Shown: positions 1-64,000 of the stretch, one piece after another | Layout of the letters: each line of letters begins with the position of its first letter | How positions within the stretch are numbered: position 1 is the stretch's first letter | IMG/VR virus record: IMGVR_UViG_3300028591_000077 | Direction: 5' to 3' (one strand) | Length of the DNA: 64,000 nt | Source of the DNA: a virus | Taxonomy: Duplodnaviria > Heunggongvirae > Uroviricota > Caudoviricetes | Position numbers and translations under genes: made by a program | The notes under the pieces: generated by a model | Seen by the model: only the letters and a program-made list of their open reading frames with translations | What the model was told of the DNA's origin: nothing | Database searches by the model: none

Positions 1-123
1 CAAAAAGCCGAAGTTCAACAAAACTATAATAAAATTGCTAATGCCATGTATGAAGTCGCTGATTGCATCGTGCGTTCTATGGAAACTGATGTAGAAAAAC
101 CAGCTGAAAATTGGATTTATTAA
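1..123 (+). CDS. 3' end of an upstream hypothetical protein (partial)
   Basis: Open frame QKAEVQQNY...ENWIY ending TAA at 123. Confidence 0.6.
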   Translation, partial: QKAEVQQNYNKIANAMYEVADCIVRSMETDVEKPAENWIY

Positions 124-133
124 AAAAATTATT

Positions 134-200
134 GAGCCTGTGCTTATTTCATTACCCGCTAGTTACGGGTGCCAAAATCTTCGCCACAACTAGCCAGGCC
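134..200 (+). ncRNA. Bulged-stem element 1, enclosing an anticodon-like hairpin (loop CT AGT TA)
   Basis: GA GCCTG T GCT TATTTC ... AGC CAGGC C; inner ACCCG/CGGGT stem with 7-nt loop. Confidence 0.75.
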
Positions 201-224
201 TCAAAAAGGCTATAACATAATTTA

Positions 225-279
225 GAGACCATACTTACTTCAAAGAACAAACCTTGAAATTTGTAAAAACAGTTGGTCC
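225..279 (+). ncRNA. Bulged-stem element 2
   Basis: GA GACCA T ACT TACTTC ... AGT TGGTC C; inner ACAAA/TTTGT hairpin, loop CCTTGAAA. Confidence 0.75.
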
Positions 280-365
280 AAAATTATGTTTTTTTATTTT
301 ATGTAAAAAAATTAAAAAATAACTGTATAATATAATGTGCAAAGATAAAGCACACAAAAACTCGA

Positions 366-416
366 GAGCCTATACTTATTTCTTCAGAAATATGGTATTC
401 TAAAAACAGTTAGGCC
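366..416 (+). ncRNA. Bulged-stem element 3
   Basis: GA GCCTA T ACT TATTTC ... AGT TAGGC C. Confidence 0.75.
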
Positions 417-520
417 AATTACTTATTAAATAATGTAGGCGCTTGAGGTAGATCTGGATTCAGTTATACTTCGGCGCCTTTATTTAATAAAAATCTTGGG
501 TAAACAGAAAAGGAGATTTT

Positions 521-2476
521 ATGGGAAAACCAACAATCAAATCAATCTTAGCCGCTCGTCATTATTTAATTGTCGATAAGGCCCCAGAAGACAAGAACAT
601 GTCTGCCTATTACAATGCATTTTTGCTTGCTAATTTTGGCGTCATCGTTGATCGTCCTCACATGTTAACTCGTGAAGCAGTTAACGTTATCGCTGATACT
701 TTTAAGCTTAACGTTCCAGCAAGCTTCTACGATAACCCTCAACACATGGCTTATTTTTCTAAGTCAGAATTGCTTATCGAGCAACTCGTTTCCTATTTCT
801 TAGTTGAAACCGGAACTGGAATCTATAGCCGTCCTGAAATCTTTGAAAAGGATTTACCTGAGTATAAAGTCGGCAACGAAATCAAACTTCGTGAATTCAG
901 AATCGTCAATGCAGAGGAAGCAGTTGAAATCCTTAAAGGCATCTGCGATGCTTTCTGTGATTACACTCGTCCATTCTCTATCGATGAATTAGCTGAGTTC
1001 GAATATCTTTTCGTCAACGGTTATTACACCGGAAAAGAAATCAAATGCCGCGATAACATCTTTACTCTTTTGAAGCACGATGCAAGCTTTGCGCGCTTCT
1101 TGGATAAGAAAGATATGGTTAAGCTTTCTATCGCTTTCTTCGGGGAGCACAGAGAGTTTAGACCTGCAGATGAGGAAAAACTCGCTCTTATCAGAACTTG
1201 CTTACCTTACGTCCGTAATTGCCCAATGAGCAAAAAGCAAGCTAAATACTACAATAAGCTTCTTTCATACTGCAAAGTCAAAGGCGATGCTGCAGACAAT
1301 GCACGTTCTCCTTATAGACTTGCAAAAGTTGAACTTGACAAGGGTAATGTTTTAGGCGCCGCCGAAATCTTCGCCCGTAATGGTTCTTTACTTGAAAGAA
1401 ACATCAAGTTCTTGCTTTCAAGAGCTAACCCTGTCGAAGCCGTTAAGATCATCGAAATGCTTCCAGCAAAGAATCCAATGGTTCTTTATCAGATGATTTC
1501 AGCTATGTCTGAAGACAAGACAGATGGACGTGTATTCTCCTTTACTAAAAATAATAAGGTAAAACGTCATGTTGAAACCGATTATGAAGCTAAATGGAGA
1601 AAGTCCAAGCTCAACGACGCTACTAAGACTTTACTTCACGATATCGCTATCGAGAAGATCAAAGACTCTTATAGAGCAATGGGTTCTTTAGGTAAAGTTT
1701 ACGTCTCCGACGCATTTAACTTACTTGGAATCCCATCCAATACATCTGCTGGTGGAAAGGGCATCGATGTTCTTCCAACCGGTTCTCGTATCGTCTGCCC
1801 ATTCAACAAAATCCGCACTTTCGTTTACTGGGACGGAATCCGCGACGTTGACGCTTCCTTGGTTTTAGTCAAGAAAGACGGTAGACAAGATACCATTTAC
1901 TATGGTAACTACTCCAGCAAGCCATTTGGCACCAGCATTCTCTTCTCTGGAGACTGCCGTGATGTCAAGGGTTCTGAATACTACGATTTAGACTTAGACG
2001 AACTTCGTGCTAAGGGCTACGTCTCAGTTCTTTACACCCTTAATGGCTTCGGTGGAAAATTCACTCAAGGCGAAACCTTCTGTGGATACCAAAACAAAGA
2101 AGACCTTAAGACTCGTGCTTGGGATCCTAAAAACATCGCAATGCAGTTCAGAGTCGCTGGTGATTCTTCTCAAGTCCTTGCCTTCGGTATCGATTTAGAG
2201 ACAAATGCAGTGGTCGTCTTGAACCTTGTTCGTGATGCTTACAACAGAACTGTCAACTCCAGTGAAACAGATTCTGTCGCTAAGTACATGAAAGCAAGCT
2301 TCTTAGAGCTTAACATGGGCTTAGTTGCTTCATGCAGAGGCGAAGTCGTAACTGACCCAGCCGAAGCTGATATCGTCTTTGACGACAGCTATATGCCTCT
2401 TGAAGGTCAAAAGGTCGTAAGAACTTATGATCTTGAAAAGCTCGTTGCTATCGCAAATGGAGGGGAGGTAAAATAA
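521..2476 (+). CDS. Large protein with C-terminal TerD-like domain and helical N-terminal region (possibly TROVE/Ro-like)
   Basis: 651 aa, AGGAG RBS; C-terminal ...VYWDGIRDVDAS...FSGD...GSEYYDLDLDEL... resembles TerD fold; the N-terminal assignment is inference. Confidence 0.6.
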   Translation: MGKPTIKSILAARHYLIVDKAPEDKNMSAYYNAFLLANFGVIVDRPHMLTREAVNVIADTFKLNVPASFYDNPQHMAYFSKSELLIEQLVSYFLVETGTGIYSRPEIFEKDLPEYKVGNEIKLREFRIVNAEEAVEILKGICDAFCDYTRPFSIDELAEFEYLFVNGYYTGKEIKCRDNIFTLLKHDASFARFLDKKDMVKLSIAFFGEHREFRPADEEKLALIRTCLPYVRNCPMSKKQAKYYNKLLSYCKVKGDAADNARSPYRLAKVELDKGNVLGAAEIFARNGSLLERNIKFLLSRANPVEAVKIIEMLPAKNPMVLYQMISAMSEDKTDGRVFSFTKNNKVKRHVETDYEAKWRKSKLNDATKTLLHDIAIEKIKDSYRAMGSLGKVYVSDAFNLLGIPSNTSAGGKGIDVLPTGSRIVCPFNKIRTFVYWDGIRDVDASLVLVKKDGRQDTIYYGNYSSKPFGTSILFSGDCRDVKGSEYYDLDLDELRAKGYVSVLYTLNGFGGKFTQGETFCGYQNKEDLKTRAWDPKNIAMQFRVAGDSSQVLAFGIDLETNAVVVLNLVRDAYNRTVNSSETDSVAKYMKASFLELNMGLVASCRGEVVTDPAEADIVFDDSYMPLEGQKVVRTYDLEKLVAIANGGEVK

Positions 2477-2670
2477 TGCCTGCTACTCCAACCGATGCTG
2501 AAACATTACGTCTTCTTGCTAGGCGCGTTGAACGCCTAGCAGAAGAGTATGAACACAATGCTCCGACATTAATCAAAACCACAGAGCTTAGATTAATCAA
2601 TGAAGCATGTCAATCATTGCTTGATAGCTTAGAAGCTGAATTAGATGCAAAACAAGGGCAAGAAAATTAA
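2476..2670 (+). CDS. Hypothetical protein
   Basis: 64 aa, overlaps upstream stop (TAATG), GGAGG RBS. Confidence 0.7.
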   Translation: MPATPTDAETLRLLARRVERLAEEYEHNAPTLIKTTELRLINEACQSLLDSLEAELDAKQGQEN

Positions 2671-2740
2671 TCTTGCCCTTTAATTTTTAAAAAATTTATT
2701 GTATTATAAAATATAAGGAAAAACATTCGCTAAATTAAGT

Positions 2741-2848
2741 ATGAGACATTCAGTTATTACATTACAACGCACAGCAACAACCGTAGCGACATTAGATATA
2801 GCCGCTGCGATTTTAGACGTGCAAGATTCTGGAGGAATCCACAAGTAA
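2741..2848 (+). CDS. Leader peptide 1 (35 aa, MRHSVITLQRTATTVATLDIAAAILDVQDSGGIHK)
   Basis: Follows GCTAAATT motif; codons 5-29 are only V/I/T/L/Q/R/A/D, matching the downstream tRNAs. Confidence 0.8.
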   Translation: MRHSVITLQRTATTVATLDIAAAILDVQDSGGIHK

Positions 2849-2932
2849 TTAAAACTGGTTGTTAAAACTCTTAATAAACTATCGTATAATATAATGCAGC
2901 AAACCTGCATGGTACGATAGGCTAAATCGGTA

Positions 2933-2968
2933 ACTTGTGGGTTCGCGAATAGCGAACCCTATTTATTT
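2933..2968 (+). terminator. Attenuator terminator 1
   Basis: GGGTTCGC-GAATA-GCGAACCC then T-rich tail; 2933-2944 also pairs with leader 1 end 2835-2846. Confidence 0.75.
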
Positions 2969-2980
2969 GGAAAAAAAGTG

Positions 2981-3009
2981 TTTACAAAAGATTAATTCTA
3001 TTGTATAAT
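2981..3009 (+). promoter_or_regulatory. sigmaA-type promoter (same architecture at 5221, 7678, 18624)
   Basis: TTTACA-17 nt-TATAAT, with TG just upstream of the -10. Confidence 0.8.
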
Positions 3010-3029
3010 AATACTGGAGCTGCTGAAAT

Positions 3030-3105
3030 GGTTCCTTACGTCAATTGGGAGACTATCATCCTTACAAGATGAAGGTTGCAGGTCCGAGTCCTGCAGGGAC
3101 CACCA
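3030..3105 (+). tRNA. tRNA-Val(TAC)
   Basis: Cloverleaf, CCA, T-loop TCCGAGT. Confidence 0.9.
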
Positions 3106-3110
3106 ATTAT

Positions 3111-3186
3111 GCTGGTTTAGCTCAGTTGATAGAGCAGCTCCCTCGTAAAGAGCAGGTCGGGAGTTTGAGCCTCTCAACCAGCACCA
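3111..3186 (+). tRNA. tRNA-Thr(CGT)
   Basis: Cloverleaf, CCA, T-loop TTTGAGC. Confidence 0.85.
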
Positions 3187-3190
3187 ACAT

Positions 3191-3265
3191 TGGGATGTAG
3201 CCAAGCGGTAAGGCAGGAGGCTTTGAACCTCCGATGCGCTGGTTCGAACCCAGCCATCCCAGCCA
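3191..3265 (+). tRNA. tRNA-Gln(TTG)
   Basis: Cloverleaf, CCA. Confidence 0.95.
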
Positions 3266-3499
3266 ATTAGAATATGACAGCCGAAAAGATCGCCACTTAG
3301 TAAGCTTGAATAGAGTAGGACTGATAGCTTCCGAATAAGCTATCATGTATAACATGCTGAGACAAGATTCTCAGAAGGGTTGACTTGACGCCATAGGTTC
3401 AAGCAGAGGGTACAGCGCAATTTCTACGTAGTTGTTGCCGAGGCCAAATAGTGCAGGCATGGGAAGAAAGCACTCTAAAAAATGTGCAACACCAGATAT

Positions 3500-3574
3500 T
3501 GAGAAGTCGTCAAGCGGTAAGACGCCTGTCTCTGAAACAGGTCATCGATGGTCCGAATCCATCCTTCTCAGCCA
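3500..3574 (+). tRNA. tRNA-Gln(CTG)
   Basis: Cloverleaf, CCA, T-loop TCCGAAT. Confidence 0.9.
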
Positions 3575-3665
3575 TTACCTATTTGCTCATACTAGTTGAG
3601 AGCAGACAAAAAAGAACGCTAGGTGAAACAAATTTTTAAAGGTTTAGGTTTGGAGTAGCCAATTT

Positions 3666-3750
3666 GCGGGTGTGGTGAAACAGGTAGACGCAAGGGACTT
3701 AAAATCCCTCGGCTTCGGCCGTGTCGGTTCGAGTCCGACCACCCGCACCA
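3666..3750 (+). tRNA. tRNA-Leu(TAA)
   Basis: Long variable arm, CCA. Confidence 0.95.
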
Positions 3751-3753
3751 TAT

Positions 3754-3814
3754 GGGTTTATAGTAAGCTCTGGTGAGCAAGCGCGCAAGTTCGGTTCGAT
3801 TCCGGAATAAACCC
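3754..3814 (+). ncRNA. tRNA-like RNA lacking an anticodon arm
   Basis: GGGTTTAT/ATAAACCC acceptor, GCTC-TGGT-GAGC D-like arm, TTCGG-TTCGATT-CCGGA T arm. Confidence 0.55.
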
Positions 3815-3920
3815 TAAACCAAGAATGGATTCTGGTGAATCCGAGTAGGTGAAGAAGAGTTCGAGTCTCTGAACTGTCTGGTTCGATTCCTGGCAGTGCA
3901 GGTGCAAATCCTACAACATT

Positions 3921-3995
3921 GGTCGTATAGCTCAATGGCAGAGCGGGCTCCTTATAAGGGCTAGGTTCCTGGTTCGAATCCAGGTGCGACCACCA
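3921..3995 (+). tRNA. tRNA-Ile(TAT)
   Basis: Cloverleaf, loop CT TAT AA, CCA. Confidence 0.9.
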
Positions 3996-3999
3996 ATAT

Positions 4000-4074
4000 G
4001 GGCCGATAGTTTAATTGGGAAAACACCCGCCCTGCAAGCGGGAGTTACGGGTTCAATTCCCGCCGTGTCCACCA
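4000..4074 (+). tRNA. tRNA-Ala(TGC), irregular acceptor stem
   Basis: Loop CC TGC AA, G3:U70 present, bulged acceptor. Confidence 0.6.
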
Positions 4075-4079
4075 AATAT

Positions 4080-4155
4080 GGGGCTGTAACTCAGCTGGGA
4101 GAGTGCCTGCTTTGCAAGCAGGATGTCGAGGGTTCGATCCCCTTCAGTTCCACCA
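4080..4155 (+). tRNA. tRNA-Ala(TGC)
   Basis: Canonical cloverleaf, CCA. Confidence 0.95.
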
Positions 4156-4364
4156 AGGCGAAGGACAACGCTTAATAACCAGTCTCATAAGCGAGAGTAT
4201 GGGTAACCAGTCCCAGAGGGTAGTGAAAGAGACAAGAATATAAGGAAAGAACCGGGATTACGCCTTATCGCGAATGGGCGCCCAATGAACCCCTAGAGAC
4301 GGTGAAGCTGCAGACTAGATAACGAGCTAAGGGGAAGTGTGGAGTAAATACCTTATATTATCAT

Positions 4365-4440
4365 GCCGCCATAGCTCAACTGGCAGAGCAATCGCCTTGT
4401 AAGCGATAGGTTGATGGTTCGATTCCGTCTGGCGGCACCA
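4365..4440 (+). tRNA. tRNA-Thr(TGT)
   Basis: Canonical cloverleaf, CCA. Confidence 0.95.
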
Positions 4441-4568
4441 GTTCAGATATTTCTGAATCGTGAGCTGACACGTATAAATCCGACACAAAGCCGCAAGAAA
4501 TGGGCGGCAACACTAATTAGTCGTAGGTGACGGACACCAGAACAAAATCAGCATCATATAACTAAATT

Positions 4569-4642
4569 GCCTCTTTAGTTAAATGGTATAACGAATCCAT
4601 GGTAAGGATTAATCGGCGGTCCGATTCCGTCAAGAGGCACCA
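4569..4642 (+). tRNA. tRNA-Thr(GGT)
   Basis: Cloverleaf, CCA, T-loop TCCGATT. Confidence 0.9.
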
Positions 4643-4650
4643 TTAAATTT

Positions 4651-4725
4651 GGGTCAGTAGGCTAACGGTTAAACTGTCGCACTGTCACTGCGATGTCGAG
4701 GGTTCGACTCCCTCTTGGCCCGCCA
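4651..4725 (+). tRNA. tRNA-Asp(GTC)
   Basis: Cloverleaf, GCCA end. Confidence 0.9.
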
Positions 4726-4730
4726 TATAT

Positions 4731-4826
4731 GCAGTTGTGATGCAACTTAGAAGACATCCTTGGTGATGAGCCGAGGTCAACGCAAATCGAAATAATTTGT
4801 TGAAGGTGCAAATCCTTCCATCCGCA
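4731..4826 (+). pseudogene. Degenerate class II (Leu-like) tRNA
   Basis: T arm GAAGG-TGCAAAT-CCTTC, mismatched acceptor, non-canonical anticodon loop TGATGAG, no CCA. Confidence 0.5.
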
Positions 4827-4833
4827 ACAATTT

Positions 4834-4908
4834 GGAGTCATAGTACAGCGGTTAGTATACCTGACTGTCACTCAGGAGATGAGGGTTCAACTCCCTCTGG
4901 CTCCGCCA
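4834..4908 (+). tRNA. tRNA-Asp(GTC)
   Basis: Cloverleaf, GCCA end. Confidence 0.95.
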
Positions 4909-4911
4909 TTA

Positions 4912-5036
4912 GAACCAGTACTTATTTCTTTTTCGCCTTACATGCGAGAGGTCGTTGGTTCGAGTCCAACCGTCGCGGCACGGGTGACGTGTAGCGACGT
5001 AGCTCAGTTGGGAGAGCGCTTATTACTAGTCTGGTC
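4912..5036 (+). ncRNA. Bulged-stem element 4: circularly permuted tRNA-Val(TAC) body with closed acceptor hairpin
   Basis: 3' half (anticodon, T arm, CGTCGC) at 4934-4976 precedes 5' half (GCGACG, D arm) at 4994-5020; ACCAG/CTGGT stem. Confidence 0.85.
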
Positions 5037-5043
5037 AAAATTT

Positions 5044-5119
5044 GGGGTTGTAGCTCAATTGGGAGAGCACTTGTCTGGCAGACAAGAGGTTGCGGGTTCA
5101 ATCCCCGTCGATTCCACCA
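5044..5119 (+). tRNA. tRNA-Ala(GGC)
   Basis: Cloverleaf, CCA. Confidence 0.9.
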
Positions 5120-5123
5120 ATAT

Positions 5124-5201
5124 ACCCTGTTAGCTCAGCTGGATTAGAGCGTGTGGCTACGAACCACAAGGTCGTGGGTTCGAATCCTACACAGGGTGCC
5201 A
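5124..5201 (+). tRNA. tRNA-Arg(ACG)
   Basis: Cloverleaf, CCA. Confidence 0.9.
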
Positions 5202-5313
5202 AAAAAATTATACAATACTATTTACTTTTTAGAAAAAATATTGTATAATATAATAAGCGAGCAAAAAAGATTCGCTAAATTAAGTAGTCGCAAGACAGAA
5301 AGGTAGTTAACGT

Positions 5314-5403
5314 ATGAAAAACTTGAACATGCATGCTTATCATTACGGATTTGAAGGCTATGAAGGCTTCGGTTTTTTGATGCGCTCTGACCACCGATAT
5401 TAA
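5314..5403 (+). CDS. Leader peptide 2 (29 aa, MKNLNMHAYHYGFEGYEGFGFLMRSDHRY)
   Basis: GAAAGG RBS; codons 9-23 are only Y/H/G/F/E/L(TTG)/M, matching the downstream tRNAs. Confidence 0.85.
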   Translation: MKNLNMHAYHYGFEGYEGFGFLMRSDHRY

Positions 5404-5437
5404 TTAGTAAATTCGTCGCATTGAAAATATAAAACAA

Positions 5438-5469
5438 GGGTGGTCAGATAATGATCACCCTTTAATTTT
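5438..5469 (+). terminator. Attenuator terminator 2
   Basis: GGGTGGTCA-GATAA-TGATCACCC-TTTAATTTT; 5439-5448 is the exact complement of 5386-5395. Confidence 0.85.
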
Positions 5470-5471
5470 AT

Positions 5472-5556
5472 GGGTAGGTAGGTAAGTGGCTAAAACCAGC
5501 TGTCTGTAAAACAGCCGCCTTCGGCTTCGTGTGTTCGAATCACACCCTGCCCACCA
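5472..5556 (+). tRNA. tRNA-Tyr(GTA)
   Basis: Long variable arm, CCA. Confidence 0.9.
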
Positions 5557-5560
5557 CTAT

Positions 5561-5646
5561 GGGAGCGTATTCCGTTAAGGACACGGGGCAGTCTGTAAAA
5601 CTGTTGCCATTCGGCTGGCTGAGTTCGATACTCAGAGCTCCCACCA
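5561..5646 (+). tRNA. tRNA-Tyr(GTA)
   Basis: Long variable arm, CCA. Confidence 0.85.
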
Positions 5647-5650
5647 ATAT

Positions 5651-5727
5651 GGTGTATGGAATCCGACGGTTTTGGATGCTAGTCTGTGAAACTAGATCAT
5701 TGGGTTCAACTCCCAGCATGCACCCCA
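5651..5727 (+). tRNA. tRNA-His(GTG)
   Basis: G-1:C73 pair, CCA. Confidence 0.85.
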
Positions 5728-5732
5728 GTCAT

Positions 5733-5808
<76 letters not shown>

Positions 5809-5812
5809 TTAT

Positions 5813-5889
5813 GCTCCTCTAGCCCAACTGGTAGAGGCAATGAGCTCAAACCTCATTCAGTGTCGGTCCGAATCCGACGGGGAGTACCA
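5813..5889 (+). tRNA. tRNA-Leu(CAA), short variable loop
   Basis: Loop CT CAA AC, 5-nt variable region, T-loop TCCGAAT. Confidence 0.85.
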
Positions 5890-6030
5890 AAAAGATTATA
5901 AAATACTTACCAAAGTATTGTATAATATAATAGCTTCAAAGTGCTGGAAGTTGTGGCACGCGTATTGAGAGGTTGCAAACTCGAAAATATGAGGGGTTAG
6001 GTAGGGTCTGACTGAAGCTTCCATTTACAT

Positions 6031-6116
6031 TGCGGTAGAGTGGAACGGACAATTATAAACCATCCGCGGCTCATAACCGATGGGATACCGGGTTCGACTC
6101 CCGAGTACCGCAACCA
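6031..6116 (+). tRNA. tRNA-fMet(CAT)-like, enlarged D loop
   Basis: Ends CCGCAACCA as initiator tRNAs do; loop CT CAT AA. Confidence 0.7.
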
Positions 6117-6210
6117 GAGGCGTGTTGTTTGTCAATTTAAACCTTACCTCGCGCACAAGGCGTAAAAATTGAAGGCTTAAGATGTTGTGCCAGAACAAAG
6201 CATCATCCAT

Positions 6211-6286
6211 GGCCGAGTAGCTCAGCGGTTAGAGCAGGGAGCTCATACCTCCAAGATCGGTGGTCCGAATCCACTCTCGGCTACCA
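6211..6286 (+). tRNA. tRNA-Met(CAT), probably elongator
   Basis: Loop CT CAT AC, ends GGCTACCA, T-loop TCCGAAT. Confidence 0.85.
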
Positions 6287-6363
6287 GGATATATATTCAA
6301 TTTCGCCAAGACTAGAGCACAGCCATTCATAAGGGCTGTGTAGGAGAATCCCTTGGCAACCAT

Positions 6364-6437
6364 GCAGACGTAATTCAATGGTAGAATGCCACCTTGCCAT
6401 GGTGGCTACACGGGTCCGATTCCCGCCATCTGCTCCA
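6364..6437 (+). tRNA. tRNA-Gly(GCC)
   Basis: U73 CCA, T-loop TCCGATT. Confidence 0.85.
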
Positions 6438-6557
6438 TCAATAGAATTAACAAAGGCCACGTTAATTTCAGTGAAACTCTGATAGTGGAAGACAGAATCT
6501 AAAAAGTAGCCGTCGAGCAAGCAGGCTCCACAATAAATAAACATCGCTTGCCACCAT

Positions 6558-6632
6558 GCGGGTATCGTCCAACGGTCAGGGCCTCTGCCTTCCAAGCAGA
6601 AGATACCGGTTCGATTCCGGCTACCCGCTCCA
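6558..6632 (+). tRNA. tRNA-Gly(TCC)
   Basis: Cloverleaf, TCCA end. Confidence 0.95.
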
Positions 6633-6704
6633 CCAGGACAGACAGAGATTAGGTTCTCTGTGAGGTTCTACGGCTGGACAAATCGATAAAACCAGCCAAT
6701 ACTT

Positions 6705-6778
6705 GCGGGAATAGGACAGTGGTAGTCCATCTGCTTGCCATGCAGACTACGCGGGTTCGATTCCCGTTTCCTGCTCCA
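6705..6778 (+). tRNA. tRNA-Gly(GCC)
   Basis: Cloverleaf, TCCA end. Confidence 0.9.
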
Positions 6779-6784
6779 TTAAAT

Positions 6785-6862
6785 CGTCCCGTAGACGAAC
6801 TGGTTAAAGTCATCACCCTTTCAAGGTGAAATCTGGGGGTTCGAGTCCCCTCGGGATGACCA
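6785..6862 (+). tRNA. tRNA-Glu(TTC)
   Basis: Cloverleaf, CCA. Confidence 0.9.
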
Positions 6863-6874
6863 TTTAAAATTTTA

Positions 6875-7101
6875 GAGCCTATACTTATTTCTAGGACTGA
6901 AAATCCCCGTGTCCCTAGTTCGAATCTAGGCTCTCCCACCATAGGAGCCAATACTTATTTCGGATTCCGCGGTAGCTTAAAAGGTAAAGCCCCCGATCTA
7001 TAATCGGGAGATTGTCGGTTCAAGTCCGACCCATGGCATTGTGAGTTTGGCCACTTTGGGAGAGTAGCTCAGTTGGTAGAGCAGGAGTTAATAGTTAGGC
7101 C
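6875..7101 (+). ncRNA. Bulged-stem element 5: circularly permuted tRNA-Phe(GAA) with a nested element
   Basis: 3' half with CCA at 6894-6941, 5' half GGGAGAG+D arm at 7058-7085; outer GCCTA/TAGGC stem. Confidence 0.9.
6945..7052 (+). ncRNA. Nested bulged-stem element 5b enclosing a tRNA-Ile(TAT)-like cloverleaf (about 6966-7038)
   Basis: GA GCCAA T ACT TATTTC ... AGT TTGGC C; CCCGA-TC TAT AA-TCGGG anticodon arm, T arm, no CCA. Confidence 0.8.
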
Positions 7102-7243
7102 TTTTTTATTAAAAAATATCGTATTATATAAAGAAACGAAAAATATTCGCTAAATTATTTGGTACTTGTCTTCCTTAGCGGTACGACTTAATCCAGGGAT
7201 ATTCAGGAGATATTACCGATACAAAGATTAAGCAAGAAAGATT

Positions 7244-7323
7244 TAGACTAAACTTATTTCAAAGCCTTAGTCCCACAGGGACTATATAAAAATGAAGATC
7301 AAAATTGGCCGCACAGTTAGTCA
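7244..7323 (+). ncRNA. Bulged-stem element 6
   Basis: GACTA A ACT TATTTC ... AGT TAGTC. Confidence 0.7.
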
Positions 7324-7456
7324 AAGTATTGTTCTAAAATTGTTTATAATACGCCTGAGTGGTACGACTTGTTGGAACTTATAATTAAAACCTCGTTCGC
7401 GATGCAGCTAACAAAGAGCGTCAATTAATTATAAGGAAAGATAAGCAAAAAGGGCA

Positions 7457-7529
7457 GAAACTACACTTATTTCAAATTTTTCTAATCTACACTTACCATA
7501 GAAAAATTGGCCACGACAATAGTTAGTTC
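7457..7529 (+). ncRNA. Bulged-stem element 7
   Basis: GA AACTA C ACT TATTTC ... AGT TAGTT C. Confidence 0.7.
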
Positions 7530-7562
7530 GTATTTCATAAAAAATATCGTATAATATTTATA

Positions 7563-7645
7563 GAGCTTATGCTTATTTCAAATGGTTATAGAAGGTTCGA
7601 TTCCTTCACCGTCCGCCAATCCCGGACAGTGATATTAGCTAGGCC
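7563..7645 (+). ncRNA. Bulged-stem element 8: permuted T-arm/acceptor mini-helix with GCCA
   Basis: GAAGG-TTCGATT-CCTTC-ACCGTCC-G-CCA then GGACAGT; GCTTA/TAGGC stem. Confidence 0.75.
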
Positions 7646-7735
7646 AAAAAAATATTTGTAAAAAAATTAAAAAAATATTTACAAAACAAAAAAAGTATTG
7701 TATAATATTTATGTAAGCAAGTTAAGCAAGCTTGC

Positions 7736-8342
7736 TTCGAGTGTTCTTTGAGAAAGGATTTATGTTGAACCATGTGCAGAGGGATTACCTCCTTGCATGG
7801 AAGTTGGCTAAATAACGCGATAAATTGTGGGATACTGCAATGTAAGCTAAGACCTGTATTGAAAGATACGGGTATTCCTGTCAAAACGTGATCATTGACA
7901 GGCTAAGCTGATTGTGCAACATGTTATGGTACACAAAGCAATTCTGTCTAGGCTCGTCCGATAAGAGGCTCTGGGAGCAATCTCATCCCGCCTGTGGAAT
8001 TAAGCCTGAGAAACTTAGTTCCCGGCATCTCAACCTAAGGATAGTGACGTTTTGAAGCGGCGAAAGCCGTGTATAAGAGCTGACAGAAGTACGAGTAGCC
8101 GTATGACGTCGTTCGATCAAGTATAAAATTGAAGAATGTGATTAATTTCTTCCTTGCTGAAGTTCGGTGAAAGTTGGGGGACATCAATTCCCTCTATTGT
8201 TCGGTGCTAGTCACCAATTTGTGAAGACCAAGGTCGCGCCTTGGCTCTCAGCCACAAGTTAATATGTGCGAATATGTGGAATAATAAGTGTTGTAAGATG
8301 AATAAAAGTCTCGCTTAGATCATTTCTCAAAGAATACTCGAA
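7736..8342 (+). ncRNA. About 600-nt structured ncRNA (ROOL-like candidate)
   Basis: 20-bp terminal helix 7736-7755/8323-8342, promoter immediately upstream, many internal hairpins, no ORF. Confidence 0.65.
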
Positions 8343-8393
8343 AAATAAAATGCTAAATTAATTAGACAAATGTGTCAGAAGGAGAGCAAAAGT

Positions 8394-8480
8394 ATGTTAA
8401 GATTAGCTTCTATCAACGTTAAGCCTATTAGCATTCTCAAACCAGTTTGGGAAAATTTTGACATGCTTGTAGCTCAGTAA
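8394..8480 (+). CDS. Leader peptide 3 (28 aa, MLRLASINVKPISILKPVWENFDMLVAQ)
   Basis: AAGGAG RBS after GCTAAATT; I/V/K/P/W-rich core matches the downstream tRNAs. Confidence 0.8.
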   Translation: MLRLASINVKPISILKPVWENFDMLVAQ

Positions 8481-8518
8481 AGACCGTAAGTCCGATTAAA
8501 TCAATTAGACAAAAGATC

Positions 8519-8553
8519 CCCGCAGAGACTACAAGCTCTGCGGGTTTTATTTT
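8519..8553 (+). terminator. Attenuator terminator 3
   Basis: CCCGCAGAG-ACTACAAG-CTCTGCGGG-TTTTATTTT; 8525-8536 pairs with leader 3 end 8465-8475. Confidence 0.85.
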
Positions 8554-8631
8554 CGGGAAGTAGCGTAGCTTGGTTATCGCGCCTGATTTGGGATCAGGAG
8601 ATCAAGGGTTCGAATCCCTTCTTCCCGACCA
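8554..8631 (+). tRNA. tRNA-Pro(TGG)
   Basis: Canonical cloverleaf. Confidence 0.95.
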
Positions 8632-8632
8632 A

Positions 8633-8747
8633 GAGCTCATACTTATTTCTAGCATTGGGAGCCGGTGTTTGCAGGTTCGAGTCCTGCCTCCCCGACCATT
8701 ATCGGGGAGTAGGCAAATTGGTAAAGCCGCTGTTTAATAGTTGAGCC
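8633..8747 (+). ncRNA. Bulged-stem element 9: circularly permuted tRNA-Pro(TGG)
   Basis: 3' half with CCA at 8652-8698, 5' half CGGGGAG+D arm at 8703-8732; GCTCA/TGAGC stem. Confidence 0.9.
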
Positions 8748-8767
8748 TTAAAAAATCTATTATTATA

Positions 8768-8829
8768 GAGCCTATACTTATTTCCGCCAAGAGGCAATTT
8801 CCTTTTAAGAAATCTATGATAGTTAGGCC
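8768..8829 (+). ncRNA. Bulged-stem element 10 with a Lys(TTT) anticodon stem-loop
   Basis: ATTTC-CT TTT AA-GAAAT at 8797-8813. Confidence 0.8.
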
Positions 8830-8835
8830 ATTAAT

Positions 8836-8911
8836 GGGCTCTTAGCTCAGTTGGGAGAGCATCTCCTTGACGTGGAGAGGGTCGTCAGTTCGAGCCTGGC
8901 AGAGCCCACCA
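8836..8911 (+). tRNA. tRNA-Val(GAC)
   Basis: Cloverleaf, CCA. Confidence 0.95.
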
Positions 8912-9011
8912 TTAATAGAGAATATTAGGAGAAGGAAAACTCCATAAACCCTTATAGCTTCGTTCTTAGCCAGACGTAGACTAAGATAGAGTTAAACTAA
9001 TGATACAATAT

Positions 9012-9088
9012 CCGGAGTTAGTTCAGTTTGGTAGAACACTTGATTTGGGATCAAGGGGTCGTGAGTTCGAATCTCACATTTCGGACCA
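9012..9088 (+). tRNA. tRNA-Pro(TGG)
   Basis: Cloverleaf, CCA. Confidence 0.9.
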
Positions 9089-9092
9089 ATAT

Positions 9093-9169
9093 TGGAGCGT
9101 AGCTCAGTCGGTCAGAGCGCTGTGCTGATAACGCAGAGGTCGCCGGTTCGATCCCGGCCGCTCCAACCA
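9093..9169 (+). tRNA. tRNA-Ile(GAT)
   Basis: Cloverleaf, CCA. Confidence 0.95.
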
Positions 9170-9173
9170 ATAT

Positions 9174-9247
9174 AGGGGCTTGGTATAGTGGCCGTGCCTT
9201 GGTCTCCAAAACCAATGAGGTGAGTTCGATTCTTACAGCCCCTGCCA
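9174..9247 (+). tRNA. tRNA-Trp(CCA)
   Basis: A1:U72, G73, loop CT CCA AA. Confidence 0.9.
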
Positions 9248-9252
9248 AACAT

Positions 9253-9329
9253 ACTCCCTTAGCTCAGCTGGCCAGAGCAACTGACTCTTAATCAGTGGGT
9301 CCAGGGTTCGAATCCCTGAGGGAGTACCA
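9253..9329 (+). tRNA. tRNA-Lys(CTT)
   Basis: Cloverleaf, CCA. Confidence 0.95.
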
Positions 9330-9351
9330 ATTTATGAGGAGGTCGATATTA

Positions 9352-9555
9352 ATGAGATTCAATTGTAGAGTAATCTGGGTTGATCCTGTTAAGAATCGTC
9401 GTCAGTTCACAGACGTCGGTCCAAGTTATGCAATCTTCATCGCCAAAAAGAAAGTTAGCGAAGGAATGCAAGACGTAACGATTCAAGTAACTGGCGAAGA
9501 CGGCGACGACCCTTCTGACTGTAGTTGGCCACCAATTGATGCTGAGGTGGCGTAA
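9352..9555 (+). CDS. Hypothetical protein (start revised from the track)
   Basis: AGGAGG RBS before ATG 9352; the longer ORF start overlaps a tRNA. Confidence 0.6.
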   Translation: MRFNCRVIWVDPVKNRRQFTDVGPSYAIFIAKKKVSEGMQDVTIQVTGEDGDDPSDCSWPPIDAEVA

Positions 9556-9589
9556 ATAAACAATAAGCATTAGAAATGGAGAAAAAGCT

Positions 9590-9658
9590 ATGATGAAAAT
9601 GACACTAAAACTCAAATCCAAAAAACTCAAACGTTTTCGTTGTGGCTTAATTGCTTAG
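9590..9658 (+). CDS. Leader peptide 4 (22 aa, MMKMTLKLKSKKLKRFRCGLIA)
   Basis: GGAG RBS; six AAA codons plus CTA, CTC x2, TCC. Confidence 0.8.
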   Translation: MMKMTLKLKSKKLKRFRCGLIA

Positions 9659-9692
9659 GATTCAACGTCATCTTGATTATGAATGTATTGAC

Positions 9693-9728
9693 TGCCGAGG
9701 TAATTAAGCTTATCTCGGCATTTATTAT
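9693..9728 (+). terminator. Attenuator terminator 4
   Basis: TGCCGAG...CTCGGCA-TTTATT; 9698-9709 pairs with leader 4 end 9645-9656. Confidence 0.75.
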
Positions 9729-9803
9729 GCGTCCATAGCCAAGCGGTATGGCAATCGGCTTTTAACCGATGTACCGGGGGTTCGAATCCTCCTGGGCGCA
9801 CCA
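9729..9803 (+). tRNA. tRNA-Lys(TTT)
   Basis: Cloverleaf, CCA. Confidence 0.9.
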
Positions 9804-9807
9804 TAAT

Positions 9808-9886
9808 GCGCGCTTAGCTCAGTTGGTTTTAGAGCATACGACTTTTAATCGTAGGGTCCGGAGTTCGAATCTCCGAGCGCGCACCA
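9808..9886 (+). tRNA. tRNA-Lys(TTT)
   Basis: Cloverleaf, CCA. Confidence 0.95.
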
Positions 9887-10003
9887 ATTAGCTATCTCAT
9901 CTTACAATTACGATACACGTGGCGGACAGGAATCACAAAAAGCGGGTTCTTTTGTAAGATTGGATATATTAATACTGTATAATATATAGAAGGAGTTGCT
10001 AAA

Positions 10004-10183
10004 ATGGAAAAAGAAAAAGTAAATTATTGTTTACCAATTGATTTCCCGATGTATGACATGTGTCATTGTTGTGCTGATTGCGCTACGCTGTGCGCTCGTA
10101 AAAATGCGCCTGTAGAACGTATCTGTACTATGAGTGATTTCAGCTCTATATGCTCTAGTTATACAGCAAAAGAAGAAAAGTAG
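10004..10183 (+). CDS. Small Cys-rich protein (59 aa)
   Basis: AAGGAG RBS, promoter upstream, CHCCADC..C motif; not in the ORF track. Confidence 0.6.
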   Translation: MEKEKVNYCLPIDFPMYDMCHCCADCATLCARKNAPVERICTMSDFSSICSSYTAKEEK

Positions 10184-10184
10184 T

Positions 10185-10529
10185 ATGTTTGACAACGATT
10201 TTGATGATGATTTAGATGAGTTATTGCTTAATGCAAAACCTAAATTGCCTGACCCTTACTTTGACCCAAAATATCCTGAGATTAAAGAGGGTGTTAAGTT
10301 TACACCAATTGAACGCAGTATAGAATATTCTGTCTATACAATCAAAGACGCTCATGCAGTAGACAACAAAGTTAAGGTAAGCGAAGTTATCTATACTTGG
10401 GGCACAGGCTATTATTCAAGGCTAAATAAAACGCCATTTGAATGCGAGCTAGACAGAGACGATTTGTGCAGTTCGCATAGCCCTGCTTGCCAAGGCAAAA
10501 AGAAAACATTTAATTGGAGACAGAACTAG
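10185..10529 (+). CDS. Hypothetical protein
   Basis: ATG directly after the previous stop; 3' end overlaps tRNA-Ser(CGA). Confidence 0.55.
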   Translation: MFDNDFDDDLDELLLNAKPKLPDPYFDPKYPEIKEGVKFTPIERSIEYSVYTIKDAHAVDNKVKVSEVIYTWGTGYYSRLNKTPFECELDRDDLCSSHSPACQGKKKTFNWRQN

Positions 10530-10603
10530 GAGCGGCCTCCTAGCCTGCCTCGAAAGCAGAGTGTTCAGAAATGAATGGGGATCGACACCTCCTGTCTCCG
10601 CCA
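10516..10603 (+). tRNA. tRNA-Ser(CGA), 8/4 acceptor/T-stem type
   Basis: GGAGACAG/CTGTCTCC 8 bp, 4-bp T stem, G73 CCA, long variable arm. Confidence 0.75.
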
Positions 10604-10637
10604 TCATCGAAAACGTCATTGAAGAAAACTTGACGAT

Positions 10638-10725
10638 GGAGGGTAATCCTGGACAGTCTGGGGCACGCCTGGAAAGCGTTGCGTAGGAGTAATCCTATCT
10701 GAGGCGGCATCAGTGCCCTCCGCCA
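10638..10725 (+). tRNA. tRNA-Ser(GGA), 8/4 type
   Basis: GGAGGGTA/TGCCCTCC 8 bp, CTGA/TCAG T stem, G73 CCA. Confidence 0.75.
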
Positions 10726-10734
10726 AATAATTAT

Positions 10735-10818
10735 GCCCGAGTGGTGGAATGGTAGACACGCTGCGCTTAGAACGCAGTGCCGCAAGGTGTGCAGGTTCAA
10801 GTCCTGTCTCGGGTACCA
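10735..10818 (+). tRNA. tRNA-Leu(TAG)
   Basis: Long variable arm, CCA. Confidence 0.95.
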
Positions 10819-10870
10819 TAACCAAATTGGATACTGTTTGTCGAAAGGTAACCAAATTGGATACATATAT

Positions 10871-11261
10871 GGGCTCGTACTGGTTTCGATTGGTATTTGA
10901 TGTTTATAACTACAGCAAGCTGATAACTTACTATCAAACAAAAACAAACGACAAAACTTTAAACCCTGCATTTATTGCCTCCAACAGATTCGTTGGTGCT
11001 CGCGCCTAATTTAAGGCCATAGTAGTCGAGAAGTAAAACTGAGTTAGATTGGTCGAGTTTAACTCTTTATAATCAGACCTCGGTCAAGAGAACATTAGCT
11101 TTATTAGATATCTTGATTTAAATCAATAAATAAGCTATCTGCGCGCCCCGTTGTGTTTGAAAAGGAGCGGACAGAGAAATATTCATGAACACATAAAGCT
11201 GTAATTGACGTTATAGGGGTTTGGTATCAAGACCGGGGTTCGACTCCCCGCGGGTCCACCA
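10871..11261 (+). ncRNA. ssrA: tmRNA
   Basis: GGGCTCG...GGTTTCGA 5' end, G3:U acceptor, T arm and CCA 3' end, tag frame ...KTNDKTLNPAFIASNRFVGARA*. Confidence 0.9.
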
Positions 11262-11266
11262 TATAT

Positions 11267-11353
11267 GCGCGAGTGGCGGAACTGGTAGACGCGCCAGCCT
11301 AAGGAGCTGGTGCCCGAAAGGGCGTGTGGGTTCGAGTCCCACCTTGCGCACCA
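11267..11353 (+). tRNA. tRNA-Leu(AAG)
   Basis: Loop CT AAG GA, long variable arm. Confidence 0.9.
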
Positions 11354-11369
11354 TTATTAGGAGAAAACT

Positions 11370-11672
11370 ATGAATCTTCAAGAATTAATCGAACATGGCT
11401 ATGTAGAAAAAGTTGAAACTGAATCAACTTATTTGGGCGCTGGCTATAAAGTTTATGTAAAATTGCATAATTATTCTATTGGTAGAATTACCATTGACAT
11501 CGGTATTGATGAAAATCTTTCTGATGCGATTACTTTAATTAATAAAATGATTGAAGTTGATGAAGAAATTGGTAAGAATAAAAAGCCAAAAGAAAAGCAT
11601 ACAATCAGAAAAGCAACTGATGAAGAAATAAAAAAACTTCTTGATGATTCAAAACAAGTTTTTAAAGATTAA
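11370..11672 (+). CDS. Hypothetical protein
   Basis: AGGAG RBS, 100 aa. Confidence 0.75.
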   Translation: MNLQELIEHGYVEKVETESTYLGAGYKVYVKLHNYSIGRITIDIGIDENLSDAITLINKMIEVDEEIGKNKKPKEKHTIRKATDEEIKKLLDDSKQVFKD

Positions 11673-11690
11673 TATCGTATATTATTACAT

Positions 11691-11787
11691 AGGGGATTAC
11701 GATAATTGGCAAGTCCGTCGGTCTTCAAAACCGATCAATCCGGCTCCAACCCGGAGAGCGCGGGTTCGATTCCTGCATCCCCTGCCA
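11691..11787 (+). tRNA. UGA-decoding tRNA (anticodon TCA), Trp-like acceptor with long variable arm
   Basis: AGGGGAT/ATCCCCT-G-CCA, TCGGT-CT TCA AA-ACCGA, TCCGG/CCGGA variable stem. Confidence 0.85.
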
Positions 11788-11790
11788 GTA

Positions 11791-11847
11791 GAGCCTATGC
11801 TTATTTCAAAAACATCAGACTGCAACTCCGATTAATGAAGCTAGGCC
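11791..11847 (+). ncRNA. Bulged-stem element 11 with a Cys(GCA) anticodon stem-loop
   Basis: ATCAGA-CT GCA AC-TCCGAT; loop identical to that of tRNA-Cys at 19780. Confidence 0.8.
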
Positions 11848-11872
11848 ATTATTTTTAGAAAGGCGATAATAT

Positions 11873-12541
11873 ATGAATAAAAGAGTAAAAACGTTTCTAT
11901 TTGCAATTTTTGCCGGTATTGCCATTGGCGTCGGCGGATTGCTTTTTATTTTATCAAAAACATATATTCCAGGTAATTGGGGTAATATTGTCGGTTCGTT
12001 GTTATTCCCGGTTGGATTAATTACAATTTGCTATTGTAAATTTAATTTATATACTGGAAAAATTGGCATTGCTCCAAATAAAGGTGTAAATACTAATGAT
12101 TTGAATGTATTTGAGTGGCTAGCTTGGATTCTATTAGGCAATATTGTCGGAGCGTTTGCCTTTGGATTGTTAGTTTATCCATTCACTTTGCTTGGAGGAA
12201 GCTTCGCCGATACCGTCCATGCTATTGGGTTAGCAAGGGAAACCATGGATCCGATTTCAATGGCTGGAACATCTGTCTTATGCGGAATCTTAGTTTATAT
12301 TGCGGTTTATTTCTTCAATAAGTCTGATGAGTACTTCGGCAAAGTCGTCGGTGTCTTGGTTCCTATTGCGTTCTTCGTATTAGCCGGATTTCAGCACTGC
12401 GTTGCCAATATGTTCTATATGGCGGCTTCTGGTAGTTGGACATTGGCGTCTACTCAAGCACTAGTAGGTTGTATCTTAGGTAATTCTTTCGGTGGATTGC
12501 TTGCCAATTTGCCGGTTGTATATTTTAAAGGAGCTAAATAA
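11873..12541 (+). CDS. Formate/nitrite transporter (FNT, FocA/NirC family)
   Basis: FPVGL...LYTG and AGFQHCVANMFY motifs, multiple TM helices. Confidence 0.9.
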   Translation: MNKRVKTFLFAIFAGIAIGVGGLLFILSKTYIPGNWGNIVGSLLFPVGLITICYCKFNLYTGKIGIAPNKGVNTNDLNVFEWLAWILLGNIVGAFAFGLLVYPFTLLGGSFADTVHAIGLARETMDPISMAGTSVLCGILVYIAVYFFNKSDEYFGKVVGVLVPIAFFVLAGFQHCVANMFYMAASGSWTLASTQALVGCILGNSFGGLLANLPVVYFKGAK

Positions 12542-12789
12542 TGCAAAGATTACAAGTAAAGTATTGCAAAGGCGAAAAAGAGCTTAATGACTTCTTAATG
12601 ACCCTTGAGTTAGGTGCTGGAGAAATTAGTAAGCCACGTTTGCAAGCCATCAATTACGTTGCTGAAGTGCAGGGCAGCGGCCAAGAGTATGAAACAGAAA
12701 ATGGCACAAAGTCAACAATCAGCATGGGAAGCACAGTAATTGCAGCAGTTCAATATTTCATCAGTATTCCAGAAGAATCACACGAATAA
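12541..12789 (+). CDS. Hypothetical protein
   Basis: TAATG coupling to the upstream gene. Confidence 0.7.
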   Translation: MQRLQVKYCKGEKELNDFLMTLELGAGEISKPRLQAINYVAEVQGSGQEYETENGTKSTISMGSTVIAAVQYFISIPEESHE

Positions 12790-12827
12790 TGTGTGATTTT
12801 TTTATTTTTAATGTATAATATATAGAT

Positions 12828-13037
12828 ATGCACGAACTATTGGTTGAGATGTTGATTGTCGGTATTATTGGAATAATCAGCATAGGTGCTGGTTTATGGA
12901 TATTACTTAGAAATTGGCATGAGAAAGATTGGGAAAAACTTAGGATATTCTTTGTAGCCGGAGTAATATTCATGACATTTATGACATCGATATTCGAAAT
13001 CATATGGTTTTGTATGTATATCGGCTTACCAGTTTAA
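12828..13037 (+). CDS. Small two-TM membrane protein
   Basis: Two hydrophobic segments, promoter upstream. Confidence 0.6.
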   Translation: MHELLVEMLIVGIIGIISIGAGLWILLRNWHEKDWEKLRIFFVAGVIFMTFMTSIFEIIWFCMYIGLPV

Positions 13038-13051
13038 AGGAGAATGGAATT

Positions 13052-13168
13052 ATGATAACTATATTGGCAGTTTATGGTATCGGACTAGGGATTTTGAACA
13101 TTTTAACCCTTGGAATTCTATTCTATTTGAAATTTGGTCAAAAATTATTGGCTAAATTAAAACGGTAA
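13052..13168 (+). CDS. Small membrane peptide (38 aa)
   Basis: AAGGAG RBS, hydrophobic. Confidence 0.5.
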   Translation: MITILAVYGIGLGILNILTLGILFYLKFGQKLLAKLKR

Positions 13169-13182
13169 AATATTTACCATTA

Positions 13183-13263
13183 CATAGAAAAAAAGCACAA
13201 CCACAGTGATGTGGCGTCGCAAAGCTATAGGGCCTTGGAGGAAGGCAGCCAGTTGCTTCTGTG
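13183..13263 (+). promoter_or_regulatory. c-di-GMP-I (GEMM) riboswitch
   Basis: GCACAA-CCACA GTGA TGTGG-CGTCGCAAAGCTATAGGGCC...GGCAGCCAGTTGC matches the GEMM core; lies in the 5' UTR of the operon. Confidence 0.8.
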
Positions 13264-13305
13264 AGTTAATCATGGAAGTTTTTTATTTATAAGAAGGAGA
13301 AAACT

Positions 13306-13923
13306 ATGAAATTAAGAAACAAATTAGCAGCTATCACAGCTGCAGCAATGTTAGCATTTACTGGCGTTGGTTTTGCTGCATGGACATTTGCTAATGAAAA
13401 ATCAGCTAATGTTGGTGGAGACAATGTTGTTACTTGTGCAGTTGAAACAAAGAACTTAGTTATTGATGAAGGTTATACTAAATTATATTTAATTTTTGAT
13501 GCGCCAGCAGCTGGAACTACTGGTTCATTAAAGGCTGGTGAAGGTATTTTCTTTGCAACAGATAAAGAGCCAGATGCTGAAACCGGATTATATACTAAAG
13601 TTACATCTCTTACATTAACTGGTTCATTTGAACATACAGATAATGATGCTCATTACAACCATGCAGTAAGTTATACTTTTGATTGCACACCTACTAATAC
13701 TTTAAGTGCTACTTATGTAACACAAACAGCTGCTGGAAGCTTCGATGCAAATGTAACAGGAGCAACTTCAACTTTTACAGATGTTTCAACTGTTTACACA
13801 CTTCCAACATTTGATTATACTGCTGCGGTTAAAGCTTACAATCATGCGTCAGAAATGTCTGCTATGATTACTTCTTTAAATGACTCAGAAGTATCATTTG
13901 CATTTACGTTTAATATTGACTAA
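13306..13923 (+). CDS. Secreted protein with SipW-type signal peptide (TasA/camelysin-like)
   Basis: MKLRNK...GVGFAAWTF N-terminus; adjacent to signal peptidase. Confidence 0.6.
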   Translation: MKLRNKLAAITAAAMLAFTGVGFAAWTFANEKSANVGGDNVVTCAVETKNLVIDEGYTKLYLIFDAPAAGTTGSLKAGEGIFFATDKEPDAETGLYTKVTSLTLTGSFEHTDNDAHYNHAVSYTFDCTPTNTLSATYVTQTAAGSFDANVTGATSTFTDVSTVYTLPTFDYTAAVKAYNHASEMSAMITSLNDSEVSFAFTFNID

Positions 13924-13938
13924 TTAAGAGGTTAGTTT

Positions 13939-14757
13939 ATGAATTCAATTACGATTATAACAATAGTCGTAGTTGCACTCTTAACTGTAGTTATCTTTGG
14001 ATTAGCTTGGCTAGGTTATAGCTCTTGTTTAAAAAGCTATAAGATGGAAGTTGACCAAGGAAAGCATGATGCTGAAATATTCAAAGAGTATCATTCAAAA
14101 AAGAAAAACAAAGGAGGACTAATTGGACTTATTGGTTCATACTTAGCCCTCCTTGCTTTATCTGGGCTATTCATAACTGGAATAGTTTATAAAGCTAACG
14201 GTGAAAACTTCACCATCAATAATCAAACTGCCCTTGTGATTAAATCAGGCTCTATGTCTGAATTCTATGATGATGAACTTGCCGAACAATATCAATTACT
14301 ACATTATGATCCATCACTTCAATTTAGTGTAGGAGATATCTGTGTTTTTGAAAAAGTATCAGATGATACTAAGTTAGCTAAGGGTGACGTCTACGGCTAT
14401 AAATATAAAGATATTATTATCACACACAGATTAATAGATGAAACAGAAGACGGATTCTATAGATTTAGGGGCGATAATAATCCAGTTGCAGATCAATTAC
14501 TAATAAAACGAGAAAATATTGTTTATCATTATACTGGTAATAAGGTTCCTGGACTTGGTGCTTTTGTTTTATATGCTCAATCATATTTTGGTATGTGGTC
14601 AATGGCTGGCATTGTAGGCATAACTATTAGCTCTGAAGTGGTCTATCATAAAATAGATAAAATCAATAAAGAGCGTAATGAGCTTCTTGATCCTGGGTTC
14701 AAGTTAGAGCCTCCAAAACAAAAAGAAAGAAAGCGAGGTAAGAAGCATGAAAAGTAA
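13939..14757 (+). CDS. Signal peptidase I, SipW-like (S26)
   Basis: VIKSGSMS, GDI, ITHR, FRGDNN motifs, TM segments. Confidence 0.85.
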   Translation: MNSITIITIVVVALLTVVIFGLAWLGYSSCLKSYKMEVDQGKHDAEIFKEYHSKKKNKGGLIGLIGSYLALLALSGLFITGIVYKANGENFTINNQTALVIKSGSMSEFYDDELAEQYQLLHYDPSLQFSVGDICVFEKVSDDTKLAKGDVYGYKYKDIIITHRLIDETEDGFYRFRGDNNPVADQLLIKRENIVYHYTGNKVPGLGAFVLYAQSYFGMWSMAGIVGITISSEVVYHKIDKINKERNELLDPGFKLEPPKQKERKRGKKHEK

Positions 14758-15685
14758 ATTTTTATTGTTTCTAGCCGGTTTATTCGCTATTACTGCTTTA
14801 TTTGGGACGACTTATTCTGCTTGGGCTTTTACAAATACTACTGATGTAACCAATAATGTTCAAGTTGAAGTTCCTACTTGGACATTTGGTGACCAAGGTC
14901 TTGCCAAAATCGAAAATATTTCTGGTTTAAGCTATTTAACAGCTGAAAAAGAAGAAACTATTACGCAGGGAAGCACTGAGGCAGTTAGATTCACAAATAC
15001 CGGTGGAACTCATGCAAGAGACCATATCTTCTATGTCGATTTAGACCAAGATTATGATTTATACGATATAGCTACTTGTAAGATTGAATTTGATTACTAT
15101 CATACTTATAAGAGAGAACAAAAAGATAAAGGTTTCCCAAAACTTCAATTATTCCATGATAGTATTGGCAGAGGAGCGGCTCAAGGCGGCGATGATACAA
15201 TAACTGAAATCGCACCTTATGTTGTTACAAACATCGATGAAGATTGGTGGCATTTGGAATATTATATCACTTCTATGTGCCCAACAATTGCCGACCATCA
15301 AGATAAGCCACAAAATAACTATAAAGTAAATCGTATTAAATTTGCTGATAGAGGAGTTTATGACTACGCTGATGTAACTGGCTGGTTTGTTATGGACAAT
15401 TTAATGATTACAAATGAACCAGGGGCTAGATTAGGTCTATTTAATAGAACTGCCGGCGATACAGTTGGAAAATTCTTCTGGTTTAAGGTTGCTTGGTCTG
15501 GTGATCTACATTCTTGTATTCTTACAACAAGTGACCCAAGTTTGGCTGTTTGGGATGATGAATCTACAAAGAGCCCATTCTATGTTAAACTATTAGCAAA
15601 AGGTCAAGTTGTTATTACAGCTACCCTTGAAATTGGAAGCAATCACGAGATATTCACAATTTCTAATACAATTACAATAAATTAG
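14747..15685 (+). CDS. Secreted protein with SipW-type signal peptide
   Basis: MKSK...GTTYSAWAF N-terminus. Confidence 0.6.
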   Translation: MKSKFLLFLAGLFAITALFGTTYSAWAFTNTTDVTNNVQVEVPTWTFGDQGLAKIENISGLSYLTAEKEETITQGSTEAVRFTNTGGTHARDHIFYVDLDQDYDLYDIATCKIEFDYYHTYKREQKDKGFPKLQLFHDSIGRGAAQGGDDTITEIAPYVVTNIDEDWWHLEYYITSMCPTIADHQDKPQNNYKVNRIKFADRGVYDYADVTGWFVMDNLMITNEPGARLGLFNRTAGDTVGKFFWFKVAWSGDLHSCILTTSDPSLAVWDDESTKSPFYVKLLAKGQVVITATLEIGSNHEIFTISNTITIN

Positions 15686-15699
15686 TTGTATAATATAAT

Positions 15700-15869
15700 G
15701 TAACAGCCACACATTGCCGCCGTGGTCGGAGGAGCGGATTGATCCCCGCTTAGTACTGGATAAGGGCGGGTCTAGCCAACCTGTGCACGAAATTCTGGAA
15801 ATACAAAAGGCGATCCATAATGCAAATGTTACAAATAAAAAGAGCTTATTAAGCTCTTTTTTAATTTTT
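15700..15869 (+). ncRNA. Unidentified structured small RNA plus terminator
   Basis: Own promoter, GTAACA/TGTTAC end pairing, GC-rich hairpins, AAAAAGAGC-TTATTAA-GCTCTTTTT terminator. Confidence 0.45.
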
Positions 15870-15888
15870 TTACTGTATAATAATATAG

Positions 15889-16160
15889 TTCCCCTGTGTC
15901 GGGGGTCCTGGTGTTAAAAAGTGGTCGTCATTGCCGGCCCGGCTGCCTCAGTAAGTCGCGGTTACTGATATAACCCGGTGTCCTTGCGGACTGTTTCCAG
16001 GAATAACGAGCGCGAGCCCACCTAGTCGGAGAGTCAGACTGCAACACCTGACGTTAAATCAATGTTCCTCCGTGAATAGGCAGTGGGAGAAGAGTAGGAT
16101 ACAAATGACAGCGTGCCCGCAGAAGAAACTAAGCCTTAAAAACGTCGAAAGACGTTTTTT
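15889..16160 (+). ncRNA. Unidentified GC-rich structured RNA plus terminator
   Basis: Own -10 TATAAT, non-coding, ends in AAAAACGTC-GAAA-GACGTTTTT. Confidence 0.45.
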
Positions 16161-16362
16161 ATAAACTGGCTAAAAATATTGGCTAAATTTAAGATGCAGA
16201 ATAATTTAATAAAAAAATCTGCTAAATTATGTGTACAATATGAAAAATATATTGTATAATATGTAAAGCAAGTGAGAACTTGCGAATTAATCTTTGAAAT
16301 GATCGCCTTCATGGCCGCTTCCTGTCCTAAGTATGACGTTAAACTGCTAGATAATTTAGGAG

Positions 16363-16584
16363 GTGCCTATGAAGTATTACGTGTTAGATGGCGAAGTCAA
16401 TCGCCAGCCTATCAAGGAGAAGATGTTTGCTACTAGGGCTGCTGCTGAAAAAGCAATGGAAGGTATTCTCTACAGAGAAAATCTCCAAGTCCAAGAAGAC
16501 AGATTCCCTTCTAAGCACACCGAAGAATTCGTGTGTGACAGATGCTCTAGATTCTTTGTTCGCAGAGTTGTCTACGGTGAATAA
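16363..16584 (+). CDS. Hypothetical protein
   Basis: AGGAGG RBS. Confidence 0.7.
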   Translation: MPMKYYVLDGEVNRQPIKEKMFATRAAAEKAMEGILYRENLQVQEDRFPSKHTEEFVCDRCSRFFVRRVVYGE

Positions 16585-16589
16585 TCTAT

Positions 16590-18300
16590 AGCAAAAGTCA
16601 AGGCACAAACTAATTGGCCCGGAAACGGGAAAATGGAACTTCCGAAATCGTGGAGGATACAGAGACTAGCGATCAAAGTTAGTTAGAAAGTCTTGACATT
16701 CTTAGGTAGTTTCGCGTAAGCGTTTCTATATTTAGAGCTTAAAAAGCACTCACAGAGGAAAACACCGAAATGTTCCAAAGGAGCTGACGAAATCCTAAGC
16801 GTCTATAAACAAAGTTTAGTGGAGCTTTATGAGCGAGTGGTTGATTACCCGACGTTCTACTCTATGGAGTATTAAGAGGTTGGTAGGGGTTAAAGTTGTC
16901 TACCTATAATCACAAAACAACTGCTTCCTTGGCTAATTTAGTCCGGTAGGAAGATTATCAAAAGAGAGGTTAAGCATTCCTCCCCACATTGTGGTATTCC
17001 TTAATTGGATTCCTTCGATAATTTATTATCACTTATTGCTTGGCGGGCTAGGCAACCGCCCTCCTTCTGTAACCTAGCTTATGCAGAACGGTATTTTCTT
17101 GGGATATACTTTAGGTATGTCCTCTGATGTGGCCGACCCAACGGGCAGTTTGAGGTGCGACTCCTCAATTGGTCTCAAAAAGCCCACGCAGCAGTAACCA
17201 GGGCTAATACTAAGACGTCAAAACGTGAAAGAGCCTGCTGCACATATAATTTAAATAAGCTTACGGGGGCTTGTCCGGAACGGGCGACGAGATGGTTAGA
17301 ACTACAGGTCAGGGAAGCAGCTGTAACACCATACGTTCCGCTAAGGTTTGTGAAAATATTAACCCAGGTGCTTGCTTGCAAGATGCTGACTAACACAAAC
17401 TATATGACCATGATTTAAATTATATCATTGACTGGGGAATTATTCCGAGCCCCTATGAATCAAAAAAGATCGGCGTCGAAGCAACGAAAGCCGCCATGTT
17501 GTCCGTGCACGGCGAGAGAAGGAACGGTCTAACGCAGCTGTCTACGGGATTGATTCGCCCGTATAGATGCCACTGAATACCCAAAGCTGGGGCTGCTGAT
17601 AAAGTAAAGGTCGACGACGTGGTTTGCGGTAGCTGACTTAGACTCAGCCTTAGACCAAGTATCGTGATCAGTCGACGGAAGCACGACAAAAACCGCATAT
17701 ATTGATATTATCTATAGCAATATAGTTAATATATCAACTTCCTGGCTTGAATAGGTGAGATGTTTGACTAGGAATTATTTGAACAGTTAGCAACTGGATA
17801 AAATTGCTCAATCTCACAAATAATCTTTTGAAAAGGAAGCTTAATTGCACCTATGGTTAGTCTTTCCATCCTTAAAAGGCATTAGTTCCACCATACACGG
17901 TACTGAATGTTGTTTGATTAGTAGTTACATATAAGGTTTGTTATAGACTACTTTGCGAGTTTCAATTAAAGGTGCCAACCACTAAGGTTGACAATAACCG
18001 CCTTATCATATGAAAATCAAGTCAGTGGACTACCTCCGCCTTATTAAGGTAATTAACCGAACTTAGTATTTGGTATAGATGAGTGACAAAGCCAGTAGAA
18101 CTCCAGGATGGGTTGATAAGTGTATATGAAAGAATGTGGCTAAGCACTTCCCGCTTATTGTAAAACTGACCCAAGTAAATCTAAGAACCTGCTAGTGAGG
18201 TTGTGCTCACATTTACTGTTTTATAAGCGATTGGCATTTAGTCTCTGTTGACATCGCTTACAGCAAGGGAACAAATCCGCAAAAACCCTAGCCACATATT
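16590..18300 (+). ncRNA. 1.7-kb non-coding structured region, probably several large ncRNAs
   Basis: No RBS-led ORF, GC higher than background, many hairpins. Confidence 0.5.
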
Positions 18301-18367
18301 TAGTTAAAAATTGGTAGAAATACCGTATAATATAATATAGAATAAAGCAAAGGAGCTTAAAAGTTAT

Positions 18368-18550
18368 ATGTTTGATATCTTAGTTAATGGTCAATTAGTC
18401 GCAATTGCAGCAGAAGGTGTTACAAAGATTTTTTGTAATGCTCTTATTAATGCACTTCCAAGTGAGATTTCAATTACCTCAAGAAGACATGTTGAACCTG
18501 CCCCACAAGCGCCTGAAACACCAGAAACTGAAGAAAGTTCTGCCAAGTAA
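18368..18550 (+). CDS. 60-aa protein, probable leader peptide 5
   Basis: AAGGAG RBS; TGT/AAT/AGT/GAG/TCA/AGA codons followed by a strand complementary to the downstream terminator. Confidence 0.65.
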   Translation: MFDILVNGQLVAIAAEGVTKIFCNALINALPSEISITSRRHVEPAPQAPETPETEESSAK

Positions 18551-18576
18551 TTAAATAAGTTAATAAGGCAAATTAA

Positions 18577-18612
18577 GGGTAGGTTCAATATAAAGAATCT
18601 ACCCTTTTATTT
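18577..18612 (+). terminator. Terminator 5 (possible attenuator)
   Basis: GGGTAGGTTC-AATATAAA-GAATCTACCC-TTTTATTT; 5' arm pairs with 18494-18503. Confidence 0.75.
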
Positions 18613-18675
18613 TAAGAAAACCATTTACAAATAATTATAAATATCGTATAATAGTAGTGTGAGAAATCACGAACT

Positions 18676-18752
18676 GCCCTGGTAGCTCAACTGGATAGAG
18701 CAACGGTCTTCTAAACCGTAGGTTACAGGTTCGAGTCCTGTCCAGGGCGCCA
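18676..18752 (+). tRNA. tRNA-Arg(TCT)
   Basis: Canonical cloverleaf. Confidence 0.95.
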
Positions 18753-18757
18753 TAATG

Positions 18758-18844
18758 GAGAGTTGGCCGAGCGGTCGAAGGCGTCTGTCTTGAAAACAGA
18801 AGTAGGGCAACCTACCTGGGGTTCGAATCCCTAACTCTCCGCCA
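18758..18844 (+). tRNA. tRNA-Ser(TGA)
   Basis: Long variable arm, GCCA end. Confidence 0.95.
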
Positions 18845-19042
18845 TCGTCTGTTCATCGAAAAAGAAAGGGAATCGCATCACCCAGACGTTAAATAACATC
18901 GATGACGTTACAGCGTTCGGATAAGCTGCGAAGAGAGCGAAGGAGCTTGTAGGTCGATAGCCGCTTAATGAGCGAATGCGGAATCGGGTAACATACTAGG
19001 TGTGGAAATTCGCAGAATCACCGAAGACCTACGATTATATAT

Positions 19043-19117
19043 GGGGCTATAGTCCAAAGGTTAGAACTCCCGACTGTTAATCGGAGAATCTGTGTTCGAG
19101 TCACAGTAGCCCCGCCA
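19043..19117 (+). tRNA. tRNA-Asn(GTT)
   Basis: Cloverleaf, GCCA end. Confidence 0.85.
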
Positions 19118-19120
19118 GAA

Positions 19121-19187
19121 GAACCTATGCTTATTTCTAGCTCATTGTGAGCGTCAAACTGGTAATTTGAAGGTATTTAGCTAGGTC
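19121..19187 (+). ncRNA. Bulged-stem element 12 with a Thr(GGT) anticodon stem-loop
   Basis: ACCTA/TAGGT stem; TCAAA-CT GGT AA-TTTGA at 19154-19170. Confidence 0.8.
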
Positions 19188-19193
19188 AAATAT

Positions 19194-19267
19194 GGGGTGT
19201 TAGCTCAGCGGGAGAGCAACCGGCTGTTAACCGGTTGGTCGTGGGTTCGAATCCCTCACGCCCCGCC
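19194..19267 (+). tRNA. tRNA-Asn(GTT)
   Basis: Cloverleaf, GCCA end. Confidence 0.95.
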
Positions 19268-19525
19268 AATTGATTATTTCACCTATAGGTGTAATAATAT
19301 ATCTGGGTAAAGTCGGCCAGAAAAGGAGCCATCTCTGACGGCTGCAGCAAAAGACAGATTTCCGGGGGAAATCGTCTGGATATGTCGGAGAGTGCGTAAA
19401 AAACAATGGAAGTGGAGGTCGACCGAAGAAGATGTTTCAGAAAAACGCACGGTTTTGGGATTTTGCATCTTTATTGAAAAATTAAGGAGATTAAGCTTAT
19501 GTAATGTTAAAGGAGGGTTGTAAAG

Positions 19526-19774
19526 ATGAGTTACAATCGTAAACAATTTGACAAGAAAAAGCTTAAAAAGCTCGCAGACGAGCATGCGAACTGGTTTGGC
19601 GGCAGCTATTATGACGAGGATAAGAAGCGTTATGTTCGTATCTGGAAGAGTGGCGGCAAGAAATCTTTTTGGGCACAAGCAAAAAGAACTGCTAGAAGAC
19701 GTATTCGCCTGTATTTAAAAAGACACGGCATTTATACCAAAAAGGCAGACGACCTTTGGTGGAATGTGTGGTAA
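19526..19774 (+). CDS. Basic hypothetical protein
   Basis: AGGAGG RBS, 82 aa. Confidence 0.75.
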   Translation: MSYNRKQFDKKKLKKLADEHANWFGGSYYDEDKKRYVRIWKSGGKKSFWAQAKRTARRRIRLYLKRHGIYTKKADDLWWNVW

Positions 19775-19779
19775 ACATA

Positions 19780-19854
19780 GGATAGGTAGCCAAGTGGCTA
19801 AGGCAGTGGACTGCAACTCCACGATCGTGGGTCCGAATCCCATCCTATCCTCCA
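19780..19854 (+). tRNA. tRNA-Cys(GCA)
   Basis: U73 CCA, T-loop TCCGAAT. Confidence 0.9.
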
Positions 19855-19877
19855 ATTTGTAGAAAGGAGAGCTTGTT

Positions 19878-20399
19878 ATGATTGGAAAGCACCTCAAAGA
19901 TTATAAGAAAGCTTATATTAAAGCTCGTAAAGCAGAGCCTCGTAAAGTCAGGATTAAGAAAAATTCTGATTGGAAAAAGCGCTGGATGCCATTTATCAAG
20001 TATGACCATGATTTCGATGGAGCGTTCTTCATTGAGTTAATGGTGCATAAGCTTCATATCATGCTCGATTATTACGATCATGGCAAGTATTGCATGCAAG
20101 TAGACGAAAGTAGACTTGAAATCGTTGAAAGCTTGAAAGAAGCCTGCAGACTCGGAGATATGATTCTTGCCGACGAGTTTGAAGACCCTGCCTACGAAAT
20201 CATGATGAAGCATCATCGTATGTGGACCATTCCTGACGAAAACTGCAAAGGCTGCGGAAAAATCGAAATGGAATGGGACAGTCCAGAAAATGAGGCTTTA
20301 TATGAAAAGGCAAGAAAAGCCGGCGATGAATTCAGAGAAAGAACAATTGATGAATTCTTCAACTATATTAGAAAACACTACCGTGAGTGGTGGGACTAA
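19878..20399 (+). CDS. Hypothetical protein
   Basis: AGGAG RBS, 173 aa. Confidence 0.8.
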   Translation: MIGKHLKDYKKAYIKARKAEPRKVRIKKNSDWKKRWMPFIKYDHDFDGAFFIELMVHKLHIMLDYYDHGKYCMQVDESRLEIVESLKEACRLGDMILADEFEDPAYEIMMKHHRMWTIPDENCKGCGKIEMEWDSPENEALYEKARKAGDEFRERTIDEFFNYIRKHYREWWD

Positions 20400-20410
20400 T
20401 ATAAACCCCT

Positions 20411-20498
20411 GGAGGCGTGGAGTAATGGTATCTCAACACCCTGCTAAGGTGTCCATCGGGCAACTGATGTGCGCGTTCGAGCCGCGCCGCCTCCGCCA
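20411..20498 (+). tRNA. tRNA-Ser(GCT)
   Basis: Long variable arm, GCCA end. Confidence 0.9.
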
Positions 20499-20523
20499 TA
20501 ATTTATAAGCAAGGGGATTAACT

Positions 20524-20916
20524 ATGGATGCACAAAAAGTATTAGAAATCGCTGAAAGCAACAAAGCTTGGATACTTCGCTGCAAAGATGAATTTGACGA
20601 TAAAGCAATTTATAGAATGCTGTATATCAATTTCAGATGGCTATTAGATTTACTAGATGGAGATGAACTTGATAAAGTAGACCCCATTAAAGTAAAGATA
20701 TACAAAAGCAAAGCAGGCAAAGTTGTTGGTAATGAAAAAGCCTATGCAAAATTAACGTATAGAGGAAAAGATTATTATCTTGCGGACGATGACTACGGTC
20801 AATGTGTAGCGCTCTATATCGATAATACGTGGATGGGACTTGGAACATATAATTTCAATTATATGGAAGACGCCAAATATCTGATAAGATCTAAATACTT
20901 CAATTGTGCAGAATAG
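20524..20916 (+). CDS. Hypothetical protein
   Basis: 130 aa with RBS. Confidence 0.75.
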   Translation: MDAQKVLEIAESNKAWILRCKDEFDDKAIYRMLYINFRWLLDLLDGDELDKVDPIKVKIYKSKAGKVVGNEKAYAKLTYRGKDYYLADDDYGQCVALYIDNTWMGLGTYNFNYMEDAKYLIRSKYFNCAE

Positions 20917-20968
20917 TTGATTCTATTCTGCATTTTTATTGTATAATATATAGAAAGGAACTTTAATT

Positions 20969-21709
20969 ATGATTGAATTATATCCAAATTTCGAACATTT
21001 AAAACAATTCAACAATATCTGGATATATAGCGACCCACATTTCGCCGATCCTGAAATGTCTTTTTTAAGACAAAACTATATTGGCGATGAAGAGCAAGTC
21101 AAAAGAATCAATTCTAAAGTTGGCAGAAAAGACGTTATTATTATTCTCGGTGATGTTGGTAGCACTGAATTTGTCAAAAGAATTAGAGGCTATAAAATCT
21201 TGATTATGGGCAATCATGACCAAGGTAAATCCAATTTTGAAAGAAAAATAAATGAAGTTGAGCAATTTAGCTCTGCCGATATGTCTGAGGCCGATGCTAC
21301 TTTGATGAGAAAGAACGGCGTTGCTATGATTAGCGATCCATTACATGCTGCCTCTTACGTCGCCGCAAATGACGTCTTAGTTAAGAAATATACTAAGATA
21401 GTCAGAGAGGACAATCATTTGTTCGATGAGGTTTACGACGGTATTGTTGCGTTAAACTCTAAAATCATCTTATCCCACGAACCAGTCAATATTCCATTTA
21501 TGTTCAACATTCATGGCCATGACCATTCTAATTGGGAAGGTGCTAATGATGATTTGCACTTGAACGTTTGCGCAGAGCATATCAACTATACTCCAATTAA
21601 CTTAAATACCTTGCTAAAACAAGGCAAATTCAAAAACGTTCCAAGCATTCATCGTATCACCATCGATAAGGCGACTGCCAGAAAAGCAAAAAGAAACGCC
21701 GGTCAATAA
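20969..21709 (+). CDS. Calcineurin-like metallophosphoesterase
   Basis: SDPHF, LGDV, GNHD, LSHEP, IHGHDH motifs. Confidence 0.9.
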   Translation: MIELYPNFEHLKQFNNIWIYSDPHFADPEMSFLRQNYIGDEEQVKRINSKVGRKDVIIILGDVGSTEFVKRIRGYKILIMGNHDQGKSNFERKINEVEQFSSADMSEADATLMRKNGVAMISDPLHAASYVAANDVLVKKYTKIVREDNHLFDEVYDGIVALNSKIILSHEPVNIPFMFNIHGHDHSNWEGANDDLHLNVCAEHINYTPINLNTLLKQGKFKNVPSIHRITIDKATARKAKRNAGQ

Positions 21710-21722
21710 TCGGCGTTGATAT

Positions 21723-21799
21723 GGCGCCATGGAGAAGCGGTTTAACTCGCCAGACTCTCAATCTGGTATACACGGGTTCGAATCCCGTTGGCGTCGCCA
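21723..21799 (+). tRNA. tRNA-Glu(CTC)
   Basis: Cloverleaf, GCCA end. Confidence 0.9.
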
Positions 21800-21819
21800 T
21801 AATTTTGAAAGGAGAAAAT

Positions 21820-22482
21820 ATGAGTACATATTTTTGTAGCGATTTACATTTAGGGCATAGAAACATTCTTAAGTATGAACCGATTCGTATTGATGGAATC
21901 TGGGAAATGTTCTTCAATGATGACCCAAGATACCCAACTGCGGAATCATTCAGAGAATACGTTTTGCCATTAGTCGATGATTTCTCCGAAGAAGGAAAAG
22001 ATAAGTTTAGATACATTCTTTCGCTTCATGATAAAATGCTTATTAATCATTGGAATAGCGTCGTCTCTAATGAAGACACGGTTTGGTTCTTAGGCGATTT
22101 CTGTCTTGGCGGAAACGAAAATATCAAAAAGTATTTAGACCAGCTAAATGGACATAAAATGCTTATCCGTGGAAACCATGACAAGAAGACGGATTCGGCA
22201 TACAGAGAAGCTGGTTTTGAGTACGTTTCAAGATACCCAGTCATCTTAAAGAAATTCTTTATTTTAAGCCATGCGCCATTCGAGTACATGCAGTCGACTG
22301 CTCCATATTTCTACATCTATGGACACGTTCACAGTTCTCCTGCATACCAGACTTGGACTCCAATCTCTTGCTGCGCTTGTGTAGAACGACATGGATTTAA
22401 GCCTATTCAGATTCATGGCTTTGATGAAGCCGATGATTCTATCGAAAAGTATCATCCAAGTTTAGAAAACAAAAGAGGCTAA
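21820..22482 (+). CDS. Calcineurin-like metallophosphoesterase
   Basis: SDLHLGH, LGDF, GNHD, LSHAP, YGHVH motifs; start revised to the RBS-led ATG. Confidence 0.9.
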   Translation: MSTYFCSDLHLGHRNILKYEPIRIDGIWEMFFNDDPRYPTAESFREYVLPLVDDFSEEGKDKFRYILSLHDKMLINHWNSVVSNEDTVWFLGDFCLGGNENIKKYLDQLNGHKMLIRGNHDKKTDSAYREAGFEYVSRYPVILKKFFILSHAPFEYMQSTAPYFYIYGHVHSSPAYQTWTPISCCACVERHGFKPIQIHGFDEADDSIEKYHPSLENKRG

Positions 22483-22520
22483 TGCCTCTTTTTATATTAA
22501 TTTATTGTATAATAAAAAGT

Positions 22521-23936
22521 ATGGAAAAGTATAATACTATTATTGTCGGCGCAGGCCCTTGCGGCTATTTTTGCGCTTATGAATTAATCAAGAAAAATCC
22601 TGATTGGAAAGTGCTTTTGATTGATAAAGGTCATTCTATCATGCAAAGGCATTGTCCTGTTTTAGAACATAAAATTGACCATTGTCCAAGGAATCCAAAC
22701 GGACACAACGAATGCTTTCCAGCATGTTCAATTACCAATGGTTTTGGTGGGGCTGGAGCTTTCTCTGACGGTAAGTTTATTATTTCGACAGAGTATGGCG
22801 GTTGGCTCGGCGATTATATCGGAGAAGATAAACTTATTGAGCTTATTGACTACGAAGATAATATAAATCTTTCTTATGGTGCGACTGCCGAAACCACTGA
22901 TCCATATACCGAAAAAGTCAAGCAAATCGAACAAAGAGCCATGGGCGCAGGACTTAAATTACTACATAGCAAGGTAAGACATTTAGGCACTGAAGAGAAT
23001 ATCAAAATCTTAAAGTTAATTTATGAAGATTTAGAAAAATCTATCGAAATGCGCTTCAAAACTACAGTAAAAGACCTGATAATTGAAGCAGACTGCGTAA
23101 AAGGCGTTATTCTTGAAGATGGCGAAAAACTCTATGCCGACAGCGTTGTGTTAGGAGTAGGACGTCAGGGTTCTAAATGGTTGAACGAGCTTTTTGGAAA
23201 ATATAATATCTCGATGAAACAAAACCGCGTAGACTTGGGCGTGCGTGTTGAATGCCCTAACGTCGTTATGGATGAAATCAATGAGAATCTCTATGAAGGA
23301 AAGTTTATTTTCAGGGCTTCTAATGACTTATTGGTGAGAACATTCTGCTCTAATCCTGGTGGACAGGTGGTTATGGAGAACTACGAAGGCGTCGTAAACG
23401 TCAATGGACATGCTTACAAAGATCCAAGACTACATAGCAATAATACAAATTTTGCATTATTGGTAACCCATCACTTCAGAGAACCGTTCAATAAGCCAGA
23501 CGAATATGCAAAACGAATCTCAGAATTAGCGAATCAGCTTGCTTGTGGTTCGGTATTAGTCCAATCTTATGGCGATTTAAAGAAGGGCAGACGAAGCACT
23601 GAAAAACGAATTAAAGAATGTTTTACGACCCCAACGCTTAAAGAAGCGGTTCCTGGCGATTTAAGCCTTTGCTTGCCATATAGAACATTACAATGCATTA
23701 TCGAAATGATAGAAGCATTGGACCACATTACTCCAGGCATTGCTACGGACCATACGCTATTATATGGCGTTGAAGCAAAATATTATTCAGCGCATCCAGA
23801 AATCACCGAAAAGCTAGAAGTTATTGGATTAAATAACCTTTATGTCGGTGGTGACGGCGCTGGGATTACCAGAGGTTTGGCACAAGCTGGAGCTTCTGGA
23901 ATCCATATCGCAAGGAACATATTAGATAAGGAGTAG
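22521..23936 (+). CDS. NAD(P)/FAD-dependent oxidoreductase (COG2509-like)
   Basis: GAGPCG Rossmann motif, GGAGAFSDGK, GDGAGITRGLAQA; ATG lies 7 nt after TATAAT (probably leaderless). Confidence 0.85.
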   Translation: MEKYNTIIVGAGPCGYFCAYELIKKNPDWKVLLIDKGHSIMQRHCPVLEHKIDHCPRNPNGHNECFPACSITNGFGGAGAFSDGKFIISTEYGGWLGDYIGEDKLIELIDYEDNINLSYGATAETTDPYTEKVKQIEQRAMGAGLKLLHSKVRHLGTEENIKILKLIYEDLEKSIEMRFKTTVKDLIIEADCVKGVILEDGEKLYADSVVLGVGRQGSKWLNELFGKYNISMKQNRVDLGVRVECPNVVMDEINENLYEGKFIFRASNDLLVRTFCSNPGGQVVMENYEGVVNVNGHAYKDPRLHSNNTNFALLVTHHFREPFNKPDEYAKRISELANQLACGSVLVQSYGDLKKGRRSTEKRIKECFTTPTLKEAVPGDLSLCLPYRTLQCIIEMIEALDHITPGIATDHTLLYGVEAKYYSAHPEITEKLEVIGLNNLYVGGDGAGITRGLAQAGASGIHIARNILDKE

Positions 23937-23939
23937 CTT

Positions 23940-24263
23940 ATGAAAATAAATATATTTGAAAAAGGTGCCCATGCATTATTAGAAGATGCGTTATTAAGAA
24001 CGCTAAGACAAGTTTATGCTGGCGATGGGCTTTATGCAGAAATAGAGCAAATATCATTGGATTACGTATCTGACGATGAAAATGACGATACTCCGATAAT
24101 CACGGCCAGAATTAGATTCGGCAGATATGCAGAAGGAAGTGAGCATAATTTTCAAGAAGTACTAGACATAGATGATATTGGCGAAGACTTAGATCTTAGC
24201 TTTTTCACCGGAAGATTCTTCCAACACCTAGCAACTACAGAACCAAATTTTATAAAGGAATAA
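23940..24263 (+). CDS. Hypothetical protein
   Basis: GGAG RBS. Confidence 0.7.
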   Translation: MKINIFEKGAHALLEDALLRTLRQVYAGDGLYAEIEQISLDYVSDDENDDTPIITARIRFGRYAEGSEHNFQEVLDIDDIGEDLDLSFFTGRFFQHLATTEPNFIKE

Positions 24264-24265
24264 AG

Positions 24266-25456
24266 ATGAAATACACTGGAACAAAATCAATCGGCATTAA
24301 GTTGCCTATTCTCAAAGAGGGAGATGACCTTGCTACTGAGGTGGTAAATTCTGTCATCAAAGCTTCAAAGAAGGAGCATTTTAAACTAAGGGACAGAGAC
24401 GTCATTGCAATTACAGAGTCAATCGTCGCTAGAACTTCTGGCGATTATATTACGGTAACAGATATAGCAGAGGATATTGAAAATAAAATCGGTAAAAATA
24501 AGTCTATTGGCTTGGTATTTCCAATTTTATCAAGAAACAGATTTTCGAATATCTTAAAGGGAATCGCACAAGGCGTAAAAAAGATTTATCTCGTTCTATC
24601 ATATCCTGCCGATGAAGTCGGCAACCATCTTATATCCGACGAAGCTTTATATAATAGCGGCGTTTCTCCAGTCAGCACCTTAACCGAAAAAGAATTCAAG
24701 TCAAAGTTCGGCGAACCAAAACATGAATTTACCGGCGTTAATTATGTAGAATACTATAAGGAAATTGCTGCGAGCAGAGATTGCAAATTAGAAGTTATAT
24801 TTTCTAATGACCCGACTGTTGTATTAAAATACGTAAAAACAGTTATCGCCGCGGACATTCACACCAGATACTTAACCAAAGCCAGATTAATGCGTGCCGG
24901 CGCGAATAAAGTCATTCTATTAAGTGATATTTGTTCAACTCCGATTGAAGGTAAACATTATAATTCAAAATATGGTTTACTTGGAACAAATAAGGTTTCT
25001 GAGTCTTCTTTAAAGCTTTTCCCAGAGCATGGTGAAGAATTAGTAAAGAAAGTTCAGGCAGAGATTCTAAGAAGAACCAAAAAGCATGTTGAAGTCATGG
25101 TCTATGGTGACGGTGCCTTCAAAGATCCACAAGGAAAGATTTGGGAACTTGCTGACCCAGTGGTCTCGCCGTTCCATACGGAAGGATTAAACGGAACACC
25201 TAATGAAATCAAATTAAAATACTTCGCCGACAACAAATTCAAAGAATTAAAAGGCAAAGAACTTACAAAGGCAATTAAAGAAGAAATTATCAAGAAAGAC
25301 AAAAACTTAAAAGGCACAATGGCTTCAGAAGGAACTACTCCAAGACAGCTAACAGACCTTCTTGGCTCGCTTGCCGACCTTACGTCAGGCTCTGGTGATA
25401 AAGGCACACCAGTAGTATTAATTCAAGGTTACTTTGATAATTATTCTAGTAAATAA
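24266..25456 (+). CDS. Coenzyme F420-0:gamma-glutamyl ligase (CofE)-family protein
   Basis: IKLPILKEGDDL, ITESIVAR, DGAFKD...ELADP, SLADLTSGSGDKGTPVV motifs. Confidence 0.8.
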   Translation: MKYTGTKSIGIKLPILKEGDDLATEVVNSVIKASKKEHFKLRDRDVIAITESIVARTSGDYITVTDIAEDIENKIGKNKSIGLVFPILSRNRFSNILKGIAQGVKKIYLVLSYPADEVGNHLISDEALYNSGVSPVSTLTEKEFKSKFGEPKHEFTGVNYVEYYKEIAASRDCKLEVIFSNDPTVVLKYVKTVIAADIHTRYLTKARLMRAGANKVILLSDICSTPIEGKHYNSKYGLLGTNKVSESSLKLFPEHGEELVKKVQAEILRRTKKHVEVMVYGDGAFKDPQGKIWELADPVVSPFHTEGLNGTPNEIKLKYFADNKFKELKGKELTKAIKEEIIKKDKNLKGTMASEGTTPRQLTDLLGSLADLTSGSGDKGTPVVLIQGYFDNYSSK

Positions 25457-25467
25457 AGGAGACTTCT

Positions 25468-26001
25468 ATGGGTTATAGAGAAGATTATGTAGACTATATC
25501 GATACTCATGTGGCCAACGTTAGGGCCGCATACGATTGGTTAATTCAGCACAGCATTGATGAAAAGGTTGATTTTGGTGATTTAGGAAAGTTAGAAACTC
25601 TTCTAAAAAACCACGACAAGTCAAAATGGGATGATGAAGAATTCGAGGCTTATGCCAAATATTTCTATCAAGGCAAAAAGAACAAGGCAGAGTTCGATAA
25701 GGCTTGGAATCATCATCAAAAAGCAAATCCCCACCATTGGCAATATTGGGTTTTATTAAAAGACAATCCAGATAAGCCATTCTACTGCATTCCAATGGAA
25801 CAAGAATACATTGTCGAAATGGTTTGTGACTGGTGGTCCTTTAGTTTTAAAACAGGCAATCTTTATGAAATCTTTGATTGGTATGATGAAAACAAGCCAA
25901 ATCAATTAATGCATGTTGATACAAGAAAAACAGTCGAACAGCTATTAAAGGAGATTAAAAAAGCTCTTGAAGCTGAAGAAAAAGAACAAGAATCTGAGTA
26001 A
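25468..26001 (+). CDS. HD-like protein (DUF5662-like)
   Basis: HDKSK ... AWNHHQKANPHHWQYW ... EMVCDW. Confidence 0.65.
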   Translation: MGYREDYVDYIDTHVANVRAAYDWLIQHSIDEKVDFGDLGKLETLLKNHDKSKWDDEEFEAYAKYFYQGKKNKAEFDKAWNHHQKANPHHWQYWVLLKDNPDKPFYCIPMEQEYIVEMVCDWWSFSFKTGNLYEIFDWYDENKPNQLMHVDTRKTVEQLLKEIKKALEAEEKEQESE

Positions 26002-26176
26002 TCAGGTTCTTTTTTTATTACCTTTTTATTGCTAAATTATAAGATATGGGTAGTATTATTTATTAATACACTCAAAAACGTGCTATATGGCGCACTTTAA
26101 AGGCTTATAGCAATTTTGTATTACTAGCAAAATAAAGTGTCCCAAATGGCTTAAAAATGAGTTTTAGGAGCATAAT

Positions 26177-26707
26177 ATGGAGAACGAAATCATTGCACAA
26201 TACAAACATGGAAAATATGGCACTTTTATGTTTAATTTATGTGCCAAATGGACTAAGTTTTTAGTCAAACACAGAATACTTTACTATTTCTTGGCATGCA
26301 CCTGGGGATTACTTGCAACCTTAATGGGCTGGATTTTAACTTTAATTCTTGGAATAGCTTGGCTATTTACTAAAAACATTTCATTCAAAAAATATATGTG
26401 GATTTATTCTATCTCAGTTGGTCCAGAATACTGGGGAGGCTTTGAAACAGGATTAATGTTTGTCAGAGACCAAAAATCTTGGGAAGCTCTTGATTGGCAT
26501 GAATGAGGACATACGTTCCAAAATTGTTTATTTGGTCCATTTATGTTCTTTTTAGTGTCAATTCCATCAGCAATTCGTTGGTGATATCAATGGTTTAGAG
26601 AAAAAGCCAGTAAAGAAAATAAGGCATATGATTCTATCTGGTTTGAAGACAGCGCTTCTATGTGCGGTAAATATGCAAAAGACTTTGTTAACAATAAATC
26701 AAGATAG
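26177..26707 (+). CDS. Membrane protein with HExxH motif (two TGA=Trp)
   Basis: Reads HE(TGA)GHTFQN and continues to TAG 26707. Confidence 0.8.
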
Positions 26708-26767
26708 AAATATTCGCTAAATTAATTGAGATATGGAGTCTCATGACTAAATGGAGGACAGAGCGAC

Positions 26768-27352
26768 ATGATTAATTTACCTGCTTTATTAATGGTTCTA
26801 AACTCTGCAGCTGATGCCAGCTCTGGTAGTTTAGAAGCATGAGCAATCGGCTTAATCACTCTTGCAATCAGCACTGCTGTAACGACTGCTGTTGGATTAA
26901 TTATTACAAGAGTAGTAAAAAAGCATTATAAAAAGAAAGACGAAGAAGCCGAAAGAGTAGCCGCAGAGCTCGCAGAATTAAAACAAAGACGAGAAAACGA
27001 AACTCGTGAAGCTATAAAACAAGACATGCAGCAAATAGTTGATAAAGCAATGGCCCCTGTAAATAAAAAGATCGATGTTTTGATGGATAAAGTATCAAAA
27101 ACTGAAGAGGGCACATTGTCTAGCTTAAGAAACGATATATTAACTTGTTATTATAGATGCGTTGAAAAAGGCTATAGAGGTGATTGAGATTATGAAAATA
27201 TTCACCACTTATTTGAGGCCTATGATGATTTACATGGTAACTCATTTGTCAAAGACGTTATGAAAAGATTTGATGATTTACCAACAAAAGAAGAATATTT
27301 AAAGCAGGAGGCTGAAGAGCTTACTGTTATGAATATTAAACCTAAAAAGTAA
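26768..27352 (+). CDS. Holin-like/phage membrane-anchored protein (two TGA=Trp)
   Basis: GGAGG RBS, single TM, LRNDI...KGY..D(TGA)DYEN...YDDLHGNS; absent from the track because of TGA. Confidence 0.75.
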
Positions 27353-27363
27353 AGGAGATAGTC

Positions 27364-27708
27364 ATGACATTAGAACAAATTTACTTGCTAGTCGAACTAA
27401 TTACAGCTTTAGTCGGCTTAATTGGAACAGGAATCGGCGCTTTCTTCGCAATTAAAGGTTTCATCAAAGCCTTTAAGGAAAAAGACGCAAAGCAAAAATG
27501 GGCTATGATCATGGAAATGGCTGACGCCGCAATCAAAGAAGCTGAGAAAACTGGTGCTTCCGGTGCAGACAAAAAGACCATGGTTATTGAATCTGTTAAG
27601 GCCGGTTGCAAAGCCGCTGGTTTAGAACTTGATGCATTTATTGAGCAACTCAGTGATTACATCGACCAAACCATTTCATTCGTTAACTCTTTTAACGGAA
27701 AGAAATAA
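27364..27708 (+). CDS. Holin-like protein
   Basis: N-terminal TM then AAIKEAEKTGASGADKK, as in LL-H-type holins. Confidence 0.6.
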   Translation: MTLEQIYLLVELITALVGLIGTGIGAFFAIKGFIKAFKEKDAKQKWAMIMEMADAAIKEAEKTGASGADKKTMVIESVKAGCKAAGLELDAFIEQLSDYIDQTISFVNSFNGKK

Positions 27709-27909
27709 TTAGCATAAAAACTTAAAAACTAAGCAAAAGCTTAGTTTTTTTATTTAAATTAAAATCGTATAATATAATACATAACGTATATATCTTTTAA
27801 ATATATATCTTATTTGCTAAATTAAAATGATAACTTCTTATGTTATTTAGGGTATGATATACTAATCTGACATTTTAGGTTAAATAAAATAAGGAGAGAA
27901 ATTTTTATT

Positions 27910-28818
27910 ATGGATGACATCTATACTGGATGGAAAAAATGGAGCCCAAACTCCGAAGAATGACTAGAACTTTATAATAATGGAACAGTTCCATTTAAGC
28001 TTAAGGAAAACCAATATTTAATAGTAAAAGTAGATGGCGGAAGCTCAACATTCTATTGTAATGAAGACGGTAAGTTAAGAAAATTTACTGGTGGTTCAAT
28101 TAAGACAATTAAAGACACTACTCCAGTATTATTAGAAGAGCAAAAACAAAAGCAAGAAGAAAATAGAAAACCTTCTGCTAAAAAATATTCCAAAGGTAAA
28201 AACATAGTCATTACCCCACGAAATGAAGAACAAGTTTGCGCCTTTGACCTCATGAAAGATCCTACGAAAACTGTTAAATTATTGACAGGAACTTGGGGCA
28301 CTGGCAAAACATTAATCCTTGTTTCAGCGGCCTTAGAAGCATTAAAGCAAGGAAGGTTCGAAAGAATCGTTTGGATTAGAAATAACGTCGACGTAAAAGA
28401 TACAAAAGATTTAGGCGCTTTACCTGGTGAGGTAATTGATAAATTATTACCATTTTTAGGACCTTTTATCGACCACGCCGGTGAGAATAGCGTTAGAACA
28501 ATGCTTAATAAAGGCTCACTAGTTGTCGAACCTCTTCAATCTCTTAGAGGTAGAAATTTTAGCAATACACTTATTATGTGTTCAGAAGCAGAGAACTTAA
28601 CGAAAGAGCATATTCAGTTGATTATCGCTCGTGCCGCAGAAGGCAGTGAGGTTTGATTCGATGCAGATAATAGACAAAGAGATAAAGCCTCATTCGAAAA
28701 GTCGCGAGGCATCGAGACTTTAATAGAAAGATTCGCAGGCCAAAAGCTTTTCGGTTACGTTCACTTAGTTAAGTCGGAGCGTTCTGAAACAGCTGCTATG
28801 GCGGATTTATTAAATTAA
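27910..28818 (+). CDS. phoH: PhoH-family ATPase (two TGA=Trp)
   Basis: GTWGTGKT P-loop, RGRNF, SEAENLT; C-terminal ERSETA motif appears only after TGA read-through. Confidence 0.9.
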
Positions 28819-28830
28819 GGAGATGATACT

Positions 28831-29505
28831 ATGAGTTTAGTCGTGGCGGTCAAGCATAAAAATAGAATAGTGTTAGGTGCCGATAAGCAATCAAGCACTG
28901 GCGGAAACAAAAACCATACCAGCACTAAAATTTGGGAAGTTCCCGGATTGCCTGGTGCAATTATGGGAAGCGTTGGTTCATTAAGGGCTTCACAGGTCAT
29001 TCAATATTCTAATATAATCGATAAGAATTGTATAGATAAAGAAATAGATACTGATTTTGTTATTTGTTCATTAGGCCCAGTTATTGCGGCTACTTTAAAA
29101 GAAGCTGGAATTAAATTTGAGTTAGAAGATGAAGGAAATTGTCCTTTAATGCCAAACTCATTCATATTTGCTTATAAAGATAGGGCTTGGATGATTTGGT
29201 GTGATCTTAGCGTCTCTGAAATTGATGATTATCTGGCTATCGGCTCTGGCTCTGATGTTGCTAAGGGTGTTTTATTTGCAACGCCTACTAAGAATCCGTT
29301 TGAACGAATTGTGACTAGCATTGAAGCTGCTGCAGAAAATACGCTATTCGTAGATGATGGAATTGACTTATTAATGACAGAAACAAGGGCAGCAGATAAA
29401 AAGCAAATAGTTAAAGCTTTACAGCTAGAAGACGAGATTAAAAAACTCGAAGATGAGCTAAAAGGTAAAGCTGAGGATACAGTAGAAGAAACTACTGCAG
29501 AGTAA
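28831..29505 (+). CDS. Ntn-hydrolase, HslV/proteasome-beta-like protease
   Basis: N-terminal (M)SLVVA..LGADK..., AIGSGS..A.G. Confidence 0.7.
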   Translation: MSLVVAVKHKNRIVLGADKQSSTGGNKNHTSTKIWEVPGLPGAIMGSVGSLRASQVIQYSNIIDKNCIDKEIDTDFVICSLGPVIAATLKEAGIKFELEDEGNCPLMPNSFIFAYKDRAWMIWCDLSVSEIDDYLAIGSGSDVAKGVLFATPTKNPFERIVTSIEAAAENTLFVDDGIDLLMTETRAADKKQIVKALQLEDEIKKLEDELKGKAEDTVEETTAE

Positions 29506-29608
29506 CTAAATAAAAAAATGGCTACAACTATTTGTAGCCATTTTTATTTTAATAAAAATATGCTAAATTATATGACCTGCTGTTAAAGCGGTAAATAAAA
29601 AAGGAGAA

Positions 29609-30085
29609 TTGGGATCAATGAAAGACATGTTTTATAACTATGATCATAATATAAAGCAAGAAATTTATCCTATGCCACCACTAGATACAGCTAATAGACT
29701 AAATAATTGCAGCGCTGCAAAAATTCTTACTAACGTTAAGGGTGATGAGTTAGGCATTGCTGCAAAAATCAATTCAAAGTTTTACTTATATTTTAGCGTT
29801 TGGGGAGAAGTAATAGACGATGATAGCCCATTTGCTTCCGAAACCTTAAGAGAAGTATTAGAAAATGCAGTTCTTCATTTTGATGTTTTAGATTCAAAAC
29901 GTGAAGTAGTTGCTTCTTTTGAGCCAGAACTTTGTGAGTATGCCAATGAAATTAGGGTAAAGGTTTATACTTCTGAAGAAGGTCCATTAAAGTATGGTGT
30001 ATATAGAATGCATTTATATTTTGAAAATGAAGAAGGAATCTATACACTTTTTTCAGAAGAAGATGGAATATTAAGTATAGAATAG
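29609..30085 (+). CDS. Hypothetical virion-module protein
   Basis: First gene after a GCTAAATT motif, AGGAG RBS. Confidence 0.65.
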   Translation: MGSMKDMFYNYDHNIKQEIYPMPPLDTANRLNNCSAAKILTNVKGDELGIAAKINSKFYLYFSVWGEVIDDDSPFASETLREVLENAVLHFDVLDSKREVVASFEPELCEYANEIRVKVYTSEEGPLKYGVYRMHLYFENEEGIYTLFSEEDGILSIE

Positions 30086-30094
30086 GAGAATAAT

Positions 30095-30628
30095 ATGGGC
30101 AATAATTATCATATACACACTACATTAAAGTTAACACCTGCGGATTTTGGACATGTTCATTGTTATTCAACTGTAATGCGCGGAGCGTCTGCAGAATTCC
30201 TTTTTGACTTTGCTAAATATTCTTATTTAAAGTCTAGTTTAGGTGAACCTTGGTATCAATATATTGAACAAATGACATTTATCTTTAAACATAAAGATGA
30301 AGCACCAATTTATTTTAAGCTATTTAAAGATAGAAAATCAGAGTGGACTGAGCCTGTTGAAGATGAATTAGAGGATCATTTCGCTTATGATGCTGAGCGT
30401 GATTGCATTAGTTTATTACTTAGTGGCACAGAAACCGCTTCTTGGGAATTAGCCACAAGAGATGAACCTGTAGAATTTGAGATTGCAATTGATGCAGATA
30501 CATATATGGCACAAATTCATCATAAGATCTTAAAACAGGGAGCAGATGCGATTATAATTGAAAAACAAGATCCTATTATAGTAGTTGATAGCCTTTATAG
30601 AGAAATACTTCCACAAGGAGATAACTAA
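30095..30628 (+). CDS. Hypothetical virion-module protein
   Basis: RBS, operon context. Confidence 0.7.
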   Translation: MGNNYHIHTTLKLTPADFGHVHCYSTVMRGASAEFLFDFAKYSYLKSSLGEPWYQYIEQMTFIFKHKDEAPIYFKLFKDRKSEWTEPVEDELEDHFAYDAERDCISLLLSGTETASWELATRDEPVEFEIAIDADTYMAQIHHKILKQGADAIIIEKQDPIIVVDSLYREILPQGDN

Positions 30629-30978
30629 TGGTCGGGCGCGTAGTCAATGTAACCAGAGGTGATTCGTGCTATATTACTGCACAGATATTGGACGAGACAA
30701 GTAATGAGATTTATTATTTGTCCGATGAGGATGTTGCTTACTTTGGGGTCATGGATGCAAATCAAAAATTTGAAGATGCATTAATTAAAAAAAGATTGAC
30801 AAAAGAAAATATGGCAGAAGATGGCACATTATTAATATATTTTACGCCATCAGATACTGTAGAGTTAATTCCAGGAGTATATTGGTATTCGCTGAAGTTA
30901 CATAAAATAAAAAAAGATGCTAAAATAGATAGAGTAGAAACTATCGTAGCAAATACAAAATTTATTATTAATGATTAA
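30628..30978 (+). CDS. Baseplate-associated (BppU-N-like) protein
   Basis: VTRGDS...F.PSDT..L.PG.YWY pattern typical of tail adaptor domains. Confidence 0.45.
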
Positions 30979-30992
30979 AAAAGGAGAACATT

Positions 30993-33074
30993 ATGGGAGC
31001 TGATAGTATTGATAATATTAAGCTTAAAATTCTTGAGGATAAATTAAGAACTGATTTAGCCCCAAAACCACACCTTTTAGAAGAAATTGAAAACATTCCA
31101 GAAGGTTCATTGATGTATATCGGCACAGAAGACGGCGGGTTGTATAAAGCAGCCGTAGATGAATTTTGTGCAAAATGGATGTTAAGTCCTACTGGAACTT
31201 TTAGTATTTACATCGATGAAGCTACTCATACTTGGCATATTCGAGATACTGAAACCGGCGAAGTTCATGATACTGGCGTTGTAGCCATTGGTCGTCAAGG
31301 ACCAATTGGTGCACAAGGTCCACAAGGACTTTCTGGTTTATCTGCTTATGAAATTGCTGTTTCAGAAGGTTATGAAGGAACAGAGGAAGAATGGATTGCC
31401 TCATTAAAAGGTGAAGTTGGACTAACCGGTGCAATGGGACCTACAGGTCCTAGAGGCGAGACCGGACGTCCAGGCTTTACTGGTCAACAAGGACCTACTG
31501 GTCCTCAAGGCGATATTGGACCAACAGGTCCACAAGGTCTTAAAGGTGACCAAGGTGCTAGAGGCGCAACAGGTGCTACCGGTGAAAGAGGTGCTGATGG
31601 AGATATTGGACCAACCGGTCCACAAGGTGAACGTGGTATTCAAGGCCCACAAGGTAAGGTCGGACCTACTGGCCCACAAGGCTTGCAAGGTATCCAAGGC
31701 CCAACAGGTCCAATAGGACCTACTGGTTTGCAAGGTGAGCCTGGTTCAGCTGGTTTAAATGGTAGTTCTTTGATTTTAGACTGGAATGAGCCATACAGTG
31801 AATTAGGAACAGACGATGATTCCTATATCGATGCAAGAACATATAATTTATATAAAAAGCAAAACGGTTCATGGGGTGAGCCTATCGGTAATATAAGAGG
31901 TCCTGAAGGCCCTACAGGCACAACAGGTCCTACAGGTGAACGTGGCGCTACCGGTCCAGCCGGTGCTAATGGTACAGATGGACAAAACGGTACAGACGGC
32001 AAATCAGCCTATGAAATCGCTAAAGAACATGATCCAAGCATTGGAACTGAAGACGAATGGCTAGCCTCATTAAAAGGCACAGATGGTCTTGACGGCCAAG
32101 ACGGTGCTCCTGGCGAAATTGGACCTACTGGTCCTCGCGGTACTTCAATGGTATCAGGAGACAGAGTTCCATATGAAATCGATGGTAACGTCGGTGATAC
32201 ATGGTTAGACACAACTACTGGTGATTTATATTATAAACGTGATAATACCACATGGATAAAACAAAACGGAAACCTAAAGGGCCCTACAGGAGAAGCTGGT
32301 ACTCCAGGTAATGTCGGACCTACCGGTGCAAATGGTATTACTCCAGCAATTGGCTATAATGGAAACTGGTGGTTTGATGGTGTAGATACTGGAGTTTCTG
32401 CTACTGGACCTACTGGAGAAGCTGGTCCTGTCGGAGCAAAAGGTGATAAAGGTGATAAAGGTGACCGTGGTGACCAAGGCGAAGCAGGCCAAAACGGTAA
32501 AGATGGTGTAGATGGCACTAATGGAACTAACTTTATTGCTGGAACCGGTGAACCAAGCAAAGACGTTGGTGGTATCGGTGATACATATTTAGATAAAGAA
32601 ACTGGTATTTTATATACTAAGAGCAATGGCGTTGCTGGTTGGTATGCAAATGGTTCACTTGGTACTGTTAGAATGCTTTATTCAGGTGGCAGAGAAAATA
32701 TTATTCCATTTAGCGCATTACCAACAGATTGTAATAGTGCAGTAAAATTATTGCAATATAAAACTATAATTCTTACATTCTGGCATAAAGATGCTTCACC
32801 TCAAAGAATTTTCTCTGTATCTGTCCCAACAAGTGTATTATTTGGATTATCCTCGTCTGTAAGAGCGGTTCATTGTGCTGTTACTGCCCACTATACTAAT
32901 ATGTCAAGCCAAGAAGAGCTTCAAGTTGGTGATGCTATTGTATATGCTGTTGATAATGATGGTGGTATTGGTATTTCATTCTATCCATTCTATTGCACAA
33001 ATTACAGTGGCATGCACTGGAGCTCTGGTGGATTTACAGCTACATGGATTCAAGAAGTTTTAGGAGTTAGATAA
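30993..33074 (+). CDS. Collagen-like tail fibre
   Basis: Long Gly-X-Y (GPTG) runs, SAYEIA motif. Confidence 0.85.
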
Positions 33075-33075
33075 T

Positions 33076-33450
33076 ATGAAAGTAAATTATATCTTAGAAA
33101 ATGGCTATATTGTAGCTTATACCGCAGTGCCATTTAATTCTGCAAAACCAAGTATTGAAATTAGTGAAGAAGATATTAAATATCTTATGACTAAGAAATG
33201 CAAAGTATTAAAAGGCCATTTAGACAGAAAAGAAGCCGAAGAATATCTAGCCGAAAAAGAAAAAGTTAGTAGTTATAAAGCCGAACTTCTTGGATTAGAA
33301 GCCTGGTTTAAGTGCTATGACGAAAAAACAGCTCAATACACTAGACATATTAGATTATATGGTACTTCTGATATTGATATCGCTGAGTTAGATAAGCAAG
33401 CAGAAGTAAATGCAGCCAGAATTAAAGAGCTTAAGGGCTTGTTAAAATAA
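33076..33450 (+). CDS. Tail-fibre assembly-like protein
   Basis: Follows a fibre gene; resembles 45785 and 47691. Confidence 0.55.
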   Translation: MKVNYILENGYIVAYTAVPFNSAKPSIEISEEDIKYLMTKKCKVLKGHLDRKEAEEYLAEKEKVSSYKAELLGLEAWFKCYDEKTAQYTRHIRLYGTSDIDIAELDKQAEVNAARIKELKGLLK

Positions 33451-33575
33451 GATTATTTAATTAAAAAAATAAAATAGCAAAATATTATTATGGTATTTTG
33501 CTTTTTTATTTGCTAAATTATATGATAAAATTGCGATTGTTGTTAGCTAATTTTTAATAAAGGAGATTGTTGGAT

Positions 33576-36500
33576 ATGCCAAAAATGCCATGAAGAAATA
33601 ATAATTTTGCGCCAAATGTGGTTCAAAGTACTAGCGAAAGCATTAAGTTTAAAGTTTTAGAGGATAGACTTAAAGCTGAATTAGCACCAAGAGATTTAGA
33701 AAATAATTTAATTTTAATTGATGCTATTACTGATGGTGCTTATATTTATATTTATGACAATACTGAACAGAATGTCAAAAATAAATTAAAAAAGATTAAA
33801 ATTGATGATGTAACAGAATCTGTTAGAGAAACCATAGAGAAAAAAATCGATGAATTTGCTCTAAGATTTAAAATTGTTACGTCTTTACCAACCCCAGCTA
33901 AAGTTGAAAAAAATGTAGTCTATTTATTAAGAGTAGCTAATCCAAGTGCCGAAGTCGACAAAGACGGTTTTAATAATTATGATGAATATCTCTGGGTTAA
34001 TAATGATTGGGAAAGATTTGGCTCTGCAAAAATTGACCTTTCAGCTTACAGAAAAGCCGCAGACCAAGATGTAATCGACAATCAGCTTAAAGCAAGAGTA
34101 ACACATCTCGAAGCTAATTATATTGATAAAAGTAAAATTGCTGACAATACAACAACAGACGATGGCTCTAAAGTTTTATCTGCAAGACAAGGCAAAAACC
34201 TTAATTCTGCAATTAATTCTGAAATTAATAGAGCTAGCTTAGAAGAAACTAATATTAAAACAACAATTTCAAACGAAGTCACAAGAGCAACAAATAAAGA
34301 AGCTTTATTAGAAACAGCTATTTCTGATGAGGCCCGCGCAAGAGAAGCCGCTGATGTTGATTTACAACAACAAATTGACGCTCTTACATCAAAGTCAGAC
34401 GTTGTTGATGTTGTTGCTACTAAAGCCGCTCTTGAAGCCTATGATACAACTGGTTTAAATGATAAAGATATTATCAAAGTTTTAGCCGATGAGTCTATTG
34501 AGGGACATCCAACTGCTTATTATAGATGGAGAATCTTATTAGGCGGAGAAAATCATTGGGAATTCATCGGTTCTATTGAATCTTATTATACAGTTGGTGA
34601 AACTGATGCTTTATTAGCACAAAAACAAGATGTACTTATTGGTAAGCTTGGTGTTGTTGGACAAAATATTAAAACCATTAACGGCTATAGTATTTTAGGT
34701 TCAGGAAACATTGAAACTGCCGAAGGTGCACGAGGTCCTCAAGGTCCAAGAGGAAAAATTTATACTACAACAAGTACAGCCCAACCATCATGGGAAAATG
34801 TTTGGGTTTATTATTCAGATATTATCAACTATCATCCGGAAGATGGTGATGTAATTGCTATTGGTGATGTAGTTTTATTTAGTAATGCCGTCTATGCATT
34901 TGTTAAGGAAGCTATGCCTACTTACGTTGTGTTAGACGTTATTCACACATTATCTGGTCCTGTCGGTCCAACAGGAGCTACCGGTGCTACTGGTGCTCAA
35001 GGTGACATTGGTCCAACAGGAGCTAAAGGAGACATTGGAGCAATAGGTCCTACTGGTGATATCGGTCCTACCGGTGCACGTGGTGCTGTAGGTCCTACCG
35101 GTGAGATTGGTCCTACCGGTGCAGCTCTTACATATGAAGATCTTACTCCAGAACAAAAAGCAGAATTAGTTGGTCCTACAGGCGCAACCGGTAATATTGG
35201 TCCAACTGGTTTAACTGGTGCAATAGGCCCAACAGGCCCTCAAGGCCCTATAGGTCCTGCAGGTAAAAACGCTAAACAATACTCAACTACTGATACTACC
35301 GTAGAAGGCTATGAAAATGTTTGGGTATATTTTGCTAATATTATAAATTATGATACATCTATTGCTGTAGGTGACGTGATTGTATTTAGTAACGCTAATT
35401 ATGGCATTATTTCAAGTATAGCCGAAGATCATGTTGTAATCTCTATAGCAATTTCAATGAGAGGCCCAACAGGCCCTCAAGGCCCACAAGGTATACAAGG
35501 TCCTACTGGTGACACCGGTATTCAAGGTCCTACAGGTATTTCTATTATATCTGTAACTAAGGTTGGAACTGCTGATTTAATTGATACTTATAGAATTACG
35601 TTCTCAAATGACAGTACTTTTGATTATACGGTAACCAATGGTGCTGCAGGTAATGTTGGCCCAATTGGTCCTACAGGACAAACAGGTGCCACAGGCACTA
35701 CACCTCATATCGGGGCAAATGGTACTTGGTGGATTGGATCTACCGACACTGGTGTTAAAGCACAAGGTCCTGCCGGTTCAAATGGTGCTAAAGGTGATAC
35801 AGGCCCAACCGGTCCTACCGGGGATGCAGGCGCAGACGGTAAAGAAGGTCCTACAGGTCCACAAGGTTTAGTAGGCCCAACCGGTGCGACTGGTATTCAA
35901 GGTCCTACTGGTCCTACAGGTGAGTCTGGAAAAGTTGGTCCTACTGGCCCAACTGGACCACAAGGAATTGAGGGTAAAGAAGGTCCTACCGGAGCTAAAG
36001 GCGATGCTGGTGAGGCTGGTCCTACAGGTCCAACAGGCTCTGTCGGTCCACAAGGTGAAATCGGGCCTACAGGCGCTAAAGGCGATAAAGGTGATGCTGG
36101 TCCAATTGGTCCTACAGGTATTCAAGGTGACTTAGGTCCTACAGGACCACAAGGCATTCAAGGTCCAACAGGTGCTCCAGGCTTAACAACTTCCATCAAG
36201 CTTGGCGAAGCTGGTTCAACTTATACTCAAGTTAATGGATTAATTACTTTACCAGCATATCCAGATATTTCTGGAAAACAAAACATAAGCTCATTAGAAG
36301 CTGATGTTCTTGCTTTACACTTTACTCAAAATGCTGTAACTGAGATTCTTATGAACAATCAGACGGTTAGCGTTATAAATGGTATTGCAAATCTCGGCAC
36401 AGTCATTACTGCTCATCAAGACTTATCTTCAAAACAAGATAAAATTGATGCAACACACAAGCTTTCGTATACATTATTATCAGATACGCCTACAATTCCA

Positions 36501-37136
36501 GAAGCACCAGTTCAAGCTGACTGGAATGAAACTGATAGCAGCGAATTAAGCTATATTAAAAATAAACCAACTATTCCAGCTGCACAAATTCAAAGTGACT
36601 GGAATCAATCAGACAATACTAAATTAGATTATATTAAAAATAAACCAACAATTCCAGTAACTGATGTTCAAGTTAATGGTGTCTCTGTTGTAACAAGCAC
36701 AGTAGCTAATGTCGATCTTTCTGGCAAGCAAAATAACTTAACCACAAGCTCTGTAACTTCTGGCACACCTACTTCTGTAATCGGTTTTGACAGCCAAGGC
36801 GGTTTAGTAAGAGGCGAATTTGCAGTAAATCCAGTGCAAGATTTAACAAGCGTTGATTTGTTTACTGTCGTTAGCTCTGACTGGGAAACTTTAAAAACTA
36901 CCCACTACAAAGTTATTGAAAACGTAGTATTAACTGGTTTGGATTCTACAAAGGAATTTGTAAATACAAGCTGCACTATTAATGCTGCAACTCATAACTT
37001 TAAGTTGAATAAAAATACAACAAATAAATACACTGGTTTATTCTTCGTGCCAGACAGTACACATTTATATGAATTAGCTGTTTACTTTGACGCAGCTACG
37101 AATACAGTTGTAGTAAGAAGCGCAACAATTTATTAA
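33576..37136 (+). CDS. Large collagen-like tail fibre (TGA=Trp at codon 6)
   Basis: AAGGAG RBS precedes ATG 33576, in frame with the 1172-aa ORF; GPTG repeats, QADWN..D..YIKNKP motifs. Confidence 0.85.
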
Positions 37137-37156
37137 TAGGTAGGAGGTAATAAAAT

Positions 37157-37834
37157 ATGCCTAACTATTATGTCGTTGGAACAATAAATAACTGAACGAT
37201 CTATGAAAACTATCAGTTAACTCAAGATCCAACTGAGACTAATAAATACACTCTTTCAGGATTGTATTTAGACGCTAATGCAAAAATTAAGGTAAGAAGT
37301 AGCGAAAACGCTTGGTATGGTAATGAAACTACTTGGCAAGGCTGTGGATTTACCCTCGATGCCGATCATAATGTCTGTATTATAGAATCGGCTGCATATA
37401 ATATTTCATTTTATTTGAATTCTGCTGAGGGTAACCACATTGTTATCGGCAAAGCGACTCCGCCAGAGCACATCGAGATTAATCCATCCTCCTTCCATGG
37501 CCTTGTTGTAACCGACCATGGAGATTATTATACCTTAGCATTCGGTAGTGAAAGTTTTGATGTTGAAAAAGGTGCAGCCCCAAAGTCGACTTTTACATTT
37601 ACAATCAATTATAAAGACGCAGGATCAACTACACAGTATCAGGCAGAAGAAGGAATGACTTGGGCTGATTTCATAGCATCTAGCTATAATACTAACAATG
37701 ATGTTAGAGCAGATATGTGCTATAAAAATGCTGGAGCATGTATTTACTCTGATAGTGCAACATATGTGCTTTGTTCTGCAGAAGATACGCTTATTGCTGA
37801 TCATATTTATTATGCAACAACAGGCGGCAATTAA
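37157..37834 (+). CDS. Virion accessory protein with SusE/F-like carbohydrate-binding N-domain (TGA=Trp)
   Basis: YYVVGTINN(TGA) matches the YxxGxxNxW motif; AGGAGG RBS. Confidence 0.7.
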
Positions 37835-37873
37835 TTATTAGATATACAATAATTTATTAAGGAGAATTTACTT

Positions 37874-38269
37874 ATGAGCGTTACAAAATCCTATGACTTA
37901 GACAGAGTATTGGGTGGAGAAGATAAGTATGTTTATGCTAAACAAGGTGAATATTCCAGTAACATTTTATTATCAAAGGTTACTAGCTATTCATTAAGCA
38001 TTAACGGAACAACTTACTCTTCATTAGCAGAGCCAACCAGTGAGGCAAAATTTTCAGTAGGAGATTCTATTCTTTTGTATGAAGATGGCACCAATAATTC
38101 TACTGCTTATTTGACATCACAGGGAATTTTAAAAGAAATTACAACTCATAATTGCACTTCAATGACTATAAGCTCTATTACTATTAATAGTGCCAGTGTT
38201 GATTCAGTTGTTGAAAAAGATATCGCAGATGAAGATATAATTTCTTTAACTTTAGTATCGGAGGAATAA
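37874..38269 (+). CDS. Hypothetical protein
   Basis: AGGAG RBS. Confidence 0.7.
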   Translation: MSVTKSYDLDRVLGGEDKYVYAKQGEYSSNILLSKVTSYSLSINGTTYSSLAEPTSEAKFSVGDSILLYEDGTNNSTAYLTSQGILKEITTHNCTSMTISSITINSASVDSVVEKDIADEDIISLTLVSEE

Positions 38270-38272
38270 AAT

Positions 38273-38719
38273 ATGATTCAATTAAGAAAAGTTGGAGCTA
38301 ATTTATTATTAGAAACTACAGAAGATACCCTAATTGGTACTGAAATTTATGTTAACGACTATTTGAAATTTACAGTTCAAAATGATGGTTTGATATCAAA
38401 TAGATTAGAATTTGGCGCCGATGGCAGTGAAGTTGCTTTTGTCATTGCCAAATTTAATAACAGACTCTTCATGATTAATAGAATTAAATTTAATGAAGAG
38501 TATGGCAATTATTTCTCAAATGACTCCGGAGACGGAGTACAAGAATCTCAAGTTGTTTGGTTTACTGAAGATAAAACTACTCATGAGCTAACACAACTTA
38601 GCACCGGATTTTATTATACGAATGAAAATGCTGAATCGATGTCTATCTGGGATTTATATTGTAAGTTAGTGCTTAAGGAAGATGGGAACTTTTATATTTA
38701 TTGTTACCTTGTAATTTAA
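38273..38719 (+). CDS. Hypothetical protein
   Basis: GGAGG RBS. Confidence 0.7.
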   Translation: MIQLRKVGANLLLETTEDTLIGTEIYVNDYLKFTVQNDGLISNRLEFGADGSEVAFVIAKFNNRLFMINRIKFNEEYGNYFSNDSGDGVQESQVVWFTEDKTTHELTQLSTGFYYTNENAESMSIWDLYCKLVLKEDGNFYIYCYLVI

Positions 38720-38736
38720 TAAGGAGACAATCTAAT

Positions 38737-40950
38737 ATGAGTGCAAGCAAGACATTTAATTTTGAAAAAATAATTGGAGGGTTTGAAAACAAAGCCTCTG
38801 TTTTTGCTGTTCAAAATGGAGCTAAAAGTAATACTGTCGATAGCATCACAGATTTAACCGGAACTTTATGGCTAATGGATAACGCTGTAGATGTTTACAT
38901 GCAAAACTATGAATACGATTTAAGTTTTACATCAAATAATACTTCGTTTATAAAATTTGGCTTAGTATATGATATTGGCTCTGACATAGGTGGTGGAAGT
39001 GGGCCGGATAATCAAGGACTCGACTATTATTATGATGAATTAAATAGTGATAGAGTTTATGATTCAAGAAATGATACTTGGTCTAACAATGCTTATAAAA
39101 TTATTAAAATAACTGGTGGAGAAGATGCAACTAATTCTGATTTAATTGCATGGTTAGAAGCCAATGCTACTCAGTTACCATCAACACTAATAGGCACTAA
39201 ATGGAAATATACTTGCACTAACATTATTAGTGTAGGTAGAGTGCCTTCCCATGAGTCTGACTACTCTATTAATGGAACCATTAATGATGAAGCTTTTACT
39301 GGTATTACTGAAGTTTTATTTAGCGGAACAGGCAATTATTTCTATGATATTGGATATAATTACTTTAGCACGACAACGCCTGGTGGTATGGCTAATGGAG
39401 CTGTTGGTGATGAATACATAATAGAAATCACAGATGGTGATGATGCAGCAAATACTGATCTAATCGCTTGGTTTTATCAAAACGCTACGCAAATTATTGA
39501 GCCTACAAAAGAGCTCATAAGCATAGCAGTTTCTGGACAAAAAACAAATTTTACAGTCGGAGACACTTTTGTGTTTGGTGGAACAGTAACTGCGCTTTAT
39601 AGTGATTCTACCTCAGAAGACGTAACTGCAAGCGCGACCTTTAGTGGCTATAATATGTTAGCTACTGGTTCTCAAACAGTAACAGCCACCTATAATGATA
39701 AAACAACTACATATACAATTACAGTATCATCAGCGTCAAATGGTTGGTTTTTAAAAGGCACAATGAACGACTGGCAGCCAGTCGCTGCATATAATTTTAA
39801 ATTAAACAATTATGGAAAGCCTAGCGAAGCGCTTAATCAATACTTATTAACTGTAAATCTTAATGTAAACGATGAAATTAAATTACATCTTGTTGGTACA
39901 GACACTTGGCTTGGTTATTCCTTTATAGAAGAAGGCGGAGCAAAAGCCAATTTTGAGTATAACTCCGACACTACGAATATTAAAGTATTAGCCAGTGGAA
40001 AATACAGATTCTATCTAAAAGATTATGGCAATAGCTATCAAATTTATGTAGAGCTTATTCCACAGCCTGCAACGAAAATCAGCGGTTTTAATATTATTAA
40101 ATTAAAAGATAACGTTTTAACGGTAGACGGCACAGAGTATTATTTAAGCGCGCTTGCCTCCGGCACTGATGATGGCGAACGCTCATATAAAGATCTATCT
40201 ATCAAAATAAATTCTATCGGCAATATTGTATTGACTGTCGGCACTGCAAGCGTTGAGATGGAAGACTATAATAATGCTTCAAATTTCGTTTTAGCGGACT
40301 CAAATTATTTAGAAACAAAAAACGGTTTATTCTTCTGCGTCAAGGACAGCACTGAAGAAACCTATAATATTATGGCAGATATCACAAATGGTTCTTCCAG
40401 TGGTGACTTAACTATTGAAAGCGGAAAAACAGCTGAAGTTACTATTTCTGCTAGCCAAGGCTATGCTCTCCCAGAAACAATAACTGTTACAAATGCAAGC
40501 TACGCTTATAGTAGCAGCACAGGCATTGTAACGTTAAGCAACCCAACAGGCGATGTCACAATTACCGCTACTTGCTTAGAGCAATTACAAGCCCCATATA
40601 TTGAGATTGTAGATGCACCAACGGTCGGTTATAGCGGAAATATTACTGCCGAGCAGGTTTCTGGTATATTAACTGTTGCAACTTATATTAAATTTGAAAG
40701 TGCACCTGAAAATGAGAATGATTATGATTCATATTGTGACAAAGATGGTGTAATTACAGGATTAACCTCATATTCTGGTAAAACTAAAATTTATGTATGA
40801 GGAACAAATAGTGGAGTAATTATCAACAATAATACTACACCAGCTGGTACTCATACTTATAACAATGCTACTGAAGTTATATTAGATGGAAATTATGATA
40901 TTTTATTAGCATATAATCCATCAAATAATAGTGGTGGCAGCAATGACTAG
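38737..40950 (+). CDS. Multidomain surface/tail protein with Ig-like (Big_3-like) and SusE-like domains (TGA=Trp)
   Basis: LISIAVSGQKTNFTVGDTF and FLKGTMNDW domains; frame stays open past TGA 40798 to TAG 40950. Confidence 0.75.
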
Positions 40951-40964
40951 GAGGAGACTAGATT

Positions 40965-41840
40965 ATGGCAATTACAAATTTAACCAATTCCAAATGGTTG
41001 ATTAAAAAACCAAGTGAAATATCAAAATTACCTGGAATAACCTCTGAAAGTAATTTTTATGTATCTACAAAAATAACATATAGTAATTATGTTTCAAATA
41101 TTTCTACTTATTTGAACTTTACTCCCTCTTCTTCAACAAACGGAATTATAGTAAGTCAATATCCATCTAAGTCTTCTGGAATTTATCCACGTTTTACGAT
41201 AGTTAGTTTAGGAGGAACTAACTATTATGTTTCATATATACCATCTTATACTGGAACTCCTACTACTTTAGGTGATGTTGAATGCACACTTGAAATCACC
41301 GGTGGCACTGATCAAGCAGTAACTAATGCTAATTTAATTGCTTGGTTAGAAGAAAATGCTACACTAATTGAATCATCTAATTCATATAAATTAAGTCACT
41401 CTTTAACTAATCTAACTAAAGGAAATATTACTTTTACAATAACACCAGATACGGGATATGCTTTGCCTTCAACTAGTGCAGGTATAACAGTAACAAATGG
41501 CACATTAGTTTCTTATGATAATACAACTGGTGTTATAGTCGTTTCTGGGGATGATACCACAACTATATCGGTTACTTGTGTAGATACTCAAATTAGTTTC
41601 ACTGTAGATAATGTTCAATTCCAGGCTGAAAGCGGTATGACTTGGGCGGATTGGTGTAGTAGTGATTATAACACAGGAGAATGGGTAGCCGAGTATGGCA
41701 GTGTGCATTATTTAGCAGGAAGATATGATTATTTCGTGCAATTAAATGGCACAAATGTAAAACCAACCGATGCAATAATAAACGGAACAACATATACAAT
41801 TTATACAGTAAATGCAGGTGGAGGAGGTGCTAGCAATTAA
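40965..41840 (+). CDS. Paralogous virion accessory protein
   Basis: Shares LEITGG..N..LIAWLE.NAT and QAE.GMTW modules with neighbours. Confidence 0.75.
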   Translation: MAITNLTNSKWLIKKPSEISKLPGITSESNFYVSTKITYSNYVSNISTYLNFTPSSSTNGIIVSQYPSKSSGIYPRFTIVSLGGTNYYVSYIPSYTGTPTTLGDVECTLEITGGTDQAVTNANLIAWLEENATLIESSNSYKLSHSLTNLTKGNITFTITPDTGYALPSTSAGITVTNGTLVSYDNTTGVIVVSGDDTTTISVTCVDTQISFTVDNVQFQAESGMTWADWCSSDYNTGEWVAEYGSVHYLAGRYDYFVQLNGTNVKPTDAIINGTTYTIYTVNAGGGGASN

Positions 41841-41899
41841 TGAAAATCAATTATGGAAACATATCAAACTGGCTTATAACGGATAGGAGGTAAATAACT

Positions 41900-43315
41900 A
41901 TGCAATTTACAATAACTCATGGAAAATTATCATCAATATCTGAAACATTATCTCCATCACATGAATATTTTATTCTACCGGAAACAATTACTGTTACAGG
42001 TTCTACTTCATCGTATTCAAGCGCTACAGGAGAAGTTGTTTTGACAGAGCTTGGATTTCCAACAAGTGTTACAGCTTCAGCACAGTTAAAACCTATTGAT
42101 CCACAAGATTTAACAAACACTAAATGGCAGATTAAGAAACCTAGTGAGTGGGTTAGCCCTTTTGGTACTGCCGCTACTGCATTAAACCTTAGTATCAACA
42201 ATAAAATTACCTGCGGTTCATATGAAAGTATGAACAGTAACCATATTAGCGGTATGTTTAGATATTATGGTAGCACATTAGTAATGTATATTAGTAATTC
42301 GGATAATACTAATTATCCAGTCATTGCGATTACAAGTTATGGAGATACAGTTGGTGTCTTCTACAGTGCAAGTAGTAGTGAATCTACTAACTTAGGAGAT
42401 GTGGAATCTATTTTAGAAATAACTACAGGTGATGACACAACTAATCAAAATCTTGTTACTTTTTTAAAAGTTAATGCTACTCAAATCATAGAACCAAGTG
42501 GTCCTACAATTACAATAGATGGTGTAGCTTATTCTGTGGACGAAGGCGATTCATTGGTAATAAATCAAACTGGATTATATAATTCAACAAAATCATCACA
42601 GATATATACGTTTACAAGTACTGGCGGAAGATTTTTTGGATTCAATTTAAGTTCAGGACAAATAAGCCCAAGTACTGGATATGAAATTACAGATACATTT
42701 TTAGCTTCTGCTAACTTGACTTTATACTCAGTTGAGCAATTCCCATCAAAGACATTCGATTTATCTTCATTAAGCTTAGCTGCTGGAAGCCATACAATTA
42801 CGGTTAAATTGGCTGCAGAAGGCTATGGAAAATCAGGTTCAAGCAATGAGATAACTTACAATACGAGTGGCGCCTCAGTGCTTAGAATCTACAATGTAGA
42901 TGCCAATGCTGCAGAATTTGAAGTTTATGCAGATGGAACATTAGCAGCAACGATAGACTTAGCACCAGATAACGCTATATTAGATAGCGACGATAATTAT
43001 ATAAAGGCAAGCGATGGATATTTGACTACAAGCGAGTCAAGTATTAGCGTAATATCATTTACGATCAGCGATACCTCTTATCAAGCCAATGAAGGTATGA
43101 CCTGGCGTGAATGGATTGCCAGTGAATATAATACTGGTGGATTTGGTGAATCAGCATATGACTCCAAGCACGTCGGAATCGGAAGATATGAAGTCAGTTT
43201 TGATGGAAGCAGCGTAAATATAGATTCTGAAATCGTGGCTGACCGCAGTTATCAAATGGTTAGTGGAAGTACCAACAGTGGCAGTACCCACAGCGGTGGC
43301 AGTACAGAACCTTAA
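41900..43315 (+). CDS. Paralogous virion accessory protein
   Basis: Same modules as 40965. Confidence 0.75.
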   Translation: MQFTITHGKLSSISETLSPSHEYFILPETITVTGSTSSYSSATGEVVLTELGFPTSVTASAQLKPIDPQDLTNTKWQIKKPSEWVSPFGTAATALNLSINNKITCGSYESMNSNHISGMFRYYGSTLVMYISNSDNTNYPVIAITSYGDTVGVFYSASSSESTNLGDVESILEITTGDDTTNQNLVTFLKVNATQIIEPSGPTITIDGVAYSVDEGDSLVINQTGLYNSTKSSQIYTFTSTGGRFFGFNLSSGQISPSTGYEITDTFLASANLTLYSVEQFPSKTFDLSSLSLAAGSHTITVKLAAEGYGKSGSSNEITYNTSGASVLRIYNVDANAAEFEVYADGTLAATIDLAPDNAILDSDDNYIKASDGYLTTSESSISVISFTISDTSYQANEGMTWREWIASEYNTGGFGESAYDSKHVGIGRYEVSFDGSSVNIDSEIVADRSYQMVSGSTNSGSTHSGGSTEP

Positions 43316-43336
43316 TATAAAAGGAGCAGTTAATTT

Positions 43337-43768
43337 ATGGCAAACACAACATTAACCCAAACAGGAGCACAAGTTCAAGCAGATTTAGACAAAGTAGAGG
43401 GACTTGCAAATATTAAAACTATAAGCAGCGGCTTATCTTTAAGTAATGCAGGAGAACTAAGTGCAAGTGATATTGCTTATAGTGGCGATGGCACAAACTA
43501 TAGTAGCATGCACGGTAATATATTTATGCTTAATTTAACAAAAATACGTAATGAATTGGGCGTTACAAATGCAGGCCCCTATACTGCTATTTTATTAATT
43601 AACGATAAAAGTAAAGGTTACGACGACCCACACTTGGTAATGGGGGCTTATTATTCAAGAAGCGATGCACAACCAATTAATGAAAGTACAAACATATATA
43701 TGGTTATATTTGCCTGCGGTATTATTATTTGTAGTGCTGAAGTAAATTATGCACAAACTACCAATTAG
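43337..43768 (+). CDS. Short fibre-like protein
   Basis: MANTTLTQTGAQVQADL N-terminal motif. Confidence 0.65.
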   Translation: MANTTLTQTGAQVQADLDKVEGLANIKTISSGLSLSNAGELSASDIAYSGDGTNYSSMHGNIFMLNLTKIRNELGVTNAGPYTAILLINDKSKGYDDPHLVMGAYYSRSDAQPINESTNIYMVIFACGIIICSAEVNYAQTTN

Positions 43769-43849
43769 AAAGATAATTTAATATAAATATGGAATTATTA
43801 GAACAAATATTTAAGTACATTTATAATTAATTAAAGGAGAAAATAAATT

Positions 43850-44302
43850 ATGGCAGATACAACATTAACACAAACAGGCGCTGAAGTCCAAGCAGCGATT
43901 AACAAAGCAGAAAAATTACCAACCGTTACAGGTAGTGATAATGGCAAAACGTTACAAGTAGATAGTAATGGTAATTTTGTTGCTAATATAGTAAATGGTG
44001 GATTCAATTTAACGTTACACGGTAGCGGCGCAAACGGTGACTGTAATGTTTACTTTAAGGACGGCACAAGCACATTAAATGTTTATACAGGTACTTTTCA
44101 AAACGTTGTTGCTATCGAATGTAACTACCATATGGCTTCTATGTATAGCGGTTATGGTTATGGTACAATGGTTACTTACTATAATGGCGACCTTGTACTA
44201 GTTAATGATGACAATGTTGCTAGTTTGACTGGTAAATTATGCATCTTACTTACCGACGTCGAAATCACTGGTTTATCAATGGGTGGTGGCAATAATAAAT
44301 AA
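43850..44302 (+). CDS. Short fibre-like protein
   Basis: MADTTLTQTGAEVQAAI N-terminal motif. Confidence 0.65.
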   Translation: MADTTLTQTGAEVQAAINKAEKLPTVTGSDNGKTLQVDSNGNFVANIVNGGFNLTLHGSGANGDCNVYFKDGTSTLNVYTGTFQNVVAIECNYHMASMYSGYGYGTMVTYYNGDLVLVNDDNVASLTGKLCILLTDVEITGLSMGGGNNK

Positions 44303-44453
44303 TTATAAACATACAATTAATTGAACAAATTATTAAATATACTTCTATTAATCATAATTAAAAATATAAAAAAGAAGTTATTATTATATATAACTTCTTT
44401 TTATTTGCTAAATTATATGATCTTAAAATTATAAAAAGGAGAATAGACTATTT

Positions 44454-45773
<1,320 letters not shown>

Positions 45774-45784
45774 GGAGATAATTT

Positions 45785-46099
45785 ATGAGACATAATTATA
45801 AAATAGATAAAAATAATGTCATTATCGAATGTCATGAAATTCCATTCGATGAAACAAAGCCTTATATTGAGACAGATGAAGTAGTCAGACTCGGCATTGA
45901 TAAAGTAGTTGAAGGCAAATTTGTTAAGGTCGCCGATGAAACAAAAATTAATAGAATAGCTGAATTAAAACAACTTTTAGCAGCCTCAGATTATCAATGT
46001 TTAAAGCACGCTGATGGTGAATTAACCGATGAGGAATATGCTGATATTAAGGCGCAACGTCATGCTTGGCGTATAGAAATAAACGAATTAGAAAAATAA
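45785..46099 (+). CDS. Tail-fibre assembly-like protein
   Basis: ELKQLLAASDY...QRHAWR.EINELE. Confidence 0.65.
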   Translation: MRHNYKIDKNNVIIECHEIPFDETKPYIETDEVVRLGIDKVVEGKFVKVADETKINRIAELKQLLAASDYQCLKHADGELTDEEYADIKAQRHAWRIEINELEK

Positions 46100-46118
46100 T
46101 AACTAGGCGGTTAATTAT

Positions 46119-46550
46119 ATGGCGAGTGTAAGAGTCGATTTAAGAACTTTATCATTAAAGCCTGGCCGTTATAAAATTCAAGCAAAAGCCTCAGGTATTG
46201 GTCACCGCTCAAGTGAATTTTCTAATATAGTTGAATATAAAGTTGGCTATGAAATCATAGTCAATTATTCAACAGGAACTTATAAAGGTAGTACTTTTAT
46301 GAGTGAAAATGGTGAGGGTGAAATAAAATTAATAGCTGCAGAAGGTTATGATTTGCCTGATGCAAGAGCACTTTCTGTAACAGGTGCTGATTTTACATAT
46401 AACGCTGGCACTATTTATCTATTTAATCCTATAAGTGATATTACTATAAATGCTGATGGCTTTGAAGCCGATAGCGTGGTTTCTTACGATCTAAAAAGAT
46501 TAGTATCACAAGACAATAAAAAGCTTAAATATGCAAAGGAGAACGACTAA
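46119..46550 (+). CDS. Hypothetical virion accessory protein
   Basis: Shares DL.TLSL..G.Y.I..KA...G...SE.SN module with 41900. Confidence 0.7.
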   Translation: MASVRVDLRTLSLKPGRYKIQAKASGIGHRSSEFSNIVEYKVGYEIIVNYSTGTYKGSTFMSENGEGEIKLIAAEGYDLPDARALSVTGADFTYNAGTIYLFNPISDITINADGFEADSVVSYDLKRLVSQDNKKLKYAKEND

Positions 46551-47665
46551 TGGAAGATTTTGTATTAACGCAAACTGCGGCACAAGTGCAAAAAGACCTA
46601 AATTTGATTGAAGGTATTGAAGTCAATTTTAGTGCTGAAAAACTATTTTATGCAGGAGATTTAGCCATCTATGAAGGTAAGCTTTATCAATGTATTAGTG
46701 ATACTACATTTGGTCCTGCGGCTTTTGACCCAAAATATTGGCAAGAGGCAAAACTTTCAGAGTGGCTTTTAAAGCGTATTGGCTGAACTATTACAGACCA
46801 TGCCTATAATGAAGAATGGCATTATGACAAAGGTGATACAGTTTATTTTAGAGGCTATTTGTATACAGCAAATAAAGATAGCGCTGACCCTGCTGGTCAA
46901 TTTAACTTTTCTGATTGGGACAAAACATCTGTTGAAAGTCTTATTTGAAAAAAACAAGACATTATTGATGCTAATAATAAATTGGATTATTCATTATTGT
47001 CAAATACACCAAGACTAGCCACTGTCGCCACTACTGGAGCTTATAGTGACCTAATAGGCCTTCCAACTATTCCAACAGTAAATAACGCAACATTAACAAT
47101 TCAAAAAAATAATACTACACTTGATACATTTACCGCCAATGCTTCTGCTGATAAGGTAATAAATATTACTGTTCCAACAAAGACGAGTGATATTGAAAAT
47201 GATAGCTGGTATGTTACCAGCACAGACGTGGCAGGTTCAGTTGAGCAGAAAACGAGTTTATATCTACATGCAATAAATGTAACGTCTAGTAATAAACTCT
47301 ATATTAAGCACTATGATACTGGCACAACTACGGAGTCAACAGACTATTATACCACAATTATTATTTATTTGGTTTCTACTAAATCGGAGAAATATACAAA
47401 GTTTAGCCAAATAAAAAACGATTGAGACAGCAGCAAAATTATATCTGGTAAACTTTATACTTGAGCAGCGGGGTCTGGCTCCAGTTCTGCCTTAGCTTTA
47501 ATAACGATTGGTGGAGGAGTCTTCAATGTTACAACTTGTGGTAATGTTCGTGCTTTCTCTATGACAAACAGAGATGTTCTGAATACGGAATGGCGATTCT
47601 CAATAGGCCACAGTTCAGAGCCAAATATTCCTAGCGAATATACATATACTGTTACAAAATTATAA
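46550..47665 (+). CDS. Fibre/carbohydrate-binding protein (four TGA=Trp; merges three track ORFs)
   Basis: One frame from ATG 46550 to TAA 47665; two CBM5/12-like Y..GD.V.Y.G.LY repeats. Confidence 0.8.
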
Positions 47666-47690
47666 TAAATAAATAAGGAGGAATATATTT

Positions 47691-48071
47691 ATGAAAAAAG
47701 CTAATTATAGACTGAATGAGGATGGAACTATAATGGAATATTGTATTGACCCTTTTCATGAAGGTGAACCTTATATTGAAGTATCAGAGGATACTATTAT
47801 TCATCCAGGATTTGACAAAGTTATAAATGGTGAATATATTCCTGATCCGGCTCTTTTTGAGGCTGATCGACTAAGAAGAGAGCAAAAAGCGAATGTCTTT
47901 ACTAAAATTTCAAGATTAAAATCTTATTTGACAAGAACAGACGCTGAAATAATAAAATATGTTGAAGGTTTATTGACTGAAGAAGATTTTGAAGCTGTTA
48001 AAAAACAAAGACAGACCTGAAGAGAAGAGATAGAAAAATTAGAATCTGATTTGCATTTGCCTGAAAACTAA
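47691..48071 (+). CDS. Tail-fibre assembly-like protein (TGA=Trp)
   Basis: QRQT(TGA)REEI aligns with QRHAWRIEI of paralog 45785. Confidence 0.8.
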
Positions 48072-48242
48072 AGTAAATATACGATAGTATATTTACTAAT
48101 ATAATGTATATATATGCATTATAAAGAAAAGAACATATAAGAAAAGAACAACTGAGCTTGCGAAAGTTCAGTTTTTTCTTTTTATTTTAGAATAAGATAC
48201 ATTGTATAATATAGTGATGATGTTTCCAAAGGAGGCGATTTA

Positions 48243-50099
48243 ATGGCTTATTCAGCAGACAATATTAAAGTATTAGATGACGTAAGTCACATTAGATTAC
48301 GTAGAGGCATGTATATTGGCGATGCGACTGACGCTCGCCAACTTTTATCTGAAATTTTTGATAACGCTATCGATGAAGTTCAAGCCGGTTATAGCAAAGA
48401 GCTTTTAGTCACGATTGATTCATCAACTAATACATACAAAGTCAGAGACTGGGGCCGTGGCATTCCGCATGGCAAGAAGACATTAGAGAATGGGGAAAAG
48501 AAAGAAGTTCTCGAAATCTTAATGACGAAAGCCAACTCTGGCGGTAAATTCGATAACTCTTCTTATAATTATTCTTCAGGTCTTAATGGTCTTGGTTTGA
48601 CGATTACCAATGCGCTTTCCAAATATATGAAGATTATTTCTTATCGCAGTGGAAAGTATGTCCAAGTCGAAGCCCATGGCGCAACTGACGTCACTTTGAC
48701 AAAAGGACAAACCAAAGAGCCAGACGGCACTGAAGTTACATTTATTCCTGACAAACAATATTTCAAAGTCGAAGCCATTCCTACCGACTTCATTTTAAAT
48801 CGCTGTAAGATCGCTTCTGCTTTAGGATTCAGGGCAAGGCTTATCATTGACGGGCACGAAGTCGACACCAATAGTAAGATTTTTGATTTAATCGTTGAGG
48901 ATGACGACAAAATCGTAACTTATGTCGACATTCCTGAAATCGACGTTACGAATAAAGAACAGGAAGCGATGAAAGTCGCTCTAAGATACACTTCTGATAC
49001 CAAAGACAGATATTTTGGTTATACTAACCTCTTATCTAACTATTTAGGTGGCACACATGTGCAAGTTCTTTCTAAAGTAATCATGTCTGCCTGGGAAGCA
49101 TTCTTAGCAAAACATAAGAATATTCGTCCGACCGTTGAACTTAAACCTTCTGATTATTTAGTAGGTCTCAGAGGAATCATCGCGGTATTCATTTCACATC
49201 CAGAATTCTCTTCGCAAACCAAAGAAAAATTAGTCGTCAATAAAAACTATTTTAACGACCTTATGGAAGCGTTTTCTAAGAGTTTGATAAAATACCTAGA
49301 CGACAATATTTTGGTTGCCCAGCAGCTCATTAAACGCTTTGAAGAGTATAGAATTTCACAGAACGCTCTCTTGTCCAGAAAAGAAATCAGCAGCTTGATT
49401 AAAATCAATGATGATTCTTCAGACAATATCCGTAGACGTTCTGTTGTCAGTAAATTGGTTGAGTGCACTTCAAGAAAACGTGATAATACTGAATTGTTTA
49501 TCGTCGAAGGAGACTCCGCCATGGGCCCTTATCTCTATGTCAGAGACAAAGAAACGCAAGCGGTGCTTCCTATCAGAGGCAAGATTCTCAATACGACCTA
49601 CAAAGACATCAAAGAAGTCATACAAAATAAGGAAATCTGTGACATCGCTAACAGTATCGGCTGTGGAATCGGCGCCCAATGTGACGCAAGCAAGTCTCGT
49701 TATGATAAAATCATTATTTCAGCTGACGCCGACCCAGATGGTTTGCAGATTAACTGTTTGGTTCTTGCTGTATTCGTCAATCTTTTCCCGGATATGATTA
49801 AGCAAGGCCGAGTTTATATCTCTCTTCCTCCATTATATTGCTGGGGAACAAGCGTCAAGAACTACGGCTGGTGCAACAATGTAGACGAAATTCCGGCAAA
49901 TGCAGTCAATGTGCACCGTTTTAAAGGATTGGGCGAGATGAACAACGACCAATTAGAATACTTTTTGGTTAACAGAGCAACAAGAAACGTCATGCAAATC
50001 GAATATCCGTCAGATATTGATGAATTCAATAGAATCTTAGGCACTTCTGAAGGCAAAGGAAGCTTATTAAAGGATTTGGGGGTAGTTATCAATGGCTAA
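48243..50099 (+). CDS. Type IIA topoisomerase B subunit (GyrB/ParE-like)
   Basis: EIFDNAIDE, GRGIP, NSGGKF, SGLNGLG, EGDSA, PIRGKILN, DADPDG. Confidence 0.95.
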   Translation: MAYSADNIKVLDDVSHIRLRRGMYIGDATDARQLLSEIFDNAIDEVQAGYSKELLVTIDSSTNTYKVRDWGRGIPHGKKTLENGEKKEVLEILMTKANSGGKFDNSSYNYSSGLNGLGLTITNALSKYMKIISYRSGKYVQVEAHGATDVTLTKGQTKEPDGTEVTFIPDKQYFKVEAIPTDFILNRCKIASALGFRARLIIDGHEVDTNSKIFDLIVEDDDKIVTYVDIPEIDVTNKEQEAMKVALRYTSDTKDRYFGYTNLLSNYLGGTHVQVLSKVIMSAWEAFLAKHKNIRPTVELKPSDYLVGLRGIIAVFISHPEFSSQTKEKLVVNKNYFNDLMEAFSKSLIKYLDDNILVAQQLIKRFEEYRISQNALLSRKEISSLIKINDDSSDNIRRRSVVSKLVECTSRKRDNTELFIVEGDSAMGPYLYVRDKETQAVLPIRGKILNTTYKDIKEVIQNKEICDIANSIGCGIGAQCDASKSRYDKIIISADADPDGLQINCLVLAVFVNLFPDMIKQGRVYISLPPLYCWGTSVKNYGWCNNVDEIPANAVNVHRFKGLGEMNNDQLEYFLVNRATRNVMQIEYPSDIDEFNRILGTSEGKGSLLKDLGVVING

Positions 50100-51648
50100 A
50101 AAGATGAAACAAGAAGACATGAATTACTCTTTTAACCTCTTCGTTGAGGAACAAGATGGCACTTTAACCGACACTGGAGTCAAATTAAAGCCTGCAACGA
50201 TGCCAAATTTCAACGAAAAACCTAAGAATTCTCGGGTTAAAACTAAAAAATCACCCGAAAATAATGGTGAAATCATTAAAAAAGACGCATTAGAGCTTGC
50301 AAGAGACAATTACCGTGAATACGGTATCTACGTTGGCTCTGGCCGTGCCTATCCAGGACTATTAGATGGCGCGAAATCTTCATATAAACGTGCTATTTAC
50401 GGCATGTGGAAAGATTCGCCAAGAAGTATCGTCAAAGTCGCTGAGTTAGCCGCTGCTGCATTACCTTATCACCCTCACCCAACGTCTATTTCAGGCGTTA
50501 TCGTTCAATTAGGTGAGAACGGCAATAAATTCAAATTCATGAAGACACAAGGTAACTGGGGTGATTCAAGCAAAGGTATTCAAGCTTCCGCCGACCGTTA
50601 TATCGGCGGTATGCTGTCTGATTTATCATTAGAGTTGTTATGCGATGGCATGGAATATTGCAATTACGTAACTGGTGAAATCGATAAGCCAGAACCTGAG
50701 GCTTTGCCTGCTTTGATTCCTCTTTGCTTCATCAATGGACAATCCGGCATTCCTTCTGGCCTTCCAAAATTGAATATCCCTTGCTTAGATATCGGCGGAA
50801 TGTTTGATTATTACATCGATATCTTAAAACATAAAGATTTGAATTATACCCCAAAGCATGCTCCTATTCCGAATTTAGGCGTTAATATCCTATCTACACA
50901 AAAAGAGTGGGAAGAAGTTATCCAAAAAGGCAATGGCTCAATTAAGGTCGCGTCTAAAATGGAAATCGACAAGAAAGGCGTCATCGTTATTTCAGCTCTT
51001 CCTTCATCAAAGACCGTAGAGCATGTCAGAAAGATTATCGAAAAAGAAATCCTTCAAGACAAGCTTGATCTTAGAGACGAATCTACTTATGAAACTAGAA
51101 TCGTAATTGAGAAAGTCCCTAAGAAACAATGTGACATGAAGGAAATCTTTGATAGATTGGATAAGAAACTTCAAACGACCGAATCTTATAATATGGCTTT
51201 CTTCGATAAAGACCATATCTATGTTCCTGCCGGATTCGACTTCGTTGTGAAAGCCAACTTGAATTACCTGATTCAAACTCATACAAACAGATTGACCCAT
51301 CAAATTCAAGACAACAAAGCCAAGTTAGAAGTCTTGCAGATTATCGAAAAACTTAAAAGCACGAACAACTGGAAAAGCATATTCGACTTATCCTATGAAG
51401 ATGCTATTAAGTTCTTGGTTAGCAAGTTCAAGTGCTCTGAAGACGTCGCCACTAACGTTCTTAGAAAGCCAATCTCTTATTTGACCAAGGCACATCAGCA
51501 AGAAATCGATGATTTAGTCAAATTGATTGCTGATTTAGAAGCAGATAAATCTGATATTTATGAGATGCTTCTAAAGAAGTATAGAACCGTAAAATCAAAG
51601 ATTTTAAAAGAAATTAATGAAAATACAACCGTGTTTCTAACCAAATAA
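50092..51648 (+). CDS. Type IIA topoisomerase A subunit (GyrA/ParC-like, no C-terminal pinwheel)
   Basis: RAYPGLLDG, YHPH, QGNWG, ASADRY catalytic Tyr; 518 aa. Confidence 0.9.
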   Translation: MAKKMKQEDMNYSFNLFVEEQDGTLTDTGVKLKPATMPNFNEKPKNSRVKTKKSPENNGEIIKKDALELARDNYREYGIYVGSGRAYPGLLDGAKSSYKRAIYGMWKDSPRSIVKVAELAAAALPYHPHPTSISGVIVQLGENGNKFKFMKTQGNWGDSSKGIQASADRYIGGMLSDLSLELLCDGMEYCNYVTGEIDKPEPEALPALIPLCFINGQSGIPSGLPKLNIPCLDIGGMFDYYIDILKHKDLNYTPKHAPIPNLGVNILSTQKEWEEVIQKGNGSIKVASKMEIDKKGVIVISALPSSKTVEHVRKIIEKEILQDKLDLRDESTYETRIVIEKVPKKQCDMKEIFDRLDKKLQTTESYNMAFFDKDHIYVPAGFDFVVKANLNYLIQTHTNRLTHQIQDNKAKLEVLQIIEKLKSTNNWKSIFDLSYEDAIKFLVSKFKCSEDVATNVLRKPISYLTKAHQQEIDDLVKLIADLEADKSDIYEMLLKKYRTVKSKILKEINENTTVFLTK

Positions 51649-51697
51649 GCACGGTTTTATTGTATAATATTATAGGTGTACTCACGGAGGAACTTTT

Positions 51698-52012
51698 ATG
51701 ACACATGCAGAATTTGAAACCGTCGTCAATGAAATGATGAGCGAAATCAAACAAACTTTAGTTGCAAAAACAGCAGAATATAGTGTTGAAAGTGATAGAT
51801 TAAGCATTTTCAAGCATATTGCAGCTTTAACTCAAGGCACCCCGGCTCAAGCTTTGACTGGATTAGTCGCAAAACAAATTACTTCTTTATATGAAATGGT
51901 CAACAGCAAACAAGCTTATGATGATAGCGTATGGAATGAAAAGCTTAAAGATATAATTATTTACATGCTTTTACTTAAAGCCACCGTTAAAGACACAGGA
52001 TTGGTTAAATAA
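51698..52012 (+). CDS. DUF1599/Nmad1-like nucleotide-modification-associated protein
   Basis: K.AEYS..DRL..FK...KL.DII.Y pattern. Confidence 0.55.
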   Translation: MTHAEFETVVNEMMSEIKQTLVAKTAEYSVESDRLSIFKHIAALTQGTPAQALTGLVAKQITSLYEMVNSKQAYDDSVWNEKLKDIIIYMLLLKATVKDTGLVK

Positions 52013-52866
52013 TGAAAACTTATTTTGTTGTAAGTGACATACATTCATTCTATACTCCGCTTAAAAAAGCCTTATGACAAGCTGGTTTTAGAAGAACCAA
52101 TAAAGACCATATATTGATTGTTTGTGGAGACTTGTTTGATAGGGGTGAGGAAACATTAGAAGTTTATAACTATATTAAATCCTTACCAAGATCAAGAAGA
52201 ATCCTTGTCAGAGGTAATCATGAGGCTTTGTATTTAGACCTTTTAAAGAAAAGAGTACCCGATTCATATGATTTTTCGAATGGCACAGTAAGAACATTCT
52301 GCGCTATTGCTGGAATGTCAGAAGAAGTCTTAACTGCTGCTCATTGGTATAAGACAGGTATTAGTGGTTATGAAATCTATGATAGAATATCTGAAACATG
52401 GAGAACCATTGTCGATGAAGTTAAAGAGTCTTCAGTAACAAAATTTATTAAATCTAAAGCTGATTGGATTAATTATTATGAATTAGGTAAATATATATTC
52501 GTTCATAGCTTTATTCCATTAAAAGATAATTATCCTGGTGGCTATTATTCAATTTATGATGACCCTAAAAAGCGTTATGAATATACGTCTAATTGGAGAA
52601 ATGCTTCTGACCATGACTGGGAAGAAGCTACTTGGGGTTGTCCATATGACTTATACGATAATGGCTTATTCCAGCCAGAAGAAGATAAAGGTAAGATTCT
52701 AGTTTGTGGACATTGGCATGCAGCAGCATTTCATGAACGCTATGAAGATGCTGATTATATGGCAAACCATAACATATATATCGGAGAGCATTTAATAGCT
52801 TTAGATGCTTGCACGGTATTGTCTAATCAAATAAATGTATTAGTTATCAACGAAAATGACGTTTAA
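52012..52866 (+). CDS. Metallophosphoesterase (TGA=Trp at codon 22)
   Basis: First motif SDIH lies upstream of TGA 52075; then GDLFDRG, GNHE, FVH, GHWH. Confidence 0.9.
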
Positions 52867-52969
52867 TGCGTCATTTTTATTAATTATAAAAATATTGTAT
52901 AATATAACAGAAGAAAATTCAAAGGCCCAAAAGGCCGATTTGTAGCTCAAAAGGCGAAGGAGAATTAAT

Positions 52970-53890
52970 ATGTCAGTATTTTCAGGCAAATGCGATTTAT
53001 ATGATCACATTGGCGGTTGTGCCGGTTGATATGACCGTGAAGGAAATCCTGTTAAATTCGGAGAAGGCCATGGTGCATATTATGGCGACGAATATAGAGA
53101 TTTCTTAGAATTCAAAAGAAGAACCGGTGGTGTTATGCATCAACACCAAAAAGTAAAAGTTACCGAATGGAACCAAGATGAAGTTGCTAAAAAGCTTCCA
53201 GGTCAATTTGAAGTAATTAAACATGAACATCTTATTGAAGATAAAAGATGCAAAGAAGGCCACAAAACAAAAGTAACTTATACTTATAAGTATTGGGGTA
53301 GAGAATATTTGAATTTAAAAGATTTGAATAAGCATGGAGTTTATGTCACTATTGATATTCACTTCGATTCAATCTTAGATTTGATTCCTTATTATCCTTA
53401 TATTGTTTCTGCTTGCTGCAGCAATAATGGAAAAGAGACTGTGTTTATTTCTAAAGAAAGCTTTGTTATTTCTGAACGAGATGAATTATATGAAAGAGGC
53501 CATTTCTCAGACAGTTGGCAATGGTATACTAAGAAATTACAAGAGCATTACTTTGAAATTTGCAGAGATATCCTCTGCTATAAGCTTGAAGAAAGAACAA
53601 AGACAGTTGCGATAACTTCAGATAGATTGCTTTGCCCAGTAGAACCAGAAGATGGTGACTATGTAATTCCAGTCGATGATGAAATCGACTGCAATCATAG
53701 ACTTGAGTTTGTTTGGGATGATGGAACAATCCATACTCATTGGACTTCACCAAAAAGAGACGGATTGCATGATATTGTAATTTCCCGTCAAGATGTCGAA
53801 GGATTCTTAAAGGAAGATATTAAAAACGGAACAGTAAAAGTTAAGTATGTTGCGGTTCCAGAAGGAGGTTTCCCACTTTATTTGGGATAG
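52970..53890 (+). CDS. Hypothetical protein (TGA=Trp)
   Basis: AAGGAG RBS at ATG 52970, in frame with the track ORF 53135. Confidence 0.7.
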
Positions 53891-53893
53891 ACT

Positions 53894-54274
53894 ATGAATT
53901 TACAGTATTTTAGTAAAGAAGACATTAAGAATGGAACATTCACCAGTTTCGTTAAAACATTAGTAGATTTCGGAAATACTTCTGAAAATCATTATAATGA
54001 TATTAGAATTGCGCCGCTTGATTGTGGAGCAGTTCAAGTTGAATGAGAAGAAATAAACTTCAAGCATAAGAATGAAGAGGGTGAATTCGTCTTTGTTGAT
54101 TCAGATCATGTTGTCCTAAAGGAGCTAATTTTGCCGGACGAATCGATTCATTATATCTTCGACGAAGAGGATGAAAACCAAATAATCAAAGATTGGTTAA
54201 AAGAGCACCCAACGTGGAAAAGAAGTAAAACAACTGGCAGATATTATGATGCCGGAGAAGAAAAAGCCGAATAA
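53894..54274 (+). CDS. Hypothetical protein (TGA=Trp)
   Basis: Fills the gap between genes, one internal TGA. Confidence 0.65.
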
Positions 54275-54334
54275 AATCGGCTTCTTTTCTTGTTATTTAT
54301 TGTATAATATATTAGGTATACTTGGAGGTAGGAC

Positions 54335-55180
54335 ATGAGTCAAGCCGATAAATATTTTAAAGAAGAAGTTAATAAACTATTAACAGAAGGTTTTAATGAT
54401 AAGGATTTTGAAGTCAGACCACATTGGCCAGATGGAACTCCTGCTCATACAATTAAAACATTTTGTGCTATCCGTAGATATGATTTAAGCAAAGAATTTC
54501 CAGCATTAACACTTAGAACTCAAGCATTCAAAGGAGTTGTTAGAGAATTACTTTGGATGTGGCAAAAGAAGTCTAATATTGTTGATGAATTAGGTAAATC
54601 AGCAGGAATTTGGAGAGCTTGGGAAAGACCTGATGGAACCATCGGTAAAACATATGGTTATCAATTAGGTAAAGTTTCTCATTACTCTTATGGTGATTTC
54701 GATCAAGTTGATAATCTTATCTATTTATTGAAGAATAAACCAATGGACCGCAGAATGATTGTTACAATGTGGTGCCCAGGTGATTTATGGGATATGGCGC
54801 TTCCGCCATGCGTCTATGAATCTATTTGGGATGTTACTGATGGAAAGCTTAACTGCACATTGATTCAACGTTCTGGTGACTTACTTGCTGCTGCTTGTTC
54901 AGGAGGTTGGGATACCATGGAATATGCTGTCCTTCAACATATGCTTGCGCAAGTCTGTGGTTACAAAGTCGGTGAATTAGTGCATATCGTTAATAATTTA
55001 CATATTTATGACAGACATATTGAAGCCGTCAAAAAAGTTTGTGAAAACCCAGAATATGACGCTCCAACCTTATGGATTAATCCTGAAGTTAAAGACTTCT
55101 ATGCATTTACAGAAGATGACTTCAGATTAGATAACTACCAATCAACTAAACTTACTGAAAAATTTGAGGTCGCTGAATAA
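54335..55180 (+). CDS. thyA: Thymidylate synthase
   Basis: ELLW, GKTYGYQ, RRMIV, MALPPC, QRSGD, NLHIYDRH. Confidence 0.97.
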   Translation: MSQADKYFKEEVNKLLTEGFNDKDFEVRPHWPDGTPAHTIKTFCAIRRYDLSKEFPALTLRTQAFKGVVRELLWMWQKKSNIVDELGKSAGIWRAWERPDGTIGKTYGYQLGKVSHYSYGDFDQVDNLIYLLKNKPMDRRMIVTMWCPGDLWDMALPPCVYESIWDVTDGKLNCTLIQRSGDLLAAACSGGWDTMEYAVLQHMLAQVCGYKVGELVHIVNNLHIYDRHIEAVKKVCENPEYDAPTLWINPEVKDFYAFTEDDFRLDNYQSTKLTEKFEVAE

Positions 55181-55650
55181 TGGCGAGCACTGCTCACGAC
55201 AGGATTTATACTCCTGAAGAAACAGCGAAAACTATTATCGGTAAGTTCAATCTTTCTGGAAAAGTATTAGACCCTTTCAGAGGTAAAGGAGCCTTCTATG
55301 ATAATTATCCAGAAGGGATTGAAAAAGATTGGTGTGAAATTGATGAAGGAAGAGATTTCTTCGATTATAAAGAAAAGGTCGATTGGATAGTTTCAAATCC
55401 TCCGTATTCAATCTTTGGTGAAGTGTTAAAGCACTCAATGGAATTGGCGGATAATATCGTCTATTTGATTCCATTAAACAAATTAACAAGCTCTTTTACA
55501 AGAGTTAAGGAACTCCACGATTTTGGTGGAATTCCATATATCTATCTCCTTAGTCCAAAAGCCTGCAATTTCCCATTTGGATTCTGCACATGCGCTGTGT
55601 GGATTAAAAAAGGATATAGAGGTGATACGAAAATGGAGGTCGCTGAATAA
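55180..55650 (+). CDS. Small SAM-dependent N6-adenine/N4-cytosine DNA methyltransferase-like protein
   Basis: LDPFRGKGAF and VSNPPY motifs. Confidence 0.75.
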   Translation: MASTAHDRIYTPEETAKTIIGKFNLSGKVLDPFRGKGAFYDNYPEGIEKDWCEIDEGRDFFDYKEKVDWIVSNPPYSIFGEVLKHSMELADNIVYLIPLNKLTSSFTRVKELHDFGGIPYIYLLSPKACNFPFGFCTCAVWIKKGYRGDTKMEVAE

Positions 55651-56078
55651 TGAAAGAAAATGATTTTGAATTAAAAATGGAACATAATGATATTATGGGT
55701 CAAAAAGCAGTTAACACAATTTATTATGGACAGCCAGAAGAGCATGTTGTTTGTCCTAAATGTGGAGAAGCTGCAAATTTAGATCCAGAAGTTTTAACTT
55801 CTATGCCACCTCAAAGACGTATTAGATGTCCACATTGTGGCTATGTCGGTTCTGATTTTTGTCATAATCTTCAAATATTTTATGATACTCCAAATAAGCC
55901 ATGGACATTTGATGGTACTATTAAAAGTGAAAACTTAAAGAGCTACACTAAATGTATTATTTGTGGTGATTTAGTTGCATTTAACATGGCAGCTCAGGAG
56001 CCAAGCGCACATGTCTGTGAAAATTGTAAAAGAGCTATTTTAAAACTTCGTAAAATGTTGGAGGAAGACAATGATTAA
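55650..56078 (+). CDS. Zinc-ribbon protein
   Basis: Four CxxC pairs. Confidence 0.7.
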   Translation: MKENDFELKMEHNDIMGQKAVNTIYYGQPEEHVVCPKCGEAANLDPEVLTSMPPQRRIRCPHCGYVGSDFCHNLQIFYDTPNKPWTFDGTIKSENLKSYTKCIICGDLVAFNMAAQEPSAHVCENCKRAILKLRKMLEEDND

Positions 56079-56610
56079 GGCAATCGTTTGCTGTGCTAAA
56101 GACTATGGAATTGGAAAAGCAAATGGCTTGCTTTTTGCTATTCCGGCAGATATGAAGCATTTTAGAGAAACTACAAAAGGAAATGTCTGCATTTTTGGCT
56201 ATAATACCTATATGAGCTTACAAAAGCGCCCATTGCCAAAAAGACTTAATTTAGTTCTTTGGGATAAAGCCAGTGGTGAATTTAATGATCTTGAAGGTGC
56301 TATTACATATAATAATTTAAACCAATTAATCCATTTCATTAATACTATTTCAAAAGTTATGGATGTATATATTTGTGGTGGAGCGATGCTTTATAAATAC
56401 TTTATTGAGCATCAATTAGTCGATGAAGTTGATATTACTTTTGTAGATGCTATTGACCCAGAAACAACTGCCTTCTTTCCAAAATTAGAGAAGTATGGAT
56501 ATCAAGTTAAAGATAAAGAATCTTATCATAAAGATGAAACTACAAATGGTTATTCTATTAGCAAACAAATTTGGGTTAAAGCTTCAAAAGAAAGTGAGTT
56601 TAGTAGATAA
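56071..56610 (+). CDS. folA: Dihydrofolate reductase
   Basis: GIG..NGL...IPADMKHF, GYNTY, RPLPKRLN, ICGGA.LY. Confidence 0.92.
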   Translation: MIKAIVCCAKDYGIGKANGLLFAIPADMKHFRETTKGNVCIFGYNTYMSLQKRPLPKRLNLVLWDKASGEFNDLEGAITYNNLNQLIHFINTISKVMDVYICGGAMLYKYFIEHQLVDEVDITFVDAIDPETTAFFPKLEKYGYQVKDKESYHKDETTNGYSISKQIWVKASKESEFSR

Positions 56611-57362
56611 TGGAAAATTTTACAGATAAGCTAGTTGTAGACTATGAGCACTCTGATTTATATAAGCAATTAGTAGCTTTGAATGAAGCTTTTAAAAATA
56701 CTACTAAACAAATAAATGGTGAAATTTTTATTTTACACAGTTTAGAAGCTCAATATTTTGATTTATTATATAGAAATCGTGTAGAGTTGTTATCAGAAGA
56801 ATGTTTACCAATTACTAAAGAAATAAATGATTTAGTTTATTATGTTTTAACACATGTTATTGCCGGTGGTGAATCTGGATTAGAAGTTGGGCAAACAACT
56901 TATAATGCTTCAGTAACAGAATATGGAATGCATAAAAATTATGGCTGGTCCTATGGTGGCAAAGGTGATTTAGATCATTTATATCATCATACAGGCACAG
57001 GATTTTCTGGCACAGACTTTGAATTAACAGATGCTTTTGAATTTACAACTTATGATAAAATATTAGCAAAACCTAGCCAATTTATTATTTCTGCTGGGTC
57101 TAAAGTTGATGCAAAAGACTTTATGACTAGAGAAACTATGGATACAAAATTAGCTAAGAATATTAATGGAAGTTTTGGACATTTTGGAGATTTTTTATTT
57201 ATTCATATAATTTCAGATAACAGTTATTATATTACTAAAAATATTGCAGGTGCAGAAGTTATTCCTGTTTTTGGTATATCGTCAAAAACTGCAGAATATC
57301 ACCAAGTAAAGCTTTCAGTTGATACAAATGGTTTTTTAGCTATAGATAAATATTATAATTAA
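56610..57362 (+). CDS. Hypothetical protein
   Basis: TAATG coupling, 250 aa. Confidence 0.75.
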   Translation: MENFTDKLVVDYEHSDLYKQLVALNEAFKNTTKQINGEIFILHSLEAQYFDLLYRNRVELLSEECLPITKEINDLVYYVLTHVIAGGESGLEVGQTTYNASVTEYGMHKNYGWSYGGKGDLDHLYHHTGTGFSGTDFELTDAFEFTTYDKILAKPSQFIISAGSKVDAKDFMTRETMDTKLAKNINGSFGHFGDFLFIHIISDNSYYITKNIAGAEVIPVFGISSKTAEYHQVKLSVDTNGFLAIDKYYN

Positions 57363-57363
57363 G

Positions 57364-57858
57364 ATGCAATTTTATATAGGATACTTTCAAGAATTAAAAT
57401 GGTTTGATAAAACACACGTAGTTATTGATACTTCGTTATGGTCTCCCAAATGGTTAGATCCATCAAATGGTAAGCGTCAATATGTCAATGAAAACGGTGT
57501 TGTAATTGGAATCAAAGAAGAAAGCTTTTTAATGACAGAAGATGAGATTCCAGAAGAGATGTGCTCTGGAAAACCTTGTCCTTATATTGATAAATGGCCA
57601 CATTGTCAGTTCTTAGATGCTTATTGGAAGCATTTACAGAAAATAGACTTTGAAGGTTATTTACTTCCTGAGTTAAACAGGATTGCAGAAGACGTTAGAA
57701 AAATAACACATTATGAAGGTGAACCAAAGATTGTCTTGATGGTTCATGAAAAACCTGAGAATCAATGCTCTGAAAGGTTAGGCTTAATTAGACTATTCAA
57801 AGAACATGGAATTGAATTAAAAGAATGGACAAAAGAATTAATAGGTGAGGTATTTTAG
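57364..57858 (+). CDS. Hypothetical protein (weak DUF488-like LxxHEK..CSER)
   Basis: 164 aa, operon context. Confidence 0.6.
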   Translation: MQFYIGYFQELKWFDKTHVVIDTSLWSPKWLDPSNGKRQYVNENGVVIGIKEESFLMTEDEIPEEMCSGKPCPYIDKWPHCQFLDAYWKHLQKIDFEGYLLPELNRIAEDVRKITHYEGEPKIVLMVHEKPENQCSERLGLIRLFKEHGIELKEWTKELIGEVF

Positions 57859-58122
57859 ATGTTTATATTTATGATTATTATCGGAGCCATTATGTCCTTC
57901 TTTGGAGGAGTAATATTTTTCTCATCTTATACAGCAATTAAGAACGAAGCTAATTGGAATGACTTTATTGAACATGTCCAAAAAGAAAATAGTCCAATTG
58001 CTAACTATCCAGAAGACGTTGTGTATAATTTAGTTTGTAAAATCAATAGATTTTCTTGTATAATATTAATAATAGGGCTTTTATGTTTAGGCAGCGGTGT
58101 TGCTTTGACGGCCATAAGATAG
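57859..58122 (+). CDS. Two-TM membrane protein
   Basis: Two hydrophobic segments. Confidence 0.7.
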   Translation: MFIFMIIIGAIMSFFGGVIFFSSYTAIKNEANWNDFIEHVQKENSPIANYPEDVVYNLVCKINRFSCIILIIGLLCLGSGVALTAIR

Positions 58123-58133
58123 GAGATAGCATA

Positions 58134-58277
58134 ATGGGAACTCGTGAAGAATATGTTCACAGAAGACTAATGGAATTAGCATTTATTGCTGAGACCAGAG
58201 AACTTGATGAAGTTGAAAAAGAAGAAGAAAGACGATTATCAGAAGAGGTTGAATCATTTAAAAAAGAGGAAAAGTAA
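58134..58277 (+). CDS. Small hypothetical protein
   Basis: AGGAG RBS. Confidence 0.55.
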   Translation: MGTREEYVHRRLMELAFIAETRELDEVEKEEERRLSEEVESFKKEEK

Positions 58278-59899
58278 TGAAGAATATTTTAGAAATAACC
58301 AAAGGTCTTGGTATTCCCGAACAATATGTTATACCTATTGGTTGGGATAAAGCTAAGATCGATTTGAAATACAAAGAAGTTTTAAAAAATAAAAAAGATG
58401 GTAAATTAGTTTTAGTTACCGCCATTACTCCAACGAAAGCTGGAGAAGGCAAAACCACAACCACAATTGGTTTACACGATGGTTTACGAAAAATCGGTAT
58501 AAATTCATTAGCTTGTTTACGTGAACCTTCTTTAGGTCCTGTTTGGGGAATTAAAGGTGGTGCTGTTGGTGCCTTAAAATCAACTATTGTCCCAAGTGAT
58601 GATATCAATCTTCATTTTACTGGTGACTATCATGCTTTAACTGCAACTATTAACCTTATTTCTGCAGTTATTGATAATCATATTTATCAAGGTAATGAAC
58701 TTGATTTAGACCCAGAAAATATCGTTTGGAAACGCGCTCTTGACGTTAATGACCGCGCACTTAGAAGTGTCACTGTTGCCCAAGATGACAAGAAAGCTAC
58801 TCCAAGACATGATGAATTCACGATTACAGTCGCATCAGAGTTAATGACTATTTATGTTCTTTCTGAGACTGAAGAAGAATTCATGGAAAGAGTTAACAAC
58901 GTTCTTATTGCCTATAATAGAAAAGGTGAACCTGTCTATCTCAAAGACCTTCATATCTCTAAAGCATTATTAAAGATGATGAAGACTGCAATGAGCCCAA
59001 ATGTTGTTCAAACCTTAGAAGAGAATCCTGTTCTTGTTCACGGCGGACCATTCGCTAATATCTCTATCGGCGTTAACTCTGTTAATGCTACAAAAATGGC
59101 TCTTAAAATGGCTGATGTTGTAGTCACTGAAGCAGGATTCGGTTCTGACCTCGGTGCTGAAAAATTCCTTGACATCAAATGTCAAAAAGCAGGAATTCAT
59201 CCAAATGCAATCGTTTTAGTTGCTACTGCCAGAGCTCTTAAACTTCATGGTGGTGTTAAATTTGAAGACCTTGAAAAAGAGAATATCGAGGCCATTAAAG
59301 CTGGTATCTGTAACTTAAAAAAGCATGCGGAAAATGCCGTTAAATATGGTGTTCCAGTTGTAATCTCCATCAATAGATTCCCAAGTGATACTGATGCTGA
59401 AGTTGACACTATTATGAACTGGTGTGATGAAAATGGTTTCTTAGCCGCTGTTAATACTGCTGCATTAGAAGGTGGTATCGGAGGCGAAGCTCTTGCCAAT
59501 TTAGTTATGTTCGTTTTAGCTGGACAAGAAGCTGAAATTGAATTTTATAAAGATAACTTTAAGCCACTTTATAAATGGGATGAGCCTATTTTAGATAAAA
59601 TATCTAAGATTTGCACAGAAATTTATGGTGCTGGCAATGTTGAGTATACGGATGAAGCCAAAGAACAAATTGCTAAATATGAAGCAATGGGTTATGGCAA
59701 ATTACCTGTTTGTGTATCTAAGACCCCTAATTCATTAACAGATGATGCAAAGATTTTAGGCGCTCCAACCGGATTCACCATTCACATCAGAGAGGTTAGA
59801 TTATACTCTGGTGCAGGCTTAATTGTTCCTCTCTCAGGAAGCTTACTATTAATGCCAGGTCTTCCAAAAGAGCCACGTTGCTTAGATAAATTTAATTAG
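58277..59899 (+). CDS. fhs: Formate--tetrahydrofolate ligase
   Basis: TPTKAGEGKTTT, GIKGGA, INLHFTGD, HGGPFANI, VTEAGFG.DLGAEKF, MPGLPK. Confidence 0.97.
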   Translation: MKNILEITKGLGIPEQYVIPIGWDKAKIDLKYKEVLKNKKDGKLVLVTAITPTKAGEGKTTTTIGLHDGLRKIGINSLACLREPSLGPVWGIKGGAVGALKSTIVPSDDINLHFTGDYHALTATINLISAVIDNHIYQGNELDLDPENIVWKRALDVNDRALRSVTVAQDDKKATPRHDEFTITVASELMTIYVLSETEEEFMERVNNVLIAYNRKGEPVYLKDLHISKALLKMMKTAMSPNVVQTLEENPVLVHGGPFANISIGVNSVNATKMALKMADVVVTEAGFGSDLGAEKFLDIKCQKAGIHPNAIVLVATARALKLHGGVKFEDLEKENIEAIKAGICNLKKHAENAVKYGVPVVISINRFPSDTDAEVDTIMNWCDENGFLAAVNTAALEGGIGGEALANLVMFVLAGQEAEIEFYKDNFKPLYKWDEPILDKISKICTEIYGAGNVEYTDEAKEQIAKYEAMGYGKLPVCVSKTPNSLTDDAKILGAPTGFTIHIREVRLYSGAGLIVPLSGSLLLMPGLPKEPRCLDKFN

Positions 59900-59908
59900 G
59901 AGACACGC

Positions 59909-60361
59909 ATGATTATTAGTGCATTTCAAGGAATTGGAAAAACAACCTTAGCAAAATCAAGATTAGATATCATTGATTTTGAGTCATCAAGTTTTGATAA
60001 ATCAAATCCAAATTGGTATGTAGACTATTGTAAAGCTGCTTTGGATTTAGACAAACAAGGCTATATTGTGTTCGTATCATCTCATAAAGTAGTCAGAGAT
60101 TACTTAATTAATTCTGGTGTAAAATACTTTATGATTATGTATAGCAAAGACTTAAAGGATTTTGCAGTTGATAAAGTCAAAGTTAGATATGAACAAGATC
60201 CAAGCGATAAAAATAAAAGAGCTATGGACAAAGCAGCAGGCATGTTTGATGCTATTTATGATGAAGTAATTACTGATACTGCCACTGGTTTACAGATTTA
60301 TTTAATCGATGATAAAAATTATAATTTAGGAGCTATTGTTGATAAACTCAATAGAGAATAA
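59909..60361 (+). CDS. P-loop kinase-like protein
   Basis: IISAFQGIGKTT Walker A, DFESS. Confidence 0.7.
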   Translation: MIISAFQGIGKTTLAKSRLDIIDFESSSFDKSNPNWYVDYCKAALDLDKQGYIVFVSSHKVVRDYLINSGVKYFMIMYSKDLKDFAVDKVKVRYEQDPSDKNKRAMDKAAGMFDAIYDEVITDTATGLQIYLIDDKNYNLGAIVDKLNRE

Positions 60362-60521
60362 TTATGGGAAAACAATATACTAAATGCGATTTCTGCAGTT
60401 TCCACACAGCATCTGGCTGTAGTGCTAGACCAGATTCTCATTATTGCAAAGAGGCTCTTGATGAGTTCTATGCATGGCTAAGAGAACAAAGAGGCAATAA
60501 AAATAAAGGACGAAGATAACT

Positions 60522-61319
60522 ATGCAAATAATTAAAGAATACGTTGAAGAAAAGAAAGAAAAACTTAAGCACACTATCTCTGAGGCTGATAATATTAAAA
60601 TGGTCATCATTCAGGTAGGCCATGTCCCAGCTTCCGATAGATATGTAAGAAATAAAATAAAAGATGCTGAATCTGTTGGTATCTTATGCGAATTGAACAA
60701 TCTTCCAGAAGATATTACCGAAGAAGCATTATTAAAGTTAATGGAAGGCTTAAATCACGATGATGCCGTTACTGGTTATCTCGTTCAACTTCCACTCCCA
60801 AAGCATATCAGTGAAGAAAAAGTTAAGTTAGCCATTGCTCCTGAAAAAGATATTGATGGCTTCCATCCATTATCAAAAACAGTTCCGGCAACGCCATTAG
60901 GAATCTATAATTACCTTAAAGATATGAATTATGAATTCCTTGGAAAAAACGCAGTTGTTATTGGCCGTTCAAATATCGTTGGTAAACCTATGGCACAATT
61001 GCTTTTAAAAGAAAGCATGAACGTAACGGTTCTTCATTCAAAGACCAAATATGAGGATAAGCTTTATTACCTTAGAAATGCAGATTTAATTGTTGTGGCT
61101 ACTGGCCATATGAAAACATTAACTGTTGAAGAGGTTAGCTTAAATGTCAAGCCTGATGCCATCGTATTTGATGTTGGAATCAATGTTAAAGAAGATGGTA
61201 AGTTAGCAGGAGACTGCGAAAAAGACTTACCAGTTGCATTCCAAAGTCCAGTCCCTGGTGGTGTCGGTCTATTGACGAGAATCGCAGTTATCGATAATCT
61301 ATTAGAGCTTAGAAAATAA
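60522..61319 (+). CDS. folD: Methylene-THF dehydrogenase/cyclohydrolase
   Basis: YVRNK, VQLPLP, KDIDGFHP, GRSNIVGKP, SPVPGGVG. Confidence 0.95.
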   Translation: MQIIKEYVEEKKEKLKHTISEADNIKMVIIQVGHVPASDRYVRNKIKDAESVGILCELNNLPEDITEEALLKLMEGLNHDDAVTGYLVQLPLPKHISEEKVKLAIAPEKDIDGFHPLSKTVPATPLGIYNYLKDMNYEFLGKNAVVIGRSNIVGKPMAQLLLKESMNVTVLHSKTKYEDKLYYLRNADLIVVATGHMKTLTVEEVSLNVKPDAIVFDVGINVKEDGKLAGDCEKDLPVAFQSPVPGGVGLLTRIAVIDNLLELRK

Positions 61320-61365
61320 GCTCTTTTTATTTTATTTGCTAAATTATAAGATGAGGTGTTAGATT

Positions 61366-61752
61366 ATGAACTTATTTGACTTACCTGGTTTTGAAGATTT
61401 TATCGGTGGCTTAGAAGGCCAAATAATTGATGGAGACTGCTTTGGTGTTTTTGACGCAGATCATAAAAGAAAAGTCATGGAGTTGACTAACAAAGACCCA
61501 GGATATTTTGAACTTATTCAAAGACGCTGTGGAATTAGCGAAGCTGATGGCGATGAATATTATGGACCTGACAAAAATGTTAGAATTATTAATATAGACC
61601 ATTTTGCTATTAAAGCAGAATTAAAAGATAAACTTGAAGAATACAGACAAAAAATTTATAAAGTCATCGATGATATTTATGAGCATCAAGATGAAATTGA
61701 TGTAGAATTCAAGCTTGAAGAATACGGATATGAAGGATGTGAGGATTTCTAA
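61366..61752 (+). CDS. Hypothetical protein
   Basis: GAGG RBS. Confidence 0.7.
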   Translation: MNLFDLPGFEDFIGGLEGQIIDGDCFGVFDADHKRKVMELTNKDPGYFELIQRRCGISEADGDEYYGPDKNVRIINIDHFAIKAELKDKLEEYRQKIYKVIDDIYEHQDEIDVEFKLEEYGYEGCEDF

Positions 61753-62534
61753 TGGATAGATTAATTGAGAGTACGCCAAGAATAGCAGATGAAAAAGGGG
61801 CTGAAATCTTTTGGGATTGCGTCTCTAAATTAGCAAGTCTTGGAGAAGAATTTATTCTTACTTCAGAAGATTTTGAATTAGGTCCTTTTTATAATGCAAC
61901 AGGTCATCAAGGAACAACCGGTTTAGGTGTTAAAAATGATAAATTTTTTCAAGTAATTACTTTCAATAGAAACATGCTTAGAGAAGGTTTAGAGGACCTT
62001 TACCTTAATACAGTCTATCATGAACTTTGCCATGCTGTTGTAAATAAATATATGATTCTCCATAATATTATTAGTATGGATGAAAAGAAGGATATGGTTA
62101 TCAATGACCAAGAATTCTTCAATAAGATACACGATAATGACGGTCATGGCGGCATGTGGTTAGAGCTTGCTGAAAAAGTTACAAAGGCTTTCAATCTTGT
62201 TATTCCTATTACTGCTCATTGCTCTGATTCAGAAGTAGAATCTTTATTAACCGCTAATGATGATATTGAGCCAGTCATGGAAATTGCTTGTAGAAATTGT
62301 GATACACATATGAAATTCTTAGCTTTTGATAAAGCAGAGCTTCCAGAAATTCCTTTTTTAATTTTCCTTTATGCAAGCACAAGAGACGAGTTTCCAAACC
62401 ATTTTTGTAAAAAATGTAATGGAACATTGTATATTATAATAAGGGATGAAAGATTTAAAGCACTCTTAGAAGAGGGCGTTAAAGCAATGGCTATTCCTAT
62501 TATGTTTATGCGAATCACAGGAGGTATGATGTAA
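61752..62534 (+). CDS. SprT-like zinc metalloprotease
   Basis: HELCH, HGGMW, two CxxC pairs. Confidence 0.7.
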   Translation: MDRLIESTPRIADEKGAEIFWDCVSKLASLGEEFILTSEDFELGPFYNATGHQGTTGLGVKNDKFFQVITFNRNMLREGLEDLYLNTVYHELCHAVVNKYMILHNIISMDEKKDMVINDQEFFNKIHDNDGHGGMWLELAEKVTKAFNLVIPITAHCSDSEVESLLTANDDIEPVMEIACRNCDTHMKFLAFDKAELPEIPFLIFLYASTRDEFPNHFCKKCNGTLYIIIRDERFKALLEEGVKAMAIPIMFMRITGGMM

Positions 62535-62842
62535 TGGATAAAATCTTTATTGAACATACAGATTATCTTCCAGAAGGCTGGACTTTTGAGAGAATTAATG
62601 AGATTCTTGATAAAAAAGGCTTACCACTTACTAAAGAAAATCTTGCTAAAATCGTGTCAGAAGAAGCACTTAATTTAACTGAAGAAGATATAATTAAGTA
62701 TTTGGCCAATCAACCTGAATTTAAAAATGCACAAGTTCATATTCCACAAACAATGGGACAACCAAGAATGTCTTATGGTGAAGGCTTAAACGAAGATGAT
62801 GAGCTCAACCAAGACTTCCCAGAAGTAGATGGTGATGAATAA
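62534..62842 (+). CDS. Hypothetical protein
   Basis: TAATG coupling. Confidence 0.7.
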   Translation: MDKIFIEHTDYLPEGWTFERINEILDKKGLPLTKENLAKIVSEEALNLTEEDIIKYLANQPEFKNAQVHIPQTMGQPRMSYGEGLNEDDELNQDFPEVDGDE

Positions 62843-63156
62843 TGACATTAAAAGTTCATGTATATAATATTAAATATTCGAAAAGAACATCTGTAATTAG
62901 CGTCACCGGTCCAGATGCTTTAAGAAACTGGATGGAACCTAAATATATAAATGCTTATGGCAAGCATTATGCAGATGTATCAAATGCTGAAAATACAGCT
63001 GATGAAGTATTGCTAGAATTTGATGTAAACTTCTCATTTATGGAAGATATATTCAATAGATTAGACCAGGTTGAATATAGAATTAAGCTTGAGCTTAAAG
63101 AAAAAACAGGTCTTGATATTGAAAAATTCAATTATAAAATACTCAATATTGCCTAA
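62842..63156 (+). CDS. Hypothetical protein
   Basis: TAATG coupling. Confidence 0.7.
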   Translation: MTLKVHVYNIKYSKRTSVISVTGPDALRNWMEPKYINAYGKHYADVSNAENTADEVLLEFDVNFSFMEDIFNRLDQVEYRIKLELKEKTGLDIEKFNYKILNIA

Positions 63157-63388
63157 AAAAATAACCAAAAAAATTGGCTAAATTAAATAGAAAGCCGTAA
63201 GGTTTTCGACTCCGATACCGTATAATAAAATACCAGACGATAGTCAAAAAAGATACCTAAAAGATAATGATCTATACTTATCACTATGACTATCGTTCGG
63301 AGAAATTCGAACGATTTTTATTTTTATAGTAAAATTAGGTCGCTGGTTATTGTATAATAAAATGAACGATAGGAAAGGACGATACTCT

Positions 63389-63940
63389 ATGCAATTTATT
63401 AAAACTAGAAATGTGAAAGACCCTGTTAGGGTCGTTGAAGAGAATGCTGGCATTGACCTTTACATTCCTGAAAATGAGTTAAGCTTTCGCACTGATTTAC
63501 TCAGTAAGAATCCTAAACTTGTTATCGCGAATAATGGTTTTGCAGCATTTTTTAGTAGACTTTTTCACAAAACTTACTTTAGAAATGGTGTAATTCATGT
63601 CGCTCCTCATAAGGACATTATTATTCCATCAGGCATTAAGAGCAAATTCGACAAGAGTCTTGCTTTAATTGCCAACAATAAATCTGGTATTGCTACTAAG
63701 AAGAAATTCGTTTTCGGTGCTTCTGTTATTGATACTTCGTATCAAGGTGAATGGCACTTACATATGATTAATACTTCTGGTAGATATCAAGTTTTAGAAT
63801 GCGGCCAAAAGGCAATTCAATTTATTCCGCATGTTATTTCAGTTGAACCAGTTGAAGTTTTAAATGTGCCAGAAGGTGAATTCTATACAGAAAAGACCGC
63901 ACGTGGCTCCGGTTGGCAAGGAAGCACAGGCGTTAAATAG
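63389..63940 (+). CDS. dut: Trimeric dUTPase
   Basis: AGIDL, KSGIA, VIDTSYQGE, RGSGWQGSTG. Confidence 0.92.
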   Translation: MQFIKTRNVKDPVRVVEENAGIDLYIPENELSFRTDLLSKNPKLVIANNGFAAFFSRLFHKTYFRNGVIHVAPHKDIIIPSGIKSKFDKSLALIANNKSGIATKKKFVFGASVIDTSYQGEWHLHMINTSGRYQVLECGQKAIQFIPHVISVEPVEVLNVPEGEFYTEKTARGSGWQGSTGVK

Positions 63941-64000
63941 GAGAATAGCCCATGTCAAGATGTCCATTATATGATAAATGTAATCATAAAGACTGTGACA

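Follow-up and report, generated by a model that had tools for sequence, protein, structure and literature searches.

Two kinds of described RNA come close to the elements reported here. In the YrlA Y RNAs (RF02553; Chen et al. 2014, PMC4201824), a terminal helix forms between the two ends of the molecule, with a conserved YUAY directly behind its 5' strand; it encloses a permuted tRNA-like domain made up of T arm, loop-closed acceptor and D arm, and the RNA gene adjoins its protein gene. Near the 5' end they carry the Ro60-binding motif GNCGAAN0-1G, and phage Y RNAs are also known (PMC4201824). Circularly permuted tRNA genes processed via bulge-helix-bulge have been described in Cyanidioschyzon merolae and some archaea (PMC4090602), with the 3' half preceding the 5' half and with termini that pair as a bulged helix. 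The RNAs described here, whose bulged terminal helix we call the handle, resemble YrlA in the paired ends, the YUAY, the neighbouring protein gene and, in some copies, the permuted domain; they resemble the permuted tRNA genes in the order of the halves, in the bulged pairing of the termini and, in some copies, in a CCA-spacer-G1 link. Unlike YrlA, they lack GNCGAA and a TROVE gene, their linked protein is helical/TerD, most of them have no tRNA body and carry just anticodon arms or other hairpins, some retain a complete anticodon loop, and up to 13 copies, some nested, occur in one phage. Unlike the bulge-helix-bulge tRNAs, their helix is not a 3-nt bulge, 4-bp helix and 3-nt bulge, the anticodon stem is interrupted within its 5' strand, at a position that varies, many of the acceptors are closed off, non-tRNA cargos sit on the same helix, and the context is that of a bacterial phage. 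The window, that is the whole 64-kb stretch of DNA that was analysed, comes from a giant rumen phage.

A covarying terminal helix with exchangeable cargos

The earlier note had described 13 copies with complementary ends, and pattern search together with a covariance model over the 64 kb found each 5' motif with its 3' partner, every copy lying on the + strand (Table 1). With at most one mismatch, GANNNNNNRCTTAYTTC matches 20 times in the window, against a mean of 6 in shuffled sequence (0 of 100 shuffles reach 20); the 13 copies correspond to 12 exact matches and one with 1 mismatch. The exact reverse complement of RCT plus N5 lies downstream in 12 of the 13, the N5 of the copy at 7563 being paired via one G.U, and the copy at 7244 shows a compensatory change of G1 to U and of the trailing C to A. 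The handle covariance model R1 recovered 13/13 copies, with no match on the - strand and no further window match below E = 0.1. The consensus, UA-GA-N5-U-RCU-UAYUUC...AGY-N5'-C-A, folds as a G1-C pair, five covarying pairs, a bulged U and three RCU/AGY pairs, followed by a single-stranded invariant UAYUUC. Double changes occur at 6 of the 9 handle pairs, U-UAY is invariant, and conservation extends to the base of the helix (A at -1 in 94%, G1-C, A at +1 in 71%). N5 differs among neighbouring copies.

Table 1. Handle elements and the linked protein gene in the 64-kb window
Feature	Position	Strand	Description
Element 1	134..200	+	GA-GCCUG-U-GCU-UAUUUC...AGC-CAGGC-C; cargo hairpin with 7-nt loop; 39.5 bits
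Element 2	225..279	+	N5 GACCA/UGGUC, UACUUC variant; small hairpin cargo; 55.5 bits
Element 3	366..416	+	N5 GCCUA/UAGGC; copy nearest to gene 521-2476, with a hairpin plus U-run at about 436-486 in between, a layout repeated in related loci; 54.6 bits
651-aa protein	521..2476	+	Helical-repeat N-half, TerD-like beta-sandwich C-half; candidate handle-binding partner
Element 4	4912..5036	+	Permuted tRNA-Val(UAC)-like; begins with the anticodon arm, then V, T arm, closed acceptor and finally D arm
Element 5	6875..7101	+	Permuted tRNA-Phe(GAA)-like; handle exits anticodon stem at 28/29
Element 6 (nested)	6945..7052	+	Inside Element 5, between ACCA and G1 (acceptor spacer); unpermuted tRNA-Ile(UAU)-like, acceptor stem imperfect; tRNA score 53.6 bits
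Element 7	7244..7323	+	U1...A for G1...C; cargo hairpin, not tRNA-like; 25.1 bits
Element 8	7457..7529	+	N5 AACUA/UAGUU, C bulge; cargo a long AU hairpin
Element 9	7563..7645	+	T arm plus acceptor mini-helix with CCA; N5 with one G.U; TATAAT box ending 11 nt upstream; 42.6 bits
Element 10	8633..8747	+	Permuted tRNA-Pro(UGG)-like; acceptor closed by ACCA-UUAU; begins 1 nt past tRNA-Pro
Element 11	8768..8829	+	Small hairpin and anticodon arm, loop CUUUUAA (Lys UUU); 58 bits
Element 12	11791..11847	+	Hairpin, loop CUGCAAC (Cys GCA), equal to the 7-nt loop of the phage's own tRNA-Cys; between a tRNA-SeC-like gene and the SD of ORF 11873
Element 13	19121..19187	+	D-arm-like hairpin and anticodon arm, loop CUGGUAA (Thr GGU); flanked by two tRNA-Asn genes

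The same structure recurs in related phages. A single 17-mer, used as seed in IMG/VR, retrieved 46 loci with 99 distinct 5' motifs. For 87 of these, a perfect 8-bp partner followed by C lies no more than 450 nt away; four more pair with one G.U, one shows a C:U and none an A:C, while the seven partnerless motifs are chance matches in coding regions or stand at a locus end. The 91 of 99 motifs that are partnered (87 perfect and 4 with one G.U) back the proposal of a covarying RNA family in which a constant bulged terminal helix holds exchangeable tRNA-derived cargo, and that the handle elements are a real family of this kind is confirmed. As a control, the same 17-mer was searched in bacterial genomes, where its 120 loci (about the chance number) held true elements in one phage-like contig only, and only 2 of about 118 chance seeds had a partner. 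The elements also show a strict strand bias, which agrees with that of the tRNA genes.

The permuted Val, Phe and Pro units, the tRNA-Ile-like unit, the mini-helix and the anticodon hairpins at 8768, 11791 and 19121 were found as described, but the resemblance to an anticodon arm is less clear for the hairpins carried at 134, 225, 366, 7244 and 7457, and some cargos are not tRNA-like at all. Three of the 13 copies in the window (4912, 6875, 8633) have a permuted tRNA-like domain and the copy at 7563 has part of one; the others lack it. When rebuilt, the permuted Phe, Pro and Val are canonical tRNAs of 74-77 nt with ACCA, and their anticodons duplicate ones that the phage already encodes. The enrichment of anticodon-type loops is significant: 26 of 50 short cargos contain one, defined as a Y-U-NNN-R-N loop on a stem of 4 bp or more, whereas shuffles yield 2.3 +/- 1.5. 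Lys UUU and Pro UGG are the most frequent anticodons among the cargos.

Copies begin either 7-11 nt downstream of a TATAAT box or 1-4 nt behind the CCA end of a tRNA, and in the bacterial relatives a single-copy gene with a promoter and a terminator of its own encodes the RNA. Metatranscriptome contigs cover the region at low depth (about 13, versus about 5 in the flanks); RNA ends are not visible in such assembled contigs.

YrlA-like architecture and the linked protein gene

At gathering score, Rfam returned no family for the window copies. The YrlA model gave partial matches of 31 bits at 4947-5020 (Element 4) and of 26 bits (Element 10), both spanning model positions 24-84 only, that is the tRNA-like core, with a gathering score of 69 bits. 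A bacterial member of the family aligns along the entire model at 41 bits, below the gathering score, with its handle on the YrlA inner helix and its UAY on the conserved YUAY (CUAc in YrlA). The paired ends, the YUAY and this full-length alignment bear out the YrlA-type architecture that had been recognised in the window. Ro60-type RNA identity was considered and rejected: GNCGAAN0-1G is absent from the handle in 84 of 84 distinct copies, no TROVE gene (PF05731) was found in 5 complete related genomes, although control genomes gave matches, or among the 29 window ORFs scanned, and the candidate partner is without a Ro60 fold. The handle covariance model found no match in the FelixO1 region, which holds a Ro60-like gene and a tRNA array, and hhalign gave a probability of 0.4% between the 651-aa protein and the phage Ro60-like protein. 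There is no profile similarity between the two proteins, and we treat the handle RNAs as a separate family.

The gene at 521-2476 had been singled out for a pull-down of its protein. In fold searches, residues 427-586 of its product adopt a TerD fold (2qz7 at Z 14.9, rmsd 2.5 over 145 residues); the protein matches 2kxt at Z 12.3, the top AFDB clusters carry the TerD name, and the structure model has a pLDDT of 80. The N-half gave generic alpha-repeat matches only (Z 5-6). A Pfam scan returned no match, the Pfam TerD model included, and Pfam and fold searches showed no recognised RNA-binding domain. Ro60/TROVE identity of the protein itself was rejected, with no Pfam hit and no TROVE HEAT-repeat ring plus vWA fold. 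This protein is a strong candidate partner, tightly linked to the handle. Of the phage loci retrieved with it as query, 26 of 26 have an element upstream on the same strand, 26-160 nt away, and in 6 of 6 distant homologues (27-31% identity, on bacterial-looking contigs) N5-(RCU or GUU)-UACUUC...(AGU or AAU)-N5' stands upstream. The protein is present in 4 of 5 complete related genomes, each time with an element immediately upstream; in one complete phage genome (G005) the element is present and no homologue of the protein is detectable.

Possible roles of the handle RNAs

Since the stem stands beside the same protein gene in phages and in bacteria, the pair appears to be a relative of the Ro60/Y-RNA particle that has not yet been described; we found no published description of this pairing of RNA and protein. 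The two ends of the RNA pair into the conserved handle, which may serve as docking site for the helical/TerD protein, and the module in between is swappable: its forms are permuted tRNA bodies whose acceptor is sealed or closed by a spacer, D arms combined with an anticodon arm, anticodon stem-loops alone, mini-helices and other folds. The tRNA-derived modules could show tRNA surfaces to tRNA-recognising proteins, which might thereby be tethered to the protein partner or titrated off real tRNAs. Ro60-bound YrlA acts similarly, through its tRNA-like domain. The role of decoy, sensor or repair substrate that the earlier note had proposed for the displayed anticodons is purely an inference. That these are Y-RNA-like small RNAs, with a handle that binds the helical/TerD protein and a cargo that mimics parts of tRNA, is a reading for which we see about an even chance. 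A bolder version, that of a programmable adaptor particle, strikes us as rather doubtful: one protein family, helical/TerD, would accept a whole set of handle RNAs, and their interchangeable cargos, either complete tRNA bodies or the anticodon stem-loops of Lys, Pro, Cys, Thr and Ser, would enable the phage to capture, blind or redirect host enzymes that read particular tRNAs, for example the anticodon nucleases of anti-phage defence, while bacteria would keep a single-RNA version for housekeeping or stress.

If the handle does bind the helical/TerD protein, it would define a second family of tRNA-mimicking ribonucleoproteins, independent of Ro60 and found alike in bacteria of gut and rumen and in the giant phages that infect them. 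An unusual amount can be learned from the phage version, in which the handle stayed fixed while the cargo was exchanged many times during evolution, and this swapping indicates which tRNA surfaces matter, anticodon arms above all. It may offer a testable entry to why huge phages pack their tRNA islands with non-tRNA RNAs, to the role of phage TerD-domain proteins and to RNA decoys as a phage counter to tRNA-targeting defences; the handle could also be used as a natural scaffold for the display of small RNA modules.

Several other explanations have to be weighed. The handle might be a processing or circularisation signal that is cut off before the cargo ends are ligated, as at archaeal and algal bulge-helix-bulge sites, so that, once RNase P and 3'-end processing had acted, permuted genes would yield functional tRNAs; short cargos would end up as small circles. 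Indeed, joining of tail and head at 27/28 to 29/30 restores a perfect 5-bp anticodon stem and a canonical loop in about 11 permuted cargos, Phe, Pro and Val appear entirely canonical once rebuilt, and the elements nested in the CCA-to-G1 spacer resemble ordinary inter-tRNA spacers. However, the 3-4-3 geometry is not that of the handle, in which a single bulged nucleotide separates 6 pairs from 3; the exit point varies (28/29, 29/30 or 31/32), as do the linkers (UAYUUC plus 2-6 nt, and 6-9 nt), and there is therefore no fixed cut geometry. Moreover, a conserved subgroup of 4 distinct members has the handle in place of the anticodon loop (CCAGC...GCUGG), loops of 3-6 nt or of UUCG type, without CCA, seal several acceptors, the permuted copies repeat anticodons already present, the "restored" stem pairs form in uncut RNA too, as a three-way junction, and the joined form is not seen in RNA contigs, which are weak evidence. 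A splicing or circularisation signal, as the earlier note had proposed, fits about half of the permuted cargos and fails for the rest, with their sealed acceptor or replaced anticodon loop. We hold such a role to be the less likely one, and the processing signal as such to be quite improbable. The handle may instead be a generic end-clamp or excision cassette, marking small RNAs for excision from polycistronic tRNA transcripts and shielding their ends from exonucleases, with no dedicated protein particle and with cargo functions that have nothing to do with the handle. The location of elements within tRNA operons, directly after CCA ends or at transcript starts, the conserved helix base, the high diversity of cargos, non-tRNA-like folds included, and an N5 that differs between neighbours, as needed against mispairing, are in line with this. 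It nevertheless leaves unexplained the single-stranded invariant UAYUUC, the bulged U and RCU/AGY, as well as the UACUUC core that bacteria keep next to members of this protein family with as little as 27% identity, and we regard it as unlikely.

Ordinary YrlA-type Y RNAs using a host-supplied Ro60 (Rsr) would have a precedent in the known phage Y RNAs (PMC4201824) and would account for the weak YrlA matches of the permuted core. These matches fall far under 69 bits over a limited part of the model, though, and with the Ro60-binding motif missing from the handle, no TROVE gene in the 5 complete related genomes, no tRNA-like body in most copies and a linked protein dissimilar to the phage Ro60-like protein, this explanation is very improbable. 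DNA-level repeats, such as mobile-element inverted repeats or recombination sites, rather than RNA structure, are suggested by the short inverted repeats that flank the cargo and by the nested copies. They are scarcely credible given that the non-Watson-Crick exceptions, bar the one C:U, are G.U on the transcribed strand and never A.C, that the copies keep strictly to the strand of the tRNA genes, that the asymmetric bulge and one-sided UAYUUC are conserved, and that 8 paired positions covary instead of being copied. As for the adjacency of element and protein gene, it could also reflect cis-regulation of the 521-2476 gene.

A paired handle in the phage and its relatives

Thirteen small RNAs, each closed by a bulged terminal stem (the handle), had been claimed for the window in an earlier note, and all of them were recovered, with their 3' partners, by a pattern search as well as by a handle covariance model, which found nothing else notable on either strand. 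The 5' motif GA-N6-RCT-TAYTTC is present in 12 exact copies and one with a single mismatch, on the + strand only; the pattern search, allowing at most one mismatch, gave 20 matches against a shuffle mean of 6. Every copy has a downstream AGY-N5'-C partner 46-228 nt away, N5 and N5' being the variable five-nucleotide arms. The two sides are exact reverse complements across 8 paired bases in 12 of the 13 copies, and the pairing of copy 7563 (copies are named by start coordinate) includes one G.U. In copy 7244, G1...C has given way to U1 and a trailing A; this compensatory change speaks for the G1-C pair.

Searching IMG/VR with one 17-mer variant as seed yielded 46 loci, which were scanned for any N5. 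The covariation claimed for the stem holds in this larger set: among 99 distinct 5' motifs, 87 had a perfect partner and C within 450 nt, 4 had one G.U, 1 had C:U, none had A:C, and the 7 unpaired motifs were coding-region chance matches or lay at a locus end. At least 23 different N5 sequences were present. In an alignment of 50 short members, double-sided changes were seen at 6 of 9 pairs, and compensatory cells numbered 46, where shuffles gave 9.7; since these rows were selected for pairing, the partner count is the unbiased figure. Such repeats might reflect a structure of the DNA rather than of the RNA, but the exceptions to pairing include G.U and no A.C, and the strand bias is strict, which argues against this. 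As a negative control, the same 17-mer matched bacterial genomes about as often as expected by chance, and genuine elements were found there in one phage-like contig only. This contig (CALCHR010000198.1), 19.8 kb long and labelled as a Bacteroidales MAG, carries four handle elements in tandem as well as a tRNA array of phage type; it probably derives from a phage and ended up in a bacterial genome bin.

The consensus of 84 distinct copies is U(-2) A(-1, 94%) G1 A2 N5 U(bulge, 93%) R C U U A Y U U C ... AGY N5' C A(+1, about 71%). Elements start 1-4 nt 3' of a tRNA CCA end, 7-11 nt 3' of a TATAAT box, or just ahead of a Shine-Dalgarno sequence. The promoter before copy 7563 was read directly from the sequence, as was a hairpin at about 436-486; a simple promoter/terminator scan missed both, the hairpin because its loop exceeds 8 nt. 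The handle RNAs are a real RNA family, and no account of the handle, or of phage tRNA arrays with permuted tRNA-like RNAs, emerged from the literature searched on related themes. By eye, the handle did not fit the K-turn, loop E, T-loop, tetraloop-receptor, hammerhead, twister or integron attC consensus.

Cargos and their likeness to tRNA

The interiors (cargos) of 90 distinct elements are of several kinds. Some are single hairpins; others combine a small hairpin with a canonical anticodon arm whose loop is C-U-NNN-A-A (Lys UUU in 6 of 12). Permuted tRNA-like bodies run from the anticodon arm through V, T arm and closed acceptor to the D arm. There are also mini-helices made of a T arm and an acceptor, complete tRNA-like units, and folds of another kind about 100 nt long. 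Nested copies were seen in the window (6875/6945) and at one other locus (L029). Of 50 short cargos, 26 contain an anticodon-type hairpin, compared with 2.3 +/- 1.5 in shuffles, with UUU and UGG seven times each and GCA three times. Once rebuilt, the permuted Phe, Pro and Val bodies are canonical tRNAs of 74-77 nt that share only 62-79% identity with the phage's own normal genes of the same anticodon. Two whole tRNA-like cargos, in L019 (rc position 683) and L038 (rc position 1861), carry by eye suppressor-like CUA or UUA anticodon loops and may be linked to stop-codon recoding in relatives.

The permuted copies could be genes whose transcripts need cutting and rejoining, or mimics that keep their order. 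By our parsing, the handle leaves the tRNA body at the loop border (31|32) or, within the anticodon stem, on its 5' side (28|29 or 29|30); members of one conserved subgroup have the handle in place of the anticodon loop. With exits within the anticodon stem or loop, the uncut RNA is already a tRNA-shaped three-way junction. To close the acceptor, some copies have ACCA and a spacer, others a 3-6-nt or UUCG-type loop. This heterogeneity of junction position and acceptor closure matches a mimic better than a gene to be cut and rejoined. Among joined or circular forms sought in the metatranscriptome, the listed joints derive from tRNA parts of other organisms, in assembled contigs, which cannot show ends or circles. 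As mimics, the handle RNAs may act as decoys or adaptors.

Relation to Y RNAs and a linked TerD-like protein

The comparison with the bacterial Y RNA YrlA (RF02553) proposed in the earlier note was borne out in part: window copies match the Rfam model over the tRNA-like core only (31 and 26 bits), and no Rfam family was found for the handle itself at gathering and E-value thresholds. For one bacterial member, the alignment extends over the full length of the YrlA model (41 bits), its handle corresponding to the inner helix and its UAY to the conserved YUAY (PMC4201824). The YrlA outer helix bears the Ro60-binding GNCGAA (PMC4201824), which is absent from this member. No TROVE gene was found in the related genomes searched. 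In phage FelixO1, the Ro60-like protein has no profile similarity to the 651-aa protein encoded near the window start, and the handle covariance model (R1) had no match in the region containing the Ro60-like gene and a tRNA array. On the best reading, the handle RNAs are relatives of Y RNAs that do not depend on Ro60 and that have multiplied and diversified in a giant phage.

The 651-aa protein belongs to no Pfam or PADLOC family; its sole PHROG match is phrog_33734, a family of unknown function, and its homologues, more than 500, are nearly all unnamed. In its AlphaFold model (pLDDT 80), residues 427-586 form a TerD-like beta-sandwich (Z 14.9) and the N-half consists of alpha-repeats with generic fold matches only; fold searches with the model found no Ro60 fold. 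Four of the five complete related genomes have a homologue with an element directly upstream. Each of the 26 loci retrieved with the protein has a same-strand element 26-160 nt upstream of the gene, often with further elements just downstream. More distant homologues (27-31% identity) sit in contigs with bacterial-looking neighbours (yidC/jag, feoA, glycosidases), and N5-(RCU or GUU)-UACUUC...(AGU or AAU)-N5' was found upstream of six out of six; the cargo is permuted and tRNA-like at three of these loci, and at four the RNA has its own terminator-like hairpin on its 3' side. Linkage across such deep divergence, together with these hairpins, points to a separate RNA gene maintained beside the protein, as Y RNA genes maintain adjacency to rsr. 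We infer that the handle binds this helical/TerD protein.

The hairpin that lies between the TerD-type gene and the element nearest to it has counterparts in many relatives (L188, L186, L180, L183, L193, L197). Its recurring internal UUUUGG(U/A) is similar to UUUGGGA, the loop of the element beside it, and the hairpin may be a terminator, an attenuator or a second protein site.

Genome setting and expression

The window is a portion of a giant phage from sheep or bovine rumen, with 42 tRNA genes, a tmRNA, a ROOL RNA and a c-di-GMP riboswitch, as well as genes for tail fibres with collagen repeats, for a type II topoisomerase and for thymidylate and folate enzymes. No close relative was found among GenBank phages, where matches were to tRNA genes only; IMG/VR relatives of 220-237 kb are rated complete.

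Coordinates of features in the window
Feature	Coordinates	Strand	Remarks
Handle 5' motifs	134-19137	+	
Spacer hairpin	about 436-486		long, with U-run
651-aa protein ORF	521-2476	+	
Handle elements	7244-7323; 7457-7529		common cargo tail AAAUUGGCC(G/A)C, similar upstream sequence (GGTACGACTT...); apparently a duplicated pair, cargo not of tRNA type
ROOL RNA	7746-8331	+	210 bits; strong upstream promoter TTTACA-17-TATAAT
tmRNA	10871-11261		tag peptide DKTLNPAFIASNRFVGARA
tRNA-SeC-like gene	11691-11787		anticodon UCA; a handle element lies directly 3' of the tmRNA/tRNA-SeC-like pair
Formate/nitrite-transporter-like ORF	11873-12541		also directly 3' of that pair
c-di-GMP-I riboswitch	13184-13260		46.8 bits; precedes the next three ORFs
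Three ORFs	13306-15685		no Pfam or PHROG family
Three calcineurin-like metallophosphoesterase genes	20969-22482; 52114-52866		
Metabolic genes	22482-26001; 54335-61319		atypical of phage: F420-0:gamma-glutamyl ligase-like, FAD oxidoreductase, thymidylate synthase, formate-tetrahydrofolate ligase, FolD

Rumen metatranscriptome contigs reach a depth of about 13 over the element cluster compared with about 5 in its flanks, low values that come from assembled contigs and are not expression levels. Over the ROOL RNA, contig depth in four rumen metatranscriptomes was 40-600 (about 590 was reached), compared with single to low double digits across most of the remainder. ROOL was rejected as an obligatory partner of the handle, being found in only one of five complete related genomes. 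It recurs near handle elements in three contexts. Outside the window, it adjoins them in one complete related genome (G005, locus L047), and at the distant locus L200 it lies just upstream of elements and a TerD-type gene.

Follow-up and report, generated by a model that had tools for sequence, protein, structure and literature searches.

A TerD-fold protein gene and its accompanying handle RNAs in phages and Clostridia: a candidate counterpart of Ro60 and Y RNAs

Handle RNAs and the leader of the 651-aa gene

The window analysed here is a 64,000-nucleotide stretch of a Caudoviricetes virus, a giant rumen phage (IMG/VR record IMGVR_UViG_3300028591_000077). A 651-aa ORF, P0001, is preceded on its 5' side by three copies of a small element on the + strand, handle RNAs 1–3 (Table 1). 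The 5' arm of each copy reads GAG-N4-N-RC-TTAYTTC with no mismatch to GAGMCYRTRCTTAYTTC, and each arm has an exact 3' partner, GCCAGGC at 193, GTTGGTC at 272 and GTTAGGC at 409. The closing stem has 5 bp, one bulged nucleotide and a further 2–3 bp. The original prediction had placed three motif copies and a hairpin at about 436–479 ahead of the gene, and both are confirmed, the copies by their exact arms and partner strands. The cargo enclosed by the closing stem in these copies is a simple hairpin with no tRNA parts. Searched against Rfam at E≤10, all three give only chance-level matches and no YrlA. The ORF preceding handle RNA 1 has its stop at 121–123.

With 3 mismatches or fewer allowed, the whole window yields 15 motif matches, and shuffled sequence 2.5 ± 1.4. 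The stem was also examined without bias, with arms picked by their 5' side alone in the window and 27 related loci. An exact Watson-Crick 8-nt partner lies within 300 nt for 83 of the 90 distinct 5' arms and for none of the 90 when the stem is shuffled, and 26 different stem sequences are found among these arms. The closing stem and the pyrimidine-rich strand UUAYUUC on its 5' side are common to all handle RNAs, and nothing else is; the cargo ranges from plain hairpins to permuted tRNA mimics. Ten further copies are found in the tRNA island, 4–19 kb from the gene, at a spacing like that of tRNAs. The locus adjoins a 42-tRNA array. Where handles abut tRNAs, at 1–6 nt, their ends are probably defined by tRNA-processing enzymes.

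The promoter-like motif CTGTATAATATAATG also precedes the gene-proximal handle in six related phages (L002, L007, L009, L012, L015 and L017), and hairpins equivalent to that at 436–479 are found in L006, L007, L015, L017, L022 and L026. This hairpin looks like a terminator, yet RNA contigs read through it, and one (343–2072) is continuous across it. RNA contigs from two studies cover handle RNA 1 (1–210 and 1–220), contigs from two studies begin at 343 and 353, and contigs end at 2644–2754; the metatranscriptome data are contigs only, so that contig ends do not show RNA ends and a gap in cover, for example at handle RNA 2, carries no weight. The starts at 343 and 353 are a hint that handle RNA 3 lies within the 5' leader of the gene. 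The 64-aa ORF at the end of the unit is kept in the closest relatives only, and was rejected as a universal partner of the gene.

Table 1. Features of the locus and of the tRNA island in the window
Feature	Position	Strand	Remarks
Handle RNA 1	134–201	+	stem GCCTG-[T]-GC / GC-CAGGC, then TTATTTC; cargo a 5–6 bp hairpin with 7-nt loop
Handle RNA 2	225–280	+	stem GACCA-[T]-AC / GT-TGGTC, then TTACTTC; compensatory changes relative to copies 1 and 3
Promoter-like motif CTGTATAATATAATG	331–345	+	extended -10 TGTATAAT at 333–340; repeated at 2876–2896
Handle RNA 3	366–417	+	consensus stem GCCTA-[T]-AC / GT-TAGGC; ORF 5' leader (hint from RNA contigs)
Stable hairpin and U-rich run	436–479	+	between handle RNA 3 and ribosome-binding site; -23.3 kcal/mol, z -4.9
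651-aa ORF P0001, candidate handle-binding protein	521–2476	+	AAGGAG at 509–514
N-terminal, mainly helical region, aa 1–390	521–1690	+	mildly basic, 11 conserved K/R
TerD-fold beta-sandwich, aa ~420–575	1778–2245	+	motifs DVDAS, SGD..(G)SEY.D.D
64-aa ORF	2476–2670	+	start overlaps stop of 651-aa ORF
Intrinsic-terminator-like hairpin and T-run	2654–2680	+	end of transcription unit
Handle, permuted tRNA-like (YrlA-like) cargo	4912–5037	+	between two tRNAs, gaps 3 nt (5' side) and 6 nt (3' side)
Handle, permuted tRNA-Phe-like cargo	6875–7102	+	encloses nested handle 6945–7053, which wraps a tRNA-Ile(tat)-like unit
Handles 7244–7324, 7457–7530 and 7563–7646	7244–7646	+	just 5' of ROOL RNA
Handle, permuted tRNA-Pro-like cargo	8633–8748 (in 8633–8830)	+	packed between tRNA genes
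Handle	8768–8830 (in 8633–8830)	+	packed between tRNA genes
Handle	11791–11848	+	3 nt 3' of tRNA-SeC
Handle	19121–19188	+	between two tRNA-Asn genes, gaps 3 and 5 nt; 18.6 kb from gene

The 651-aa protein

P0001 has more than 500 homologues. Clustering at 50% identity gives 235 clusters, nearly all of 640–720 aa. Its AF2 model has a pLDDT of 84 and a pTM of 0.82. The two parts of the protein differ in charge across the family, with a median pI of 8.4 for the N-terminal region and 4.8 for the acidic C-terminal one. For residues 1–390, Foldseek and VIA-align searches with a separate N-terminal model, and ESM Atlas searches by shape and features, returned no relative outside the family itself, and the fold searches found no known RNA-binding domain resembling this fold.

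The C-terminal beta-sandwich matches structures of the TerD family (PF02342). In Foldseek against the PDB, the matches are 2kxt (E 7.5e-5), 2qng (3.2e-4), 2qz7 (4.8e-4) and 3ibz (1.1e-3), with probability 1.0 and TM about 0.6 by target, and TerD-like proteins in BFVD match the domain likewise. By sequence the likeness is faint: P0001 scores 12 bits (E 0.15) against Pfam TerD, under the cut-off of 25.3 bits, one of 24 Clostridia members reaches E 2.4e-4, and a C-terminal profile search ranks 2kxt first at an E of only 0.69. The label of TerD domain in the original prediction thus holds by fold and stays below the Pfam threshold by sequence. Residues D442, D444, D478, E486 and D489 are invariant or nearly so. 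The acidic motifs align with the calcium-binding segments DLDAS and GDN.TGEGDGDDE of TerD, and the domain may bind metal. Neither Pfam nor Foldseek nor VIA-align found a catalytic fold or motif in P0001.

Pairing of gene and handle in phages and bacteria

All 27 related phage loci in IMG/VR (41–71% identity) have at least one handle within about 500 nt upstream of the gene, and most have more handles just downstream. In most related phages the homologue is preceded, at no more than about 250 nt, by a copy with the stem of handle RNA 3. Among 2.9 million viral contigs, 27 contain the exact 17-mer; 22 of these 27 encode the gene, and two are chance matches lacking the partner arm. Homologues in Clostridia share about 24% identity and the same architecture, and their start codons are preceded by 1–4 handles within 500 nt. 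The handle here takes the form AGCUA-8 bp-UACUUC...8 bp-RAUAU, and 7 of the 8 pairs of its stem covary. At the level of this pattern, 57 of 73 Clostridia loci have a copy within 400 nt upstream. When strict handles are counted within 6 kb on either side of the bacterial genes, 93 of 106 fall in the 500 nt preceding the start codon, and the nearest one commonly ends 20–30 nt before it. Roughly one in three bacterial loci lack a strict handle within 600 nt, which may be due to motif variants or truncated contigs.

The pairing is seen also at the level of whole genomes. The gene is present in 3 of 151 Lachnospiraceae genomes, and the handle covariance model, applied with strict filters and with the best 40 candidates scored per genome, matches those 3 and none of the other 148. 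An IUPAC pattern of the 5' arm had been set aside as too unspecific for this purpose (93 of the 151 genomes, about as many as with the reversed-pattern control), and the covariance model was used. Among GenBank phages, tblastn with P0001 gives partial weak matches only, while the Clostridia-type member P0183 reaches two cultured actinophages. Rhodococcus phage Weasels2 has at least three folded handles, and a fourth by eye, in the 388-nt gap directly after its homologue, gp266 (YP_009596442.1), one of the handles with tRNA-like cargo. Mycobacterium phage WXIN has five tandem elements in the 413-nt gap directly before its homologue. Each phage carries its own sequence variant of the handle beside its own homologue.

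Handles are found far from the gene as well. In a complete relative, six of eight copies lie about 90 kb from it, and an orphan copy in Eubacterium uniforme, 89 kb away, comes with an outer stem, a U-run and a promoter-like -10 of its own. One viral contig of 230 kb, rated 100% complete, has a genuine handle, 727 nt from a contig end, and no homologue; the host might supply the protein. Related fragments of 135 kb and 26 kb likewise carry handle clusters without the gene. The original prediction had named co-occurrence across phage genomes as a check, and gene and motif indeed travel together far beyond what the synteny of close relatives accounts for, in phages, in Clostridia, in the two actinophages and in the genome-level match. 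Its further idea, that the gene encodes the cognate RNA-binding protein, gains strong comparative support, with the gene-less contigs of 230, 135 and 26 kb, the bacterial loci lacking a strict handle and the N-terminal fold unlike any known RNA-binding domain standing on the other side.

The neighbourhood of the gene includes an RNA-repair gene, a Pnkp/phosphatase/Rnl1 fusion, 1.5–3.8 kb upstream. This Pnkp/Rnl1-type gene is not conserved, since another relative has lysis genes at that place, and the bacterial neighbours are ordinary and unrelated, in chromosomal contexts with no tRNA island. The neighbourhood was for these reasons rejected as a clue to function.

Known systems and interpretation

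The arrangement resembles that of Ro60 (Rsr) with YrlA and YrlB (RF02553; Chen et al. 2014, PMC4201824): in both, the protein gene has several small RNAs encoded no farther than 2 kb away, in many cases upstream and co-transcribed. In both systems the conserved part of the RNA sits in the stem joining its two ends, and the other end is variable, forming in one RNA or more of each genome a permuted tRNA mimic with T arm, closed acceptor-like stem and D arm. Both loci adjoin RNA-repair genes, and in both proteins a helical region is followed by a metal-binding domain, here a putative one. The end-to-end stem with a permuted tRNA-like module is present in 4912–5037, 6875–7102 and 8633–8748, in bacterial copies and in one Weasels2 copy. 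YrlA has no match in the window at the gathering threshold of 69 bits; below it, the 4912 element scores 31 bits (E 2.8e-5, model positions 24–84, the tRNA-like module), the bacterial copies 42–48 bits and the Weasels2 copy 26 bits. Bacterial copies align to Rfam YrlA over its full length at 46–48 bits (E 1e-7). Unlike YrlA, the handle lacks the Ro60-contact motif GNCGAA(N)G, which none of the 12 window handles examined contains in its first 30 nt, and has UUAYUUC instead (CUUUCAU in WXIN). It also differs in copy number, with up to 13 copies per phage interleaved with tRNA genes, and in that some cargos retain a full anticodon arm.

The protein also differs from Ro60, having a helical region with no fold match joined to a TerD-fold domain and no detectable TROVE or vWA. 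The original prediction had proposed a divergent TROVE ring in residues 1–400, and neither Pfam nor fold nor profile comparison bears this out. Pfam gives no TROVE (PF05731) at E≤1 for P0001, 10 distant members or 24 Clostridia members, and no vWA match in P0001, whose C-terminal domain matches TerD structures instead. The comparison with Ro60 by Foldseek that had been suggested as a check finds no Ro60 among the Foldseek and VIA-align matches to the N-terminal model. Sequence-profile searches of the PDB gave no TROVE relative of the family, and hhalign of a 60-sequence family profile with four Bacillota Ro60 sequences gave a probability of 1.2%, the Ro60 profile being shallow. For the TROVE-TerD associations taken there as established, we found no literature. 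No TROVE gene occurs in five bacterial genomes that carry the gene, in Weasels2 and WXIN or in three jumbo relatives (one complete); control genomes gave positive matches. That P0001 is a very divergent Ro60, with the TROVE ring kept and vWA replaced by TerD, is very improbable in our view, even though the two proteins follow one domain plan (some 390 helical residues, then a domain that binds or may bind metal), the partner RNAs are YrlA-like and canonical Ro60 is absent from the genomes tested.

Two other known systems share parts of this design. In their classical form, TerD proteins are single, free-standing domains of about 190 residues, encoded in ter operons with TerB/C/E/F and not known to have an RNA partner. 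In P0001, by contrast, 390 residues of helical region precede the domain in the same chain, and the gene stands alone with small RNAs, outside a ter operon; the match of the beta-sandwich and of the calcium-binding segments (PDB 2KXT) is what it has in common with them. Circularly permuted tRNA genes, processed at a bulge-helix-bulge, occur in Cyanidioschyzon merolae and some archaea. Some window handles similarly carry swapped tRNA halves closed by a bulged helix. However, the closing stem is not a bulge-helix-bulge, the three upstream copies have no tRNA parts, the same handle also carries non-tRNA cargo, and it travels with a dedicated protein rather than a splicing endonuclease.

The handles might be cis-regulatory leaders, acting as attenuators or translational operators for another factor or a ligand, with the TerD-type protein a stress or ligand sensor that does not bind them. 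The crowding of bacterial handles (93 of 106) in the 500 nt before the start codon, many ending 20–30 nt away, fits such leaders, as does the terminator-like hairpin after handle RNA 3 in the window leader, and a riboswitch-like leader would give the same co-occurrence of gene and RNA. We nevertheless hold this to be quite unlikely. Ten window copies stand among tRNA genes with tRNA-like spacing, 4–19 kb off; six of the eight copies in the complete relative are remote; the orphan bacterial copy is equipped with a promoter-like -10 and a U-run of its own; the Weasels2 elements lie downstream of the gene; and, unlike an aptamer, the cargo varies greatly and in some copies is a whole tRNA mimic. 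Since handles lie up to about 90 kb from the gene, they are not leaders only, and the copies at 18.6 kb (window), about 90 kb (complete relative) and 89 kb (E. uniforme) point to action in trans.

The handle could also be a processing, stability or display module that host factors read, among them RNase P/Z, tRNA-modifying enzymes or an RNA chaperone. The protein would then be functionally linked but would act on cargo or tRNAs instead of the handle, for instance as a tRNA-repair enzyme or chaperone. The handles abutting tRNAs at 1–6 nt, with ends probably set by tRNA-processing enzymes, agree with this, and so does the position of the locus beside the Pnkp/Rnl1-type gene and the 42-tRNA array; bacterial YrlA is itself a known substrate of tRNA enzymes (PMC4201824). 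This explanation is unlikely. The handle is the sole feature common to all copies, gene-proximal copies usually have no tRNA-like cargo, and no catalytic fold or motif was detected in the protein. Further, each protein lineage (rumen phages, Clostridia, Weasels2, WXIN) has a handle sequence of its own, a pattern to be expected of a handle that the protein reads. Simple inheritance of gene order with no functional link is barely credible: the phage relatives do all belong to one clade with the tRNA island in common, but the pairing is kept at 24% protein identity and in chromosomal contexts with no such island, actinophages pair with different handle sequences, and presence and absence agree in the Lachnospiraceae genomes (3 of 3 against 0 of 148).

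We favour, with moderate confidence, a ribonucleoprotein in which the 651-aa protein and the handle RNAs would work like Ro60 and Y RNAs, built on an unrelated protein. Because the pairing recurs in distant phages and in gut bacteria that lack Ro60, it looks like an undescribed counterpart of that system; Y RNA partners of Ro60 were searched for only beside TROVE genes (PMC4201824). In such a particle, the mildly basic helical N-terminal region would bind the handle. The acidic TerD-fold domain may play a role like that of the metal-binding vWA of Ro60, contacting partners or sensing a ligand, and the variable cargo would bring, or soak up, factors that recognise tRNA or act in RNA repair or decay. 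The promoter at about 333–340 would give one transcript with handle RNA 3, the leaky terminator-like hairpin, the ORF, the 64-aa ORF and the terminator at 2654–2680. Handle RNAs 1 and 2 and the ten tRNA-island copies would be separate small RNAs, those abutting tRNAs probably released by tRNA-processing enzymes. If the leader handle is bound by its own protein, the protein could limit its own synthesis; the place of handle RNA 3 in the putative leader fits the autoregulation through 5' copies proposed originally, which is plausible.

A broader form of this reading, which we offer tentatively, is a second and independently evolved Y-RNA-type family. Here a non-TROVE protein would read the UUAYUUC handle, joined to interchangeable cargos (permuted tRNA mimics and anticodon-arm look-alikes among them), and the family would be spread in Clostridia of rumen and gut, in jumbo phages and in actinophages. 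During phage infection it might attract host factors for tRNA targeting, repair or decay, or serve as a decoy for them, and limit itself through the handle in the mRNA leader.

We found no published account of the pairing of the handle RNA with a TerD-fold gene, and to our knowledge Ro60 with its Y RNAs, which depend on it for their stability, is the only characterised bacterial particle of such kind. The pairing is accessible in Rhodococcus phage Weasels2 on R. erythropolis, in Mycobacterium phage WXIN and in the isolates Eubacterium uniforme ATCC 35992, Eubacterium ruminantium FB3002 and Lachnospiraceae bacteria AC2031 and C6A11. If the proposed particle exists, the plan of a handle with exchangeable tRNA-mimic cargo has arisen, or been re-used, on more than one occasion. 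An unannotated protein family of hundreds of members would then gain a function and a TerD-fold domain an RNA-linked role, and a class of unannotated RNA genes within phage tRNA arrays would be accounted for.

Handle RNAs upstream of the 651-aa gene

A handle is a small RNA closed by a bulged stem with a pyrimidine-rich UUAYUUC strand; whatever the stem encloses is its cargo. The motif GAGMCYRTRCTTAYTTC occurs without mismatch at 134, 225 and 366, and these three copies precede the TerD-fold gene with pairing stems, as originally noted. When up to three mismatches are allowed, the window contains 15 matches, 14 on the + strand (shuffles 2.5 ± 1.4). In 13 of these 14, a 7-nt partner 50-226 nt 3′ closes the stem (5 bp, one bulged nucleotide and 2-3 bp); the fourteenth lies within a coding region, lacks a partner arm and is probably a chance match. 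The letters of the stem vary among copies and complementarity is kept: GCCTG/CAGGC, GACCA/TGGTC and GCCTA/TAGGC in handles 1, 2 and 3. Pairing was tested independently of pairing itself by collecting all distinct 5′ arms from the window and 27 related loci. Of the 90 arms, 83 can pair exactly (Watson-Crick) with an 8-mer within 300 nt, and none of the stem-shuffled control can; 26 different stems are represented among these handles. The further hairpin noted at 436-479 is real as well (-23.3 kcal/mol, z -4.9), and a U-rich run comes after it.

The motif CTGTATAATATAATG is found at 331-345, again at 2876-2896 and ahead of the proximal handle in relatives; read as the promoter-like repeat (C)TGTATAATATAATG, it is present in several related phages ahead of their gene-proximal handle. 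Handle 3 is probably in the mRNA leader, because in two studies metatranscriptome contigs begin at 343 and 353, a weak hint to the start site as contig ends are, and one of them continues unbroken across both handle 3 and the hairpin to reach the ORF. Upstream metatranscriptome contigs stop at 210 and 220, where a DNA run is continuous. Many relatives retain the order of handle, long hairpin with U-run and ribosome-binding site, and in bacteria the proximal handle often stops 20-30 nt short of the start codon. This position fits a putative feedback of the protein on its own mRNA. In the related loci L001 and L025, about 120 nt 5′ of the gene, a longer GC-rich hairpin ending in a U-run holds the proximal handle (GAAACCATGC...GCTGGTTC) as its cargo, so that the handle is nested inside a terminator-like stem.

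The source is a large phage-like contig with every window gene on the + strand, and sheep-gut metagenome runs contain the window sequence. Its RNA island comprises 42 tRNA genes, a tmRNA, a ROOL RNA and a c-di-GMP-I riboswitch. The two enzyme-like genes 3′ of the tRNA island are unusual phage cargo (see table).

Features of the window and of related loci
Feature	Coordinates	Details
757-aa fusion: polynucleotide kinase (AAA_33), metallophosphatase, T4 Rnl1-type RNA ligase	L149:6174-8447	PARG-like gene and HAD gene still further 5′
Handles 1, 2 and 3 (+ strand)	window 134-201, 225-280, 366-417	ahead of the 651-aa ORF
651-aa ORF	window 521-2476	left end of window; good ribosome-binding site
64-aa helical ORF	window 2476-2670	start codon overlaps stop of 651-aa gene; kept only in closest relatives (L001/L025, L014)
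Terminator-like hairpin	window 2654-2680	ends the transcription unit
ROOL RNA, full-length	window 7746-8331	210 bits; within tRNA island; three handle RNAs (7244-7646) immediately 5′
tmRNA and tRNA-SeC(tca), phage-encoded	window 10871-11261 and 11691-11787	tmRNA tag DKTLNPAFIASNRFVGARA; handle RNA begins 3 nt past tRNA-SeC; formate/nitrite-transporter-like gene (11873-12541) next
c-di-GMP-I riboswitch aptamer	window 13184-13260	46.8 bits, above threshold; directly 5′ of ORF 13306-13923, which has no Pfam family
FAD-dependent oxidoreductase/GidA-like gene	window 22482-23936	3′ of tRNA island
F420-0:gamma-glutamyl ligase-like gene	window 24266-25456	3′ of tRNA island
Weasels2 handles	L152:4880-5245; NC_041887.1 about 85476-85841	gap without annotation, after gp266
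WXIN repeats	L153:2378-2756; OR813930.2 about 54365-54743	gap without annotation, just ahead of 700-aa homologue

Fold and family of the 651-aa protein

Pfam gives a sub-threshold TerD match alone (E 0.15), and PHROGs a match to a family without annotation. The AlphaFold2 model built from 55 homologues is confident (pLDDT 84, pTM 0.82). In this model the C-terminal β-sandwich (residues ~420-575) resembles the solved TerD structures 2kxt, 2qng, 2qz7 and 3ibz (E 7.5e-5 to 1.1e-3, probability 1.0), and the conserved acidic residues D442, D444, D478, E486 and D489 fall on the TerD calcium-binding segments in the alignment. The N-terminal 390 residues are mainly helical and, modeled separately, reach pLDDT 80. 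Family-wide, the median pI is 8.4 for the N-terminal region, which is basic with 11 conserved K/R, and 4.8 for the acidic C-terminal part.

The N-terminal ~400 residues had been proposed to form a divergent TROVE ring, the domain of the Y RNA-binding protein Ro60. Neither this proposal nor TROVE ancestry is supported, because no family member examined gives a TROVE signal in Pfam, the N-terminal model finds no structural relative (best Foldseek E 0.04; the structural aligner barely covered residues 1-258) and an hhalign comparison of the family with a shallow profile of four Bacillota Ro60 proteins gives a probability of 1.2%.

Homologues found by a word-indexed search number more than 500; they share about 50% identity and lie on contigs of up to 228 kb. 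The full profile search yields 235 clusters at 50% identity, nearly all of 640-720 aa with the same architecture and none fused to vWA. Clostridia harbor a second branch, with about 24% identity to the window protein and 291 matches in GTDB species genomes; isolates carrying it include Eubacterium uniforme ATCC 35992, E. ruminantium FB3002 and Lachnospiraceae bacteria AC2031 and C6A11. The AC2031 gene lies among ordinary chromosomal genes, with no prophage. Full-length structural relatives in BFVD are from Campylobacter phages IBB35 and CP21 and Lactobacillus phage LpeD, and with a Clostridia member as query, tblastn finds matches in Rhodococcus phage Weasels2 (E 2e-23) and Mycobacterium phage WXIN.

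Pairing of gene and handle in four lineages

The predicted co-occurrence is borne out across phage genomes and beyond. At each of the 27 IMG/VR loci that encode a homologue, at least one handle lies within about 500 nt 5′ of the gene, usually with the consensus stem GCCTA, and most loci have more just 3′. Among 2.9 million viral contigs, the exact 17-mer is present in 27, of which 22 carry the gene and two are chance matches without a partner arm. The remaining three carry genuine handles with the gene absent and positive controls detected. One is IMGVR_UViG_3300028591_000080 (230 kb, rated 100% complete), whose single handle belongs to a tRNA array and lies 727 nt from the contig end; across its whole length this contig encodes no homologue. 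The other two are related fragments.

The Clostridia handle has the form AGCUA-8 bp-UACUUC ... 8 bp-RAUAU. Its 5′ arm lies at most 400 nt 5′ of the gene in 57 of 73 loci, the pairing stem is present in 126 elements, both sides change at seven of its eight pairs, and 93 of 106 strict handles are within 500 nt ahead of the start codon. In a sample of 151 Lachnospiraceae genomes the gene is found in three (one copy degraded), and the handle covariance model matches exactly these three. Weasels2, a cultured system open to experiments, has at least three folded handles (inspection by eye adds a fourth), one with tRNA-like cargo (YrlA 26 bits), filling the 388-nt gap directly 3′ of the homologue; each has an outer stem, a 5x5 internal loop, a 7-8 bp inner stem and UUACUUC. 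In WXIN, five tandem elements of this architecture (CAGG-CUC-stem-CUUUCAU ... UUUCC-CUG), with CUUUCAU replacing UUACUUC, fill the 413-nt gap directly 5′ of the homologue. The phage clade, Clostridia, Weasels2 and WXIN each pair the gene with their own handle sequence, and the pairing therefore holds in four lineages. Such lineage-specific sequences are the pattern that would be expected if a protein and its RNA site co-evolved.

Handles as probable separate RNAs and their likeness to Y RNAs

The handles near the gene could be read as leader elements. Those of the tRNA island, however, lie 1-6 nt from adjoining tRNAs, spaced like tRNA genes. In a complete phage relative six of eight handles are about 90 kb from the gene, and in E. 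uniforme an orphan handle lies 89 kb away and has a promoter-like -10, an outer stem and a U-run of its own. This spacing and these distances argue that handles are stable trans-acting RNAs and not leaders alone.

Bacterial handles with tRNA-like cargo align to the whole Rfam model of the bacterial Y RNA family YrlA (46-48 bits, E about 1e-7, threshold 69), and their stem coincides with the YrlA Ro-binding stem. The window element 4912-5037 aligns across the tRNA-like module (31 bits). No window handle contains the GNCGAA(N)G motif, a presumed Ro60 contact (PMC4201824). No TROVE gene is present in five bacterial genomes that carry the 651-aa homologue, in Weasels2 or WXIN, or in three jumbo relatives, of which one is complete and has terminal repeats; the same search does detect TROVE in 6 of 301 Bacillota and in the controls, Deinococcus and Bacteroides. 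The Y RNA search of Chen et al. 2014 was confined to the surroundings of TROVE genes (PMC4201824), and a 2026 preprint on bacterial tRNA mimics covers different RNA families. We found no paper connecting TerD-domain proteins to Y RNAs, nor one for the TROVE-TerD associations that had been taken as established.

The window's phage encodes a Pnkp/phosphatase/T4-Rnl1-type fusion 1.5-3.8 kb 5′ of the gene, left of the window; it is not conserved in another relative examined.

The best-supported reading, which we favor by a little, is that the 651-aa protein would be the cognate RNA-binding protein of the handles, a predicted binder on comparative evidence. If true, handles and protein would form a Y-RNA-type particle with a different protein.

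Follow-up and report, generated by a model that had tools for sequence, protein, structure and literature searches.

To our knowledge, the leader-peptide attenuators described so far all regulate amino-acid biosynthesis, transport or synthetase genes. In E. coli, pheST with its pheM leader is an example of attenuation of phenylalanyl-tRNA synthetase. Phage tRNA genes are commonly viewed either as decoys that counter tRNA-targeting defences or as constitutively expressed supplements to codon usage. T-box riboswitches (RF00230) sense tRNA status and switch between terminator and antiterminator. Among the Bacilli, His leader peptides are found 5' of hisS/hisZ paralogues (Naville and Gautheret, 2010; PMC2965389). 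No published account of leader-peptide attenuation controlling tRNA genes was found in the literature.

The window considered here is a 64,000 nt stretch of IMGVR_UViG_3300028591_000077 (Caudoviricetes), from a giant sheep-rumen phage whose host probably belongs to the Bacillota. Its 42 tRNA genes, tmRNA and ROOL RNA are all on the + strand, as are the other features located below. Judged from the sequence, ribosome-mediated leader-peptide transcription attenuators that sense decoding speed are likely to precede the tRNA genes at sites 2, 3 and 4 and probably also at site 1.

Leader ORFs and the codons of the tRNA clusters

An earlier, sequence-only reading had proposed four leader ORFs and a probable fifth, each just upstream of an intrinsic terminator and a tRNA cluster, and all five ORFs and terminators were confirmed at the positions given below. 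It had also described each ORF as built largely from codons for the tRNAs of its own cluster. For this comparison, a leader codon was considered matched if read, under strict wobble, by a tRNA encoded between that leader's own terminator and the next one.

ORF 1 (2741–2848, 35 codons) precedes cluster 1 (3030–5201), which encodes Val-tac, Thr-cgt, Gln-ttg, Gln-ctg, Leu-taa, Ile-tat, Ala-tgc and Thr-tgt, then Thr-ggt, Asp-gtc (two copies), Val-tac, Ala-ggc and Arg-acg. These tRNAs read codons 7–23 and 25–29, or 22 of 34 (expected 0.32, p=1e-4), with 17 matched consecutively. ORF 2 (5314–5403, 29 codons) precedes cluster 2 (5472–7039): Tyr-gta (two copies), His-gtg, Phe-gaa, Leu-caa, Met-cat (two copies), Gly-gcc, Gly-tcc, Gly-gcc, Glu-ttc and Ile-tat. 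Relaxed ARAGORN is the source of three of these, the first Met, the His and the second Tyr; of the three, Rfam backs only the second Tyr, as a match to tRNA-Sec (30 bits), and the His. Matched codons number 20 of 28 (expected 0.29, p=4e-6), including a run of 15 (codons 9–23) in which every one is read by cluster 2 tRNAs.

ORF 4 (9590–9658, 22 codons) is followed by a unit of Lys-ttt (two copies), two small genes, Leu-tag, tmRNA and Leu-aag (9729–11353), with the next terminator-like site at 12489 and the next strong terminator at 12771. Nine of its 21 codons are matched (expected 0.10, p=8e-5), codons 3–14 containing AAA (Lys) six times plus CTA, CTC and CTC. The match is marginal for ORF 3 (8394–8480, 28 codons), at 8 of 27 codons (strict wobble, p=0.06) relative to cluster 3 (8554–9329; Pro-tgg, Val-gac, Pro-tgg, Ile-gat, Trp-cca, Lys-ctt). 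Even so, Ile, Val, Lys, Pro or Trp make up 10 of the 13 residues in its core (codons 7–19), and the alternative frames of the same region have just one or two matches, versus eight in the ORF 3 frame. Overall, the description of the leaders as built from cluster codons holds for ORFs 1, 2 and 4, is weak for ORF 3, and fails for the fifth. Agreement down to the isoacceptor level was borne out, with TTA (three copies) before Leu-TAA, TTG (two) before Leu-CAA and AAA (six) before Lys-TTT, as well as ATC/ATT and GTT before Ile-GAT and Val-GAC.

The leaders had further been described as led by a ribosome binding site or a promoter. The first is the case for ORF 2 (SD-like AAAGG at about 5299–5303), ORF 3 (GGAG, 9 nt 5') and ORF 4 (GGAG, 8 nt 5'), whose GGAG/AAGG sequences, 8–13 nt 5' of the start, resemble those of this phage's real genes. 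No Shine-Dalgarno (SD) sequence was found upstream of the ORF 1 ATG, so this leader would need leaderless or SD-independent initiation; it has instead a promoter-like GCTAAATTAA motif (2729–2738) 3 nt 5' of the ATG.

A search of three frames near 42 tRNA genes would give some matching ORFs by chance, and ORFs 3 and 5, taken singly, fall within that range. For the set as a whole, however, chance is a highly improbable explanation. When leader frames were compared, the match was confined to the ORF frame, and no off-diagonal ORF–cluster pair was better than p=0.05. Among the window's 386 small ATG ORFs, ORFs 1, 2 and 4 each rank first for their own cluster, and a blind pipeline recovered ORFs 2, 1, 4 and 3 as the four best leader–cluster matches of the whole window. 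The position of the stop codon relative to the pairing strand, described next, also recurs four times.

Terminators, alternative pairings and promoters

Each ORF had been said to carry a 10–12 nt strand complementary to the terminator arm or loop. Such strands are present at all five sites, with lengths of 12, 10, 8, 13 and 15, but that of site 5 is located 45 nt 5' of the stop codon. At site 1, the final codons and stop (2835–2846) pair with 2933–2944 (12 bp, one G-U), overlapping an intrinsic terminator with an 8-bp stem and T-tract (2939–2968); the duplex, at -19.3 kcal/mol, is an outlier relative to control terminators. At site 2, 5386–5395 pairs with 5439–5448 (10 Watson-Crick pairs, shuffle p=0.004) and the terminator (5436–5471, 11-bp stem and T-tract) directly precedes tRNA-Tyr at 5472. 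Site 3 has the weakest antiterminator of the four: its final codons and stop (8460–8479) face 8521–8541, with an extendable core of eight Watson-Crick pairs between 8465–8472 and 8529–8536 (p=0.006, duplex -17.9 kcal/mol), and its terminator (8519–8553, 9-bp stem with seven G-C pairs, T-tract) is followed by tRNA-Pro at 8554. At site 4, 9644–9656 pairs with 9698–9710 (13 bp counting G-U, p=0.002), and the terminator (9693–9728, 11-bp stem and T-tract) is followed by tRNA-Lys at 9729. The site 5 pairing, 18489–18503 with 18577–18591, is 15 bp counting G-U. Duplex energies range from -12.8 to -24.7 kcal/mol for sites 1–5, and from -13 to -20 kcal/mol for sites 1–4, against a mean of -8.1 for 15 other + strand terminators. 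At sites 1–4 the antiterminator strand has the 5' arm of the terminator as its partner, and it overlaps the stop codon or is at most 6 nt from it.

The leaders are predicted to be strongly structured (z from -2.5 to -4.4, the latter at site 3). At sites 2–4, the start-codon segment is paired to distal ORF codons, with the matched codons in the loop. The terminator hairpin always wins in the equilibrium fold, so any switch must be kinetic. In a co-transcriptional intermediate, with the transcript folded up to the terminator loop, the antiterminator forms at sites 1, 2 and 4; at site 3 it does not win.

The GCTAAATTAA motif, which appears to be a promoter-like element of this phage group, has 14 + strand copies, mostly 3' of terminators and 5' of genes, and was also found in relatives L006, G005 and L034. 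One copy (8352–8361) lies before leader 3, 20 nt past the end of the ROOL RNA, and another (5274–5283) is part of the site 2 promoter region (5221–5283), which also includes a sigma-70-like promoter (5221–5249). Sites 1 and 5 have strong TTTACA-N17-TATAAT promoters between the terminator and the first tRNA (2981–3009 and 18624–18652). The former, a strong sigma-70-type promoter before tRNA-Val, matches the consensus at 11 of 12 positions and is kept in L015 and L120–L123; an attenuator at site 1 could therefore modulate only read-through from upstream, and its control would be partial. A sequence scan of the corresponding intervals at sites 2–4 revealed no promoter, and there the U-tract is just 8–10 nt from the first tRNA.

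In assembled sheep metatranscriptomes, identical contigs are present for two stretches of the window: 4384–5478, which ends at the site 2 terminator/tRNA boundary, and 8292–8674, which spans the site 3 terminator. RNA ends are not readable from contigs, and these are weak evidence because depth is low and DNA carry-over is possible.

Site 5 and comparison with relatives

The probable fifth attenuator did not hold up. Site 5 (18368–18652) consists of a conserved small protein gene, ORF 5 (60 aa, 18368–18550), an ordinary terminator (18575–18606) and the promoter already mentioned. Only 10 of 59 codons are matched (strict wobble, p=0.19). The ORF evolves as a protein, with many synonymous changes but amino acids kept (for example, TCA AGA AGA to AGC AGG AGA). 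Its terminator has been replaced and the pairing lost. The promoter that lies past the terminator, ahead of tRNA-Arg, is conserved.

Comparison with relatives, proposed as a check for leader conservation and covariation, was favourable for sites 4, 2 and 1. For site 4 the comparison is with L034, in which a neighbouring protein is 84% identical. Its leader homologue has 26 codons, five of them AAA, with an in-frame 12-nt indel and the SD kept, and the unit beyond encodes Lys-ttt, Lys-ttt and Lys-ctt. Compensatory changes are found in all three helices: the hairpin between the start and distal codons is kept through several of them, the antiterminator pairing is kept with a T:A to C:G covariation, and the terminator stem is kept, with the base changed in the antiterminator compensated in the 3' arm. 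Site 2 was compared in five related lineages from different studies. Codons 1–27 of ORF 2 (81 nt) show a single synonymous change in total, versus one to five changes per lineage in the 45-nt 5' UTR and three to nine in the 40-nt spacer. Its synonymous sites are thus frozen, unlike those of normal protein genes or of ORF 5; the paired strands and terminator stems show no changes, but the loop varies. Against the attenuator reading, an SD and protein gene start take the place of tRNA-Tyr beyond the site 2 terminator in X5 and X9, and the X14 match to the window likewise ends at 5470. The X5 and X9 arrangement may reflect a mobile insertion; HNH endonuclease genes are polymorphic within these tRNA arrays.

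At site 1, L015 and L120–L123 show eight nonsynonymous changes to one synonymous in ORF 1. Of the seven matched codons that changed, six remain in the set decoded by cluster 1, and the 17-codon matched run survives despite six differing codons (simulation p=0.02). Neither ORF 1 nor ORF 4 is conserved as a peptide. Also against the attenuator reading, no comparable leaders were found in the more distant G001–G005 (48–71% protein identity), although these do carry tRNA arrays.

These results bear on a second explanation, that the ORFs are ordinary small or incidental ones before ordinary terminators, with tRNAs expressed through leaky read-through or unrecognised promoters and a codon likeness of no regulatory significance. 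Site 5 proved to be exactly such a case, site 1 has its own promoter past the terminator, and the design is absent from distant relatives. For the remaining sites this is nevertheless quite unlikely given the lack of peptide conservation in ORFs 1 and 4, the frozen synonymous sites of ORF 2, the L034 covariation in three helices, and the 3' termini of these ORFs, which show much stronger pairing with their terminators than the 15 controls do.

It is also possible that real switches exist here whose sensor lacks codon specificity, responding to general translation activity, with termination triggered by any ribosome at the stop, or to a protein, small RNA or tRNA that binds the leader, in a T-box- or TRAP-like manner. 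In its favour, the alternative pairings reach significance and show covariation without any appeal to the codon argument; the antiterminator already forms without a ribosome in the intermediate fold, so that turning translation on or off would suffice; and site 5 pairs strongly with no codon match. However, a sensor of this kind would not explain why each leader matches its own cluster in frame only, or why ORF 1 substitutions stay within the decoded set. No T-box (RF00230) match was found in positions 2000–22000 (Rfam, E<=1), nor one to any other known leader family at that threshold, and we consider this explanation unlikely. Codon-dependent attenuation is best supported at sites 2 and 4, by statistics, anatomy and comparison; it is reasonable for site 1, weak for site 3, and refuted for site 5.

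Proposed mechanism and relation to known attenuators

In the attenuation model, transcription would begin upstream of the leader, from the phage-group GCTAAATTA motif, a sigma-70-like element or both, or at site 4 would arrive as read-through out of cluster 3. A ribosome would load onto the short ORF and meet a mid-ORF run of codons read by tRNAs encoded past the next terminator, followed by the final four to five codons and stop, the strand complementary to the terminator's 5' arm and loop. If decoding is fast, the ribosome at the stop would cover this strand while the polymerase is still making the terminator; the hairpin would form, and transcription would end 8–10 nt short of the first tRNA. 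With the ribosome absent, or stalled in the run where a tRNA is scarce or uncharged, the strand would pair with the terminator arm and the polymerase would read into the tRNA genes. The tRNAs made would relieve the stall, so that the supply of phage tRNAs would be under negative feedback specific to each codon set. Leader translation and its coupling to the polymerase are inferred here, as are the switch's direction and its physiological trigger; starvation or host anticodon nucleases may provide the latter, and the tRNAs may be grouped to suit each sensor. Counting against the model, the Bacillota are a phylum in which translation can run uncoupled from transcription and leader-peptide attenuation is rare.

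More tentatively, the sites could form a panel of codon-set-specific stalling sensors, each inducing matching replacement tRNAs when the host pool collapses, and acting at once as a tRNA homeostat and an inducible counter-defence. The collapse might be caused by anticodon nucleases that cleave Lys-UUU (site 4) or Tyr/His (site 2). If the model is correct, the phage measures decoding capacity per codon set and makes only the tRNAs in short supply, ribosome-mediated attenuation reaches viruses as well as a new class of targets, the translation apparatus's RNA genes, and the grouping of large tRNA arrays into terminator-delimited blocks is explained. The elements are 160–230 nt long and self-contained.

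Several features expected of leader-peptide attenuators are present: an SD-led short ORF at sites 2–4, codon enrichment in the ORFs (p=0.06 for ORF 3), a terminator without a following promoter at sites 2–4 but not site 1, and, as predicted pairings at sites 1–4, an antiterminator near the stop that excludes the terminator. The downstream genes, however, encode tRNAs rather than biosynthesis, transport or synthetase proteins. As in thrL, ilvL (ilvGMEDA), trpL, hisL, leuL and pheL, a short ORF with regulatory codons and a terminator precede the structural genes, and a mutually exclusive antiterminator, its strand adjoining the stop, would be set by ribosome position. Unlike these enterobacterial attenuators of amino-acid operons, the phage-encoded elements have tRNAs as targets, so that output would feed back directly on decoding; up to nine amino acids are represented in their matched runs; upstream, the SD and the start codon form part of the pairing partner; and the ribosome-free fold predicts read-through, not super-attenuation. 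T-boxes differ in needing no ORF, binding the tRNA directly via a specifier codon and the T-box sequence. The pheST/pheM system likewise places a component of the translation apparatus, not a biosynthetic pathway, under leader-peptide control, but it is cellular, with a synthetase target and a single amino acid. The His leaders of hisS/hisZ are also cellular, with a single amino acid and protein-gene targets, but they establish that classic leader-peptide attenuation exists in the Firmicutes, the probable host phylum of this phage.

Phage, host and tRNA region

The window belongs to a large phage, as yet uncultured, that inhabits the rumen of sheep and cattle; several rumen runs contain the sequence, and a 237-kb scaffold carries a strain 98–99% identical to it. 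A near-identity search of the INPHARED phages returned tRNA matches only, with no close relative in that public collection. Between 3030 and 21799 lie 42 tRNA genes, a tmRNA (10871–11261) and a ROOL RNA (7746–8331; Rfam, 210 bits), all on the + strand, while the remainder encodes topoisomerase II subunits, collagen-like fibres, a formate-tetrahydrofolate ligase and similar genes in the standard code. Because the ligase is 50–55% identical to Bacillota enzymes and ROOL is an RNA of Bacillota and phages, the host probably belongs to the Bacillota. Stop-codon recoding, prompted by a gene caller's TAG=Q assignment on a related contig (L034), was rejected, with 29 TAA, 6 TAG and 2 TGA stops and long ORFs under code 11.

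Several other features of the region were recorded. The ROOL RNA is preceded by a strong promoter (7678–7706), and a sheep metatranscriptome contig covering 7763–8271 has a depth of ~594, vs. 4–31 elsewhere in the region, and both of its ends carry sequencing adapters, which points to an abundant, discrete RNA. The SeC call at 11691–11787, a tRNA whose anticodon is TCA, may be an opal suppressor; relatives G001 and G003 have it too, and the window uses stop codons in the standard way. There is an odd 99-nt "tRNA-His(atg)" call at 4730–4828. Many inter-tRNA gaps (3266–3499, 3751–3920, 4156–4364, 5890–6210) look like non-coding structured RNA, and a short repeat, (a/c)CTATACTTATTTC, adjoins tRNA-like fragments in such gaps (copies at 6875, 6950, 7566, 8640, 8783, 19125 and 63270). 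Auxiliary metabolic genes include the formate-tetrahydrofolate ligase (58277–59899, 714 bits), a formate/nitrite transporter family protein within the tRNA region (11873–12541) and an F420-ligase-like protein (24266–25456).

Codon content of the leader ORFs

The five short leader ORFs (O1–O5, at 2741, 5314, 8394, 9590 and 18368) and their terminators (sites S1–S5) are positioned as the sequence-only reading placed them, and the isoacceptor details it quoted are correct. Its claim that each leader is built from codons of its own tRNA cluster was scored with clusters defined mechanically, as the tRNAs from one + strand terminator to the next. At the amino-acid level, the own cluster was the best match for every leader, and no off-diagonal pair was better than p=0.2. 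At the codon level, under strict wobble, the claim stands for O1 (22 of 34 codons matched, p=1e-4, longest run 17), O2 (20 of 28, p=4e-6, longest run 15) and O4 (9 of 21, p=8e-5, longest run 4); O3 is marginal (8 of 27, p=0.06, longest run 3), and O5 does not follow the pattern (10 of 59, p=0.19, longest run 3). The match is lost when the same DNA is read in either of the other two frames. When all 386 small ATG ORFs of the window are compared, O1, O2 and O4 each rank first for their own cluster, and a blind script scoring any small ORF up to 250 nt upstream of a tRNA placed O2, O1, O4 and O3, in that order, at the top.

Terminator pairing, leader folds and promoters

The strands said to be complementary to the terminators are real and unusual at all five sites. 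Duplex energies, calculated for the 120 nt upstream against the 5' half of the terminator, are −19.3 kcal/mol at S1 (terminator 2939–2968, with 2835–2846 pairing with 2933–2944), −19.9 at S2 (5436–5471, with 5386–5395 pairing with 5439–5448), −12.8 at S3 (8519–8553), −17.4 at S4 (9693–9728, with 9644–9656 pairing with 9698–9710) and −24.7 at S5, compared with a mean of −8.1 kcal/mol for 15 other + strand terminators. At S1–S4 the final four or five codons supply the pairing strand, or antiterminator, which overlaps the stop at S1, S3 and S4 and falls 6 nt short of it at S2; no more than five unmatched codons separate this strand from the matched ones upstream. The sole control terminator resembling the leaders, at 63292–63315, pairs with an upstream strand at 63236–63246 (11 bp, −21.4 kcal/mol); no codon-matched ORF was seen there, and the region (63177–63325) is possibly a further RNA switch or else a small RNA.

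The S1–S4 leaders fold far better than shuffled sequences (z −2.5 to −4.4). At S2–S4 the segment with the Shine-Dalgarno (SD) sequence and start codon is paired with distal ORF codons, so that the matched run lies in a hairpin loop. Folding the transcript only as far as the loop of the terminator gives the antiterminator at S1, S2 and S4; at S3 the upstream hairpin dominates. On the complete leader at equilibrium the terminator always forms, with or without ribosome masks, which means that a switch, if there is one, has to be kinetic; such masked equilibrium folding cannot discriminate states, and the co-transcriptional intermediate alone is informative. An Rfam search of 2000–22000 gave no match to T-box or other Rfam leaders at E≤1.

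At S2, S3 and S4, whose U-tracts are at 5463–5471, 8545–8553 and 9721–9728, the first tRNA begins 8–10 nt past the U-tract and no promoter intervenes, so the Tyr-Tyr-His-Phe-Leu, Pro and two Lys tRNAs depend on read-through. Downstream of the S1 terminator is a strong TTTACA-N17-TATAAT promoter, and an attenuator at this site can therefore only add to constitutive expression. Low-depth metatranscriptome contigs include one ending at the boundary of the S2 terminator and tRNA and another crossing the S3 terminator. A second promoter-like site lies between O1 and the S1 terminator (2862–2890), inside a strong hairpin (2878–2920); a transcript initiated at it would be a terminated RNA of roughly 70 nt (2897–2968).

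O1 has no SD, and its ATG comes 3 nt downstream of a promoter-like motif, GCTAAATTA(A/T), often tttatttGCTAAATTATatgat. Fourteen + strand copies are present (2729, 5274, 7149, 8352, 13151, 16221, 26031, 26716, 27816, 29562, 33512, 44407, 61338 and 63177), usually with a terminator just before and a gene or RNA downstream, and the motif also occurs in relatives L006, G005 and L034; it resembles a promoter or 5' leader element specific to the phage group. A GCTAAATTAA motif precedes a c-di-GMP-I-UAU riboswitch-like aptamer at 13185–13279 (50 bits, under the gathering score of 65.9), which is followed by a terminator (13255–13279) and a 205-aa gene.

Conservation in relatives and interpretation

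The check for conservation and covariation was positive at S4 (compensatory changes), S2 (near-invariant ORF core) and S1 (codons staying in their set), but not in distant relatives, which are without such leaders, or at S5. A leader homologous to S4 is found on three short contigs, where the neighbouring 67-aa protein is 84% identical. It keeps its SD and a 26-codon ORF with five AAA codons (a 12-nt indel is in frame), and three tRNA-Lys genes lie downstream. The start/distal hairpin is maintained by several two-sided changes, and the antiterminator is retained, T:A having become C:G; the base that this alters in the terminator is compensated in the 3' arm too.

Four relatives, each from a different study, and contig L124 share codons 1–27 of O2 except for a single synonymous change, TTC>TTT; these lineages have 1–5 changes in the 5' UTR and 3–9 in the spacer that leads to the terminator. 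The loop is variable and the paired strands invariant; the end of the ORF, its final codon or two plus the stop, is shifted by a few bases. The frozen synonymous sites fit selection on codon identity and RNA structure, not on a peptide. In relatives X5 and X9, what comes after the S2 terminator is not tRNA-Tyr but an SD and the first part of a protein gene beginning MILTTN; in a third (X14) the match stops at 5470 as well. This gene is plausibly a mobile insertion, since HNH homing-endonuclease genes are polymorphic insertions in the tRNA arrays of close relatives (L122:1564–2013 and L123:1608–2087; 149 and 159 aa).

In the lineage L015/L120–L123 (neighbouring protein 96% identical), O1 differs by eight nonsynonymous changes and one synonymous. 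Six of the seven changed matched codons were exchanged for others from the cluster 1 set, the run of 17 codons is kept (simulation p=0.02), and the downstream tRNA order is that of the window. At S3 the one variant seen is a T>C in the 3' arm of the terminator, at position 8537, in the 98–99% identical strain.

IMG/VR relatives found through a neighbouring 651-aa protein (48–71% identity) order their tRNA arrays differently and have no leaders of this kind, so the design is young or fast-evolving in this lineage. IMG/VR scans with the 173-aa protein, the 67-aa protein and an S2 terminator pattern gave no matches. A syntenic 43-codon ORF before tRNA-Val in L006 has the promoter motif, terminator and −10 element in common, but no codon match.

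S5 had been proposed as a probable fifth attenuator. O5 homologues are 71–95% identical with conservative replacements, and in L037/L038 the DNA has many synonymous changes, including TCA AGA AGA to AGC AGG AGA. The terminator is replaced and the 15-bp pairing not kept; the −10 element between terminator and tRNA-Arg is conserved. S5 was therefore rejected as an attenuator: it is a gene for a small protein that has a terminator of its own, and the tRNAs have a promoter downstream of it.

For S2–S4, and probably S1, leader-peptide attenuation of tRNA genes is the most economical interpretation. A ribosome reaching the stop in time would mask the antiterminator, and transcription would stop; one stalled at a codon whose tRNA is scarce would leave it free, and the tRNA block would be transcribed. 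With no ribosome, the folds predict read-through. The trigger is a matter of speculation, with starvation or host anticodon nucleases as candidates. A full-text literature search found no description of leader-peptide control of tRNA genes. The multivalent thr and ilv leaders have the same working principle as that proposed here, but the targets in this case are tRNA genes, in a phage.

Follow-up and report, generated by a model that had tools for sequence, protein, structure and literature searches.

A candidate codon-matched leader attenuator at the head of a phage tRNA gene array

Introduction

Does a short reading frame at the head of a phage tRNA array sense the decoding of the very codons that the tRNAs behind it serve, and does it thereby set their transcription? 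Why phages carry tRNA genes is itself debated, the proposals being that these genes compensate for codon usage, stand in for host tRNAs that are degraded or help the phage evade tRNA-cleaving immunity. According to the abstract of one article, the tRNAs that some viruses encode serve to counter tRNA cleavage (PMC12409363). The DNA considered here, a stretch of 64,000 nucleotides that is referred to in full as the window, comes from an uncultured large phage of rumen samples (sheep or cattle). Its first 22 kb contain 43 ARAGORN calls (42 tRNAs and one tmRNA), together with a ROOL RNA and a c-di-GMP-I riboswitch. The initial annotation of this DNA, made from the letters alone, read the first short ORF of the array, termed Leader 1, as part of a transcription attenuator. 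Below, we analyze this reading and weigh it against its alternatives.

Results

Layout of the Leader 1 unit

The Leader 1 unit stands at the head of the tRNA array and is preceded by a 651-aa gene, a 64-aa gene and a terminator at 2654-2680. The elements considered are as follows:

2654-2680, + strand: intrinsic terminator with a 10-bp stem and then a T-run, directly 3' of the 64-aa ORF; it closes the 651-aa/64-aa operon
2697-2712, + strand: promoter-like site, a variant of TATTGTATAATATAAT with two mismatches to the recurrent 16-mer of the phage
2726-2740, + strand: box TTCGCTAAATTAAGT with its core GCTAAATTA at 2729-2737, conserved and abutting the ATG
2741-2848, + strand: leader ORF, 35 codons and TAA
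2753-2827, + strand: codon run, the proposed sensing codons (25 codons, for V, I, T, L, Q, R, A and D alone)
2825-2839, + strand: weak "1:2" hairpin, GAUUCU with GGAAUC, a competitor for the upper half of the antiterminator 5' strand
2835-2846, + strand: antiterminator 5' strand, which takes in the final four sense codons plus the first stop-codon base
2854-2931, + strand: spacer domain, a 7-bp helix (2854-2860/2925-2931) around a hairpin (2879-2920)
2862-2890, + strand, with its 16-mer at 2880-2895: promoter-like site inside the spacer, one mismatch to the phage promoter consensus
2933-2944, + strand: antiterminator 3' strand, of which the final 6 nt are the first 6 nt of the terminator 5' arm
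2939-2968, + strand: intrinsic terminator with a stem of 8 bp (6 G-C), a loop of 5 nt and a U-tract; the hairpin is 2939-2959
2981-3009, + strand: sigma-70-type promoter behind the terminator and ahead of the first tRNA, TTTACA-17-TATAAT, matching the consensus at 11 of 12 positions
3030-5201, + strand: tRNA cluster 1, the proposed regulated genes (15 tRNA genes)

Codons of the leader ORF and tRNAs of cluster 1

As the initial annotation had stated, codons 5-29 of the ORF specify exclusively Val, Ile, Thr, Leu, Gln, Arg, Ala and Asp. Its reading of individual codons was also correct, with all three Leu codons of the run being TTA, the Arg codon being CGC, and ATA, ACC and GCC being present. 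The tRNAs of cluster 1, bounded by the leader-1 terminator on one side and the next promoter on the other, follow in the order Val, Thr, Gln, Gln, Leu(taa), Ile(tat), Ala, Thr, Thr, Asp, Asp, Val, Ala and Arg(acg), and a fifteenth tRNA at 4000-4071, found by Rfam only, has an anticodon loop that reads Ala-TGC. This Ala-like tRNA carries a C at position 33 and was missed at default settings. When a doubtful ARAGORN call of "His(atg)" at 4730-4828 (99 nt, without Rfam support) is put aside, the tRNA identities of the cluster are exactly the eight amino acids of the run, as had been claimed. By strict wobble, 22 of the 25 run codons (22/34 in the whole ORF) are cognate to cluster-1 tRNAs, the exceptions being GTT and the two ATT codons of the run.

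Against the window's long ORFs, where cognate codons account for 0.317 of the total, the 22/34 in the leader corresponds to a binomial P of ~8e-5, and for the amino-acid set the values are 0.47 in the background and 27/34 in the leader (P ~1e-4). The 25-residue run is the longest for its amino-acid set in the six frames of the 64-kb window, the next being of 19 and 16 residues, while at the codon level the leader has a run of 17, as compared to a maximum of 7 among the 636 other small ORFs (20-45 codons) of the window. To remove the choice of cluster end, the leader was scored blind against all 990 contiguous blocks of 44 tRNAs. The best block extends exactly from Val3030 to Arg5124 (3030-5201) and ends at the last tRNA before the next leader; blocks that start at the next two tRNAs tie with it because the codons of these tRNAs are redundant. 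The ORF is, therefore, enriched in codons that match the product it would control, as is expected of a leader attenuator.

Predicted RNA switch

The pairing of 2835-2846 with 2933-2944 that had been proposed, with its overlap with the terminator 5' arm, stands. The helix comprises 12 bp with one G.U, and its 3' strand covers 6 of the 8 nt of the terminator 5' arm (2939-2946). The duplex formed by the last 33 nt of the ORF with the terminator 5' arm and loop has an energy of -19.3 kcal/mol (P=0.001 against 3000 random 33-mers from the window). The spacer domain between the two strands folds with a z-score of -4.7, and the leader folds overall have z-scores of -3.7 to -4.7.

Co-transcriptional folding had been suggested as a check of this helix. 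We folded the RNA that exists before the terminator 3' arm emerges and varied its 5' availability to mimic the position of the ribosome. The antiterminator formed with a probability of 0.91-1.0 when the RNA was available from its 5' end, from the ATG or from the rear of a ribosome halted within the run, and with a probability of 0 when it was available from 2862 on only, which mimics a ribosome at the stop codon. In the predicted folds, there is thus an antiterminator that excludes the terminator and depends on ribosome position. The intrinsic terminator lies between the leader ORF and the proposed regulated genes, and is conserved in three relatives (L021, L162 and L006, described below).

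Masking the hairpin at 2825-2839 leaves the antiterminated state (-36.5 kcal/mol) and the terminated state (-37.0 kcal/mol) only 0.5 kcal/mol apart, and with this hairpin free, the terminated state is better by 4.5-7.6 kcal/mol. At equilibrium, with the terminator 3' arm out, the terminator wins in every state with a probability of at least 0.94. As the terminator is favoured at equilibrium, antitermination has to be kinetic, and the modelled folds point to kinetic control of termination.

Diverged relatives keep the structure and not the peptide

Relatives were recovered via the 651-aa neighbour as a marker, and the percent identities given here are those of this neighbouring protein. Four diverged copies of the module were recovered, namely L021, L162, L163 and L006. 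In L021 (96%), the ORF carries 13 substitutions, all in codons 2-26, and the helix strands and terminator are unchanged. L162 (85%) has a 35-codon ORF behind the same box, then a terminator, a TATAAT promoter, tRNA-Val(tac) and Thr(cgt). Its helix keeps the same register to the stop codon and terminator arm as that of the window, and differs by three compensatory pairs and three half-compensatory single changes to or from G.U. L163 (88%) encodes a very different peptide, with the helix strand kept as nucleotides in another frame and the stop codon directly 3' of this strand, after which the contig ends. L006/L001 (59%) has a 43-codon ORF behind the box, then a terminator, a TATAAT promoter and Val(tac)-Thr(cgt). 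This ORF pairs through its 3' end with the arm of the terminator that follows it. In amino-acid identity, the eight tRNAs that open the L006 array agree with those of window cluster 1. In the alignment of the helix, 97% of cells are paired, as compared to 17-47% when the partner strand is slid, and RNAalifold revealed one further compensatory pair, in the L162 terminator. At the position of the spacer, L162 has a hairpin of other sequence without the promoter motif.

The ORF itself behaves differently from the helix. Between the window and L162, 49 of the 108 nt of the ORF differ (17, 13 and 19 by codon position) and only 12 of 35 residues are identical (34%), with the other two frames only slightly lower. 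With no codon-position bias and low peptide identity, the peptide sequence is not under clear purifying selection. Cluster-cognate codons, however, number 21-22 in all five copies, with enrichment P values of 7e-5 to 8.5e-3, each calculated against the long ORFs of the source itself (source G+C 0.37 to 0.52); the L006 leader is weakly enriched. Judged from these sequences, composition that is kept while sequence drifts is what a sensing leader would predict, and not what a functional peptide would.

Some relatives did not contribute to this comparison. L167 and L168 are 98-99% identical with identical leaders and are thus uninformative, and L005/L032, L164 and L166, with no tRNAs behind the marker gene, were set aside. 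Among GenBank phages, no relative was found beyond tRNA-level matches. Directly upstream of the box and leader of L162, at ~12230-12300, is what resembles the 3' end of a tRNA (T arm and CCA), such that in L162 the leader could be transcribed by read-through from a tRNA further upstream.

We also compared the leader with known families. In Pfam and PHROGs, there was no match for the leader peptides of the window, L162 or L006; the ORF was called as a gene in one assembly by the gene caller. In 2650-3035, none of the Rfam leader families (His_leader, Thr_leader, Leu_leader, Trp_leader and others) nor the T-box was found at E<=5, and none reached the gathering score across the whole window.

Start codon, box and promoters

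No Shine-Dalgarno (SD) sequence is found within 20 nt upstream of the leader-1 ATG, the nearest AGGA being 21 nt upstream, unlike the other genes here and leaders 2-4, which have strong SDs. What abuts the ATG is the GCTAAATTA box, which occurs in 14 copies on the + strand of the window (at 2729, 5274, 7149, 8352, 13151 and nine more positions) and in none on the - strand. In five related phage genomes (G001-G005), the corresponding strand ratios are 24:1, 35:3, 27:1, 10:0 and 32:1. The wider consensus, built over 88 sites, is TATTTGCTAAATTAwwT, and the boxes are often found behind terminators, 30-60 nt ahead of genes. From this distribution, the box is probably a phage-specific promoter element. 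An exact 17-mer search of IMG/VR found the box in other large phages, along with some chance coding matches, and returned no Leader 1 homologue.

The spacing between box and ATG is kept in L021, L162 and L006. An ATG follows 26 of 86 boxes, mostly heading tiny ORFs, and could belong to the box's own consensus, such that the leader-1 ATG alone is not evidence of a start codon. Going by the position of the box, the leader-1 transcript could be leaderless and begin at the A of the ATG, or it could begin just past the ATG. The ORF is, on the other hand, kept open in four diverged lineages (joint chance ~4e-5), and in the relatives the helix strand still runs up to the stop codon. The attenuator reading presumes that the leader-1 ORF is translated.

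Other promoter-like sites surround the leader. The 16-mer TATTGTATAATATAAT recurs ~30 times on the + strand, and its variant at 2697-2712 is kept in L021 and is not evident in L162 or L006. The site inside the spacer (2862-2895, with the 16-mer at 2880-2895) is likewise kept in L021 and is absent from L162. Together with the terminator, it would yield an RNA of ~70 nt. Contigs from RNA runs (Logan) break inside the leader (2476-2754), and their depth figures are per contig.

Downstream of the terminator, the initial annotation had noted the promoter at 2981-3009 and the consequence that attenuation would add to basal expression. Both points hold, as the promoter is conserved in L021, L162 and L006, with TATAAT at the same place. 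While in sister units 2-4 no promoter stands between the terminator and the regulated genes and the terminator would be the sole gate, this is not the case in unit 1. With a conserved promoter 3' of its terminator, unit 1 can only add to basal expression and cannot gate it alone. It would thus modulate an existing basal output, and might do so at another stage of infection.

Sister units and other phages

Three further units of the window combine an SD-led ORF (5314-5403, 8394-8480 and 9590-9658) with a terminator and a tRNA within 8-11 nt. As wholes, they cover 5314-5471, 8394-8553 and 9590-9728, and each is codon-matched to its own cluster. The complementarity between ORF end and terminator is significant in all three (P=0.0003, 0.03 and 0.04), and for the second unit the cluster match ranks 1 of 637 small ORFs. 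Relaxed ARAGORN settings add three genes to the second cluster:

5561-5646, 5652-5727 and 6032-6112: tRNAs missed at default settings, found by relaxed ARAGORN as Tyr, His(gtg) and Met

The CTA and CTC codons of unit 4 also match Leu(tag) and Leu(aag) downstream.

In another phage, IMGVR_UViG_3300031992_000025, homologues of units 3 and 4 keep the end motifs and differ in their middles. The unit-3 homologue, with Leu as TTG and an abundance of Ala, Thr, Pro and Val, stands before tRNAs for Ala, Thr, Ala, Pro, Val(gac) and Leu(caa). In the unit-4 homologue, there are three AGA codons, and the tRNAs behind it are Arg(cct), Arg(tct) and three for Lys. When clusters were swapped between the window and this phage, each leader matched its own cluster better than that of its homologue (8 vs 5, 13 vs 5, 9 vs 6 and 7 vs 4).

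A permutation test of codon set against cluster had been suggested for Leader 1. We used a blind pipeline that takes every terminator at most 75 nt upstream of a tRNA and chooses the ORF by rule. For the 19 terminator-tRNA units so obtained, the permutation P was 0.00025, and for the 14 units outside the window it was 0.025.

The leader-terminator design is not universal in the phage family. The closest complete IMG/VR relative, G002, has no obvious such units. In L042, a box-ORF-terminator unit before Val(tac) is not significant at the codon level (21/41 vs a background of 0.44, P=0.22); by hand count, and not by computation, it looks amino-acid-matched, and it is not counted as support. In phage B, an ORF at 6867-6923 rich in Gln, Trp, Ser and Ile was rejected, with 600 nt, one promoter and an apparent coding sequence between it and its tRNAs, and a unit at 6284-6409, before Leu, Tyr and Phe, is not codon-matched. 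L023 holds a 29-codon SD-led ORF (14931-15077), with Gln-Gln-Leu(TTA) and then a part rich in Gly, Tyr, His, Phe and Ser. Its ORF end pairs with the terminator at -20.9 kcal/mol, and Gln(ttg), Gln(ctg) and Leu(taa) follow, where the contig ends.

Discussion

Proposed mechanism

We propose, with moderate confidence, that Leader 1 is a ribosome-mediated transcription attenuator that senses the decoding of cluster-cognate codons. Each part of this reading that lends itself to computation, namely the codon match, the switch geometry, the conservation and the drifting peptide, came out as the initial annotation had it. In such a mechanism, transcripts that start upstream of 2741 would carry the 35-codon ORF, and 2835-2846 could pair with 2933-2944 and so sequester the terminator arm. 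Under smooth translation, the ribosome at the stop codon would cover 2835-2846, the hairpin 2939-2959 would form and transcription would terminate at the U-tract. A ribosome slowed at any of the 25 run codons would instead leave this strand free to pair once 2933-2944 is made, and with the antiterminator paired, RNA polymerase would read through into tRNA cluster 1. The read-through output would add to that of the promoter at 2981-3009. The quantity sensed would be the decoding rate of the cluster-cognate codons, i.e., the supply of the tRNAs that read them, and the result would be negative feedback on the phage's own tRNA production.

Alternative readings

The alternative that survives best, unlikely as we judge it, is a translation-coupled attenuator or insulator that reports translation in general, or the coupling of transcription and translation, with the codon composition having no sensing role. 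The conserved helix/terminator switch needs just a ribosome that reaches the stop codon, the antiterminator is the default without any translation, and the L006 leader is weakly codon-matched, all of which would suit such a device. However, it does not explain why 21-22 cognate codons were kept through 45% nucleotide divergence, why the best tRNA block is exactly the adjacent cluster, or why the sister leaders match their own clusters and co-vary with them in another phage.

We consider it improbable that the ORF is an ordinary small-protein gene with its own terminator, in which an Ala/Thr/Val/Ile-rich composition serves the function of the peptide and the match to the tRNAs is coincidental. 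A protein would account for an ORF that is kept open, for the 35-codon length shared by three variants, for a few conserved residues, including an invariant Gln-Arg pair, and for the prediction of the ORF by one assembly's gene caller. Yet there is no codon-position bias, the peptide reaches 34% identity as against 85% for the neighbouring protein, neither Pfam nor PHROGs gave a match and no SD is present. The 3' end in L163, conserved as nucleotides and read in a different frame, also speaks against a protein, and the helix between the stop codon and terminator arm, kept via compensatory changes, would be left unexplained.

A structured non-coding RNA that contains the ORF only incidentally, either a ~70-nt sRNA started from 2880-2895 or a protein- or RNA-binding leader, is in our view just as improbable as a protein. 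Such an RNA would agree with the strong fold (z-scores of -3.7 to -4.7) and with the 16-mer at 2880-2895 being one mismatch from the phage promoter consensus. The internal promoter motif is, however, absent in L162, where the ORF-end helix is kept, and no Rfam family, T-box included, is found at E<=5. The openness of the ORF and the enrichment of the codon set across lineages would, furthermore, have no explanation.

That a chance ORF lies beside an ordinary terminator is very improbable: short ORFs are common in AT-rich intergenic DNA (637 of 20-45 codons in the window) and the initial annotation was free in its choice of what to highlight, but the length of the run across the window, the scan of tRNA blocks, the P value of the duplex, the compensatory pairs and the permutation P each speak against it.

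Comparison with known attenuators

Leader-peptide attenuators that respond to several amino acids are known. The thrL leader has Thr and Ile codons, ilvL of ilvGMEDA has Ile, Leu and Val codons, and ivbL is likewise a multivalent leader attenuator. Leader 1, read as an attenuator, resembles these in having a short ORF with a long codon run for several amino acids followed by a terminator, in a mutually exclusive antiterminator with its upstream strand in the 3' part of the ORF, and in a decision made by ribosome position under kinetic control, the terminator being the more stable hairpin. It differs from them in that its targets are tRNA genes and not biosynthetic enzymes, in being phage-encoded, in a set of eight amino acids at the level of isoacceptors (TTA, ATA, CGC), in lacking an SD and in having a promoter 3' of the terminator. 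By analogy, the anatomy of Leader 1 is that of a leader-peptide attenuator, closest to the multivalent thrL/ilvL types.

The segments can also be named as in trpL, with a 1:2 hairpin (2825-2839), a 2:3 antiterminator (2835-2846/2933-2944) and a 3:4 terminator (2939-2959), and with segment 2 masked by the terminating ribosome. In the trp attenuator, too, the terminator wins at equilibrium and antitermination is kinetic. Unlike in trpL, segments 2 and 3 of Leader 1 are separated by an 86-nt structured domain, and the 2:3 helix is predicted to form by default even on untranslated RNA, such that a lack of translation would favour read-through and not super-attenuation.

Attenuation of a component of the translation apparatus, as opposed to a biosynthetic pathway, has a precedent in the pheST attenuator with its pheM leader peptide, a cellular system that responds to one amino acid and governs an aminoacyl-tRNA synthetase. 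T-boxes are similar in that a terminator/antiterminator decision upstream of translation-related genes reports tRNA status. T-boxes, however, bind the tRNA directly and without need for translation, and neither a T-box nor a specifier structure is detectable in Leader 1.

What is new is thus the target, the tRNA genes of a phage, while the type of control is itself known for amino-acid operons. Full-text literature searches gave no description of leader-peptide attenuation of tRNA genes; a Corynebacterium paper that shares subject terms lists only leaders of amino-acid operons.

A modular circuit

More tentatively, we suggest that jumbo phages carry modular, codon-matched leader attenuators, one per tRNA sub-cluster, each of which would sense how well tRNAs are supplied. 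The first unit of this circuit would be Leader 1, possibly leaderless from the ATG beside the GCTAAATTA box. A given tRNA set would then be raised only when the matching host tRNAs are limiting, for example due to anticodon-nuclease defences or decay of host tRNAs, and production would be shut down once the phage tRNAs restore decoding.

If true, the phage would measure the decoding of its cluster codons and adjust tRNA supply by feedback. This would be the first attenuation control of tRNA genes, extending a textbook mechanism to a new target class, and the idea of "need-based tRNA" would become directly testable. The leaders would, in addition, offer a guide, from sequence only, to which tRNAs form one regulatory unit in uncultured phages.

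Other elements of the window

Several other elements were observed around the tRNA array. The pattern GAGCnnAtrCTTATTTC occurs at 6875, 6945, 7563, 8633, 8768 and 19121, and also in L002, L004 and L023. It is joined to fragments resembling tRNAs, either permuted or without a D arm, and the 17-nt pattern has matches in more than 119 IMG/VR stretches. The tmRNA of the phage is flanked by Leu(tag) and Leu(aag), and a tRNA-SeC(tca) was also called (coordinates 10871-11261 and 11691-11787). Inside this region of RNA genes, at 11873-12541, is a gene of the formate/nitrite transporter family (PF01226, E=2e-33). The c-di-GMP-I riboswitch of the phage is at 13184-13260 and is preceded by the GCTAAATTA box at 13151. 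In two rumen RNA runs, the contigs of the ROOL RNA (7746-8331, 210 bits) are far deeper than all others of the region; one of these contigs, 7763-8271, with a depth of 594 in one run, has adaptor sequence on both ends.
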